Origin: Haliotis rufescens
Taxonomy: Eukaryota
Reading direction: 5' to 3'
Assembly: GCF_023055435.1 (NCBI RefSeq)
Contig: NW_025964046.1
Location: 2,604,001 to 2,668,000 of the forward strand
Length of the DNA stretch: 64,000 bases
The notes under the pieces were generated by a model. The model was not told where the DNA came from. It saw nothing but the letters and a program-made list of their open reading frames with translations, and ran no database searches. Both the position numbers and the translations under genes were made by a program. This document shows, piece after piece, positions 1-64,000 of the stretch (position 1 is the stretch's first letter; the number at the start of each line of letters is the position of its first letter).

Positions 1-72
1 GGATATGACAGAACCAGATGATTTATACTACACAAAAAGGGTTTTAGAACAGTGACTTATTTTACATTCAAC

Positions 73-2643
73 CTATACTGCTTGTGTCAGAATTCTGTCC
101 CTTACATGGACCCATACATCACTTTGAGGATCAGGAAAGTCATGTAGTTGGATGATATCCTCCTCGTCTGTTACATTCAGCAGCAGTTCAGGTAGTCGAC
201 CACGGTTCACGTTTCCCACCATGAGCAGAATCACTCTGTTAGGGTTGAGGTTGGAAATGTAGTAAGCTGTTGACTTAATGATAAAGTAGGACCAGGGGTC
301 ATCCAGGAAATCGTCGGACACAACAAGTACTGTCTTCCAGCTTTTGTTAATGCTTTCTACAACATGGTCAGCTACGTAAGGACCAGGTAGGAAATCTCTG
401 TGGGGAAGAATAAGCTTCAGTCCAAGTAGATCCTCCAGTCCTATACGTAGATCTTGCATTACAAACTGAAGCTCTTCATCCGAGTGGGCTACGTAAGCAT
501 CTTTGTTGAAGTTTTGTCTAGTGACCCGCTGGATCCCACGACCCATCAGGACCAAAATGTGATGTGCAATCCTTGTCCAGTTCCGTGACACCAGCATGGC
601 AGACACAAGTAGAAGAGCTATTAAACATATCAGTGTTATGGAGACTGGCAGCCAAAATCGACCTTGACATGAAGTCCAGTGGTAATTAAACTCGTTGTAC
701 ACTGTATGGGTTGTTGTAAGAGCACCATATTCAGTAACACATGAATAGTTCCCATTGCTGTCAAAGGTAACCGACGATGCAAATATCCACCTAACAAACA
801 AGAGAGACTGGCATGAGCAGGAGAGAGGGTTTCCCTTCAGCCTCAGGACCAGCTTGTTCTTCTGTCCGAGACTCTCCAACATATCCATTGTGTCATCGTC
901 AAAGTAGGTGATGGAGTTCACTGATAGGTCCAGGATGTGCAGGTCAGGCAGGTCATTGTGTTCAAAAGGAACAGACACAAGGTTATTTCTGGACACATTC
1001 AGACTGATCAGTGTCCTGATGGACCCCATATCCATATACCGTATGTCATTCCCTAATATCTCTAAATAACGTAAAGCATGCATCGTCTTTAGTCCCTCCA
1101 GTACTGAACCTCCTCTTCTGAGTGTTTCCTTGTCGAAACCCATATTGTTCAATGCAAGAGACGTCAGATTTGGAATTGTGAGCAAGAAATCTTTTGTCAT
1201 CCCCCTACCTTCATTGCCAGAAAGATCAACTTCATTTAAGAAGCTCATCCCGTTAATTTGCTTTACAAAGCCCCATGCTCCATTGTAGGACAGATCTAAT
1301 TTTGCTAAATGTGACGAACCTGTAATACCCGTTATAAAAAACTCCCCAAAAGAACCAGTTATTCCCCTGAATATACAGATACGTAGATTAGGAGGAAAAC
1401 GTATTCCCGCCTCAAAGGATTCTAACTTTGATACAGAACAATTTTCGGGACTAATTCTGTGCCTATTAAGATTATAGAGTCCGTTGTCAGTCACTTTAAT
1501 TTGAGATTTTAAACTGCCTTGTCCTAAGTCATACCTGCGTTTAATAAATTTATGTTGATCAGAAGCATCTAAAAACAACAGATGTTTACATAAACTCATC
1601 AGGAGAAATGTAGATTGATCCCCTAAAATATTGTTATTTGATAAATCTAGATATTTAATACAACGTGAAAGGACAAGTATTAAATTTTCGTCAAGGTAAA
1701 TAATGTTGGTATAGCTGAGATCCAGATGTTCGATGCAAATATGTGTCAGATAAATTAGTGTTTCCTTGGTTATAAACTTGCTTTGAAGGTTTCGATTTCG
1801 ACTAACATACCTGTTGGAATTTCTCATGAGAACTTGAGATACGTTTTTACCATTAAGGTCATAGAACGCACGTAGAGCCATAGCAGTTGGTAAGGTCATA
1901 ACGTTTTCCAGAACTATTTTGGAAATATTTTTGAAGGGTAGAAATGCTCCAGCATGAAATGCAAGAAGTTTGGAATCTTTTACATCCAACACCTGAACAG
2001 ATGTATTCTCAAAAACGGAGAATGTGTGGTTTTGTAAAACGGTAATAGCACTGTAAATACAGTCATCATCAGATCCAGTCCCTATATTCAAAGTTACCAG
2101 TTTTTGCAAATACCCAAATCCAACTCCAAATATGTCATGTTGGAACGTATCAATTGTCAGTGTTTCTACGTTTATTAACCATTTGAATATCCAATCCGGA
2201 GTAGTTCCTCTACGTCCTCTCAGTCGGCAGTCGTTGTTACCAATGTTCAACTCTGTAAGACTTTGTAGAGGACGGAAGACATCTTCTGGATAGGTGTGAT
2301 TGTCCAGTTGGAGATTATTGTTATTAAGGCGTAAACTGAGAAGGAGGGATAAACCTTTAAATGCGTTTGCTTCCAACCTTGATACTTGACAGTTTACAAT
2401 GTTCAAATACAACAATCGGGGAAGACACACAAACGCCTGGTCCCTGAGAACCATTATGTTGTTCCCGCTGAGATCCAGACTGACAGAGTTGAGAGGGAGA
2501 TCACCAGGAACAGAGGTAAGGTTGAGGTTCTGACAGTCAACACGGCTACCACCAAGCTGGGGGTCTGGCTTTATTTGACATGTCTTCTGGCTTGTAGAAG
2601 AGGTCACAGTTAGTGTCAGGATAAGGCCACAGATGATCTTCAT
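73..2643 (-). CDS. Toll-like receptor (single cysteine-cluster type), copy 1, intact, 856 aa
   Basis: Signal peptide MKIICGLILTL, LRRNT (C..VDC), many LxxLxLxxN repeats, LRRCT NPLSCSC, TM segment FWLPVSITLICLIALLLVSAMLV, TIR with DAYVAHS and BB-loop RDFLPG; one uninterrupted ORF. Confidence 0.95.
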   Translation of the reverse strand: MKIICGLILTLTVTSSTSQKTCQIKPDPQLGGSRVDCQNLNLTSVPGDLPLNSVSLDLSGNNIMVLRDQAFVCLPRLLYLNIVNCQVSRLEANAFKGLSLLLSLRLNNNNLQLDNHTYPEDVFRPLQSLTELNIGNNDCRLRGRRGTTPDWIFKWLINVETLTIDTFQHDIFGVGFGYLQKLVTLNIGTGSDDDCIYSAITVLQNHTFSVFENTSVQVLDVKDSKLLAFHAGAFLPFKNISKIVLENVMTLPTAMALRAFYDLNGKNVSQVLMRNSNRYVSRNRNLQSKFITKETLIYLTHICIEHLDLSYTNIIYLDENLILVLSRCIKYLDLSNNNILGDQSTFLLMSLCKHLLFLDASDQHKFIKRRYDLGQGSLKSQIKVTDNGLYNLNRHRISPENCSVSKLESFEAGIRFPPNLRICIFRGITGSFGEFFITGITGSSHLAKLDLSYNGAWGFVKQINGMSFLNEVDLSGNEGRGMTKDFLLTIPNLTSLALNNMGFDKETLRRGGSVLEGLKTMHALRYLEILGNDIRYMDMGSIRTLISLNVSRNNLVSVPFEHNDLPDLHILDLSVNSITYFDDDTMDMLESLGQKNKLVLRLKGNPLSCSCQSLLFVRWIFASSVTFDSNGNYSCVTEYGALTTTHTVYNEFNYHWTSCQGRFWLPVSITLICLIALLLVSAMLVSRNWTRIAHHILVLMGRGIQRVTRQNFNKDAYVAHSDEELQFVMQDLRIGLEDLLGLKLILPHRDFLPGPYVADHVVESINKSWKTVLVVSDDFLDDPWSYFIIKSTAYYISNLNPNRVILLMVGNVNRGRLPELLLNVTDEEDIIQLHDFPDPQSDVWVHVRDRILTQAV

Positions 2644-3745
2644 TGTGATGGCAATTTGAATAGATCTCGGTTCTGTTCCGTGTTGCAGTTCTTGATCAGT
2701 TTTAGTTGAAATCTAGAATGTATGAAGAATATATGTAAATAAAAGAATCCGTAAAACATACTTCCCTACCTGCAAGCACATTGGAGTGATTGATTGATTG
2801 AGTGAGTGTGTTAAAATGGTAGTTTATCGGCCATATAATGGCTAGAATAAGGTATTTAAGAGCATTAAACGCTTTGAAAATTATAATACAGTATATAATA
2901 TTAAACCAGGCTATAGATAACCAGGAAAAAAGGAAGATCACCGTACGAGGGACCATTTTTTTTATGGTTATTCAACCCCTAACGACGATGCAGCCCCTTA
3001 CAATTTTCGTTAATGACATAATTTACTAATTGGTAAACAATGCACTGTACTTCCTGTTAAAACAAAGAAATGATTAAATGGTAGCTTAAATTTGTAAAAG
3101 GGTACTGATTGATCATGCGTTGAGATACGAATCCCTTGTGGTGGACAAATCAAGATAGTCAAGCAAGCCATGCTTTACTGTGATTTCTTCATTTACACTG
3201 TCATCATCATCTTCGCCTAAATCCAACGACCCCAGTTTTCATAATGATATAAGAATTACTTAAAAAGAGGATATGCTGATTATTGTTCTAATTAAAATCC
3301 TCGAAGCTTTTTTTTTTAGTCTTACAAAGCTCAAATTTGGTTTCTAATAAAACAGACTCAGCTATGTTAGAAAATACTAGTTAAGCGAAAGTAACAATGT
3401 TTTGTATTTAACATGTTCTACCTGATTTTTCTATAAAAGATTTGTGTCATAACAATATTTATGAACGAAATTATGCCAATGAATACAACTTCTTATGTTA
3501 GACTGGCTTACAAAGCAGGAGCTTATGTTGAAACTGCGTTTGGGAATGTAATTGACATTGTCCAATGCGGGCGAAATCTCTTTGCTTGGCTGGCCACCCA
3601 TTCATATCTATCAGGTTACAGCGAGTGCACCTTCGAAGCTTATATTAGGTTATGTTAACAAAGGCCGTCGAGTCTATTCTCCTACCTTTTTTATGTCATG
3701 TTGGTAAGATTCGGTGACCGACGTATTGTCTCTTAAACGGATACT

Positions 3746-3864
3746 TGCTTGATAAAGGTGTTAGGATCTACACCGAAACGTCGCACTAATTGTAATAAAG
3801 AAGTTGTTCATCCATAGAACTCGTCTTACTTCATCACTCCAACTTCTAAATGCCACTCAAAGAA
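3746..3864 (+). mobile_element. 119-bp Penelope-like retroelement remnant with a minimal hammerhead-like motif
   Basis: Absent from the paralogous site 10860-10875; flanked by GGATACT/GGGTACT; TGC-TTGATAAA-GGTG..CACC-GAAACGTC-GCA then AATAAA. Confidence 0.6.
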
Positions 3865-5233
3865 GGGTACTGTAGTCTGAACGACTCGTTCCACATGTGG
3901 ACATTTTGTGATATGAGCTCGAGATCATTGACAATATATTGTAATTACAGATAAGGCAAGACGACTTGTGACAGTAAACTTACACATACTCTCCAAAAGT
4001 AGGACAAATTCCAACAGTGAATATCCTATAATTATGTAAGACAATATGTTGCACTTCATTTGAATGGGTTTTGAAAACTCATTGCCAGTGTCATCGTAAG
4101 AAAATATTGTGAATCTGTTATTATGTCCTTAAGAATTTGGAACAAAAATAACTTATATTTTGACATCATTTCTAATTTCCTCATGTTTTTAAAAAAAAAA
4201 ATAATCCTTTCACCGTATTTTCAACAAACAATAAATCATGTCATAATAACTGGAAATTATGCAAGAAGGACATGGATGGTTGGACTCAACAATTTCAATG
4301 TTGGAAATTATAAGATGTATATCACGGCGGGAATAAAGTAGAGAAATACTTCTTGAAACTATGCTTTTTTCTCTATTATTTTGTGTGTGAAATTTTTTGT
4401 TGGTATATTTGAAGCAAAAATATTTGATTTCCAAGCAGTCGCCTGAGATGATTAACAGTGTTGGAGTACACTCCCCTTATTGCCTCATTCAGGGTAGCAT
4501 ATTAAGACATCGTGAACGCTCGCAAGTTGGCCATATAAAAAAGGTTTGATGATCAAATCACAGATTCTGTAAGTCCACATTGTTGCATGAAAGGTTGAAG
4601 TTCCTCCGGTATACATATGAGCTAGATAAAACACTTCATGGTTTGGGTTGGAATAACAGTAAAACCAATTACCAGGGATCATGTAAGTCCTCGTTATTTC
4701 TTACTTCCGTGTGAAAAATCAGTATCGGACTCTATAAGGACAAATACTTGTAACACACTTAACATAACGATTCTTTCAATAGGCGTACCTGCTACGACGT
4801 TTCTCACAAGGAATAAACAAAGCCCTTACCCCTCTCGTGTCCTGATTGAGGCTGGTTGATAAACATTTCCAAACCCAATGCTAGTGACATCCTGCTGCAC
4901 ATAGGACACATACTGATTCTTCGGATAGTGTGTATAACATAACATTTGCTTCAATAGACGTTCCTGCTCTCATGCTCATCGATTTTGGGTGACCTTGGTT
5001 ATGTGCGACTGGTGTATAAATACTTGTGCGTTGATGTGTGTACAATGTACATATATTGCGAGGGCTGAGTAATCTCAAAGCATAGGATTTTGTAAGACGT
5101 GGGTGTGGCACATATTGCACATGATGAAACTAACCTTCAGTGAATGTATGTGTTTACACAAGGGCGCCGTATTCTGGCTGTTTGTGTGTGCGCGTCATAA
5201 GACCATTTCAGCTGAGGGCAGTTGAGCGGTCAT

Positions 5234-5827
5234 GCAAGTATTTCAACAACATGTGGTGGGACGGGTATTTCAACAACCTGTGGTCGGACGAGTATTTCAA
5301 CAACAGGGGGTCAGACGTATATTTCAACAACAGGGGCTCAGACATAAATTTCAACAACAGGGGGTCAGACGTATATTTCAACAACAGGGGATTGGACGAG
5401 TGTTTCAACAATAGGTGGTCAGACGTATATTTCACCAACAGGGGGTCAGACGTATATTTCAACAACAGGGGGTCTGACGTATATTTCAACAACAGGGGAT
5501 CGGACGAGTGTTTCAACAACATGGGGTCAGACGTATATTTCACCAAAAGGGGGTCAGACGTATATTTCATCAACAGGGGGTCAGACGTATATTTCAACAA
5601 CAGGGGATCGGACGAGTGTTTCAACAACAGGGGGTCAGACGTATATTTCACAAACAGGGGCTCAGACGTATATTTCAACAACAGGGGGTCAGACGTATAT
5701 TTCAACAACAGGGGGTCAGACGTTTATTTCAAAAACAGGTGGGTCAGACGTATATTTCAACAACAGGGGGTCAGACGTATGTTTCAACAACAGGGTGTCA
5801 GACGAGTATTTCAACAACATTGGGACG
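5234..5827. repeat. 27-bp minisatellite array 1 (TCAGACGTATATTTCAACAACAGGGGG)
   Basis: Direct tandem units; translate as (SDVYFNNRG)n. Confidence 0.95.
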
Positions 5828-6828
5828 TGTAAGGATCGCAATAAATTTCCATGTCAAATCATTCAAGATCAAAAGTTTTTATTCACATTCTCATTTCCAT
5901 TCTCATTCTCAATTGTACATACATAGTTCATGTTCAAATATGGGGGCGGTCGGGTAGCCTAGTGGTTAAAGCGTTCGCTCGTCACGCCGAAGACCCGGGT
6001 TCGATTCCCGACATGGGTACAATGTGTGAAGCCCATTTCTGGTGTCCCCCGCCGTGATATTGCTGGAATATTGCTAAAAGCGGCGTAAAACCATACTCAC
6101 TCACTCACTCACTCATGTTCAAATAAAGTTCATAATATGTATCACATCTTATCATCATCAATTATCAACAAATACACAAAACCTTATCCTCGTTGGAGTT
6201 GGAAGATTAACTGCACAGGAAAACTAAACAATAATAAGTTTGCAGTTCAATATGTAAATAAAACAATAACAATGTATGAAAATTACTGAAACAACAAAAG
6301 TTGACAAAAGACATTAAACTGTACCAAAATAACTACAAGAGCATTTGCACAGAAAGAAAATGCATAATATAATGTTATATGATGTAATTTAAATTGAAAA
6401 TACTTGATGAAAATACAACTTTACTAGAATGTAAACATTAGTGATTGAAAACTGAACACATTATCTTTACGTCAGAAAAAAAAGTTACAAATACAACATT
6501 TTGGGAATTAAAATTGCTACAGAAATATATTGACAATGGAAAAGAAATACAAATGCATGAAAACACACCATTTTGGCAGACCCATATTCTTTTAATTCAT
6601 TCTTTTCTTATTTTTGACCGCATGGGTCCTAATTCTCTCAATGCATAAACTAAAAAGCATGGCATTAAGCCTTAACAGACTTTCGTCCGTTGGTATCCTG
6701 AAGCATACATAAAATAACACTCTTTTTACTGTTAAATTTGGAATGAAAATTGAAGAAAATTTTAAACTTTAATAATTTGAAAAAAATTAAAGAAATTATT
6801 TTAGAGATGCTATTTTTTTACCGTAACA
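5828..6828. mobile_element. Solo-LTR-like TGT...ACA element with 5-bp TSD GGACG, containing a nested SINE
   Basis: GGACG|TGTAAGG ... CCGTAACA|GGACG; removing it restores a minisatellite unit. Confidence 0.7.
5941..6112 (+). mobile_element. tRNA-Asp-derived SINE with (ACTC)n tail and 13-bp TSD
   Basis: A box TAGCCTAGTGG, B box GGTTCGATTCC, GTCACGC anticodon-like loop, TSD TCATGTTCAAATA at 5928-5940 and 6113-6125. Confidence 0.85.
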
Positions 6829-6955
6829 GGACGAGTATTTCCACAACATGTGGTGGGACGAGTATTTCAACAACAGGGGGGTCAGATGAGATGAGTATTT
6901 CAACAATATGTGGTGGGACGAGTATTTCAACAACATGTGTTTGGACGAGTATTTC
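6829..6955. repeat. Distal degenerate part of the 27-bp array (also ~15734-15920, 28773-28903, 39262-39390, 48860-49010)
   Basis: GGACGAGTATTTCAACAACATGTG units resume right after the TGT...ACA insertion. Confidence 0.8.
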
Positions 6956-7218
6956 GGGGCACTCAACCATCAGATTCTATCTTTCTGGCAACACAGGGAT
7001 GCAACCTTCGGCAAACAGGTTGCCCAATTTAGCCATCTCTTTCAACCAGCAGGTGGATAAAAGGGGCAACCCCCGACCCTGGGTCCCCACGGGCAAAGTG
7101 TATGAGTACATTTCATGAAGTAACTGTTCAAACAAATAACATTGTTCGGATATGACAGAACCAGATGATTTATACTACACAAAAAGGGTTTTAGTCAGTG
7201 ACATATTTTGCATTCAAC

Positions 7219-9770
7219 CTATACTGCTTGTGTCAGAATTCTGTCCCTTACATGGACCCATACATCACTGTGAGGATCAGGGAAGTCATCAAGTTGGATG
7301 ATATCCTCCTCGTCAGTTACATTCAGCAGCAGTTCAGGAAGTCGACCACGGTTCACGTTTCCCACCATGAGCAGAATCACTCTGTTAGGGTTGAGGTTGG
7401 AAATGTAGTAAGCTGTTGACTTAATGATAAAGTAGGACCAGGGGTCATCCAGGAAATCGTCGGACACAACCAGTACTGTCTTCCAGCTTTTGTTAATGCT
7501 TTCTACAACATGGTCAGCTACGTAAGGACCAGGTAGGAAATCTCTGTCGGGAAGAATAAGCTTCAGTCCAAGTAGATCCTCCAGTCCTATACGTAGATCT
7601 TGCATTACAAACTGAAGCTCTTCATCCGAGTGGGCTACGTAAGCATCTTTGTTGAAGTTTTGTCTAGTGACCCGCTGGATCCCACGACCCATCAGGACCA
7701 AAATGTGATGTGCAATCCTTGTCCAGTTCCGTGACACCAGCATGGCAGACACAAGTAGAAGAGCTATTAAACATATCAGTGTTATGGAGACTGGCAGCCA
7801 AAATCGACCTTGACATGAAGTCCAGTGGTAATTAAACTCGTTGTACACTGTGTGGGTTGTTGTAAGAGCACCATATTCAGTAACACATGAATAGTTCCCA
7901 TTGCCGTCAAATGCTGAAAATATCCACCGAACAAACAAGAGAGACTGGCATGAGCAGGAGAGAGGGTTTCCCTTCAGCCTCAGGACCAGCTTGTTCTTCT
8001 GTCCGAGACTCTCCAACATATCCATTGTGTCATCGTCAAAGTAGGTGATGGAGTTCACTGTTAGGTCCAGGATGTGCAGGTCAGGCAGGTCATTGTGTTC
8101 AAAAGGAACAGACACAAGGTTATTTCTGGACACATTCAGACTGATCAGTGTCCTGATGGACCCCATATCCATATACCGTATGTCATTCCCTACTATCTCT
8201 AAATAACGTAAAGCATGCATCGTCTTTAGTCCCTCCAGTACTGACCCTCCTCTTCTGAGTGTTTCCTTGTCGAAACCCATATTGTTCAATGCAAGAGACG
8301 TCATATTTGGAAATGAGAGCAAGAAATCTTTGTCATCCCCCTACCTTCATTGCCGGAAAGATCGACTTCATTTAAGAAGCTCAACCCGTTAATTTGCTTT
8401 ACAAAGCCCCATGCTCCATTGTAGGACAGATCTAATTTTGCTAAATGTGACGAACCTGTAACACCCGTTATGAAAAACCTCCCCAGGCGAGTAAACGTTC
8501 CCCTCAACATACAGATACGTAGATTAGGAGGAACACGTATTCCCGCCCCTACTGATTCTAACTTTGATACAGAACTATGTTCTGAAACAGCCATGTGCCT
8601 GGTAAGACTATGAAGTCTGTTTTGAGTCACTTTTAACTTAGGGTCAAGATTGCCTTCTCCTGAGTTATACATGTGGCTGTTGAATTTGTATTGGTCAGAT
8701 AAATCTAAAAAAAAAAGATTTTTACATACACTCATTCGGAAAAATGTAAATGGATCCCCTAAAATATTGTTGTTTGATAAATCTAGATATTTAATACAAC
8801 GCGAAAGGAGAAGTATAAAATTTTCGTCAAGGTAAATAATGTGGCTATTGCTGAGATCCAGATGTTCGATGCAAATATGTGTCAGATAAATTAGTGTTTC
8901 CTTGGTTATAAGCTGGCTTCGAAGGTTTCGATTTCGACTGACATACCTGTTGGAATTTCTCATGAGAACTTGAGATACGTTTTTACCATTAAGGCCATAG
9001 AACGCACGTAGAGCCATAGCAGTTGGTAAGGTCTTAACGTTTTCCAGAACTATTTTGGAAATATATTTGAAGGGTAGAAATGCTCCAGCATGAATTGCAA
9101 GAAGTTTGGAATCTTTTACATTCAGCACCTGTACAGATGTATTCTCAAAAACGGAGAATGTGTGGTTTTGTAAAACGGTAATAGCAAAATAAATACAGTC
9201 ATCATCAGATTCAGTCCCTATATTCAAAGTTACCAGTTTTTGGAAATACCCAAATCCACTTCCAAATATGTCATGTTGGAACGTATCAATTGTCAGTGTT
9301 TCTAAATTTATTAACCATTTGAATATCCAATCCGGAGTAGTTCCTCTTATACGGCAGTCGTTGTTACCAATGTTCAACCCTGTAAGACTTTGTAGAGGAC
9401 GGAAGACATCTTCTGGATAGGTGTGATTGTCCAGTTGGAGATTATTGTTATTAAGGCGTAAACTGAGAAGGAGGGATAAACCTTTAAATGCGTTTGCTTC
9501 CAACCGTGATACTTGACTGTTTACAATGTTCAAATACATCAATCTGGGAAGACGCACAAACGCCTGGTCCCTGAGAACTGTTATGTTGTTCCCGCTGAGA
9601 TCCAGACTGACAGTGTTGGGAGGGAGATCACCAGGAACAGAGGTAAGGTTGAGGTTCTGACAGTCAACACGGCTGCCACCAAGCTGGGGGTCTGGCTTTA
9701 TTTGACATGTCTTCTGGCTTGTAGAAGAGGTCACAGTTAGTGTCAGAATAAGGCTACAGATGATCTTCAT
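7219..9770 (-). pseudogene. Toll-like receptor copy 2, frameshifted (489 aa N-part plus 367 aa C-part)
   Basis: Colinear with copy 1. AAATCTTTGTCAT at 8324-8336 has T3 where the other copies have T4. Also a 3-codon deletion in LRRCT near 7910. Confidence 0.85.
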
Positions 9771-11823
9771 TGTGATGGCAATTTGAATAGATCTCGGTTC
9801 TGTTCCGTGTTGCAGTTCTTGATCAGTTTTAGTTGAAATCTAGAATGTATGAAGAATATATGTAAATAAAAGAATCCGTAAAACATACTTCCCTACCTGC
9901 AAGCACATTGGAGTGATTGATTGATTGAGTGAGTGTGTTAAAATGGTAGTGTATCGGCCATATAATGGCTAGAATAAGGTATTAAAGAGTATTAAACGCT
10001 TTGAATATTATTAGACAGTATATAATATTAAACCAGTTTATAGATAACCAGGAAAAAAGGAAGATCACCGTACGAGGGACCATTTTTTATGCTAATTCAA
10101 CCCCTAACGACGATGCAGCCACTAACAATTTTCGTTTATGACATAATTTACTAATTGTTAAACAATGCACTGCACTTCCTGTTAAAACAAAGAAATGATT
10201 AAGTGGTAGCTTAAATTTGTAAAAGGGTACTGATTGATCATGCGTTGAGATACGAATCCCTTGTGGTGGACAAATCAAGATAGTCAAGCAAGCCATGCTT
10301 TACTGTGATTTCTTCATCTAGACTGTCATCATCATCTTCGCCTAAATCCAACGACCCCAGTTTTCATAATGATATAAGAATTACTTAAAAAGAGGATATG
10401 CTGATTATTGTTCTAATTAAAATCCTCGAAGCTTTATTTTTTAGTCTTACAAAGCTCAAATTTGGTTTCTAAAAATACAGACTCAGCTATGTTAGAAAAT
10501 ACTAGTTAAGCGAAAGTAACAGTGTTTTGTATTTAACATGTTCTACCTGATTTTTCTATAAAAGATTTGTGTCATAACAATATTTATGAACGAAATTATG
10601 CCACTGAATACAACTTCTTATGGTAGACTGGCTTACAAAGCAGGAGCTTATGTTGAAACTACGTTTGGGAATGAATTGGGCATTGTCCAATGCGGGCGAA
10701 ATCTATTCGCTTGGCTTGCCACCCATTCATATCTATCAGGTTACAGCGAGTGCATCTTCGAAGCCTTAATTAGGTTTTGTTAACAAAGACTGTCGAGTCT
10801 ATTCTCCTACCTTTTTTATGTCATGTTGGTAAGATTCGATGACTGACGTATTGTCTCTTAAACGGGTACTGTAGTCTCAACGACTCGTTCCACATGTGGA
10901 CATTTTGTGATATGAGCTCGAGATCATTGACAATATATTGTAATTACAGATAAGGCAAGACAACTGGTGACAGTAAACTTACACATACTCTCCAAAAGAA
11001 GTGCACATTCCAACAGTGAATAACCTATATTTTGACATCATTTCTAATATACTCATGGTTTTTTTTAAAAATAATCCATTCACCGTATTTTCAACAAACA
11101 ATAAATCATGTCATAATAACTGGATATTATGCAAGAAGGACATGGATGGTTGGACTCAACATTTTCAATGTTGGAAATTATAAGATGTATATCACGGCGG
11201 GAATAAAGTAGAGAAATACTTCTGGAAAATATGCTTCATTGTTTGGGTTGGAATAACAGTAAAACCAATTACCAGGGATCGTGTTCGTCCTCGTTATTTC
11301 TGACTCCCGTGTGTAAAATCAGTATCGGACTCTATAAGGACAAATATTTTTAACACACTTAACATAACGATTCTTTCAATAGGCGTACCTGCTACGACGT
11401 TTCTCACAAGAAATAAACAAAGCCCTTACCCCTCTCGTGTCCTGGTTGAGGCTGGTTGATAAACATTCCCAAACCCAATGCTAGTGACATCCTGCTGCAC
11501 ATAGGACACATACTGATTCTTCGGGTAGTGTGTATCACATAACATTTGCTTCAATAGACGTTCCTGCTCTCCGCGTTGGGTGACCTTGGTTATGTGCGAC
11601 CGGTGTATAAATACTTGTGCGTTGATGTGTGTACAATGTACATATATTGCGAGGGCTGAGTCATCTCAAAGCATAGGATTTTGTAAGAGGTGGGTGTGGC
11701 ACATATTGCACTTGATGAAACTAACCTTCAGTGAATGTATGTGTTTACAGAAGGGCGCCGTATTCTGTCTGTTTGTGTGAGCGCGTCATAAAACCTTTTC
11801 AGCTGAGGGCAGTTGAGGGGGCA

Positions 11824-14679
11824 TGCAAGTATTTCAACAACACATGGTGGGACGAATACTTCAATAGCATGTGGTTGGACGGGTATTTCAACAACATGTG
11901 GTTGGACGGGTATTTCAACAACCTTTGGTAGGACTAGTATTTCAACAACAGGGGATCGGACGACTGTTTCAACAACAGGGGGCCAGACGTATATTTCAAC
12001 AACAGGGGTTCAGACGTATATTTAAAAAACAGGGGGGTCAGACGTATATTTCAACAACAGGGGCTCAGACAAGTATTTCAACAACAGGGGATCGGACGAC
12101 TGTTTCAACAACAGGGGGTCAGACGTATGATTCAACAACAGGGGCTCAGACGTTTATTTCAAAAACAGGGGGGTCAGACGTTTATTTCAAAAACAGGGGG
12201 TCAGACGTATATTTCAACAACAGGGGCTCAGACGTATATTTAAACAACAGGGGGTCAGACGTTTATTTCAACAACAGGGGGGTCAGACGTATATTTCAAC
12301 AACAGGGGATCGGACAAGTATTTCAAGAACAGGGGTTCAGACGTATATTTCAACAACAGGGGTTCAGACGTTTATTTAAAAAACAGGGGGGTCAGACGTA
12401 TATTTCAACAACAGGGGCTCAGACAAGTATTTCAACAACAGGGGATCGGACGACTGTTTCAACAACAGGGGGTCAGACGTATATTTCAAAAATAGGGGCT
12501 CAGACGTTTATTTCAAAAACAGGGGGGTCAGACTTATATTTCAACAACAGGGGCTCAGACGTATATTTCAACAACAGGGGGTCAGACGTTTATTTCAACA
12601 ACAGGGGGTCAGACGTATATTTCAACAACAGGGGGTCAGACAAGTATTTCAAGAACAGAGATTCAGACGTATATTTCAACAACAGGCGTTCAGACGTTTA
12701 TTTCAACAACAGGGGGTCAGACGTATATTTCAACAACAGGGGCTCAGACAAGTATTTCAAGAACAGGGGTTCAGACGTATATGTAAACAACAGGGGGTAT
12801 GACGTATATTTCAAAAACAGCTGGGTCAGACAAGTATTTCAAGAACAGGGGTTCGGACGTTTATTTCAAAAACAGGGGGGTCAGACGTATATTTCAACAA
12901 CAGGGGCTCAGACAAGTATTTCAACAACAGGGGTTCAGACGTATATTTCACCAACAGGGGGTCTGACGTATATTTCAAAAACAGGGGGCTCAGACGTATA
13001 TTTCAAGAACAGGGGCTCAGACAAGTATTTCAAGAACAGGGGATCAGACGTATATTACACCAACAGGGGGTCTGACGTTTATTTCAAGAACAGGGGGTCA
13101 GACAAGTATTTCAAGAACAGGGGTTCAGACGTTTATTTCAAAAACAGGGGGGTCAGATGTATATTTCAACAACAGGGGCTCAGACAAGTATTTCAACAAC
13201 AGGGGTTCAGACGTTTATTTCAAAAACAGGGGGGTCAGATGTATATTTCAACAACAGGGGATCGGACGACTGTTTCAACAACAGGGGGTCAGACGTATAT
13301 TTCAACAACAGGGGGTCACACGTATATTTCAAAAACAGGGGGGTCAGACGTATATTTCACCAACAGGGGGTCTGACGTATATTTCAACATCAGGGGGTCA
13401 GACCTATATTTCAACAACAGGGGATCGAACGATTGTTTCAACAACAGGGGGTCAGACGTATATTTCAACAACAGGCGCTCAGACGTTTATTTAAAAAACA
13501 GGGGGGTCAGACGTATGTTTCAAGAACAGGGGGGGTCAGACGTATATTTCAACAACAGGGGGTCAGACGTATATTTCAACAACAGGGGGTCTGACGTATA
13601 TTTCAAAAACAGGTGGTCACACGTATATTTCAACAACAGGGGGTCAGACGTATATTTCAACAACAGGGGGTCAGACGTATATTTCAACAACAGGGGGTCA
13701 GACGTATATTTCAACAACATTTGGTCACACGTATATTTGAACAACAGGGGTTCAGACGTATATTTCAACAACAGGGGGTCAGACGTATATTTCAAGAACA
13801 GGGGATCGGACGACTGTTTCAACGACAGGGGGTCAGACGTATATTTCAACAACAGGGGCTCAGACGTTTATTTCAAAAACAGGGGGGTCAGACGTATATT
13901 TCAACAACAGGGGCTCAGACGTTTATTTCAAAAACAGGGGGTCAGACTTTTATTTCAACAACAGGTGGGTCAGACGTATATTTCATCAACAGGGGGTCAG
14001 ACGCATATTTCAACAACAAGGGGGTCAGACGTCTATTTCAACAACAGGGGTTCAGACGTTTATATCAATAACAGGGGGGTCAGACGTATATTTCAACAAG
14101 ACGGGCTCAGACAAGTATTTCAAGAACAGGGGGCCAGACGTATATTTCAACAACAGGGGGTCAGACGTATTTTTCAAGAACAGGGGATCGGACGACTGTT
14201 TCAACGACAGGGGGTCAGACGTATATTTCAACAACAGGGGCTCAGACGTTTATTTCAAAAACAGGGGGGTCAGACGTATATTTCAACAAGAGGGGGTCAC
14301 ACGTATATTTCAACAACAGGGGGTCAGACGTATATGTCAACAACAGGGGCTCAGACAAGTATTTCAAGAACAGGGGTTCAGACGTTTATATCCAAAACAG
14401 GGGGGTCAGACGTATATTTCAACAACAGGGGCTCAGACAAGTATTTCAACAACAGGGGGATCAGACAAGTATTTCAAGAACAGGGGTTCAGACGTATATT
14501 TCAGCAACAGGGGCTCAGTCGTAAATTTCAACAACAGAGGGTCAGACGTATATTTCAACAACAGGGGATCGGACAAGTGTTTCAACAACAGGGGGTCAGA
14601 CGTATATTTCACCAACAGGGGGTCAGACGTATATTTCAACAACAGGGTGTCAGACGAGTATTTCAACAACATTGGGACG
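11824..14679. repeat. 27-bp minisatellite array 2 (~2.9 kb)
   Basis: Same unit, with 27/28-bp variants from G-run length. Confidence 0.95.
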
Positions 14680-15733
14680 TGTAAGGATCGCAATAAATTT
14701 CTATGTCAAATCATTTAAGATCAAAAGTTTTTATTCACATTCTCATTTCCATTCTCATTCTCAATTGTACATATGTCATATGTCAAACATCATATTTCAT
14801 GGAGAATATAATTCAATGTTATTGTTAGTTCATGTTCAAATATGGGGCAGTCGGGTAGGCTAGTGGTTAAAGCGTTCGCTCGTCACGCCGAAGACCCGGG
14901 TTCGATTACCGACATGGGTACAATGTGTGAAGCCCATTTCTGGTGTCCCCCGCCGTGATATTGCTGGAATATTGCTAAAAGCGGCGTAAAACCATACTCA
15001 CTCACTCACTCACTCATGTTCAAATAAAGTTCATAATATGTATCACATCTTATCATCATCAATTATCAACAAATACCCAAAACCTTCTCCTCGTTGGAGT
15101 TGGAAGATTGACTGCAAAGGAAAAATAAACAATAATAAGTTTGCAGTTCAATATGTAAACAAAACAATAACAATGTATGAAAATTACTGAAACAAAAAAA
15201 GTTGACAAAAGACATTGACAAATTGTACCAAAATAATTACAAGAGCATTTGCACAGAAAGAAAATGCATAATATAATGTTATATGATGTAATTTAAATTG
15301 AAAATACTTGATGAAAATACAACTTTACTAGAATGTAAACATTAGTGATTGAAAACTGAACACATTATCTTTACGTCAGAAAAAAAAGGTTACAAATACA
15401 ACATTTTGGGAATTAAAATTGCTACAGAAATATATTGACAATGGAAAAGAAATACAAATGCATGAAAACACACCATTTTGGCAGACCCATATTCTTTTAA
15501 TTCATTCTTTTCTTATTTTTGACCGCATGGGTCCTAATTCTCTCAATGCATAAACTAAAAAGCATGGCATTAAGCCTTAACAGACTTACGTCCCTTGGTA
15601 TCCTGAAGCATACATTAAATAACACTCTTTTTACTGCTAAATTTGGAATGAAAATTGAAGAAAACTTTTAACTTTAATAATCTGGAAAAAATAATAGAAA
15701 TTATTTTAGAGATGCTATTTTTTTACCGTAACA
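14680..15733. mobile_element. Solo-LTR-like TGT...ACA element, copy 2
   Basis: Same termini and GGACG TSD. Confidence 0.7.
14843..15013 (+). mobile_element. tRNA-derived SINE (duplicated with the cassette)
   Basis: Same sequence, site and TSD as 5941. Confidence 0.85.
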
Positions 15734-16159
15734 GGACGAGTATTTCCACAACATGTGGTGGGACGAGTATTTCAACAACAGGGGGGGCAGACGAGTATTT
15801 CAACAACATGTGGTGGAACAGTTATTTCGACAACAGGGGGGGGGGGGGGGGGGGTTAGACGAGTATTTTAACATGTGTTTGGACGAGTATTTCAACAACA
15901 TGTGTTTGGACCAGTATTTCGGGGCACTCAGCCATCAGATTCCTTCTCTCTGGCAACACAGGGATGCAACCTTCGGCAAACAGGTTGCCCAATATAGCCA
16001 TCTCTTTCAACCAGCAGGTGGATAAAAGGGGCAACCCCCGACCCTGGGTTCCCACGGGCAAACAGTATAAGTATATTTCATGAAGTAACTGTTCAAACAA
16101 ATAACATTGTTCGGATATGACAGAACCAGATGATTTATACTACACAGAAAGGGTTTTAG

Positions 16160-18745
16160 TCAGTGACATATTTTACATTTAACATATACTGCTTGTGTCA
16201 GAATTCTGTCCCTTACATGGACCCATACATCACTGTGAGGATCAGGAAAGTCATCTAGTTGGATGATATCCTCCTCGTCAGTTACATTCAGCAGCAGTTC
16301 AGGTAGTCGACCACGGTTCACGTTTCCCACCATGAGCAGAATCACTCTGTTAGGGTTGAGGTTGGAAATGTAGTAAGCTGTTGACTTAATGATAAAGTAG
16401 GACCAGGGGTCATCCAGGAAATCGTCGGACACAACCAGTACTGTCTTCCAGCTTTTGTTAATACTTTCTACAACATGGTCAGCTACGTAAGGACCAGGTA
16501 GGAAATCTCTGTCGGGAAGAATAAGCTTCAGTCCAAGTAGATCCTCCAGCCCTATACGTAGATCTTGCATTACAAACTGAAGCTCTTCATCCGAGTGGGC
16601 TACGTAAGCATCTTTGTTGAAGTTTTGTCTAGTGACCCGCTGGATCCCACGACCCATGAGGACCAAAATGTGATGTGCAATCCTTGTCCAGTTCCGTGAC
16701 ACCAGCATGGCAGACACAAGTAGAAGAGCTATTAAACACATCAGTGTTATAGAGACTGGCAGCCAAAATCGACCTTGACATGAAGTCCAGTGGTAATTAA
16801 ACTCGTTGTACACTGTGTGGGTTGTTGTAAGAGCACCATATTCAGTAACACATGAATAGTTCCCATTGCTGTCAAAGGTAACCGACGATGAAAATATCCA
16901 CCTAACAAACAAGAGAGACTGGCATGAGCAGGAGAGAGGGTTTCCCTTCAGCCTCAGGACCAGCTTGTTCTTCTGTCCGAGACTCTCCAACATATCCATT
17001 GTGTCGTCGTCAAAGTAGGTGATGGAGTTCACTGATAGGTCCAGGATGTGCAGGTCAGGCAGGTCATTGTTTTCAAAAGGAACAGACACAAGGTTATTTC
17101 TGGACACATTCAGACTGATCAGTGTCCTGATGGACCCCATATCCATATAACGTATGTCATTCCCTAATATCTCTAAATAACGTAAAGCATGCATCGTCTC
17201 TAGTCCCTCCAGTACTGACCCTCCTCTTCTGAGTGTTTCCTTGTCGAAGCCCATATTGTTCAATGCAAGAGACGTCATATTTGGAAATGAGAGCAAGAAA
17301 TCTTTTGTCATACCCCTACCTTCATTGCCAGAAAGATCGACTTCATTTAAGAAGCTCAACCCTTTAATTTGCTTTACAAAGCCCCACGCTCCATTGTAGG
17401 ACAGATCTAATTTTGCTAAATGTGACGAACCTGTAATACCCGTTATAAAAAACTCCCCAAAATAACTAGTTATTCCCCTTAATATACAGATACGTAGATT
17501 AGGAGGAAAACGTATTCCCGCCCCTACTGATTCTAACTTTGATACAGAACAATTTTCGGGACTAATTCTGTGCCTATAAAGATTATAGAGTCCGTTGTCA
17601 GTCACTTTAATTTGAGATTTTAAACTGCCTTGTCCTAAGTCATACCTGCGTTTAATAAATTTATGTTGATCAGAAGCATCTAAAAACAACAGATGTTTAC
17701 ATAAACTCATTTGGAGAAATATAGCTTCATCCCCTAAAATATTGTTATTTGATAAATCTAGATATTTAATACAACGCGAAAGGACAAGTATTGAATTTTC
17801 AGCAAGGTAAATAATGTTGTTATAGCTGAGATCCAGATGTTCGATGCAAATATGTGTCAGATAAATTAGTGTTTCCTTGGTTATAAGCTGGCTTTGAAGG
17901 TTTCGATTTCGACTGACATATTTGTTGGAATTTCTCATGAGAACTTGAGATACGTTTTTACCATTAAGGCCATAGAACGCACGTAGAGCCATAGCAGTTG
18001 GTAAGGTCATTACGTTTTCCAGAACTATTTTGGAAATATTTTTGAAAGGTAGAAATGCTCCAGCATGAATTGCAAGAAGTTTGGAATCTTTTACATTCAG
18101 CACCTGTACAGATGTATTCTCAAAAACGGAGAATGTGTGGTTTTGTAAAACGGTAATAGCACTGTAAATACAGTCATCATCAGATCCAGTCCCTATATTC
18201 AAAGTTACCAGTTTTTGCAAATACCCAAATCCACTTCCAAATATTTCTCGTTGGAACGTATCAATTGTCAGTGTTTCTAAATGTATTAACCATTTGAATA
18301 TCCAATCCGGAGTAGTTCCTCTTATACGGCAGTCGTTGTTACCAATGTTCAACCCTGTAAGACTTTGTAGAGGACGGAAGACATCTTCTGGATAGGTGTG
18401 ATTGTCCAGTTGGAGATTATTGTTATTAAGGCGTAAACTGAGAAGGAGGAATAAACTTTTAAATGCGTTTGCTTCCAACCGTGATACTTGACAGTTTACA
18501 ATGTTCAAATACAACAATCGGGGAAGACGCACAAACGCCTGGTCCCTGAGAACCGTTATGTTGTTCCCGCTGAGATCCAGACTGACAGTGTTGGGAGGGA
18601 GATCACCAGGAACAGAGGTAAGGTTAAGGTTCTGACAGTCAACACGGCTGCCACCAAGCTGGGGGTCTGGCTTTATTTGACATGTCTTCTGGCTTGCAGA
18701 AGAGGTCACATTTAGAGTCAGGATAAGGCCACAGATGATCTTCAT
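16160..18745 (-). CDS. Toll-like receptor copy 3, 861 aa, 8-aa C-terminal extension
   Basis: Full LRR-TM-TIR ORF; ancestral TAG is TAT at 16184-16186. Confidence 0.95.
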   Translation of the reverse strand: MKIICGLILTLNVTSSASQKTCQIKPDPQLGGSRVDCQNLNLTSVPGDLPPNTVSLDLSGNNITVLRDQAFVRLPRLLYLNIVNCQVSRLEANAFKSLFLLLSLRLNNNNLQLDNHTYPEDVFRPLQSLTGLNIGNNDCRIRGTTPDWIFKWLIHLETLTIDTFQREIFGSGFGYLQKLVTLNIGTGSDDDCIYSAITVLQNHTFSVFENTSVQVLNVKDSKLLAIHAGAFLPFKNISKIVLENVMTLPTAMALRAFYGLNGKNVSQVLMRNSNKYVSRNRNLQSQLITKETLIYLTHICIEHLDLSYNNIIYLAENSILVLSRCIKYLDLSNNNILGDEAIFLQMSLCKHLLFLDASDQHKFIKRRYDLGQGSLKSQIKVTDNGLYNLYRHRISPENCSVSKLESVGAGIRFPPNLRICILRGITSYFGEFFITGITGSSHLAKLDLSYNGAWGFVKQIKGLSFLNEVDLSGNEGRGMTKDFLLSFPNMTSLALNNMGFDKETLRRGGSVLEGLETMHALRYLEILGNDIRYMDMGSIRTLISLNVSRNNLVSVPFENNDLPDLHILDLSVNSITYFDDDTMDMLESLGQKNKLVLRLKGNPLSCSCQSLLFVRWIFSSSVTFDSNGNYSCVTEYGALTTTHTVYNEFNYHWTSCQGRFWLPVSITLMCLIALLLVSAMLVSRNWTRIAHHILVLMGRGIQRVTRQNFNKDAYVAHSDEELQFVMQDLRIGLEDLLGLKLILPDRDFLPGPYVADHVVESINKSWKTVLVVSDDFLDDPWSYFIIKSTAYYISNLNPNRVILLMVGNVNRGRLPELLLNVTDEEDIIQLDDFPDPHSDVWVHVRDRILTQAVYVKCKICH

Positions 18746-19159
18746 TGTGATGGCAATTTGAAATGACCTCAGGTCTGTTCCGTGTTGCAGTTCTTGTTGT
18801 CAGTTTTAGTTGGAGCCTGGAATGTTTGAAAAATTGGTCACAAGGCTCACGACATCATACATGTCAAAATGCAGTATAATAAAATGTAAACAAGAATGCG
18901 CCAAAGTTGCCTTCCTACGAGCATCCACATCGGATTACACTCAATCAGTCATATGCTTACTTGAGGACTGAACTTAAGTATCAAAGTGATTGCTATGGAT
19001 GGGGAGTCTGGACTAATTTAACTTTTTGACAGAACTTCAGTTATACCACGGATTATCAGCATAATGCAACAGTGAGAATCTAAGGGACGGACCATTTGAT
19101 ATTCTGGTGGAGGCCTGGGATTTTTATTCGAGTCCCTTTACAAGTTTAGTAAAAAAAAT

Positions 19160-19268
19160 GAAACGTTCGCTCGTCACGCCGTACAATGTGTGACCCCCAT
19201 GTCTGGTGTACCCCACAGTGATATTGCTGGTTAATTGCGTAAAGCGGCGTTAAATCAAACTCACTCGC
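19160..19268 (+). mobile_element. Degenerate, internally deleted copy of the same SINE upstream of TLR (also ~32143-32250, 42628-42735, 52245-52357)
   Basis: CGTTCGCTCGTCACGCCG...GATATTGCTGG...GCGGCG...ACTCACTC. Confidence 0.65.
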
Positions 19269-19708
19269 ATCGCCAGAGAATAACCAAATCCGCACGCACA
19301 TGTTGCGTCTACGACAGTTAAACTATTGCACAGGGTAACACTTAATGGTGGGTTCAGCTATCCTAAACCGCTTATATGTCCGTCCGAGAAAGTACGTTTT
19401 CACAAACGTTACAGGAAACAAATTTAATGCGAGTCATCAATACGAAGCCAAAGCAAGCTTTTACAAAACAATAAATTTCCTGAACTGTTTAGTGAAAACA
19501 CGCATGTTTGGAACAACATAAACCATATTAATTTCAATTCATTCCCTGTTGTCCCCTTGCGCAGTGTTTTTGACTTCTATGCGATTACCTCCCTAACATA
19601 CTGAATTTGATAAACACTGTCTTTCAACAGTATGTGAGCGCAGTAGCCTATTCAGGCTTTTTTCTCATCCGATGTCTACATCCTACTACATATAGGACAC
19701 ATTGTAAT

Positions 19709-19841
19709 NNNNNNNNNNNNNNNNNNNNNNNNNNNNNNNNNNNNNNNNNNNNNNNNNNNNNNNNNNNNNNNNNNNNNNNNNNNNNNNNNNNNNNNNNNNN
19801 NNNNNNNNNNNNNNNNNNNNNNNNNNNNNNNNNNNNNNNNN
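19709..19841. other. 133-N run
   Basis: N bases. Confidence 0.99.
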
Positions 19842-20633
19842 CTCTTCCTCTCTAGCTCTCCCTCCCTCCCCCTCCCTCCCCTCTCTCTCCTCTCTCTTTC
19901 ACTCTCTCTCTCTCTCTCTCTCTCTCAAGCTCTCTCACTCTGTGTGTGTGAATCAGAGATTCGTATATGTATATTAACAACTAACAGATAAACAATACCC
20001 TGTAACATTGGTTTCAATAGACGTACCTGCTACCATGCTCCTCGCACTGAATCCAAACAAATCCTCACCTCATTTGTGACCCTGTTTAAGTGAAACTGTA
20101 GAACTACTTCCACCTAACACATACACGTGAAACTGTAGAACTACTTCTGCCTAACACATACTGTTGCGTGTTAATGTCCATGTTTCGCTAGGGCTGATGG
20201 TTAAAAGGAACAGATGCATTTACCATCATCATCTTCGCCTAAATCCAACAATCCCAGTTTTCACAATGATATAAGAACTACTTAAAAAAGGATATGATCA
20301 TTATTGTTCTAATTAAAATCCTCAAAGTTTTATTTTTAAGTCTTACATAACTCAACTTAGTTTCTAAAAAGCCCAGACTCAGCTATGTTAGAAAATACTA
20401 GTTTCAATCTTAAACACCTCATTGGCGAAAATAACAGTGTTTTGTATTTAACATGTTCTACCTGATTTTACTATAAAAGATTTGTGTCATAACAATATTT
20501 ATGAACGAAATTATGCCAATGAATACAACTTCTTATGGTAGGCTGGCTTAAAAAGCAGGAGCTTATGTTGAAACTACGTTTGGGAATGTATTGGGCATTG
20601 TCCAATGCGGGCGAAATCTATTTGCTTGGCTGG

Positions 20634-21465
20634 CCAGTGTTAGATTTACAAATTTAGTCACTGGCATCTAAATGCGGAGTCAGGATTTTAGAAAATATGT
20701 ATATTTTCGAAATAGTATGAAGTATCATGATTGAAATAGGTTTCATAATATTTTATTTCTTAAAAAAAGAATTCTTCCCATTCTATTTCATAAAATGTCA
20801 AAGTTTATGTCTATTTGGTAACTACGTACTCCAGTCTGTTTCGTTTTTTTCAATGATCATAGTTTTCGTTTTTCCCGGTGTTCTCCACACATAGCCCACG
20901 TGAGGTCCATGTGGGGTTTGACATTTTTACGATATGGCAGCAAAAAATCATAATTTCCCCGTTATAATCGCACGATGTTTGTTTAATATCAGTCTGCAAC
21001 CCAATCTGTGCCCCACCACGAAAACAATGACGTAGCACTCACCTGACCTATCACGTATCACACCTGTGAACCTAGTACAACCTACTACGTAGCACACACC
21101 TGTACACACTTGACATTCACAATGGCGGAATATTTGATGATTTTTGATCTGAATAGTTTCGTGAATACTGTACATAAATGACAAACGACTATATCAGGTG
21201 AAATTACATTTAATTTCTCAATTATTCTCACCTTATACAAATAATAATTGTCTTTGACGACATGAATCTTAAGCTCAGATTGTTAATCGCTAAAAATGCG
21301 ATGTAACGTGCGTATTGTTGAAACACTGAGTCTCCGGAGAAGTGAATTGCCATTTTTCTGTAATGTCATTTTACCAAAATAGAATTCTTCGATATTTATC
21401 GATTATTGATCGATATGTGACTACCGATAATCGATCTGAGTAATCCATAACGATAACCAGCCCTA
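20634..21465. mobile_element. Putative non-autonomous DNA transposon remnant (also 33618-34449 and 44102-44933)
   Basis: Replaces sequence present in cassettes 1 and 2; ends in CAGCCCTA with subterminal ATCGAT repeats (hAT-like end); starts with a hairpin. Confidence 0.45.
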
Positions 21466-22123
21466 GAAATTATAAGATGTATATCACGGCGGGAATAAAG
21501 TAGAGAAATACTTCTGGAAAATATGCTTCCTTGTTTGGGTTGGAATAACAGTAAAACCAATTACCAGGGTTCGTGTTCGTCCTCGTTATTTCTGACTCCC
21601 GTGTGAAAAATCAGTATCGGACTCTATAAGGACAAATACTTGTAACACACTTAACATAACGATTCTTTCAATAGGCGTACCTGCTACGACGTTTCTCACA
21701 AGGAATAAACAAAGCCCTTACCCCTCTCGTGTCCTGGTTGAGGCTGGTTGATAAACATTCCCAAACCCAATGCTAGTGACATCCTGCTGCACATAGGACA
21801 CATACTGATTCTTCGGGTAGTGTGTATCACATAACATTTGCTTCAATAGACGTTCCTGCTCTCATGTTCCTCTCGTTGGGTGACCTTGGTTATGTGCGAC
21901 CGGTGTATAAATACTTGTGCGTTGATGTGTGTACAATGTACTTATATTGCGAGGGCTGAGTCATCTCAAAGCATAGGATTTTGTAAGAAGTGGGTGTGGC
22001 ACATATTGCACTTGATGAAACTAACCTTCAGTGAATGTATGTGTTTACAGAAGGGCGCCGTATTCTGTCTGTTTGTGTGAGCGCGTCATAAAACCTTTTC
22101 AGCTGAGGGCAGTTGAGGGGGCA

Positions 22124-25100
22124 TGCAAGTATTTCAACAACACATGGTGGGACGAATACTTCAATAGCATGTGGTTGGACGGGTATTTCAACAACATGTG
22201 GTTGGACGGGTATTTCAACAACCTTTGGTAGGACTAGTATTTCAACAACAGGGGATCGGACGACTGTTTCAACAACAGGGGGCCAGACGTATATTTCAAC
22301 AACAGGGGTTCAGACGTATATTTAAAAAACAGGGGGGTCAGACGTATATTTCAACAACAGGGGCTCAGACAAGTATTTCAACAACAGGGGATCGGACGAC
22401 TGTTTCAACAACAGGGGGTCAGACGTATGATTCAACAACAGGGGCTCAGACGTTTATTTCAAAAACAGGGGGGTCAGACGTTTATTTCAAAAACAGGGGG
22501 TCAGACGTATATTTCAACAACAGGGGCTCAGACGTATATTTAAACAACAGGGGGTCAGACGTTTATTTCAACAACAGGGGGGTCAGACGTATATTTCAAC
22601 AACAGGGGATCGGACAAGTATTTCAAGAACAGGGGTTCAGACGTATATTTCAACAACAGGGGTTCAGACGTTTATTTAAAAAACAGGGGGGTCAGACGTA
22701 TATTTCAACAACAGGGGCTCAGACAAGTATTTCAACAACAGGGGATCGGACGACTGTTTCAACAACAGGGGGTCAGACGTATATTTCAAAAACAGGGGCT
22801 CAGACGTTTATTTCAAAAACAGGGGGGTCAGACTTATATTTCAACAACAGGGGCTCAGACGTATATTTCAACAACAGGGGGTCAGACGTTTATTTCAACA
22901 ACAGGGGGTCAGACGTATATTTCAACAACAGGGGGTCAGACAAGTATTTCAAGAACAGAGATTCAGACGTATATTTCAACAACAGGCGTTCAGACGTTTA
23001 TTTCAACAACAGCGGGGTCAGACGTATATTTCAACAACAGGGGCTCAGACAAGTATTTCAAGAACAGGGGTTCAGACGTATATGTAAACAACAGGGGGTA
23101 TGACGTATATTTCAAAAACAGCGGGGTCAGACAAGTATTTCAAGAACAGGGGTTCGGACGTTTATTTCAAAAACAGGGGGGTCAGACGTATATTTCAACA
23201 ACAGGGGCTCAGACAAGTATTTCAACAACAGGGGTTCAGACGTATATTTCACCAACAGGGGGTCTGACGTATATTTCAAAAACAGGGGGCTCAGACGTAT
23301 ATTTCAAGAACAGGGGCTCAGACAAGTATTTCAAGAACAGGGGATCAGACGTATATTACACCAACAGGGGGTCTGACGTTTATTTCAAGAACAGGGGGTC
23401 AGACAAGTATTTCAAGAACAGGGGTTCAGACGTTTATTTCAAAAACAGGGGGGTCAGATGTATATTTCAACAACAGGGGCTCAGACAAGTATTTCAACAA
23501 CAGGGGTTCAGACGTTTATTTCAAAAACAGGGGGGTCAGATGTATATTTCAACAACAGGGGATCGGACGACTGTTTCAACAACAGGGGGTCAGACGTATA
23601 TTTCAACAACAGGGGGTCACACGTATATTTCAAAAACAGGGGCTCAGACAAGTATTTCAACAACAGGGGTTCAGACGTTTATATCAAAAACGGGGGGGTC
23701 AGACGTATATTTTAACAACAGGGGCTCAGACGTTTATTTAAAAAAGAGGGGGGTCAGACGTTTATTTCAAAAACAGGGGGGTCAGACTTATACTCAACAA
23801 CAGGAGCTCAGACAAGTATTTCAACAACAGGGGATCGGACGACTGTTTCAACAACAGGGGGTCAGACGTATATTTCAACAACAGGGGCTCAGAGGTTTAT
23901 TTAAAAAACAGGGGGGTCAGACGTTTATTTCAAAAACAGGGGGGTCAGACGTATATTTCAACAAGAGGGGCTCAGACAAGTATTTCAACAACAGGGGATC
24001 GGACGACTGTTTCAACAACAGGGGGTCAGACGTATATTTCAACAACAGGGGCTCACACGTTTATTTCAAAAACAGGGGGGTCAGACGTTTATTTCAAAAA
24101 CAGGGGGGTCAGACTTATATTTCAACAACAGGGGTCAGACGTATATTTCAACAACAGGGGGTCAGACGTTTATTTCAACAAGAGGGGGTCAGACGTATAT
24201 TTCAACAACAGGGGGTCAGACAAGTATTTCAAGAACAGAGATTCAGACGTTTATTTCAACAACAGGCGTTCAGACGTTTATTTCAACAACAGCGGGGTCA
24301 GACGTATATTTCAACAACAGGGGCTCTGACAAGTATTTCAAGAACAGGGGTTCAGACGTATATTTCACCAACAGGGGGAATGACGTATATTTCAAAAACA
24401 GGGGGGTCAGACAAGTATTTCAAGAACAGGGGTTCAGACGTTTATTTCAAAAACAGGGGCTCAGACAAGTATTTCAACAACAGGGGTTCAGACGTATATT
24501 TCACCAACAGGGGGTCAGACGTATATTTTAAAGCAGGGGGCTCAGACGTATATTTCAACAACAGGGGCTCAGACAAGTATTTCACAGGGGGGCTGACGTT
24601 TAATTCAACAACAGGGGCTCAGACAAGTATTTCAAGAACAGGGGGTCTGACGTTTATTTCAACAACAGGGGCTCAGACAAGTATTTCAAGAACAGGGGTT
24701 CAGACGTTTATATCAAAAACAGGCGGGTCAGACGTATATTTCAACAACAGGAGATCGGACGGGTGTTTCAACAACAGATGGTCAGACGTATATTTCAACA
24801 ACAGGGGCTCAGATGTTTATTTCAAAAACAGGGGGGTCAGACGTATATTTCAACAACAGGGGGTCACACGTCTATTTCAAGAACAGGGGCTCAGACGTTT
24901 ATATCAAAAACAGGGGGGTCGGACGTATATTTCAACAACAGGGGCTCAGACAAGTATTTCAAGAACAGGGGTTCAGACGTTTATATCAAAAACAGGCGGG
25001 TCAGACGTATATTTCAACAACAGGAGATCGGACGGGTGTTTCAACAACAGATGGTCAGACGTATATTTCAACAACAGGCGTTCAGACGTTTATTTCAACA

Positions 25101-27720
25101 ACAGCGGGGTCAGACGTATATTTCAACAACAGGGGCTCTGACAAGTATTTCAAGAACAGGGGTTCAGACGTATATTTCACCAACAGGGGGAATGACGTAT
25201 ATTTCAAAAACAGGGGGGTCAGACAAGTATTTCAAGAACAGGGGTTCAGACGTTTATTTCAAAAACAGGGGCTCAGACAAGTATTTCAACAACAGGGGTT
25301 CAGACGTATATTTCACCAACAGGGGGTCAGACGTATATTTTAAAGCAGGGGGCTCAGACGTATATTTCAACAACAGGGGCTCAGACAAGTATTTCACAGG
25401 GGGGCTGACGTTTAATTCAACAACAGGGGCTCAGACAAGTATTTCAAGAACAGGGGGTCTGACGTTTATTTCAACAACAGGGGCTCAGACAAGTATTTCA
25501 AGAACAGGGGTTCAGACGTTTATATCAAAAACAGGCGGGTCAGACGTATATTTCAACAACAGGAGATCGGACGGGTGTTTCAACAACAGATGGTCAGACG
25601 TATATTTCAACAACAGGGGCTCAGATGTTTATTTCAAAAACAGGGGGGTCAGACGTATATTTCAACAACAGGGGGTCACACGTCTATTTCAACAACAGGG
25701 GCTCAGACGTTTATATCAAAAACAGGGGGGTCGGACGTATATTTCAACAACAGGGGCTCAGACAAGTATTTCAAGAACAGGGGTTCAGACGTTTATATCA
25801 AAAACAGGCGGGTCAGACGTATATTTCAACAACAGGAGATCGGACGGGTGTTTCAACAACAGATGGTCAGACGTATATTTCAACAACAGGGGCTCAGATG
25901 TTTATTTCAAAAACAGGGGGGTCAGACGTATATTTCAACAACAGGGGGTCACACGTCTATTTCAACAACAGGGGCTCAGACGTTTATATCAAAAACAGGG
26001 GGGTCGGACGTATATTTCAACAACAGGGGCTCAGACAAGTATTTCAAGAACAGGGAGCCAGACGTATATTTCAACAACAGGGGTTCAGACGTTTATTTAA
26101 AAAACAGGGGGGTCAGACGTATATTTCAACAACAGGGGGTCACACGTCTATTTCAACAACAGGGGCTCAGACGTTTATATCAAAAACAGGGGGGTCGGAC
26201 GTATATTTCAACAACAGGGGCTCAGACAAGTATTTCAAGAACAGGGGTTCAGACGTATATTTCAACAACAGGGGTTCAGACGTTTATTTAAAAAACAGGG
26301 GGTCAGACGTATATTTTAACAACAGGGGCTCAGACGTTTATTTCAAAAACAGGGGGGTCAGACGTATATTTCACCAACAGGGGGTCTGACGTATATTTCA
26401 ACAACAGGGGGTCAGACCTATATTTCAACAACAGGGGATCGAACGATTGTTTCAACAACAGGGGGTCAGACGTATATTTCAACAACAGGCGCTCAGACGT
26501 TTATTTAAAAAACAGGGGGGTCAGACGTATGTTTCAAGAACAGGGGGGGTCAGACGTATATTTCAACAACAGGGGGTCAGACGTATATTTCAACAACAGG
26601 GGGTCTGACGTATATTTCAAAAACAGGTGGTCACACGTATATTTCAACAACAGGGGGTCAGACGTATATTTCAACAACATTTGGTCACACGTATATTTGA
26701 ACAACAGGGGTTCAGACGTATATTTCAACAACAGGGGGTCAGACGTATATTTCAAGAACAGGGGATCGGACGACTGTTTCAACGACAGGGGGTCAGACGT
26801 ATATTTCAACAACAGGGGCTCAGACGTTTATTTCAAAAACAGGGGGGTCAGACGTATATTTCAACAACAGGGGATCGGACGACTGTTTCAACAACAGGGG
26901 GTCAGACGTATATTTCAACAACAGGGGCTCAGACGTTTATTTCAAAAACAGGGGGTCAGACTTTTATTTCAACAACAGGTGGGTCAGACGTATATTTCAA
27001 CAACATGGGGTCTGACGTATATTTCAACAACAGGGGGTCAGACGTATATTTCAACAACAGGGGGCTCAGACGTCTATTTCAACAACAGGGGTTCAGACGT
27101 TTATATCAATAACAGGGGGGTCAGACGTATATTTCAACAAGACGGGCTCAGACAAGTATTTCAAGAACAGGGGGCCAGACGTATATTTCAAGAACAGGGG
27201 GTCAGACGTATATTTCAAGAACAGGGGATCGGACGACTGTTTCAACGACAGGGGGTCAGACGTATATTTCAACAACAGGGGCTCAGACGTTTATTTCAAA
27301 AACAGGGGGGTCAGACGTATATTTCAACAATAGGGGGTCACACGTATATTTCAACAACAGGGGGTCAGACGTTTATTTCAACAACAGGGGCTCAGACAAG
27401 TATTTCAAGAACAGGGGTTCAGACGTTTATATCCAAAACAGGGGTGTCAGACGTATATTTCAACAACAGGGGCTCAGACAAGTATTTCAACAACAGGGGG
27501 ATCAGACAAGTATTTCAAGAACAGGGGTTCAGACGTATATTTCAGCAACAGGGGCTCAGTCGTAAATTTCAACAACAGAGGGTAAGACGTATATTTCAAC
27601 AACAGGGGATCGGACGAGTGTTTCAACAACAGGGGGTCAGACGTATATTTCACCAACAGGGGGTCAGACGTATATTTCAACAACAGGGTGTCAGACGAGT
27701 ATTTCAACAACATTGGGACG
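22124..27720. repeat. 27-bp minisatellite array 3 (~5.6 kb)
   Basis: Same unit, with internal block duplications. Confidence 0.95.
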
Positions 27721-28772
27721 TGTAAGGATCGCAATAAATTTCTATGTCAAATCATTTAAGATCAAAAGTTTTTATTCACATTCTCATTTCCATTCTCATT
27801 CTCAATTGTTCATATGTCATATGTCAAACATCATATTTCATGGAGAATATAATTCAATGTTATTGTTAGTTCATGTTCAATTATGGGGGCGGTCGGGTAG
27901 GCTAGTGGTTAAAGCGTTCGCTCGTCACGCCGAAGACCCGGGTTCGATTACCGACATGGGTACAATGTGTGAAGCCCATTTCTGGTGTCCCCCGCCGTGA
28001 TATTGCTGGAATATTGCTAAAAGCGGCGTAAAACCATACTCACTCACTCACTCACTCATGTTCAAATAAAGTTCATAATATGTATCACATCTTATCATCA
28101 TCAATTATCAACAAATACCCAAAACCTTCTCCTCGTTGGAGTTGGAAGATTGACTGCAAAGGAAAAATAAACAATAATAAGTTTGCAGTTCAATATGTAA
28201 ACAAAACAATAACAATGTATAAAAATTACTGAAACAACAAAAGTTGACAAAAGACATTTAATTGTACCAAAATAATTACAAGAGCATTTGCACAGAACGA
28301 AAATGCATAATATAATGTTATATGATGTAATTTAAATTGAAAATACTTGATGAAAATACAACTTTACTAGAATGTAAACATTAGTGATTGAAAACTGAAC
28401 ACATTATCTTTACGTCAGAAAAAAAAGGTTACAAATACAACATTTTGGGAATTAAAATTGCTACAGAAATATATTGACAATGGAAAAGAAATACAAATGC
28501 ATGAAAACACACCATTTTGGCAGACCCATATTCTTTTAATTCATTATTTTCTTATTTTTGACCGCATGGGTCCTAATTCTCTCAATGCATAAACTAAAAA
28601 GCATGGCATTAAGCCTTAACAGACTTACGTCCCTTGGTATCCTGAAGGATACATTAAAAAACACTCTTTTTACTGCTAAATTTGGAATGAAAATTGAAGA
28701 AAACTTTTAACTTTAATAATTTGGAGAAAATAATAGAAATTATTTTAGAGATGCTATTTTTTTACCGTAACA
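27721..28772. mobile_element. Solo-LTR-like TGT...ACA element, copy 3
   Basis: Same termini and GGACG TSD. Confidence 0.7.
27884..28055 (+). mobile_element. tRNA-derived SINE (duplicated with the cassette)
   Basis: Same sequence and site. Confidence 0.85.
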
Positions 28773-29166
28773 GGACGAGTATTTCCACAACATGTGGTGG
28801 GACGAGTATTTCAACAACAGGGGGGGGGGGGGGGGGGGCAGACGAGTATTTCAACATGTGTTTGGACGAGTATTTCAACAACATGTGTTTGGACCAGTAT
28901 TTCGGGGCACTCAGCCATCAGATTCCATCTCTCTGGCAACACAGGGATGCAACCTTCGGGAAATAGGTTGCCCAATTTCGCCATCTCTTTCAACCAGCAG
29001 GTGGATAAAAGGGGCAACCCCCGACCCTGGGTTCCCACGGGCAAACAGTATAAGTATATTTCATGAAGTAACTGTTCAAACAAATAACATTGTTCGGATA
29101 TGACAGAACCAGATGATTTATACTACACAGAAAGGGTTTTAGTCAGTGACATATTTTACATTTAAC

Positions 29167-31728
29167 CTATACTGCTTGTGTCAGAATTCTGTCCCTTACA
29201 TGGACCCATACATCACTGTGAGGATCAGGAAAGTCATCTAGTTGGATGATATCCTCCTCGTCAGTTACATTCAGCAGCAGTTCAGGTAGTCGACCACGGT
29301 TCACGTTTCCCACCATGAGCAGAATCACTCTGTTAGGGTTGAGGTTGGAAATGTAGTAAGCTGTTGACTTAATGATAAAGTAGGACCAGGGGTCATCCAG
29401 GAAATCGTCGGACACAACCAGTACTGTCTTCCAGCTTTTGTTAATACTTTCTACAACATGGTCAGCTACGTAAGGACCAGGTAGGAAATCTCTGTCGGGA
29501 AGAATAAGCTTCAGTCCAAGTAGATCCTCCAGCCCTATACGTAGATCTTGCATTACAAACTGAAGCTCTTCATCCGAGTGGGCTACGTAAGCATCTTTGT
29601 TGAAGTTTTGTCTAGTGACCCGCTGGATCCCACGACCCATGAGGACCAAAATGTGATGTGCAATCCTTGTCCAGTTCCGTGACACCAGCATGGCAGACAC
29701 AAGTAGAAGAGCTATTAAACACATCAGTGTTATAGAGACTGGCAGCCAAAATCGACCTTGACATGAAGTCCAGTGGTAATTAAGCTCGTTGTACACTGTG
29801 TGGGTTGTTGTAAGAGCACCATATTCAGTAACACATGAATAGTTCCCATTGCTGTCAAAGGTAACCGACGATGAAAATATCCACCGAACAAACAAGAGAG
29901 ACTGGCATGAGCAGGAGAGAGGGTTTCCCTTCAGCCTCAGGACCAGCTTGTTCTTCTGTCCGAGACTCTCCAACATATCCATTGTGTCGTCGTCAAAGTA
30001 GGTGATGGAGTTCACTGATAGGTCCAGGATGTGCAGGTCAGGCAGGTCATTGTTTTCAAAAGGAACAGACACAAGGTTATTTCTGGACACATTCAGACTA
30101 ATCAGTGTCCTGATGGACCCCATATCCATATAACGTATCTCATTCCCTACTATATCTAAATAACGTAAAGCATGCATCGTCTTTAGTCCCTCCAGTACTG
30201 ACCCTCCTCTTCTGAGTGTTTCCTTGTCGAAGCCCATATTGTTCAATGCAAGAGACGTCATATTTGGAAATGAGAGCAAGAAATCTTTTGTCATACCCCT
30301 ACCTTCATTGCCAGAAAGATCGACTTCATTTAAGAAGCTCAACCCGTTAATTTGCTTTACAAAGCCCCACGCTCCATTGTAGGACAGATCTAATTTTGCT
30401 AAATGTGACGAACCTGTAATACCCGTTATAAAAAACTCCCCAAAATAACTAGTTATTCCCCTTAATATACAGATACGTAGATTAGGAAGAAAACGTATTC
30501 CCGCCCCTACTGATTCTAACTTTGATACAGAACAATTTTCGGGACTAATTCTGTGCCTATAAAGATTATAGAGTCCGTTGTCAGTCACTTTAATTTGAGA
30601 TTTTAAACTGCCTTGTCCTAAGTCATACCTGCGTTTAATAAATTTATGTTGATCAGAAGCATCTAAAAACAACAGATGTTTACATAAACTCATTTGGAGA
30701 AATATAGCTTCATCCCCTAAAATATTGTTATTTGATAAATCTAGATATTTAATACAACGCGAAAGGACAAGTATTGAATTTTCAGCAAGGTAAATAATGT
30801 TGTTATAGCTGAGATCCAGATGTTCGATGCAAATATGTGTCAGATAAATTAGTGTTTCCTTGGTTATAAGCTGGCTTTGAAGGTTTCGATTTCGACTGAC
30901 ATATTTGTTGGAATTTCTCATGAGAACTTGAGATACGTTTTTACCATTAAGGCCATAGAACGCACGTAGAGCCGTAGCAGTTGGTAAGGTCATTACGTTT
31001 TCCAGAACTATTTTGGAAATATTTTTGAAAGGTAGAAATGCTCCAGCATGAATTGCAAGAAGTTTGGAATCTTTTACATTCAGCACCTGTACAGATGTAT
31101 TCTCAAAAACGGAGAATGTGTGGTTTTGTAAAACGGTAATAGCACTGTAAATACAGTCATCATCAGATCCAGTCCCTATATTCAAAGTTACCAGTTTTTG
31201 CAAATACCCAAATCCACTTCCAAATATTTCTCGTTGGAACGTATCAATTGTCAGTGTTTCTAAATGTATTAACCATTTGAATATCCAATCCGGAGTAGTT
31301 CCTCTTATACGGCAGTCGTTGTTACCAATGTTCAACCCTGTAAGACTTTGTAGAGGACGGAAGACATCTTCTGGATAGGTCTGATTGTCCAGTTGGAGAT
31401 TATTGTTATTAAGGCGTAAACTGAGAAGGGGGAATAAACTTTTAAATGCGTTTGCTTCCAACCGTGATACTTGACAGTTTACAATGTTCAAATACAACAA
31501 TCGGGGAAGACGCACAAACGCCTGGTCCCTGAGAACCGTTATGTTGTTCCCGCTGAGTTCCAGACTGACAGTGTTGGGAGGGAGATCACCAGGAACAGAG
31601 GTAAGGTTAAGGTTCTGACAGTCAACACGGCTGCCACCAAGCTGGGGGTCTGGCTTTATTTGACATGTCTTCTGGCTTGCAGAAGAGGTCACATTTAGTG
31701 TCAGGATAAGGCCACAGATGATCTTCAT
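29167..31728 (-). CDS. Toll-like receptor copy 4, intact, 853 aa
   Basis: Full LRR-TM-TIR ORF, near identical to copy 3. Confidence 0.95.
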   Translation of the reverse strand: MKIICGLILTLNVTSSASQKTCQIKPDPQLGGSRVDCQNLNLTSVPGDLPPNTVSLELSGNNITVLRDQAFVRLPRLLYLNIVNCQVSRLEANAFKSLFPLLSLRLNNNNLQLDNQTYPEDVFRPLQSLTGLNIGNNDCRIRGTTPDWIFKWLIHLETLTIDTFQREIFGSGFGYLQKLVTLNIGTGSDDDCIYSAITVLQNHTFSVFENTSVQVLNVKDSKLLAIHAGAFLPFKNISKIVLENVMTLPTATALRAFYGLNGKNVSQVLMRNSNKYVSRNRNLQSQLITKETLIYLTHICIEHLDLSYNNIIYLAENSILVLSRCIKYLDLSNNNILGDEAIFLQMSLCKHLLFLDASDQHKFIKRRYDLGQGSLKSQIKVTDNGLYNLYRHRISPENCSVSKLESVGAGIRFLPNLRICILRGITSYFGEFFITGITGSSHLAKLDLSYNGAWGFVKQINGLSFLNEVDLSGNEGRGMTKDFLLSFPNMTSLALNNMGFDKETLRRGGSVLEGLKTMHALRYLDIVGNEIRYMDMGSIRTLISLNVSRNNLVSVPFENNDLPDLHILDLSVNSITYFDDDTMDMLESLGQKNKLVLRLKGNPLSCSCQSLLFVRWIFSSSVTFDSNGNYSCVTEYGALTTTHTVYNELNYHWTSCQGRFWLPVSITLMCLIALLLVSAMLVSRNWTRIAHHILVLMGRGIQRVTRQNFNKDAYVAHSDEELQFVMQDLRIGLEDLLGLKLILPDRDFLPGPYVADHVVESINKSWKTVLVVSDDFLDDPWSYFIIKSTAYYISNLNPNRVILLMVGNVNRGRLPELLLNVTDEEDIIQLDDFPDPHSDVWVHVRDRILTQAV

Positions 31729-32692
31729 TGTGATGGCAATTTGAAATGACCTCAGGTCTGCTCCGTGTTGCAGGTCTTGTTGTCAGTTTTAGTTGGAGCC
31801 TGGAATGTTTGAAAAATTGGTCACAAGGCTCACGACATCATACATGTCAAAATGCAGTATAATAAAATGTAAACAAGAATGCGCCAAAGTTGCCTTCCTA
31901 CGAGCATCCACATCGGATTACACTCAATCAGTCATATGCTTACTTGAGGACTGAACTTAAGTATCAAAGTGATTGCTATGGATGGGGAGTCTGGACTAAT
32001 TTAACTTTTTGACAGAACTTCAGTTATACCACGGATTATCAGCATAATGCAACAGTGAGAATCTAAGGGACGGACCATTTGATATTCTGGTGGAGGCCTG
32101 GGATTTTTATTCGAGTCCCTTTACAAGTTTAGTAAAAAAAATGAAACGTTCGCTCGTCATGCCGTACAATGTGTGACCCCCATGTCTGGTGTACCCCACA
32201 GTGATATTGCTGGTTAATTGCGTAAAGCGGCGTTAAATCAAACTCACTCGCATCGCCAGAGAATAACCAAATCCGCACGCACATGTTGCGTCTACGACAG
32301 TTAAACTATTGCACAGGGTAACACTTAATGGTGGGTTCAGCTATCCTAAACCGCTTATATGTCCGTCCGAGAAAGTACGTTTTCACAAACGTTACAGGAA
32401 ACAAATTTAATGCGAGTCATCAATACGAAGCCAAAGCAAGCTTTTACAAAACAATAAATTTCCTGAACTGTTTAGTGAAAACACGCATGTTTGGAACAAC
32501 ATAAACCATATTAATTTCAATTCATTCCCTGTTGTCCCCTTGCGCAGTGTTTTTTGACTTCTATGCGATTACCTCCCTAACATACTGAATTTGATAAACA
32601 CTGTCTTTCAACAGTATGTGAGCGCAGTAGCCTATTCAGGCTTTTTTCTCATCCGATGTCTACATCCTACTACATATAGGACACATTGTAAT

Positions 32693-32825
32693 NNNNNNNN
32701 NNNNNNNNNNNNNNNNNNNNNNNNNNNNNNNNNNNNNNNNNNNNNNNNNNNNNNNNNNNNNNNNNNNNNNNNNNNNNNNNNNNNNNNNNNNNNNNNNNNN
32801 NNNNNNNNNNNNNNNNNNNNNNNNN
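32693..32825. other. 133-N run
   Basis: N bases. Confidence 0.99.
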
Positions 32826-35107
32826 CTCTTCCTCTCTAGCTCTCCCTCCCTCCCCCTCCCTCCCCTCTCTCTCCTCTCTCTTTCACACTCTCTCTCTCTC
32901 TCTCTCTCTCAAGCTCTCTCACTCTGTGTGTGTGAATCAGAGATTCGTATATGTATATTAACAACTAACAGATAAACAATACCCTGTAACATTGGTTTCA
33001 ATAGACGTACCTGCTACCATGCTCCTCGCACTGAATCCAAACAAATCCTCACCTCATTTGTGACCCTGTTTAAGTGAAACTGTAGAACTACTTCCGCCTA
33101 ACACATACACGTGAAACTGTAGAACTACTTCTGCCTAACACATACTGTTGCGTGTTAATGTCCATGTTTCGCTAGGGCTGATGGTAAAAAGGAACAGATG
33201 CATTTACCATCATCATCTTCGCCTAAATCCAACAATCCCAGTTTTCACAATGATATAAGAACTACTTAAAAAAGGATATGATCATTATTGTTCTAATTAA
33301 AATCCTCAAAGTTTTATTTTTAAGTCTTACATAACTCAACTTAGTTTCTAAAAAGCCCAGACTCAGCTATGTTAGAAAATACTAGTTTCAATCTTAAACA
33401 CCTCATTGGCGAAAATAACAGTGTTTTGTATTTAACATGTTCTACCTGATTTTACTATAAAAGATTTGTGTCATAACAATATTTATGAACGAAATTATGC
33501 CAATGAATACAACTTCTTATGGTAGGCTGGCTTACAAAGCAGGAGCTTATGTTGAAACTACGTTTGGGAATGTATTGGGCATTGTCCAATGCGGGCGAAA
33601 TCTATTTGCTTGGCTGGCCAGTGTTAGATTTACAAATTTAGTCACTGGCATCTAAATGCGGAGTCAGGATTTTAGAAAATATGTATATTTTCGAAATAGT
33701 ATGAAGTATCATGATTGAAATAGGTTTCATAATTTTTTATTTCTTAAAAAAAGAATTCTTCCCATTCTATTTCATAAAATGTCAAAATTTATGTCTATTT
33801 GGTAACTACGTACTCCAGTCTGTTTCGTTTTTTTCAATGATCATAGTTTTCGTTTTTCCCGGTGTTCTCCACACACAGCCCACGTGAGGTCCATGTGGGG
33901 TTTGACACTTTTACGATATGGCAGCAAAAATTCATAATTTCCCCGTTATAATCGCACGATGTTTGTTTAATATCAGTCTGCAACCCAATCTGTGCCCCAC
34001 CACGAAAACAATGACGTAGCACTCACCTGACCTATCACGTATCACACCTGTGAACCTAGTACAACCTACTACGTAGCACACACCTGTACACACTTGACAT
34101 TCACAATGGCGGAATATTTGATGATTTTTGATCTGAATAGTTTCGTGAATACTGTACATAAATGACAAACGACTATATCAGGTGAAATTACATTTAATTT
34201 CTCAATTATTCTCACTTTATACAAATAATAATTGTCTTTGACGACATGAATCTTAAGCTCAGATTGTTAATCGCTAAAAATGCGATGTAACGTGCGTATT
34301 GTTGAAACACTGAGTCTCCGGAGAAGTGAATTGCCATTTTTCTGTAATGTCATTTTACCAAAATAGAATTCTTCGATATTTATCGATTATTGATCGATAT
34401 GTGACTACCGATAATCGATCTGAGTAATCCATAACGATAACCAGCCCTAGAAATTATAAGATGTATATCACGGCGGGAATAAAGTAGAGAAATACTTCTG
34501 GAAAATATGCTTCCTTGTTTGGGTTGGAATAACAGTAAAACCAATTACCAGGGTTCGTGTTCGTCCTCGTTATTTCTGACTCCCGTGTGAAAAATCAGTA
34601 TCGGACTCTATAAGGACAAATACTTTTAACACACTTAACATAACGATTCTTTCAATAGGCGTACCTGCTACGACGTTTCTCACAAGGAATGAACAAAGCC
34701 CTTACCCCTCTCGTGTCCTGATTGAGGCTGGTTGATAAACATTCCCAAACCCAATGCTAGTGACATCCTGCTGCATATAGGACACATATTGATTCTTCGG
34801 ATAGTGTGTATCACATAACATTTGCTTCAATAGACGTTCCTGCTCTCATGTTCCTCGCGTTGGGTGACCATGGTTATGTGCGACCGGTGTATAAATACTT
34901 GTGCGTTGATGTGTGTACAATGTACATATATTGCGAGGGCTGAGTCATCTCAAAGCATAGGATTTTGTAAGAGGTGGGTGTGGCACATATTGCACTTGAT
35001 GAAACTAACCTTCAGTGAATGTATGTGTTTACAGAAGGGCGCCGTATTCTGTCTGTTTGTGTGAGCGCGTCATAAAACCTTTTCAGCTGAGGGCAGTTGA
35101 GGGGGCA

Positions 35108-38100
35108 TGCAAGTATTTCAACAACATGTGGTTGGACGAGTACTTCAACAGCATGTGGTTGGACGGGTATTTCAACAAGATGTGGTTGGACGGGTATTTC
35201 AACAACCTGTGGTCGGACGAGTATTTCAACAACAGTGGATCGGACGACTGTTTCAACAACAGGGGGCCAGACGTATATTTCAACAACAGGGGTTCAGACG
35301 TATATTTAAAAAACAGGGGGGTCAGACGTATATTTCAACAACAGGGGCTCAGACAAGTATTTCAACAACAGGGGATCGGACGACTGTTTCAACAACAGGG
35401 GGTCAGACGTATGATTCAACAACAGGGGCTCAGACGTTTATTTCAAAAACAGGGGGGTCAGACGTTTATTTCAAAAACAGGGGGTCAGACGTATATTTCA
35501 ACAACAGGGGCTCAGACGTATATTTAAACAACAGGGGGTCAGACGTTTATTTCAACAACAGGGGGGTCAGACGTATATTTCAACAACAGGGGATCGGACA
35601 AGTATTTCAAGAACAGGGGTTCAGACGTATATTTCAACAACAGGGGTTCAGACGTTTATTTAAAAAACAGGGGGGTCAGACGTATATTTCAACAACAGGG
35701 GCTCAGACAAGTATTTCAACAACAGGGGATCGGACGACTGTTTCAACAACAGGGGGTCAGACGTATATTTCAAAAACAGGGGCTCAGACGTTTATTTCAA
35801 AAACAGGGGGGTCAGACTTATATTTCAACAACAGGGGCTCAGACGTATATTTCAACAACAGGGGGTCAGACGTTTATTTCAACAACAGGGGGTCAGACGT
35901 ATATTTCAACAACAGGGGGTCAGACAAGTATTTCAAGAACAGAGATTCAGACGTATATTTCAACAACAGGCGTTCAGACGTTTATTTCAACAACAGCGGG
36001 GTCAGACGTATATTTCAACAACAGGGGCTCAGACAAGTATTTCAAGAACAGGGGTTCAGACGTATATGTAAACAACAGGGGGTATGACGTATATTTCAAA
36101 AACAGCGGGGTCAGACAAGTATTTCAAGAACAGGGGTTCGGACGTTTATTTCAAAAACAGGGGGGTCAGACGTATATTTCAACAACAGGGGCTCAGACAA
36201 GTATTTCAACAACAGGGGTTCAGACGTATATTTCACCAACAGGGGGTCTGACGTATATTTCAAAAACAGGGGGCTCAGACGTATATTTCAAGAACAGGGG
36301 CTCAGACAAGTATTTCAAGAACAGGGGATCAGACGTATATTACACCAACAGGGGGTCTGACGTTTATTTCAAGAACAGGGGGTCAGACAAGTATTTCAAG
36401 AACAGGGGTTCAGACGTTTATTTCAAAAACAGGGGGGTCAGATGTATATTTCAACAACAGGGGCTCAGACAAGTATTTCAACAACAGGGGTTCAGACGTT
36501 TATTTCAAAAACAGGGGGGTCAGATGTATATTTCAACAACAGGGGATCGGACGACTGTTTCAACAACAGGGGGTCAGACGTATATTTCAACAACAGGGGG
36601 TCACACGTATATTTCAACAACAGGGGTTCAGACGTTTATATCAATAACAGGGGGGTCAGACGTATATTTCAACAAGACGGGCTCAGACAAGTATTTCAAG
36701 AACAGGGGGCCAGACGTATATTTCAAGAACAGGGGGTCAGACGTATATTTCAAGAACAGGGGATCGGACGACTGTTTCAACGACAGGGGGTCAGACGTCT
36801 ATTTCAACAACAGGGGCTCAGACGTTTATTTCAAAAACAGGGGGGTCAGACGTATATTTCACCAACAGGGGGTCTGACGTATATTTCAACAACAGGGGGT
36901 CAGACCTATATTTCAACAACAGGGGATCGAACGATTGTTTCAACAACAGGGGGTCAGACGTATATTTCAACAACAGGCGCTCAGACGTTTATTTAAAAAA
37001 CAGGGGGGTCAGACGTATGTTTCAAGAACAGGGGGGGGTCAGACGTATATTTCAACAACAGGGGGTCAGACGTATATTTCAACAACAGGGGGTCTGACGT
37101 ATATTTCAAAAACAGGTGGTCACACGTATATTTCAACAACAGGGGGTCAGACGTATATTTCAACAACATTTGGTCACACGTATATTTGAACAACAGGGGT
37201 TCAGACGTATATTTCAACAACAGGGGGTCAGACGTATATTTCAAGAACAGGGGATCGGACGACTGTTTCAACGACAGGGGGTCAGACGTATATTTCAACA
37301 ACAGGGGCTCAGACGTTTATTTCAAAAACAGGGGGGTCAGACGTATATTTCAACAACAGGGGATCGGACGACTGTTTCAACAACAGGGGGTCAGACGTAT
37401 ATTTCAACAACAGGGGCTCAGACGTTTATTTCAAAAACAGGGGGTCAGACTTTTATTTCAACAACAGGTGGGTCAGACGTATATTTCAACAACATGGGGT
37501 CTGACGTATATTTCAACAACAGGGGGTCAGACGTATATTTCAACAACAGGGGGGTCAGACGTCTATTTCAACAACAGGGGTTCAGACGTTTATATCAATA
37601 ACAGGGGGGTCAGACGTATATTTCAACAAGACGGGCTCAGACAAGTATTTCAAGAACAGGGGGCCAGACGTATATTTCAAGAACAGGGGGTCAGACGTAT
37701 ATTTCAAGAACAGGGGATCGGACGACTGTTTCAACGACAGGGGGTCAGACGTATATTTCAACAACAGGGGCTCAGACGTTTATTTCAAAAACAGGGGGGT
37801 CAGACGTATATTTCAACAATAGGGGGTCACACGTATATTTCAACAACAGGGGGTCAGACGTTTATTTCAACAACAGGGGCTCAGACAAGTATTTCAAGAA
37901 CAGGGGTTCAGACGTTTATATCCAAAACAGGGGGGTCAGACGTATATTTCAACAACAGGGGCTCAGACAAGTATTTCAACAACAGGGGGATCAGACAAGT
38001 ATTTCAAGAACAGGGGTTCAGACGTATATTTCAGCAACAGGGGCTCAGTCGTAAATTTCAACAACAGAGGGTAAGACGTATATTTCAACAACAGGGGATC

Positions 38101-38209
38101 GGACGAGTGTTTCAACAACAGGGGGTCAGACGTATATTTCACCAACAGGGGGTCAGACGTATATTTCAACAACAGGGTGTCAGACGAGTATTTCAACAAC
38201 ATTGGGACG
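35108..38209. repeat. 27-bp minisatellite array 4 (~3.1 kb)
   Basis: Same unit. Confidence 0.95.
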
Positions 38210-39261
38210 TGTAAGGATCGCAATAAATTTCTATGTCAAATCATTTAAGATCAAAAGTTTTTATTCACATTCTCATTTCCATTCTCATTCTCAATTGTTC
38301 ATATGTCATATGTCAAACATCATATTTCATGGAGAATATAATTCAATGTTATTGTTAGTTCATGTTCAATTATGGGGGCGGTCGGGTAGGCTAGTGGTTA
38401 AAGCGTTCGCTCGTCACGCCGAAGACCCGGGTTCGATTACCGACATGGGTACAATGTGTGAAGCCCATTTCTGGTGTCCCCCGCCGTGATATTGCTGGAA
38501 TATTGCTAAAAGCGGCGTAAAACCATACTCACTCACTCACTCACTCATGTTCAAATAAAGTTCATAATATGTATCACATCTTATCATCATCAATTATCAA
38601 CAAATACCCAAAACCTTCTCCTCGTTGGAGTTGGAAGATTGACTGCAAAGGAAAAATAAACAATAATAAGTTTGCAGTTCAATATGTAAACAAAACAATA
38701 ACAATGTATAAAAATTACTGAAACAACAAAAGTTGACAAAAGACATTTAATTGTACCAAAATAATTACAAGAGCATTTGCACAGAACGAAAATGCATAAT
38801 ATAATGTTATATGATGTAATTTAAATTGAAAATACTTGATGAAAATACAACTTTACTAGAATGTAAACATTAGTGATTGAAAACTGAACACATTATCTTT
38901 ACGTCAGAAAAAAAAGGTTACAAATACAACATTTTGGGAATTAAAATTGCTACAGAAATATATTGACAATGGAAAAGAAATACAAATGCATGAAAACACA
39001 CCATTTTGGCAGACCCATATTCTTTTAATTCATTATTTTCTTATTTTTGACCGCATGGGTCCTAATTCTCTCAATGCATAAACTAAAAAGCATGGCATTA
39101 AGCCTTAACAGACTTACGTCCCTTGGTATCCTGAAGCATACATTAAAAAACACTCTTTTTACTGCTAAATTTGGAATGAAAATTGAAGAAAACTTTTAAC
39201 TTTAATAATTTGGAAAAAATAATAGAAATTATTTTAGAGATGCTATTTTTTTACCGTAACA
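38210..39261. mobile_element. Solo-LTR-like TGT...ACA element, copy 4
   Basis: Same termini and GGACG TSD. Confidence 0.7.
38373..38544 (+). mobile_element. tRNA-derived SINE (duplicated with the cassette)
   Basis: Same sequence and site. Confidence 0.85.
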
Positions 39262-39653
39262 GGACGAGTATTTCCACAACATGTGGTGGGACGAGTATTT
39301 CAACAACAGGGGGGGGGGGGGGGGGCAGACGAGTATTTCAACATGTGTTTGGACGAGTATTTCAACAACATGTGTTTGGACCAGTATTTCGGGGCACTCA
39401 GCCATCAGATTCCATCTCTCTGGCAACACAGGGATGCAACCTTCGGGAAATAGGTTGCCCAATTTCGCCATCTCTTTCAACCAGCAGGTGGATAAAAGGG
39501 GCAACCCCCGACCCTGGGTTCCCACGGGCAAACAGTATAAGTATATTTCATGAAGTAACTGTTCAAACAAATAACATTGTTCGGATATGACAGAACCAGA
39601 TGATTTATACTACACAGAAAGGGTTTTAGTCAGTGACATATTTTACATTTAAC

Positions 39654-42213
39654 CTATACTGCTTGTGTCAGAATTCTGTCCCTTACATGGACCCATACAT
39701 CACTGTGAGGATCAGGAAAGTCATCTAGTTGGATGATATCCTCCTCGTCAGTTACATTCAGCAGCAGTTCAGGTAGTCGACCACGGTTCACGTTTCCCAC
39801 CATGAGCAGAATCACTCTGTTAGGGTTGAGGTTGGAAATGTAGTAAGCTGTTGACTTAATGATAAAGTAGGACCAGGGGTCATCCAGGAAATCGTCGGAC
39901 ACAACCAGTACTGTCTTCCAGCTTTTGTTAATACTTTCTACAACATGGTCAGCTACGTAAGGACCAGGTAGGAAATCTCTGTCGGGAAGAATAAGCTTCA
40001 GTCCAAGTAGATCCTCCAGCCCTATACGTAGATCTTGCATTACAAACTGAAGCTCTTCATCCGAGTGGGCTACGTAAGCATCTTTGTTGAAGTTTTGTCT
40101 AGTGACCCGCTGGATCCCACGACCCATGAGGACCAAAATGTGATGTGCAATCCTTGTCCAGTTCCGTGACACCAGCATGGCAGACACAAGTAGAAGAGCT
40201 ATTAAACACATCAGTGTTATAGAGACTGGCAGCCAAAATCGACCTTGACATGAAGTCCAGTGGTAATTAAACTCGTTGTGCACTGTGTGGGTTGTTGTAA
40301 GAGCACCATATTCAGTAACACATGAATAGTTCCCATTGCTGTCAAAGGTAACCGACGATGAAAATATCCACCAAAAACAAGAGAGACTGGCATGAGCAGG
40401 AGAGAGGGTTTCCCTTCAGCCTCAGGACCAGCTTGTTCTTCTGTCCGAGACTCTCCAACATATCCATTGTGTCGTCGTCAAAGTAGGTGATGGAGTTCAC
40501 TGATAGGTCCAGGATGTGCAGGTCAGGCAGGTCATTGTTTTCAAAAGGAACAGACACAAGGTTATTTCTGGACACATTCAGACTAATCAGTGTCCTGATG
40601 GACCCCATATCCATATACCGTATGTCATTCCCTAATATCTCTAAATAACGTAAAGCATGCATCGTCTCTAGTCCCTCCAGTACTGACCCTCCTCTTCTGA
40701 GTGTTTCCTTGTCGAAGCCCATATTGTTCAATGCAAGAGACGTCATATTTGGAAATGAGAGCAAGAAATCTTTTGTCATACCCCTACCTTCATTGCCAGA
40801 AAGATCGACTTCATTTAAGAAGCTCAACCCGTTAATTTGCTTTACAAAGCCCCACGCTCCATTGTAGGACAGATCTAATTTTGCTAAATGTGACGAACCT
40901 GTAATACCCGTTATAAAAAACTCCCCAAAATAACTAGTTATTCCCCTTAATATACAGATACGTAGATTAGGAAGAAAACGTATTCCCGCCCCTACTGATT
41001 CTAACTTTGATACAGAACAATTTTCGGGACTAATTCTGTGCCTATAAAGATTATAGAGTCCGTTGTCAGTCACTTTTATTTGAGATTTTAAACTGCCTTG
41101 TCCTAAGTCATACCTGCGTTTAATAAATTTATGTTGATCAGAAGCATCTAAAAACAACAGATGTTTACATAAACTCATTTGGAGAAATATAGCTTCATCC
41201 CCTAAAATATTGTTATTTGATAAATCTAGATATTTAATACAACGCGAAAGGACAAGTATTGAATTTTCAGCAAGGTAAATAATGTTGTTATAGCTGAGAT
41301 CCAGATGTTCGATGCAAATATGTGTCAGATAAATTAGTGTTTCCTTGGTTATAAGCTGGCTTTGAAGGTTTCGATTTCGACTGACATATTTGTTGGAATT
41401 TCTCATGAGAACTTGAGATACGTTTTTACCATTAAGGCCATAGAACGCACGTAGAGCCATAGCAGTTGGTAAGGTCATTACGTTTTCCAGAACTATTTTG
41501 GAAATATTTTTGAAAGGTAGAAATGCTCCAGCATGAATTGCAAGAAGTTTGGAATCTTTTACATTCAGCACCTGTACAGATGTATTCTCAAAAACGGAGA
41601 ATGTGTGGTTTTGTAAAACGGTAATAGCACTGTAAATACAGTCATCATCAGATCCAGTCCCTATATTCAAAGTTACCAGTTTTTGCAAATACCCAAATCC
41701 ACTTCCAAATATTTCTCGTTGGAACGTATCAATTGTCAGTGTTTCTAAATTTATTAACCATTTGAATATCCAATCCGGAGTAGTTCCTCTTATACGGCAG
41801 TCGTTGTTACCAATGTTCAACCCTGTAAGACTTTGTAGAGGACGGAAGACATCTTCTGGATAGGTCTGATTGTCCAGTTGGAGATTATTGTTATTAAGGC
41901 GTAAACTGAGAAGGAGGAATAAACTTTTAAATGCGTTTGCTTCCAACCGTGATACTTGACAGTTTACAATGTTCAAATACAACAATCGGGGAAGACGCAC
42001 AAACGCCTGGTCCCTGAGAACCGTTATGTTGTTCCCGCTGAGTTCCAGACTGACAGTGTTGGGAGGGAGATCACCAGGAACAGAGGTAAGGTTAAGGTTC
42101 TGACAGTCAACACGGCTGCCACCAAGCTGGGGGTCTGGCTTTATTTGACATGTCTTCTGGCTTGCAGAAGAGGTCACATTTAGTATCAGGATAAGGCCAC
42201 AGATGATCTTCAT
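39654..42213 (-). pseudogene. Toll-like receptor copy 5, frameshifted in LRRCT (623 aa ectodomain plus 209 aa TM-TIR ORF)
   Basis: CCACCAAAAACAA at ~40368-40380 versus CCACCGAACAAACAA in copy 4, a net loss of 2 bp. Confidence 0.85.
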
Positions 42214-43176
42214 TGTGATGGCAATTTGAAATGACCTCAGGTCTGCTCCGTGTTGCAGGTCTTGTTGTCAGTTTTAGTTGGAGCCTGGAATGTTTGAAAA
42301 ATTGGTCACAAGGCTCACGACATCATACATGTCAAAATGCAGTATAATAAAATGTAAACAAGAATGCGCCAAAGTTGCCTTCCTACGAGCATCCACATCG
42401 GATTACACTCAATCAGTCATATGCTTACTTGAGGACTGAACTTAAGTATCAAAGTGATTGCTATGGATGGGGAGTCTGGACTAATTTAACTTTTTGACAG
42501 AACTTCAGTTATACCACGGATTATCAGCATAATGCAACAGTGAGAATCTAAGGGACGGACCATTTGATATTCTGGTGGAGGCCTGGGATTTTTATTCGAG
42601 TCCCTTTACAAGTTTAGTAAAAAAAATGAAACGTTCGCTCGTCATGCCGTACAATGTGTGACCCCCATGTCTGGTGTACCCCACAGTGATATTGCTGGTT
42701 AATTGCGTAAAGCGGCGTTAAATCAAACTCACTCGCATCGCCAGAGAATAACCAAATCCGCACGCACATGTTGCGTCTACGACAGTTAAACTATTGCACA
42801 GGGTAACACTTAATGGTGGGTTCAGCTATCCTAAACCGCTTATATGTCCGTCCGAGAAAGTACGTTTTCACAAACGTTACAGGAAACAAATTTAATGCGA
42901 GTCATCAATACGAAGCCAAAGCAAGCTTTTACAAAACAATAAATTTCCTGAACTGTTTAGTGAAAACACGCATGTTTGGAACAACATAAACCATATTAAT
43001 TTCAATTCATTCCCTGTTGTCCCCTTGCGCAGTGTTTTTGACTTCTATGCGATTACCTCCCTAACATACTGAATTTGATAAACACTGTCTTTCAACAGTA
43101 TGTGAGCGCAGTAGCCTATTCAGGCTTTTTTCTCATCCGATGTCTACATCCTACTACATATAGGACACATTGTAAT

Positions 43177-43309
43177 NNNNNNNNNNNNNNNNNNNNNNNN
43201 NNNNNNNNNNNNNNNNNNNNNNNNNNNNNNNNNNNNNNNNNNNNNNNNNNNNNNNNNNNNNNNNNNNNNNNNNNNNNNNNNNNNNNNNNNNNNNNNNNNN
43301 NNNNNNNNN
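43177..43309. other. 133-N run
   Basis: N bases. Confidence 0.99.
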
Positions 43310-45590
43310 CTCTTCCTCTCTAGCTCTCCCTCCCTCCCCCTCCCTCCCCTCTCTCTCCTCTCTCTTTCACACTCTCTCTCTCTCTCTCTCTCTCAAGCTC
43401 TCTCACTCTGTGTGTGTGAATCAGAGATTCGTATATGTATATTAACAACTAACAGATAAACAATACCCTGTAACATTGGTTTCAATAGACGTACCTGCTA
43501 CCATGCTCCTCGCACTGAATCCAAACAAATCCTCACCTCATTTGTGACCCTGTTTAAGTGAAACTGTAGAACTACTTCCGCCTAACACATACACGTGAAA
43601 CTGTAGAACTACTTCTGCCTAACACATACTGTTGCGTGTTAATGTCCATGTTTCGCTAGGGCTGATGGTTAAAAGGAACAGATGCATTTACCATCATCAT
43701 CTTCGCCTAAATCCAACAATCCCAGTTTTCACAATGATATAAGAACTACTTAAAAAAGGATATGATCATTATTGTTCTAATTAAAATCCTCAAAGTTTTA
43801 TTTTTAAGTCTTACATAACTCAACTTAGTTTCTAAAAAGCCCAGACTCAGCTATGTTAGAAAATACTAGTTTCAATCTTAAACACCTCATTGGCGAAAAT
43901 AACAGTGTTTTGTATTTAACATGTTCTACCTGATTTTACTATAAAAGATTTGTGTCATAACAATATTTATGAACGAAATTATGCCAATGAATACAACTTC
44001 TTATGGTAGGCTGGCTTAAAAAGCAGGAGCTTATGTTGAAACTACGTTTGGGAATGTATTGGGCATTGTCCAATGCGGGCGAAATCTATTTGCTTGGCTG
44101 GCCAGTGTTAGATTTACAAATTTAGTCACTGGCATCTAAATGCGGAGTCAGGATTTTAGAAAATATGTATATTTTCGAAATAGTATGAAGTATCATGATT
44201 GAAATAGGTTTCATAATATTTTATTTCTTAAAAAAAGAATTCTTCCCATTCTATTTCATAAAATGTCAAAGTTTATGTCTATTTGGTAACTACGTACTCC
44301 AGTCTGTTTCGTTTTTTTCAATGATCATAGTTTTCGTTTTTCCCGGTGTTCTCCACACATAGCCCACGTGAGGTCCATGTGGGGTTTGACATTTTTACGA
44401 TATGGCAGCAAAAAATCATAATTTCCCCGTTATAATCGCACGATGTTTGTTTAATATCAGTCTGCAACCCAATCTGTGCCCCACCACGAAAACAATGACG
44501 TAGCACTCACCTGACCTATCACGTATCACACCTGTGAACCTAGTACAACCTACTACGTAGCACACACCTGTACACACTTGACATTCACAATGGCGGAATA
44601 TTTGATGATTTTTGATCTGAATAGTTTCGTGAATACTGTACATAAATGACAAACGACTATATCAGGTGAAATTACATTTAATTTCTCAATTATTCTCACC
44701 TTATACAAATAATAATTGTCTTTGACGACATGAATCTTAAGCTCAGATTGTTAATCGCTAAAAATGCGATGTAACGTGCGTATTGTTGAAACACTGAGTC
44801 TCCGGAGAAGTGAATTGCCATTTTTCTGTAATGTCATTTTACCAAAATAGAATTCTTCGATATTTATCGATTATTGATCGATATGTGACTACCGATAATC
44901 GATCTGAGTAATCCATAACGATAACCAGCCCTAGAAATTATAAGATGTATATCACGGCGGGAATAAAGTAGAGAAATACTTCTGGAAAATATGCTTCCTT
45001 GTTTGGGTTGGAATAACAGTAAAACCAATTACCAGGGTTCGTGTTCGTCCTCGTTATTTCTGACTCCCGTGTGAAAAATCAGTATCGGACTCTATAAGGA
45101 CAAATACTTGTAACACACTTAACATAACGATTCTTTCAATAGGCGTACCTGCTACGACGTTTCTCACAAGGAATAAACAAAGCCCTTACCCCTCTCGTGT
45201 CCTGGTTGAGGCTGGTTGATAAACATTTCCAAACCCAATGCTAGTGACATCCTGCTGCACATAGGACACATACTGATTCTTCGGATAGTGTGTATAACAT
45301 AACATTTGCTTCAATAGACGTTCCTGCTCTCATGTTCCTCGCGTTGGGTGACCATGGTTATGTGCAACTGGTGTATAAATACTTGTGCGTTGATGTGTGT
45401 ACAATGTACATATATTGCGAGGGCTGAGTCATCTCAAAGCATAGGATTTTGTAAGAGGTGGATGTGGCACATATTGCACATGATGAAACTAACCTTCAGT
45501 GAATGTATGTGTTTACACAAGGGCGCCGTATTCTGGCTGTTTGTGTGTGCGCGTCATAAGACCATTTCAGCTGAGGGCAGTTGAGGGGGC

Positions 45591-47993
45591 ATGCAAGTAT
45601 TTCAACAACATGTGGTGGGACGAGTACTTCAACAGCATGTGGTTGGACGGGTATTTCAACAAGATGTGGTCGGACGAGTATTTCAACAACAGGGGATCGG
45701 ACGACTGTTTCAACAACAAGGGGTCAGACAAGTATTTCAACAACAGGGGGTCAGACGTATATTTCAACAACAGGGGATCGGACGACTGTTTCAACAACAG
45801 GGGGTCCAACGTATATTTAAAAAAAAGGGGTGTCAGACGTATATTTCAACAACAGGGGGGTCACACGTATATTTCAACAACAGGGGTAAGACGTATATTT
45901 CAACAACAGGGGGTGTGACGTATGTTTCAACAACAGGGTTCAGGCATTTTATTTTAACAATAGGGGGTCGGACGTCTATTTCAAAAACAGGGGGTCAGAC
46001 GTATATTTCAACAACAGGTGGTCAGACGTATATTTCAAGAACAGGGGGTCAGACGTATGTCAACAACAGGGGCTCAGACAAGTATTTCAACAACAGGGGG
46101 TCAGACAAGTATTTCAAAAACAGGGGGTAAGACGTATATTTCAAAAACAAGGGGTCTGACGTATATTTCCAAAACAGGGGGTCAGACGTATATTTCAACA
46201 ACAGGGGGTCTGACGTATATTTCAACAACAAGGGGTCTGACGTACGTTTCAACAACAGGGGGTAAGACATTTTATCTCAACAAGAGGAGGTCAGACGTTT
46301 ATTTCAACAACAGGTGGTCAGACGTTTATTTCAAAAACAGGGGGTCAGACGTTTATTTCAACAACAGGGGGTCACACGTATATTTTAACAACAAGGGGTC
46401 AGACAAGTATTTCAAGAACAGGGGGTCAGACGTATATTTCAACAACAGGGGGTCAGACGTTTATTTCAAAAACAGGGGGTCAGACGAATATTTCAACAAC
46501 AGGGGGTCTGACGTATTTTTCAAAAACAGGGGGTCAGACGTATATTTCAACAACAGAGGGTCTGACGTATATTTCAACAACAGGGGCTCAGACAAGTATT
46601 TTAAAAACAGGGGGTCAGACGTTTATTTGAACAACAGGGGGTCAGAGGTTTATTTCAAAAACAGGGGGGGGGGGGGGGGGGGGGGGGGTCACACGTATAT
46701 TTCAACAACAGGGGGTCAGACAAGTATTTCAAGAACAGGGGGTCAGACGTATATTTCAACAACAGGGGGTTCAGACGTTTATTTCAAAAACAGGGGGTCA
46801 GACGTACATTTCAACAACAGGGGGTCTGACGTATATTTCAACAACATGGGCTCGGAAAAGTATTTCAAGAACAGGGGTTCAGACGTATATTTCAACAACA
46901 GGGGGTAAGACGTACGTTTATTTCAACAACAGGGGGTCATATGTATATTTCACCAACAGGGGGTCAGACGTTTATTTCAAAAACAGGGGGTCAGACGTAT
47001 ATTTCAACAACAAGGGGTCAAACATATATTTCAACAACAGGGCTCAGACGTTTATTTCAACAACAGGGGGTCAGACGTTTATTTGAAAAACAGGGGTTCA
47101 GACGTATATTTCAACAACAGGGGGTCAGATGTTTATTTCAACAACAGGGGGTCAGACGTATATTTCAACAACAGGGTGTCAGACGTATATTTCAACAACA
47201 GGGTGTCAGACGTTTATTTCAACAACAGGGGGTCAGACGTATATTTCAACAACAGGGGGTCAGACGTATATTTCAACAACAGGGTGTCAGACGTATATTT
47301 CAACAACAGGGGGTCAGACGTATATTTCAACAACGGGGTGGTCAGACGTATATTTCAACAACAGGGGGTCAGACGTATATTTCAACAACAGGGGGTCAGA
47401 CGTATATTTCAACAACAGGGGGTCACACGTATATTTCAACAACAGGGTGTCAGATGTATATTTCAACAACAGGGGTCAGACGTATATTTCAACAACAGGG
47501 GGTCAGACGTATATTTCAAAAACAGGTGGTCAGACGTATATTTCAACAACAGGGGGTCAGACGTATATTTCAACAACAGGGGGTCAGACGTATATTTCAA
47601 CAACAGGGGCTCAGACGTATATTTCAACAACAGGTGCTCAGACAAGTATTTCAAGAACAGGGGTACAGACGTATATTTCAACAACAGGGGGTAAGATGTT
47701 TATTTAAAAAAAACAGGGGGTCAGACGTATATTTCAACAACAGGGGTGAGACGTTTATTTCAACAACAGGGTGGTCACATGTATATTTCAACAACATGGG
47801 GTATGACGTATATTTCAACAACAGGTGGTCAGACGTATATTTCACCAACAGGGGGTCAGATGTATATTTCAAGAACAGGGGGTCAGACGTTTATTTCAAA
47901 AACAGGGGGGTCAGACGTATATTTCAACAACAGGGGTCAGACGTATATTTCAACAACAGGGGGTCAGACGTATATTTCAACAACATTGGGACG
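45591..47993. repeat. 27-bp minisatellite array 5 (~2.4 kb, different variant order)
   Basis: Same unit; long poly-G near 46664-46688. Confidence 0.95.
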
Positions 47994-48859
47994 TGTAAGG
48001 ATCGGAATAAATTTCAATGTCAATTCATCCAAGATCAAAAGTTTTATTCACATTCTCATTTCCATTCTCATTCTCAATTGTACATATGTCATATGTCAAA
48101 CATCATATTTCATGGAGAATATAATTCAATTTTATTGTTAGTTCATGTTCAAATAAAGTTCATAATATTTATCACATCTTATCATCATCAATTATTAACA
48201 AATACCCAAAACCTTATCCTCGATCGAGTTGGAAGATTGACTGCAAAGGAAAAATAAACAATAATAAGTTTGCAGTTCCATATGTAAACAAAACAATAAC
48301 AAAGTAGAAAAATTACTGAAACAACAAAAGTTGACAAAAGACATTAAATTGTACCAAAATAATTACAAGAGCTTTTGCACAGAAAGAAAATGCATAATAT
48401 AATGTTATATGATGCAATTTAAATTGAAAATACTTGATGAAAATACAACTTTAAATTAACTAGAATGTAAACATTAGTGATTGAAAACTGAACACATTTT
48501 CTTTACGTCAGAAAAATAAGTTACAAATACAACATTTTGGGAATTAAAATTGCTACAGAAATATATTGACAATGGAAAAGAAATGCATGAAAACACACCA
48601 TTTTGGCAGACCCATATTCTTTTAATTCATTCTTTTCTTATTTTTGACCGCATGGGTCCTAATTCTCTCAATCCATTAACTAAAAAGCATGGCATGAAGC
48701 CTTAACAGGCTTACCTCCCTTGGTATCCTGAAGCATACATAAAATAACACTCTTTTTACTGTTAAATTTGGAATGAAAATTGAAGAACATTTTAAACTTT
48801 AATAATTTGGAAAAAATAATAAAAATTATTTTAGAGATGCTATTTTTTTTACCGTAACA
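47994..48859. mobile_element. Solo-LTR-like TGT...ACA element, SINE-free copy (866 bp)
   Basis: Same termini and TSD; empty SINE site TCATGTTCAAATAAAG near 48143. Confidence 0.7.
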
Positions 48860-49273
48860 GGACGAGTATTTCGACAACATGTGTTGGGACGAGTATTTCA
48901 ACAACATGTGGTGGAACGGTTATTTCGACAACAGGGGGGGGGGGCAGACGAGTATTTCAACATGTGTTTGGACGAGTATTTCAACAACATGTGTTTGGAC
49001 CAGTATTTCGGGGCACTCAGCCATCAGATTCCATCTCTCTGGCAACACAGGGATGCAACCTTCGGGAAATAGGTTGCCCAATTTCGCCATCTCTTTCAAC
49101 CAGCAGGTGGATAAAAGGGGCAACCCCCAGTCCCTGGGTCCCCACGGGCAAATAGTATAAGTATATTTCATGCAGTAACTGTTCAAATAAATAACATAGT
49201 TTGGATATGACAGAACCAGATGATTTATACTACACAAAAAGGGTTTTAGTCAGTGACATATTTTGCATTCAAC

Positions 49274-51835
49274 CTATACTGCTTGTGTCAGAATTCTGTC
49301 CCTTACATGGACCCATACATCACTGTGAGGATCAGGGAAGTCATCAAGTTGGATGATATCCTCCTCGTCAGTTACATTCAGCAGCAGTTCAGGAAGTCGA
49401 CCACGGTTCACGTTTCCCACCATGAGCAGAATCACTCTGTTAGGGTTGAGGTTGGAAATGTAGTAAGCTGTTGACTTAATGATAAAGTAGGACCAGGGGT
49501 CATCCAGGAAATCGTCGGACACAACCAGTACTGTCTTCCAGCTTTTGTTAATGCTTTCTACAACATGGTCAGCTACAAACTGACCAGGTAGGAAATCTCT
49601 GTGGGGCAGAATAAGCTTCAGTCCAAGTAGATCCTCCAGTCCTATACGTAGATCTTGCATAACAAACTGAAGCTCTTCATCCGAGTGGGCTACGTAAGCA
49701 TCTTTGTTGAAGTTTTGTCTAGTGACCCGCTGGATCCCACGACCCATGAGTACCAAAATGTGATGTGCAATCCTTGTCCAGTTCCGTGACACCAGCATGG
49801 CAGACACAAGTAGAAGAGCTATTAAACACATCAGTGTTATGGAGACTGGCAGCCAAAATCGACCTTGACATGAAGTCCAGTGGTAATTAAACTCGTTGTA
49901 CACTGTGTGGGTTGTTGTAAGAGCACCATATTCAGTAACACATGAATAGTTCCCATTGCTGTCAAAGGTAACCGACGATGAAAATATCCACCGAACAAAC
50001 AAGAGAGAATGGCATGAGCAGGAGAGAGGGTTTCCCTTCAGCCTCAGGACCAGCTTGTTCTTCTGTCCGAGACTCTCCAACATATCCATTGTGTCGTCGT
50101 CAAAGTAGGTGATGGAGTTCACTGATAGGTCCAGGATGTGCAGGTCAGGCAGGTCATTGTGTTCAAAAGGAACAGACACAAGGTTATTTCTGGACACATT
50201 CAGACTGATCAGTGTCCTGATTGAACCCATATCCATATACCGTATGTCATTCCCTACTATATCTAAATAACGTAAAGCATGCATCGTCTTTAGTCCCTCC
50301 AGTACTGACCCTCCTCTTCTGAGTGTTTCCTTGTCGAAACCCATATTGTTCAATGCAAGAGACGTCATATTTGGAAATGAGAGCAAGAAATCTTTTGTCA
50401 TCCCCCTACCTTCATTGCCAGAAAGATCGACTTCATTTAAGAAGCTCAACCCGTTAATTTGCTTTACAAAGCCCCATGCTCCATTGTAGGACAGATCTAA
50501 TTTTGCTAAATGTGCCGAACCTGTAATACCCGTTATAAAAAACTCCCCAAAATAACGAGTTATTCCACTTAATATACAGATACGTAGATTAGGAGGAAAA
50601 CGTATTCCCGCCCCTACTGATTCTAACTTTGATACAGAACAATTTTCGGGACTAATTCTGTGCCTATAAAGATTATAGAGTCCGTTTTCAGTCACTTTAA
50701 ACTGAGAGTTTAAATTGCCTTGTCCTAAGTCATACCTGCGTTTATTAAATTTACTTTGACCAGAAGCATCTAAAAACAACAGATTTTTACATAAACTCAT
50801 TTGGAAAAATATAAATGTATTCCCCAAAATATTGTTATTTGACAAATCTAGATATTTTATGCAACGCGAAATGATTAGAAGGAAGTTTTCGTCAAGGTAA
50901 ATAATGTGGCTATAGCTGAGATCCAGATGTTCGATGCAAATATGTGTCAGATAAATTAGTGTTTCCTTGGTTATAAGCTGGCTTTGAAGGTTTCGATTTA
51001 GACTGACATATTTGTTGGAATTTCTCATGAGAACTTGAGATACGTTTTTACCATTAAGGCCATAGAACGCACGTAGAGCCATAGCAGTTGGTAAGGTCAT
51101 TACGTTTTCCAGAACTATTTTGGAAATATTTTTGAAAGGTAGAAATGCTCCAGCATGAATTGCAAGAAGTTTGGAATCTTTTACATTCAGCACCTGTACA
51201 GATGTATTCTCAAAAACGGAGAATGTGTGGTTTTGCAAAACGGTAATAGCACTGTAAATACAGTCATCATCAGATCCAGTCCCTATATTCAAAGTTACCA
51301 GTTTTTGCAAATACCCAAATCCACTTCCAAATATTTCTCGTTGGAACGTATCAATTGTCAGTGTTTCTAAATGTATTAACCATTTGAATATCCAATCCGG
51401 AGTAGTTCCTCTTATACGGCAGTCGTTGTTACCAATGTTCAACTCTGTAAGACTTTGTAGAGGACGGAAGACATCTTCTGGATAGGTGTGATTGTCCAGT
51501 TGGAGATTATTGTTATTAAGGCGTAAACTGAGAAGGAGGAATAAACTTTTAAATGCGTTTGCTTCCAACCGTGATACTTGACAGTTTACAATGTTCAAAT
51601 ACAACAATCGGGGAAGACGCACAAACGCCTGGTCCCTGAGAACCGTTATGTTGTTCCCGCTGAGATCCAGACTGACAGTGTTGGGAGGGAGATCACCAGG
51701 AACAGAGGTAAGGTTGAGGTTCTGACAGTCAACACGGCTGCCACCAAGCTGGGGGTCTGGCTTTATTTGACATGTCTTCTGGCTTGTAGAAGAGGTCACA
51801 GTTAGTGTCAGGATAAGGCCACAGATGATCTTCAT
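49274..51835 (-). CDS. Toll-like receptor copy 6, intact, 853 aa
   Basis: Full LRR-TM-TIR ORF; BB-loop variant RDFLPGQF. Confidence 0.95.
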   Translation of the reverse strand: MKIICGLILTLTVTSSTSQKTCQIKPDPQLGGSRVDCQNLNLTSVPGDLPPNTVSLDLSGNNITVLRDQAFVRLPRLLYLNIVNCQVSRLEANAFKSLFLLLSLRLNNNNLQLDNHTYPEDVFRPLQSLTELNIGNNDCRIRGTTPDWIFKWLIHLETLTIDTFQREIFGSGFGYLQKLVTLNIGTGSDDDCIYSAITVLQNHTFSVFENTSVQVLNVKDSKLLAIHAGAFLPFKNISKIVLENVMTLPTAMALRAFYGLNGKNVSQVLMRNSNKYVSLNRNLQSQLITKETLIYLTHICIEHLDLSYSHIIYLDENFLLIISRCIKYLDLSNNNILGNTFIFFQMSLCKNLLFLDASGQSKFNKRRYDLGQGNLNSQFKVTENGLYNLYRHRISPENCSVSKLESVGAGIRFPPNLRICILSGITRYFGEFFITGITGSAHLAKLDLSYNGAWGFVKQINGLSFLNEVDLSGNEGRGMTKDFLLSFPNMTSLALNNMGFDKETLRRGGSVLEGLKTMHALRYLDIVGNDIRYMDMGSIRTLISLNVSRNNLVSVPFEHNDLPDLHILDLSVNSITYFDDDTMDMLESLGQKNKLVLRLKGNPLSCSCHSLLFVRWIFSSSVTFDSNGNYSCVTEYGALTTTHTVYNEFNYHWTSCQGRFWLPVSITLMCLIALLLVSAMLVSRNWTRIAHHILVLMGRGIQRVTRQNFNKDAYVAHSDEELQFVMQDLRIGLEDLLGLKLILPHRDFLPGQFVADHVVESINKSWKTVLVVSDDFLDDPWSYFIIKSTAYYISNLNPNRVILLMVGNVNRGRLPELLLNVTDEEDIIQLDDFPDPHSDVWVHVRDRILTQAV

Positions 51836-52944
51836 TGTGGAGGCAGTTTGAAATGACCTCAGGTCTGTTCCGTGTTGCAGTTCTTGTTGTCAGTTTTAGT
51901 TGGAGCCTGGAATGTTTGAAAAATTGGGTCACAAGGCTCCCGACATCATACATGTCAAAATGCAGTATAATAAAATGTAAACAAGAATGCGCCAAAGTTG
52001 CCTTCCAACGAGCATCCACATCGGATTACACTCAATCAGTCATATGCTTACTTGAGGACTGAACTTAAGTATCAAAGTGATTGCTATGGATGGGGAGTCT
52101 GGACTAATATAACTTTTTGACAGAACTTCAGTTATACCACGGATTATCAGCATAATACAACAGTGAGAATCTAAGGGACGGACCATTTGATATTCTGGTG
52201 GAGGCCTGGGATTTTTATTCGAGTCCATTTAACTTTACAAATTTTGAAGTCCCGGGGTTTTATACCCGACATGGGTACAGCGGGTGAAGCCCATGTCTGG
52301 TGTACCCCGCAGTGATATTGCTGGAATATTGCGTAAAGCGGCGAAAAATCAAACTCGATCTTCCAACCAAACCCGCACGCACATGTTGCGTCAACGACAG
52401 TTAAACTATCGCACAAGGTAACACTTTATGGTGGGTTTAGCTATCCTAAACCCCTTATATGTAATCGTCCCTCCGAGAAAGTAAATTTTCACAAACTTTA
52501 CAGGGAACAAATTTAATGGGAGGCATCAACACGACGCGAAAGGAGGCCTTTACTGAACAATAATTTCCCTGAATTGTTCAGTGAAAACACGCATGTTTGA
52601 AACAATATAAACCATATTAATTTCAATTCATTCCCTGTTGTAATCTTACACCATGTTTTTTACTTCTATGCGATTACCTCCCTTACATACTGAATTTGAT
52701 AAACACTGTCTTTCAATAGTATGTGAGTGCAGTAGCCTATGCAGGCCGGAACTTGATCAAGCTGCATCTCCTTAGTGATGGCCCGACAAGTAGGTACGTA
52801 TCCCAGTTATTATTGATGTAAATATAAACCTGTGTCTTCTCTGGTAGGCAATTACAAACTATGGCATTTCGTTACTGATTCCGAGCTTGCTACCGATTCA
52901 GCCTCTTGGGCATTAGCCCAGATTGAACATTTTTAGAAGTCATT

Positions 52945-53180
52945 GTAGTAGATAGAGCGTCTATCCAGAGAGCTGAAGGTCGGTGGTTCGATACCTGATA
53001 ACGTCATACCAAATGACGTCATAAGGTGGTACTTGTTGTTACCCTGTCTGGCGCTATGTATTAAGGAGCTAAAACAAGGACAGGTCGCCTTGGAGTCAGT
53101 ATACTGTGTCTGAGTTGGGTATCCATGTTAAATCGTGGCATGGTGTCTCAGTTGGCTAACACCCTAAAAACTGCATAAAT
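52945..53180 (+). mobile_element. Degenerate tRNA-derived SINE with a MetaSINE-like central domain
   Basis: B box GGTTCGATACC followed by GTCATACCAAA...GGTACTTG...CCCTGTCTGGCGCT...ATTAAGG; family assignment from memory, not searched. Confidence 0.5.
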
Positions 53181-53659
53181 ATTATAAGACGTTTATGCAC
53201 ATCGCAAGTAGTATGTAATAAATGTTTCTTTTTGTTCTTTAAAAATTGGGTATATACTGATATATGCAATAGACCACCGTCCCCCCCCACAATTTACTAA
53301 CTCATCCCTGCTACCCTTTGTTTGTACAATGCCCACGTCCTGTTTTACTCGACTTTTGAAAATATACATTTTAAATTCAATAACTTGTGAATTTATTTTA
53401 ATGTTGCTTTCAAAAACTAGTTGTGAAGGCCTGTGAAAAAGTAGTATCGGACTCTTTGAGGACAAACACTTAAGCTCACTTAAAACCTAATGTTTCTTTC
53501 AATAGGAGTACCTGCGTTGTTGCTTCTCACCATGAATAAACAAAGTCCTTACCCCTCAAGTGCCCTTGGCTGATTGAGGTTCGTGTATAACTATTTCCTC
53601 ATCCGATGTCAGACATCCTACTACATATGGGACACATTGTAATGTGTTCGCAGATGATT

Positions 53660-54358
53660 ATCTGTCTGTCTGTCTGTCGCTCCCTCTCTAGCTCTCCCCT
53701 CTCTCTCCCCTCTCTCCTTCTCAATCTCTCTCTTCCCTCTCTTTCGCTCTCTCTACTCCCACTCCCTTTCTAGCTCTCCCTCTCTCTCCCCTCCCTCCCC
53801 TCTCCCTCCCCTCTCTCCCCTCTCTCCTTCTCAATCTCTCTCTCGCTCTCTCTCCTCCCTCCCCTCTCCCTCCCCTCTCTCCCCTCTCTCCTTCTCAATC
53901 TCTCTTTCGCTCTCTCTACTCCCACTCCCTCTCTAGCTCTCCCTCTCTCTCCCCTCCCTCCCGTCTCCCTCCCCTCCCTCCCCTCTCCCTCTCTCCTTCT
54001 CAATCTCTCTCTCCCCTCTCTCTCCCTCTCTCTCTCCTCTCTCTCCCTCTCTAGCTCTCCCTCTCTCTCCCCTCCCTACCCTCTCCCTCCCCTCCCTCCC
54101 CTGTCCCTCTCTCCTTCTCAATCTCCCTCTCCCCTCTCTCTCGCTCTCTCTCCTCTCTCTCCCTCTCTAGCTCTCCCCTCTCTCTCCCCTCTCTCTCGCT
54201 CTCTCTCCGCTATCTCCCTCTCTAGCTCTCCCCTCTCTCTCCCCTCTCTCTCGCTCTCTCTCCTCTATCTCCCTCTCTAGCTCTCCCTCTCTCTCTCCCC
54301 TCCCCCCCTCTCCCTCCCCTCTCTCTCTCTCTCTTTCGCTCTCTCTCTCTAGCTCTCT
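53660..54358. repeat. CT-rich polypyrimidine low-complexity tract
   Basis: (CT)n/(CCCT)n with periodic CTAGCTC; shorter homologs follow each N-run. Confidence 0.9.
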
Positions 54359-54740
54359 TACTCTGTGCGTGTGTGAGAGTATTCAGTTAATCAGAGAGTC
54401 GTATGTATGTATTAACAACTAACAGATAAACAATACCCTGTAACATTGGTTTCAATAGACGTACCTGCTATCACGCTCCTCGCACTGAATCCAAACAAAT
54501 CATCACCACTTGTGACCCTGCTTAAGTGAAACTGTAGAAATACTTCCGCCTAACACAAACTGCTGCGCGTTAATGTCCGTGTTTCGCTAGGGCTGATGGT
54601 TAGAAGGCCGTCGTCTCAGTACAGGCGTTCTGCTTTGCGGTCTCGGGTAAAAAGCTGTTTTATGTAAAATGCTTGGTGGTACCGATGGAACAGAACATTT
54701 AAAGGCTAGGCTAAAAATGATTGTTTCAAGTTATGTAGGC

Positions 54741-55595
54741 TGGGTAACAGTGGGACGTTATCCATTATATACACTGGGTAACAGAGGGACGTTAGCAATT
54801 ATATACACTGTGGAGCATACCTCGCAAGCCATTATATACACTGGGTAACAGAGGGACGTTAGCCATTATATACACTGTGGAGCATACCTCGCAAGCCATT
54901 ATATACACTGGGTAACAGAGGGACGTTAGCCATTATATACACTGTGGAGCATACCTCGCAAGCCATTATATACACTGGGGAACAGAGGGACGTTAGCCAT
55001 TATATACACTGTGGAGCATACCTCGCAAGCCATTATATACACTGGGTAACAGAGGGACGTTAGCCATTATATACACTGTGGAGCATACCTCGCAAGCCAT
55101 TATATACACTGGGTAACAGAGGGACGTTAGCCATTATATACACTGTGGAGCATACCTCGCAAGCCATTATATACACTGCGTAACAGAGGGACGTTAGCCA
55201 TTGTATACACTGTGGAGCATACCTCGCAAGCCATTATATACACTGGGTAACAGAGGGACGTTAGCCATTATATACACTGTGGAGCATACCTCGCAAGCCA
55301 TTATATACACTGGGTAACAGAGGGACGTTAGCCATTATATACACTGTGGAGCATACCTCGCAAGCCATTATATACACTGATTAACAGAGGGAGGTTAGCC
55401 ATTATATACACTGTGGAGCATACCTCGCAAGCCATTATATACACTGGGTAACAGAGGGACCTTAGCCATTAAATACACTGTGGAGCATACCTCGCAAGCC
55501 ATTATATACACTGATTAACAGAGGGAGGTTAGCCATTATATACACTGTGGAGCATACCTTGAAAGCCATTATTTAGGCTGGGTAACAGAGGGACG
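54741..55595. repeat. 67-bp (34+33 dimer) minisatellite
   Basis: CCATTATATACACTGGGTAACAGAGGGACGTTAG alternating with CCATTATATACACTGTGGAGCATACCTCGCAAG. Confidence 0.92.
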
Positions 55596-58352
55596 TTATC
55601 CGTTATATAGACTGGGGAACAGATGTCGTTAGCCATTATATAGACTGGGTAACTGATGTCTTTAGTCGTAATATAGACTGGGGAACACATGTCGTTAGTC
55701 ATTATACACACTGGGTAACTGATGTCTTTAGTCGTAATATAGACCGGGGAACACATGTCGTTAGTCATTATATAGAGTGGGTAACAGATGTCTTTAGTCA
55801 TGATATAGACTGGGGAACACATGTCGTTAGTCATTATACACGCTGGATAACAGATGTCTTTAGTCGTTATATAGACTGGGGAACACATGTCGTTAGCCAA
55901 TTTACACACTGGGTAACAGATGTCTTTAGTCGTAATATAGACTGGGGAACACATGTCGTAAGTCATTATACACACTGGGTAACAGATGTCTTTAGTCGTA
56001 ATATAGACTTGGGAACACATGTCGTTAGTCATTATATAGAGTGGGTAAAAGATGTCTTTAGTCGTGATATAGACTGGGGAACACATGTTGTTAGTCATTA
56101 TACACACTGGGTAACATATGTCTTTAGTCGTAAAATAGACTGGAGAACACATGTCGTCAGTCATTATATAGGCTGGGTAACAGATATCATTAGTCGTGAT
56201 ATAGACTGGGGATCACATGTCGTTAGTCATTATACATGCTGGGTAACAGATGTCTTCAGTCGTAATAAAGACTGGGGAACACATGTCTTAAGTCATTATA
56301 CACACTGGGTAACAGATGTCGTTAGTGATTATACACACTGAGTAACAGATGTCTTTAGTCATGATATAGACTGGGTAACAGATGTCTTTAGTCGTGATAT
56401 AGACTGGGGAACACATGTTGTTAGTCATTATACACACTGGGTAACAGATGTCGTTAGTGATTATACACACTGAGTAACAGATATCTTTAGTCATGATATA
56501 GACTGGGTAACAGATGTCTTTAGTCGTGATATAGACTGGGGAACACATGTCATTAGTCATTATACACGCTGGGTAATAGATGTCTTTAGTCGTAATATAG
56601 ACTGGGGAACACATGTCGTTAGTCATTATACACACTGGGTAACATATGTCTTTAGTCGTAATATAGACTGGGGAACACATGTTGTTAGTCATTATACACA
56701 CAGAGTAACAGATGTCTTTAGTCATGATATAGACTGGGTAACAGATGTCTTTAGTCGTGATATAGACTGGGGATCACATGTCGTTAGTCATTATACACAC
56801 TGGGTAACAGATGTCTTTAGTCGTAATATAGACTGGGGAACACATGTCGTTAGTCATTATACACACTGGGTAACAGATGTCTTTAGTCGTAATATAGACT
56901 GGGGAACAAATGTCGTTAGTCATTATACACACTGGGTAACATATGTCTTTAGTCGTAATATAGACTGGAGAACACATGTCGTTAGTCACTATAAACACTG
57001 GGGATCAGATGTCTTTAGTCGTAATATAGACTGGGGAACACATGTCGTTAGTCATTATACACGCTGGGTAACAGATGTCTTCAGTCGTAATATAGACTGG
57101 GGAACACATGTCTTAAGTCATTATACACACTTGGTAACAGATGTCTTTAGTCGTAATATAGACTGGGGAACACATGTTGTTAGTCATTATACACACTTGG
57201 TAACAGATGTCGTTAGTCATTATACACACTGAGAGACAGATGTCTTTAGTCGTGATATAGACTGGGGAACACATGTCGTTAGTCATTATACACACTGGGT
57301 AACAGATGTCTTTAGTCGTGATATAGACTGGGGAACACATGTCGTTAGTCACTATAAACACTGGGGATCAGATGTCTTTAGTCGTAATATAGACTGGGGA
57401 ACAGATGTCATTAGTCCATATACACACTGGGTAACATATGTCTTAAGTCAGTATACACACTGGGTAACAGACGTCTTTAGTCGTAACATAGACAGGGGAA
57501 CACATGTCTTAAGTCAGTATACACACTGGGTAACAGATGTCTTTAGTCGTAACATAGACAGGGGAACACATGGCTTAAGTCATTATACACACTTGGTAAC
57601 ATATGTCTTTAGTCGTAATATAGACTGGGTAACAGATGTCTTTAGTCAGTATACACACTGGGTAACAGATGTCTTTAGTCGTAATATAGACTGGGTAACA
57701 GATGTCTTTAGTCATTATACACACTGGGTAACAGATGTCTTTAGGTGTAATATACACTGGGTAATAGATGCCTTTATTCGTAACATAGACTGGGGAGCAC
57801 ATGTGTTTAGTCATTATACACACTGGGTAACAGATGTCTTAAGTCGTATTATAGACTAGGTAACATATGTCTTTAGTCAGTATACACACTGGGTAACAGA
57901 TGTCTTTAGTCGTAATATAGACTGGGTAACAGATGTCTTTAGTCAGTATACACACTGGGTAACAGATGTCTTTAGTCGTAATATAGACTGGGTAACAGAT
58001 GTCTTTAGTCATTATACACACTGGGTAACAGATGTCTTTAGGTGTAATATACACTGGGTAATAGATGCCTTTATTCGTAACATAGACTGGGGAGCACATG
58101 TGTTTAGTCATTATACACACTGGGTAACAGATGTCTTAAGTCGTATTATAGACTAGGTAACATATGTCTTTAGTCAGTATACACACTGGGTAACAGATGT
58201 CTTTAGTCGTAATATAGACTGGGTAACAGATGTCTTTAGTCAGTATACACACTGGGTAACAGATGTCTTTAGTCGTAATATAGACTGGGTAACAGATGTC
58301 TTTAGTCGTAACATAGACTGGGGAACACATGTCTTAAGTCATTATACACACT
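55596..58352. repeat. 33-bp monomer / 66-bp dimer minisatellite
   Basis: AGTCATTATACACACTGGGTAACAGATGTCTTT alternating with AGTCGTAATATAGACTGGGGAACACATGTCGTT. Confidence 0.92.
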
Positions 58353-59375
58353 GGATGTTTGTGCCCTTCGTGTGGATGTTTGTGGCCTCCGTGTGGATGT
58401 TTGTGGCCTCCGTGTGGATGTTTGTGCCCTCCGTGTGGATGTTTGTGCCCTCCGTGTGGATGTTTGTGGCCTCCGTGTGGATGTTTGTGCCCTCCGTGTG
58501 GATGTTTGTCCGCTCCGTGTGGATGTTTGTGCCCTCCGTGTGGATGTTTCTCCCATTGTGGATGTTTGTGGCCTCCGTGTGGATGTTTGTGCCCACTGTG
58601 TGGATGTTTGTGCCCTCCGTGTGGATGTTTGTCCCCTCCGTGTGGATGTTTGTGCCCACTGTGTGGATGTTTGTCCCCTCCGTGTGGATGTTTGTCCCCT
58701 CCGTGTGGATGTTTGTGGCCTCCGTGTGGATGTTTGTGCCCACTGTGTGGATGTTTGTCCCCTCCGTGTGGATGTTTGTCCCCTCCGTGTGGATGTTTGT
58801 GGCCTCCGTGTGGATGTTTCTCCCATTGTGGATGTTTGTGGCCTCCGTGTGGATGTTTGTGCCCACTGTGTGGATGTTTCTCCCATTGTGGATGTTTGTG
58901 GCCTCCGTGTGGATGTTTGTGCCCACTGTGTGGATGTTTGTGCCCTCCGTGTGGATGTTTGTCCCCTCCGTGTGGATGTTTGTGCCCACTGTGTGGATGT
59001 TTGTCCCCTCCGTGTGGATGTTTGTCCCCTCCGTGTGGATTTTTGTGGCCTCCGTGTGGATGTTTGTGCCCTCCGTGTAGATGTTTCTCCGCTCCGTGTG
59101 GATGTTTGTGCCCTCCGTGTGGATGTTTCTCCCATTGTGGATGTTTGTGCCCACTGTGTGGATGTTTGTCCGCTCCTTGTGGATGTTTCTCCCATTGTGG
59201 ATGTTTGTGTCCTCCGTGTGGATGTTTGTCCGCTCCGTGTAGATGTTTGTGCCCTCCGTGTGGATGTTTGTGCCCTCCGTGTGGATGTTTGTGCCCACTG
59301 TGTGGATGTTTGTGCCCTCCGTGTGGATGTTTGTGCCCTCCGTGTGGATGTTTGTGCCCTCCGTGTAGATGTTTA
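58353..59375. repeat. 21-bp minisatellite (GGATGTTTGTGCCCTCCGTGT) with an 18-bp variant
   Basis: Direct tandem units. Confidence 0.93.
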
Positions 59376-59377
59376 TC

Positions 59378-59433
59378 CCAGACCTGTGTCCCGAGGAGCG
59401 AATGCTTTAACCACGAGGCTACCCCACCACCCC
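59378..59433 (-). mobile_element. SINE 5' head fragment, reverse orientation
   Basis: Reverse complement GGGGTGGTGGGGTAGCCTCGTGGTTAAAGCATTCGCTC matches the SINE head. Confidence 0.55.
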
Positions 59434-59826
59434 GTTCTTCAGATAAATAACATCATACATGATATTTTATTACTTTCCGTCGATAAACACGCATCTGTGA
59501 GCTATTGTTTTGTGTTTAAGGAAGTTGGCCTATTTTGTTTACAATTTAACTTTTTTTATATTTAATTTTCACACAACATTTAAAGTGAAGCAAATTTCGA
59601 GAAAGCCGTGTGTCCCTGATCTTTGTCAAGATAAGCCAGACTTGCCAAATAGTGAAGGTTAAGCGAGAAGCAACCAAGCTAAAGAGGCTAACAATTCGAC
59701 AATTTCAAATTTCGTTGTCAGTTAAAATTGAGTTAATTGTAAAATTCATGGTCAATAAAATATCATGCACCCCTTGAGAAGATTGTGTTCGAACGAGAGT
59801 TATTAAAACCGTAAGCTCAAAGTCGT

Positions 59827-59987
59827 GGAGGGGTGGGGCAGCCTAGTGGTTAAAGTGTTCGCTCGTCACGCCGAAGACCCGGGTTCGATTCCCGACATGG
59901 GTACAATGTGTGAAGCCCATTTCTGGTGTCCCCTGCCGTGATATTGCTGGAATATTGCTAAAAGTAGCCTGAAACCAAACTCACTCA
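59827..59987 (+). mobile_element. tRNA-derived SINE, independent insertion
   Basis: Same family, unrelated flanks. Confidence 0.8.
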
Positions 59988-61538
59988 GTCAAATTCGAAT
60001 GAATATAGTATTAAAACACTGCAAAAGGTTCTCCTGATTCATCAGATCGCCATATACTTCACCCTCTATTAACAGAATAAGATTATATCACTTTGGGGAC
60101 GGTCAACTATTACCGGGGGTGGGGATGGGGTGGTTGGGGTTGGTGGGTGGCAAATGTACTGACAAATAATTACCCTCCCCTAATGCTTGTCATATTTTTT
60201 TTACCCTCCCGATGTCCCTATGCATTTGGTTCACGACCCTCCCTGAAAAGACTAAATGCAGATGCACTTTATTCTATTACGTGACGCCAACGTGACGGCC
60301 TAGATATCAGCCTTGTTGCACCTGTTATCATACCTTCGGGTGATAGCTCGGATTCAGATACGTCAACTAGTCAGATGCTGGCAAAAGCAAATATCTGTAG
60401 AACAACAAATACTTCTTGATCAACACCAACCTACCAAACTCATTTATAGCTTTTACTTCTTCAGTCATTTTTCCAAGGAAATTTAATACAATAATATATC
60501 ATCTGCTCCCCTGTCAACGCATAGCTCAATAAAATACAATAACAGCAATATTTTGAGACCACCCCTAAATGAAAGCACACGCTGGAAGAGGTGTCAGGTG
60601 ATTGCCTCCGGCTATAGGCCGTTTCATACATGCATGACAACACACAAATATTTTCTAAGTTTATCATCATTTAACCAGTAAAACACACTCATTCCGTCAT
60701 TAATACATAAGCACAATCTAACAAAATGTGCTTAATAGTGGGTTGAACATTACAAACAATTCTTAGCCATAATGACACACCGAGTTTAAATTGATAGCGA
60801 CGTGAGCAATATTTCAGCCCTTTTGTGATTTGAAGGTTGTCAATGCGTTCAGTTTTGTAGTAAACTAAAGTTCAGATACCGTACATAGGCATCACTTTTC
60901 CATAACCATATACGTAGCCTAATTGACATAAAAGCTCCCTCATAATAACCGCCTCCATCCTTTAGACCTGCATCAGTGTGTACAGTCCTAACGGGCGAAG
61001 AGTCAAGAAAGAGTGTCGTGCCATTTCCGTCTGCAGGAAAGATAGCCACCAATGAATATCGTCATGTAAGAATGCAGAGAACTTTTCAGATCAACAATTC
61101 TCCTCAAAATGTTCCTTATCCTTTTATAGCCATACTTGCGCTCTCTAATTAGACTTTCCAATTGCTTTTTCGTTGCGCGTTTCCTATAGCGGAACCGTTG
61201 CAAGAAACCACCCTTTCGAATATGTTTAATTGCATGTTTACTATCCATATGGGAACAAACACAATCTTCCATGAAATTATTCATGTCACAATTAACAGGA
61301 AGTCTACCTCGTGAATGAGTCGTACTTTATCTTCGGATTTAGGAAGCACACCAAGCGGGCTCACAATGTAAGTTCTATTCTTTAACACATAATTACCAAG
61401 ATCTAGTTCTTCCTTATTTGTTTTTCTGCTTCAAACATAAACTGATATGACGATCTATGATCCCGAGTAAAACAATTTGTTACAGTAATATGTTTATGGT
61501 TAACTAACTTAAAGCCTACCCTTACCCTCTCCAAACTA

Positions 61539-61703
61539 GTGGCGGTCGGGTAGCCTGGTGGTTAAAGCGTTCGCTCGTCACGCCGAAGACCCGGGTTCTA
61601 TTCCCGACATGGGTAAAATGTGTGAAGTCCATTTCTGGTGTCCCCCGCCGTGATATTGTTGGAATATTGCTAAAAGCGGCGAAAAATCAAACTCACTCAC
61701 TCA
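61539..61703 (+). mobile_element. tRNA-derived SINE, independent insertion with 12-bp TSD
   Basis: CTCTCCAAACTA (61527-61538) and CTCTCTAAACTA (61704-61715) flank the element. Confidence 0.85.
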
Positions 61704-61797
61704 CTCTCTAAACTATAATCTCTATTAGGGCCTCTCCCAGGACTCAGGCTTCAGTATTTTGCCTCCAATCTACCTTGTGTTCTAAATTCATGCGACA

Positions 61798-62040
61798 CGT
61801 GAAGATTCCTGGGTAGAATAGGTCTTCAGCAACCCATGCTTGCCGTAGAAGGTGACTATGCTTGGCGTAAAAGGCGACTAACGGGGTCGGGTGGTTGATG
61901 AATGTCATCGATCCCAATTGCGTGGATCGATGCTCACGATATTAATCACTGGATTGTCTGGTCCAGACTCGATTATTTACAGACCGCCGTCATGTAGCTG
62001 GAATATTGCTGAGTGCGGCGTTAAACAACAACCCAAACCC
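61798..62040 (+). mobile_element. Second SINE-like family, resembling abundant abalone repeats
   Basis: GTGAAGAT...CAGCAACCCATGCTTG...AGGCGACTAACGGG...GCTGGAATATTGCTGAGTGCGGCGTTAAAC; shares its 3' tail motif with the tRNA-Asp SINE. Confidence 0.6.
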
Positions 62041-62403
62041 AAAAATCTACATTCATGCAACTGGGAGGACCAGCTGGATCATTTCCACGTTGCATCTGAC
62101 CGTGACCAGGCTTGAAACCCATCGTGCAAGCTATTACCACCATGATCTTCACCCAAGGCGGTTCCACTCAGTCTCACGTCCAAAGCTTCGACGCCCAGCT
62201 CAGCGACAAACTCCAATTAAATATGAGTAAGGTATGGGCAAAGGGAACTAACTCTAACTATCATCAAACATACATTTGTCGTTACAAAATACAACAATAA
62301 TTAAGCAAAGGGTCAAACATATAACATTGTTCGGATATGACAGAACCAGATGATTTATACTACACAAAAAGGGTTTTAGTCAGTGACATATTTTGCATTC
62401 AAC

Positions 62404-63083
62404 CTATACTGCTTGTGTCAGAATTCTGTCCCTTACATGGACCCATACATCACTGTGAGGATCAGGAAAGTCATCAAGTTGAATGATATCCTCCTCGTCT
62501 GTTACATTCAGCAGTAGTTCAGGAAGTCGACCACGGTTCACGTTTCCCACCATGAGCAGAATCACTCTGTTAGGGTTGAGGTTGGAAATGTAGTAAGCTG
62601 TTGACTTAATGATAAAGTAGGACCAGGGGTCATCCAGGAAATCGTTGGACACAACCAGTACTGTCTTCCAGCTCTTGTTAATGCTTTCTACAACATGGTC
62701 AGCTACAAACTGACCAGGTAGGAAATCTCTGTGGGGCAGAATAAGCTTCAGTCCAAGTAGATCCTCCAGCCCTTTACGTAGATCTTGCATTACAAACTGA
62801 AGCTCTTCATCCGAGTGGGCTACGTAAGCATCTTTGTTGAAGTTTTGTCTAGTGACCCGCTGGATCCCACGACCCATGAGGACCAAAATGTGATGTGCAA
62901 TCCTTGTCCAGTTCCGTGACACCAGCATGGCAGACACAAGTAGAAGAGCTATTAAACACATCAGTGTTATGGAGACTGGCAGCCAAAATCGACCTTGACA
63001 TGATGTCCAGTGGTAATTAAAGTCGTTGTACACTGTATGGGTTGTTCTAAGAGCACCATATTCAGTAACACATGAATAGTTCC
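62404..63083 (-). pseudogene. 5'-truncated Toll-like receptor copy 7 (end of LRRCT, TM and TIR only)
   Basis: Homology to the other copies stops at GAATAGTTCC (63083) and runs directly into 27-bp repeats; in-frame stop at 63109-63111. Confidence 0.9.
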
Positions 63084-63233
63084 AACAACAGGGGATCGGA
63101 CGGGTATTTCAACAACATGTGATGGGTCGAGCATTACAACAACAGGGGGTCAGACGTGTATTTCAACAACAGTGGATCGGACGAGTGTTTCAACAACAGG
63201 GGGTCAGACGAGTATTTCAACAACAATGGGACG
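63081..63233. repeat. 27-bp minisatellite remnant fused to truncated TLR
   Basis: About five units between the TLR breakpoint and the TGT...ACA element. Confidence 0.85.
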
Positions 63234-64000
63234 TGTAAGGATCGCAATGAATTTCAATGTCAATTCATCCAAGATCAAAAGTTTTATTCACATTCTCATT
63301 TCCATTCTCATTCTCAATTGTACATATGTCATATGTCAAACATCATATTTCATGGAGAATATAATTCAATGTTATCGTTAGTTCATGTTCAAATACAGTT
63401 CATAATATGCATTACATCTTATCATCATCAATTATCAACAAATACCCAAAACCTTATCCTCGTTGGAGTTGGAAGATCGACTGCAAAGGAAAACTAAACA
63501 ATCATAAGTTTGCAGTTCAATATGTAAACAAAACAATAACAATGTATGAAAATTACTGAAACAACAAAACTTGACAAATGACATTAAATTGTACCAAAAT
63601 AATTACAAGAGCATTTGCACAGAAAGAAAATGCATAATATAATGTTATATGATGCAATTTAAATTGAAAATACTTGATGAAAATACAACTTAAAATTTAC
63701 TAGAATGTAAACATTAGTGATTGAAAACTGAACACATTATCTTTACGTCAGAAAAAAAAGTTACAAATACAACATTTTGGGAATTAAAATTGCTACAGAA
63801 ATATATTGACAATGGAAAAGAAATACAAATGCATGAAAACACACCATTTTGGCAGACCCATATTCTTTTAATTCATTCTTTTCTTATTTTTTACCGCATG
63901 GGTCCTAATTCTCTCAATGCATAAACTAAAAAGCATGGCATTAAGCCTTAACAGACTTACGTCCCTTGGTATCCTGAAGCATATATAAAATAACATTCTT
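63234..64000. mobile_element. Solo-LTR-like element, SINE-free, cut by the window end
   Basis: GGACG|TGTAAGG start; colinear with 47994 onward. Confidence 0.65.

What the first reader, a model, noticed from the sequence alone, without database searches (positions are those of the whole stretch)
73..64000. TLR cassette array in which genes alternate with a G-run minisatellite: candidate recombination-driven receptor diversification locus
Seen: seven same-strand TLR copies. Copies 1-6 are each separated by a strand-asymmetric 27-bp array (G4-G6 run in most units, all on +) of about 0.6, 2.9, 5.6, 3.1 and 2.4 kb. The one rearrangement that truncates a gene (copy 7) ends in this repeat, and the paralogs are mosaics. 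Known: mollusc TLR families expand by tandem duplication, and G-rich repeats such as immunoglobulin switch regions and minisatellites are recombinogenic. Inference: the arrays may act as exchange hotspots that change TLR copy number and shuffle variants, in the germline or possibly in haemocytes. The simpler alternative is passive co-duplication.
Basis: partly seen in the sequence, partly recalled or inferred. Interest (0 to 1): 0.8.

Follow-up and report, generated by a model that had tools for sequence, protein, structure and literature searches.

The report
TLR cluster with passenger minisatellite
Twelve head-to-tail Toll-like receptor genes have each been copied together with a 27-base repeat array found nowhere else in the genome; recombination does shuffle the receptors, but the repeat mostly looks like a passenger, so this is an ordinary if tidy gene-family cluster.

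Summary
The window has seven same-strand (minus) TLR copies. Copies 1-6 are separated by 27-bp arrays of 581, 2842, 5583, 3088 and 2390 bp. Copy 7 is a TM-TIR stump joined to the repeat, and the paralogs are mosaics.

The window is part of a 103-kb, 12-copy cluster with nine arrays. All 237 genome-wide matches to the 27-mer dimer lie in those arrays, so the repeat is private to this locus.

The hotspot reading is not supported:
- Arrays and both their flanks fall into the same families.
- Three arrays are about 99.7% identical end to end and lie inside the young duplicated blocks.
- About 3 of 16 exchange-tract ends lie in arrays, against 4.4 expected. Most lie in coding sequence or unique spacer.
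- The copy-7 junction has only 3 bp of microhomology.
- The G-runs lie on the strand that serves as template for TLR transcription, G is only 25-26%, and canonical G4 motifs are nearly absent.
- A second TLR cluster carries its own private 79-bp array, and kb-scale minisatellites are common in this genome.

Best reading: birth-and-death evolution by unequal crossing-over and gene conversion, with the minisatellite co-duplicated. A modest recombinogenic effect (under about 1.7-fold) cannot be excluded.

The parts
73..2643 (-). TLR copy 1, intact (856 aa)
   Evidence: ORF; LRR_8, LRR_4 and TIR hits
5239..5819 (+). 27-bp array A_12 (21.5 units, the shortest)
   Evidence: TRF; unit statistics
6829..6955 (+). 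Degenerate 4-6-unit patch of the 27-mer, about 260 bp 3' of the stop codon of copy 2. Equivalent patches lie at 15734-15842 and 48860-49010.
   Evidence: TRF
7219..9770 (-). TLR copy 2, frameshifted pseudogene (ORFs of 489 and 367 aa)
11830..14671 (+). 27-bp array A_23 (104.5 units). Its first 1511 bp are 99.87% identical to A_34.
16160..18745 (-). TLR copy 3, intact (861 aa, with an 8-residue C-terminal extension)
19709..19841 (.). 133-nt N run in the non-coding upstream spacer of copy 3. Identical N runs lie at 32693-32825 and 43177-43309 at the same cassette position.
   Evidence: flanks collinear with a sister cassette at a 133-bp spacing; letters not read
22130..27712 (+). 27-bp array A_34 (205.5 units). 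It carries an extra central 2.6 kb with internal duplications of 812-bp and 273-bp period.
27884..28053 (.). Very high-copy interspersed element of about 170 bp in the 3' flank of copy 4. It is also in the 3' flanks of copies 2, 3 and 5, and at 59826-59991 and 61541-61706.
   Evidence: depth of about 7 million
29167..31728 (-). TLR copy 4, intact (853 aa)
35114..38201 (+). 27-bp array A_45. It matches A_34 over the first 1519 bp (99.3%) and over the last about 1.4 kb (99.85%, measured on the terminal 1331 bp).
39654..42213 (-). TLR copy 5, pseudogene by a 2-bp deletion near 40375 (ORF 40342-42213 gives 623 aa)
45596..47985 (+). 27-bp array A_56 (88.6 units, with a 25-G tract near 46664). It is about 99.7% identical end to end to two arrays left of the window.
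49274..51835 (-). TLR copy 6, intact (853 aa)
53661..59374 (.). Right edge of sub-cluster 1: a (TC)n tract at 53661-54358, a 66/67-bp satellite at 54756-58354 and a 21-bp satellite at 58352-59374. No 27-mer occurs here.
   Evidence: homology with the flanks of genes a and 8
62313..63083 (-). TLR copy 7: a 771-bp fragment (91 bp of 3' flank plus the last 680 nt of the CDS, covering TM and TIR). It is 99.6% identical to copy 8.
63083..63229 (+). 5.3-unit remnant of a 27-bp array joined directly to copy 7. The junction has TTC microhomology.
63227..64000 (.). Standard right flank of an array, forming the 3' flank of copy 8, whose gene begins just outside the window

Best explanation
The window is the right two-thirds of a roughly 103-kb cluster of 12 head-to-tail, intronless Toll-like receptor genes. 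The cluster evolves by birth and death. Unequal crossing-over and gene conversion between cassettes about 9-13 kb long and 94-99.9% identical create, homogenise, shuffle and break copies. Seven copies are intact and five are broken.

The 27-bp minisatellite is a locally born spacer repeat. It was already part of the ancestral duplicated unit and has since been copied passively with it. Afterwards individual arrays change length by internal slippage or unequal sister-chromatid exchange.

Receptor shuffling relies mainly on the long homology of the genes and unique spacers themselves, not on the arrays.

Shown here: the architecture, the privacy of the repeat, the collinear array families, the mosaic genes and the positions of tract ends. 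Inferred: the recombination mechanisms, and that the arrays have no special role.
For: (1) The repeat is private to the locus. All 237 genome-wide matches to the 27-mer dimer (up to 3 mismatches) are forward and lie in the nine arrays of this cluster. A 401-bp array probe hits only C268:2573040-2668282, plus two weak hits elsewhere.

(2) Arrays are inherited with their flanks. The left flanks of genes a, b and 5, arrays ab, bc and 56, and the right flanks of genes b, c and 6 form one family. The left flanks of genes 2, 3 and 4, arrays 23, 34 and 45, and the right flanks of genes 3, 4 and 5 form another.

(3) Arrays ab, bc and 56 differ by 7 substitutions and two 3-bp indels in 2387 bp. The adjacent left flank has 16 substitutions in about 600 bp, and the right flank plus the 3' end of the gene has 14 in about 2230 bp. 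The arrays therefore lie inside the young blocks and are not hypervariable.

(4) Tract ends lie mostly in unique DNA:
- The cassette b junction lies within the 5' part of the CDS or the first 350 bp upstream.
- The copy c junction lies in the CDS, 940-1103 nt from the stop.
- The d/1 tract ends 23 bp 3' of the stop and at +2143 in the gene.
- About 3 of 16 ends lie in arrays, against 4.4 expected.

(5) Length change is internal. A_34 differs from A_45 only by a central 2.6-kb block that contains fresh duplications of 812-bp and 273-bp period.

(6) Controls. The C179 TLR cluster alternates genes with its own private 79-bp array, and the C445 cluster carries 158-bp and 64-bp arrays. Five of seven arbitrarily chosen 10-kb samples hold a minisatellite of 0.5 kb or more.

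(7) A run guessed to be RNA covers the gene plus 1.1 kb of 3' flank (28056-31760) but hardly touches the array. A small-RNA run has no reads on the array.
Against: Some exchange ends do involve arrays:
- The 99.87% tract between A_23 and A_34 stops at array position +1511.
- Between A_34 and A_45, divergence switches from 99.3% on the left to 99.85% on the right exactly at the 2.5-kb length difference.
- The copy-7 deletion ends in an array.

Four of 16 ends lie 120-660 bp left of an array, a zone that makes up 6.8% of the cluster (nominal P = 0.02). This test is post hoc and the events are not independent.

Four arrays contain a 19-28-nt poly-G tract that could be fragile. A larger duplication junction is a direct abutment of two other satellites at 58352-58354.

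The sample is small, so an enrichment of up to about 1.7-fold cannot be excluded. Only one assembly was examined, and the three cassettes that are more than 99% identical could not be verified with long reads.
Confidence: 0.74

Rival explanations
1. Germline hotspot: the 27-bp arrays are fragile or recombinogenic. Breaks that start in them are repaired from other cassettes, which raises cassette gain and loss and seeds conversion tracts that run out into the flanks. This is what has been proposed for the short tandem repeats around sea-urchin SpTrf genes.
For: Three tract ends lie inside arrays, and four more lie 120-660 bp left of an array (nominal P = 0.02, post hoc). The copy-7 deletion ends in an array. 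Four arrays contain poly-G tracts of 19-28 nt. Array lengths range from 0.58 to 5.58 kb. A second TLR cluster also interleaves genes with a private minisatellite.
Against: Arrays are not enriched for tract ends (3 of 16 against 4.4 expected). Three arrays kept the same 88.6 units, with only two 3-bp indels, through two duplications. Left and right flanks stay phylogenetically coupled across 6 of 9 arrays. The clearest mosaic junctions are inside coding sequence. Minisatellites are common in this genome, so their presence in a cassette needs no special explanation.
Confidence: 0.14
2. Programmed, switch-region-like somatic rearrangement in immune cells: transcription through the G-run arrays forms R-loops or G-quadruplexes, and array-to-array joining deletes or selects TLR cassettes in haemocytes.
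For: Only the superficial layout fits: a kb-scale array of short repeats containing G-runs lies upstream of each receptor gene, always in the same orientation.
Against: The G-runs are on the + strand, which is the template strand for the minus-strand TLR genes. Read-through RNA would therefore be C-rich, the opposite of switch regions (inference). G is only 25-26%, with a GC skew of about 0.17-0.20. G-runs are 22 nt apart. Outside the few poly-G or G-rich tracts there is no canonical G4 motif, and G4-aware folding of six consensus units predicts none. The putative RNA run barely covers the array. No joined array-to-array forms were seen, though Logan contigs cannot show rare variants.
Confidence: 0.02
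3. Assembly artefact: the three cassettes that are more than 99% identical (copies 3-5), or their order, come from mis-assembled haplotypes or repeats, which would exaggerate the regularity of the array.
For: Copies 3, 4 and 5 are 99.2-99.6% identical over their unique parts, and each is next to an N run at the same cassette position. Near-identical blocks also lie 65-75 kb apart, around copies b-c and 5-6.
Against: The copies carry private changes: loss of the stop codon in copy 3, a 2-bp deletion in copy 5, and arrays of 2.84, 5.58 and 3.09 kb. Three copies cannot be two alleles. The N runs have exactly the length of the homologous interval in an unmasked cassette, which fits masking rather than true contig breaks. 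The locus lies in the middle of a 5.4-Mb contig. Independent runs hold the gene and array sequences, though contigs cannot prove copy number.
Confidence: 0.07
4. The arrays have a cis function, such as an insulator, chromatin boundary, enhancer array or coding repeat, and are retained by selection in each cassette.
For: An array is kept in 9 of 10 spacers between cassettes (the tenth keeps 5 units). The same strand holds long ORFs because 27 is a multiple of 3, for example 11871-14684 at 937 aa. The array is also present in contigs labelled as a second organism.
Against: The ORFs break into five frames in A_34, and 1-bp register shifts occur. There is essentially no coverage in the putative RNA run and none in the small-RNA run. 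Array length ranges tenfold, and the 7/8 spacer has lost nearly all of its array. No conserved motif was tested.
Confidence: 0.03

Closest known systems
Tandem TLR expansions in molluscs and sea urchins (Saco et al. 2023, PMC10279657)
   Same: Lineage-specific, same-subfamily TLR copies arise by tandem duplication, with positive and negative selection acting on the paralogs. Here there are 12 same-strand copies, and this genome has several other TLR clusters. The LRR centre is fast-evolving and the TIR is conserved.
   Different: A text search of that paper found no mention of flanking repeats, unequal crossing-over or gene conversion. Earlier scan notes suggest this genome is an abalone, a gastropod rather than a bivalve. 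That is unchecked.
Sea-urchin Sp185/333 (SpTransformer) clusters bounded by short tandem repeats (PMC3091723, PMC5103432)
   Same: Clustered immune genes are interleaved with tandem repeats. There are segmental duplications of gene plus flanks, and repeats have been proposed to promote duplication, deletion and conversion.
   Different: In the sea urchin the GA and GAT repeats lie at the edges of the segmental duplications and at sites of deleted genes. Here the 27-bp arrays lie mostly inside the duplicated blocks, and only about 3 of 16 tract ends fall in them. The repeat here is a kb-scale minisatellite, not a microsatellite. Pseudogenes are frequent here (5 of 12) but are reported absent from Sp185/333.
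Ribosomal DNA units with intergenic-spacer sub-repeats (general knowledge)
   Same: A tandem gene array in which every unit carries its own internal spacer minisatellite. The spacer array is copied with the unit and varies in length by unequal exchange, and the sub-repeat is private to the array.
   Different: rDNA is strongly homogenised and its spacer repeats have known promoter and enhancer roles. Here the copies diverge (88-100% in the LRR region), many are broken, and no function of the array is evident.
Immunoglobulin switch regions (general knowledge)
   Same: kb-scale arrays of short repeats containing G-runs, one per downstream gene cassette, all in one orientation.
   Different: The G-runs here are on the strand that is template for TLR transcription, G is only 25-26%, no transcription through the arrays was seen, no array-to-array joints were seen, and no deaminase link is known. 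The resemblance is superficial.
Hypervariable human-type minisatellites (general knowledge)
   Same: Unit of 10-100 bp, interspersed variant repeats, G/C strand asymmetry, and internal duplications and unit indels.
   Different: Three paralogous arrays stayed unit-for-unit collinear through two duplications, which does not suggest extreme instability. Polarity and mutation rate could not be measured from one assembly.

Membership tests
Toll-like receptor | N-terminal leucine-rich-repeat ectodomain | tested here: met
   LRR_8 at E 1e-18 to 8e-21, plus LRR_4, LRR_1 and LRRNT, in all full-length copies. Matches to LRR structures.
Toll-like receptor | Single transmembrane helix followed by a cytoplasmic TIR domain | tested here: met
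   PF01582 TIR at 23.5-27.1 bits, above the 21.3 cutoff. TLR2 TIR at E 4e-12 and full-length TLR3 at E 2.8e-21, with the TLR3 match spanning residues 465-811 of copy 4, i.e. C-terminal LRRs, the membrane-spanning region and the TIR. A hydrophobic stretch precedes the TIR in the copy-7 ORF. No TM predictor was run.
Minisatellite | Head-to-tail array of 10-100-bp units with variant repeats, 0.5 kb or longer | tested here: met
   Period 27, 21-205 copies, 81-85% matches.
Switch-region-like recombination target | G-rich non-template strand relative to transcription of the adjacent gene (R-loop-prone) | tested here: not met
   G-runs are on the + strand while the genes are on the minus strand, so the G-runs are on the template strand. 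G is 25-26% and C 17-18%.
Switch-region-like recombination target | Array lies within a transcribed region | tested here: inconclusive
   The run guessed to be RNA (X15) covers 28056-31760 but has depth 0-9 on the array. This is one sample, and its RNA status is only a guess.
Switch-region-like recombination target | Somatic array-to-array deletional joints | not testable with these tools
   Only Logan contigs and one small-RNA run were available. Rare joints cannot be seen.
G-quadruplex-forming repeat | Four runs of three or more G separated by loops of 1-7 (or up to 12) nt | tested here: not met
   No such motif in five of nine arrays. The other four have only one or two poly-G or G-rich tracts each. 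G-runs are 22 nt apart, and G4-aware folding of six units predicts no quadruplex.
STR-bounded segmental duplication (SpTrf type) | Tandem repeats lie at the edges of the duplicated segments | tested here: not met
   Family I arrays lie inside the 5-9-kb young blocks. About 3 of 16 tract ends are in arrays against 4.4 expected. Partial exceptions: array +1511, the centre of A_34/A_45, and the copy-7 junction.
Genome-wide dispersed repeat or transposon-borne satellite | Copies scattered over many loci | tested here: not met
   All 237 matches lie in this cluster. Only two weak (67-73% identity) hits occur elsewhere.

The most novel reading that the evidence does not exclude
The private minisatellites that interleave TLR genes are not neutral passengers. 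This covers the 27-mer here and the unrelated 79-mer in the C179 cluster. On this reading they are fragile spacers whose breaks seed conversion tracts into the neighbouring flanks and raise cassette gain and loss. Individuals would then differ in TLR copy number and mosaic content, making this a mollusc counterpart of the STR-driven instability proposed for sea-urchin SpTrf genes.
Probability: 0.13. Interest if true: 0.6.

Novelty: new member of a known kind. Interest (0 to 1): 0.25.

Why it matters
If the arrays really promoted exchange, this locus would be a tractable model for how invertebrates generate variation in innate receptors between individuals. As it stands, it is a clean, well-resolved example of birth-and-death evolution in a TLR cluster. 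It also shows how locally born minisatellites are amplified as passengers of tandem gene duplication. That makes it useful as an annotation and as a caution against reading function into a regular layout, but it is not surprising to a specialist.

Tried and rejected
- Coding repeat: rejected. The long + strand ORFs in arrays exist only because 27 is a multiple of 3. They fragment in A_34, and the putative RNA run shows no coverage.
- Transposon-borne or genome-wide satellite: rejected, because the repeat is private to the locus.
- Canonical G-quadruplex: rejected, apart from the poly-G tracts.
- Small-RNA source: no reads in one miRNA-seq run.
- Reciprocal-exchange idea: A_12 plus A_34 is about twice A_45. 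I noted this and dropped it as a coincidence, because A_34's excess is explained by internal duplications.
- Cassette 5 switch: I first counted it as lying inside the array, at +92. Informative sites then placed it 116-386 bp left of the array, so I reclassified it.
- Protein Atlas look-up: unavailable.
The background therefore rests on seven arbitrarily chosen 10-kb pieces plus the flanks of this locus.
- Big protein search: not used, because the family was already clear. The species was not verified; run names are coded, and earlier notes call it red abalone.
- N runs: not filled and not read.

Full report
**What is there**

The window is G000:C268:2604001-2668000, from a 1.33-Gb assembly. 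All TLR reading frames lie on the minus strand:
- Copy 1: 73-2643, 856 aa.
- Copy 2: 7219-9770, frameshifted.
- Copy 3: 16160-18745, 861 aa.
- Copy 4: 29167-31728, 853 aa.
- Copy 5: 39654-42213, with a 2-bp deletion near 40375.
- Copy 6: 49274-51835, 853 aa.
- Copy 7: 62313-63083, a stump with only the transmembrane and TIR parts.

Pfam finds LRR and TIR domains. The best solved relatives are TLR3 and the TLR2 TIR domain.

TRF finds arrays of a 27-bp unit (consensus TATTTCAACAACAGGGGGTCAGACGTA). They lie at 5239-5819, 11830-14671, 22130-27712, 35114-38201 and 45596-47985, with a 5-unit remnant at 63083-63229. A run of four or more G occurs in 73-88% of units, always on the + strand.

**N runs**

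The three N runs are each 133 nt. They sit at the same cassette position, about 960 bp upstream of a start codon, in non-coding spacer. Their flanks align collinearly to an unmasked sister cassette outside the window, where the same flanks are also exactly 133 bp apart. The two sides are therefore most likely continuous.

I measured only that distance. A TRF table lists a low-complexity tract overlapping that interval in the sister cassette. I did not read, print or use those letters, and I make no claim about what is masked.

**The whole locus**

A protein search of the assembly and 70 kb of fetched flanks show that the window is part of a cluster. It has 12 same-strand copies, which I call a, b, c, d and 1-8, at C268:2568431-2671107. 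Nine large 27-bp arrays lie between them, of 0.58-5.58 kb. Seven copies are intact and five are broken (c, d, 2, 5, 7).

The cluster has two parts. Each begins with a 21-bp satellite and the same spacer. Each ends with the same upstream sequence, a (TC)n tract and a 33/66-bp satellite. Copy 7 occupies the position that gene a has in the first part.

**The repeat is private to the locus**

A 401-bp array probe hits only this locus, plus two weak matches elsewhere. The 27-mer dimer, allowing up to 3 mismatches, matches 237 times forward and 0 times in reverse in the whole genome. All 237 matches lie in the nine arrays.

A 26-bp sister satellite of 3.3 kb lies at the right edge of the cluster. 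But a repeat that exists only here cannot be a general recombination signal.

**Arrays travel with their flanks**

Identity matrices and shared 36-mers show two families in which left flank, array and right flank group together:
- Family I: the left flanks of genes a, b and 5; arrays ab, bc and 56; the right flanks of genes b, c and 6.
- Family II: the left flanks of genes 2, 3 and 4; arrays 23, 34 and 45; the right flanks of genes 3, 4 and 5.

The three family I arrays are 2387, 2393 and 2390 bp long. They differ by 7 substitutions and two 3-bp indels. By comparison there are 16 substitutions in the roughly 600-bp left flank, and 14 in about 2.2 kb of right flank plus the 3' end of the gene. 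The array lies inside the young duplicated block and is no more variable than its surroundings.

In family II the arrays share the first approximately 1515 bp and the last approximately 1.4 kb. A_34 has an extra 2.6-kb centre containing fresh duplications of 812-bp and 273-bp period. This is ordinary growth from inside the array.

**Where exchanges end**

I mapped segments of at least 98.8% identity and refined them with informative sites.
- Cassette b is like copy 6 up to its 5' coding region. It is like copies 3, 4 and 5 from there upstream. The switch lies in the 5' part of the CDS or the first 350 bp upstream.
- Copy c is like copy 6 for its 3' 939 nt (2 differences). It is like copy a for the rest (28 differences, against 135 to copy 6; Fisher P = 1e-6).
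- The d/1 tract ends 23 bp beyond the stop codon and at +2143 in the gene.
- Cassette 5 switches family 116-386 bp left of its array.
- Three ends lie in arrays: A_23/A_34 at +1511, the A_34/A_45 centre, and the array side of the copy-7 deletion.

With about 16 ends, 3 lie in arrays, which make up 27% of the cluster, so 4.4 would be expected. The upper confidence limit allows at most about 1.7-fold enrichment.

Four ends lie 120-660 bp left of an array, a zone that is 6.8% of the cluster (nominal P = 0.02). This is a post hoc observation on non-independent events. I report it as a weak hint only.

**The truncated copy**

Copy 7 is 99.6% identical to the same part of copy 8. Its sequence ...AATAGTTCC is joined to AACAACAGGGG... 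of a repeat unit. The only shared letters at the junction are TTC, within an imperfect 7-mer. This looks like an end-joining or slippage deletion of roughly 6 kb, not homologous exchange between arrays. One endpoint in a repeat that fills a quarter of each cassette is not remarkable.

**The switch-region analogy**

- The arrays have 25-26% G and 43% GC.
- The G-runs are on the + strand, which is the template strand for the minus-strand TLR genes. Read-through RNA would therefore be C-rich.
- The G-runs are 22 nt apart, so no canonical G4 motif exists. The exceptions are a single 25-28-G tract in arrays ab, bc and 56, and a G-rich block in array cd.
- A run guessed to be RNA covers 28056-31760, that is the gene plus a 1.1-kb 3' flank, but hardly touches the array. 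A small-RNA run gives nothing.
- DNA contigs of two organism labels hold the array.

**Controls**

Another TLR cluster, at C179:1.54-1.66 Mb, alternates genes with a 79-bp array. That array is likewise private to its cluster and has no G-run. The C445 cluster carries 158-bp and 64-bp arrays.

Five of seven arbitrarily chosen 10-kb samples contain a minisatellite of 0.5 kb or more. The flanks of this locus hold 42-, 55-, 22-, 21-, 66-, 33-, 26- and 17-bp arrays. A cassette of around 10 kb in this genome is therefore likely to contain a minisatellite by chance. Earlier scan notes also describe this genome as rich in locally born minisatellites (unchecked).

**Receptor diversification**

The central LRR block (aa 330-480) has dN 0.11 and dN/dS about 1.0. 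The C-terminal LRRs and TM-TIR have dN 0.016-0.018 and dN/dS 0.24-0.28. Nearest-neighbour patterns along the gene are patchwork. The locus is a recombination-shaped, diversifying receptor cluster, but the homology that drives the exchanges is that of the genes and spacers themselves.

**Comparison and verdict**

The closest published idea is STR-mediated instability of the sea-urchin Sp185/333 clusters, where repeats bound the duplicated segments. That defining feature is not met here. Structurally, the locus most resembles rDNA units with spacer sub-repeats (general knowledge). Tandem TLR expansion in molluscs is known.

I rate this a new member of a known kind, of low to moderate interest. 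The remaining open reading is a modest recombinogenic effect of the arrays, with probability about 0.13.

**Limits**

- Only one assembly was examined.
- There are no long reads and no data from other individuals or tissues.
- The number of mapped events is small.
- The species is not verified.

Noticed in passing
window 27884-28053; also 5941-6107, 14837-15011, 38373-38542, 59826-59991, 61541-61706: An element of about 170 bp with enormous depth (about 7 million) in contigs of two organism labels, so a very high-copy SINE- or MITE-like repeat. It is inserted in the 3' flank of copies 2-5 but absent from copies b, c, d, 1, 6 and 8. Contigs lacking it (joint 27870>28056) occur in all three contig runs.
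   Followed up: partly
G000:C179:1551541-1662264 (L008-L013): A second tandem TLR cluster alternates genes with a 79-bp minisatellite of 1.2-2.9 kb. That repeat is also found only in its own cluster. The C445:50.88-50.93 Mb cluster has 158-bp and 64-bp arrays.
   Followed up: partly
window 58352-58354, with ext 10198-14500 and L006: The cluster is a higher-order duplicate. The 21-bp satellite, spacer and 3' end of gene a reappear before copy 7 (98.4% over 933 bp). The upstream region of gene 6, with its (TC)n tract and 66-bp satellite, reappears after gene 8 (96%). The junction between the two parts is a direct abutment of the 66-bp and 21-bp satellites.
   Followed up: partly
window about 46664 (array A_56); also arrays ab, bc and cd left of the window: Single homopolymer tracts of 25-28 G inside three otherwise regular arrays, and a G-rich block with a 19-G run in array cd. 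One of the two 3-bp indels among the near-identical arrays is a GGG in this tract (in array bc).
   Followed up: partly
copies a, b, 1, 4 and 8; residues 330-480: The central LRR block evolves about six to seven times faster at non-synonymous sites than the C-terminal LRRs and TM-TIR (dN 0.11 against 0.016-0.018; dN/dS 1.0 against 0.24-0.28). Synonymous divergence is also higher there, which suggests stronger homogenisation of the 3' half of the gene.
   Followed up: partly
L007:545-3885 (window-equivalent 74545-77885): A 26-bp satellite (128 copies, 3.3 kb) that is a one-base-shorter relative of the 27-mer. It lies at the right edge of the cluster, next to 33-bp and 17-bp satellites.
   Followed up: partly
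L005 (ext 44942-46159, upstream of copy d): A perfect 608-bp tandem duplication (100% identical) in unique spacer, so very recent.
   Followed up: no
window 3746-3864: A 119-bp insertion in the upstream spacer of copy 1 relative to copy 2, seen as an alignment break.
   Followed up: no
window 6829-6955, 15734-15842, 48860-49010: Each cassette has a second, degenerate 4-6-unit patch of the 27-mer about 260 bp 3' of the stop codon and about 1 kb from the main array. The roughly 1-kb stretch between them may be an old insertion into one ancestral array.
   Followed up: no
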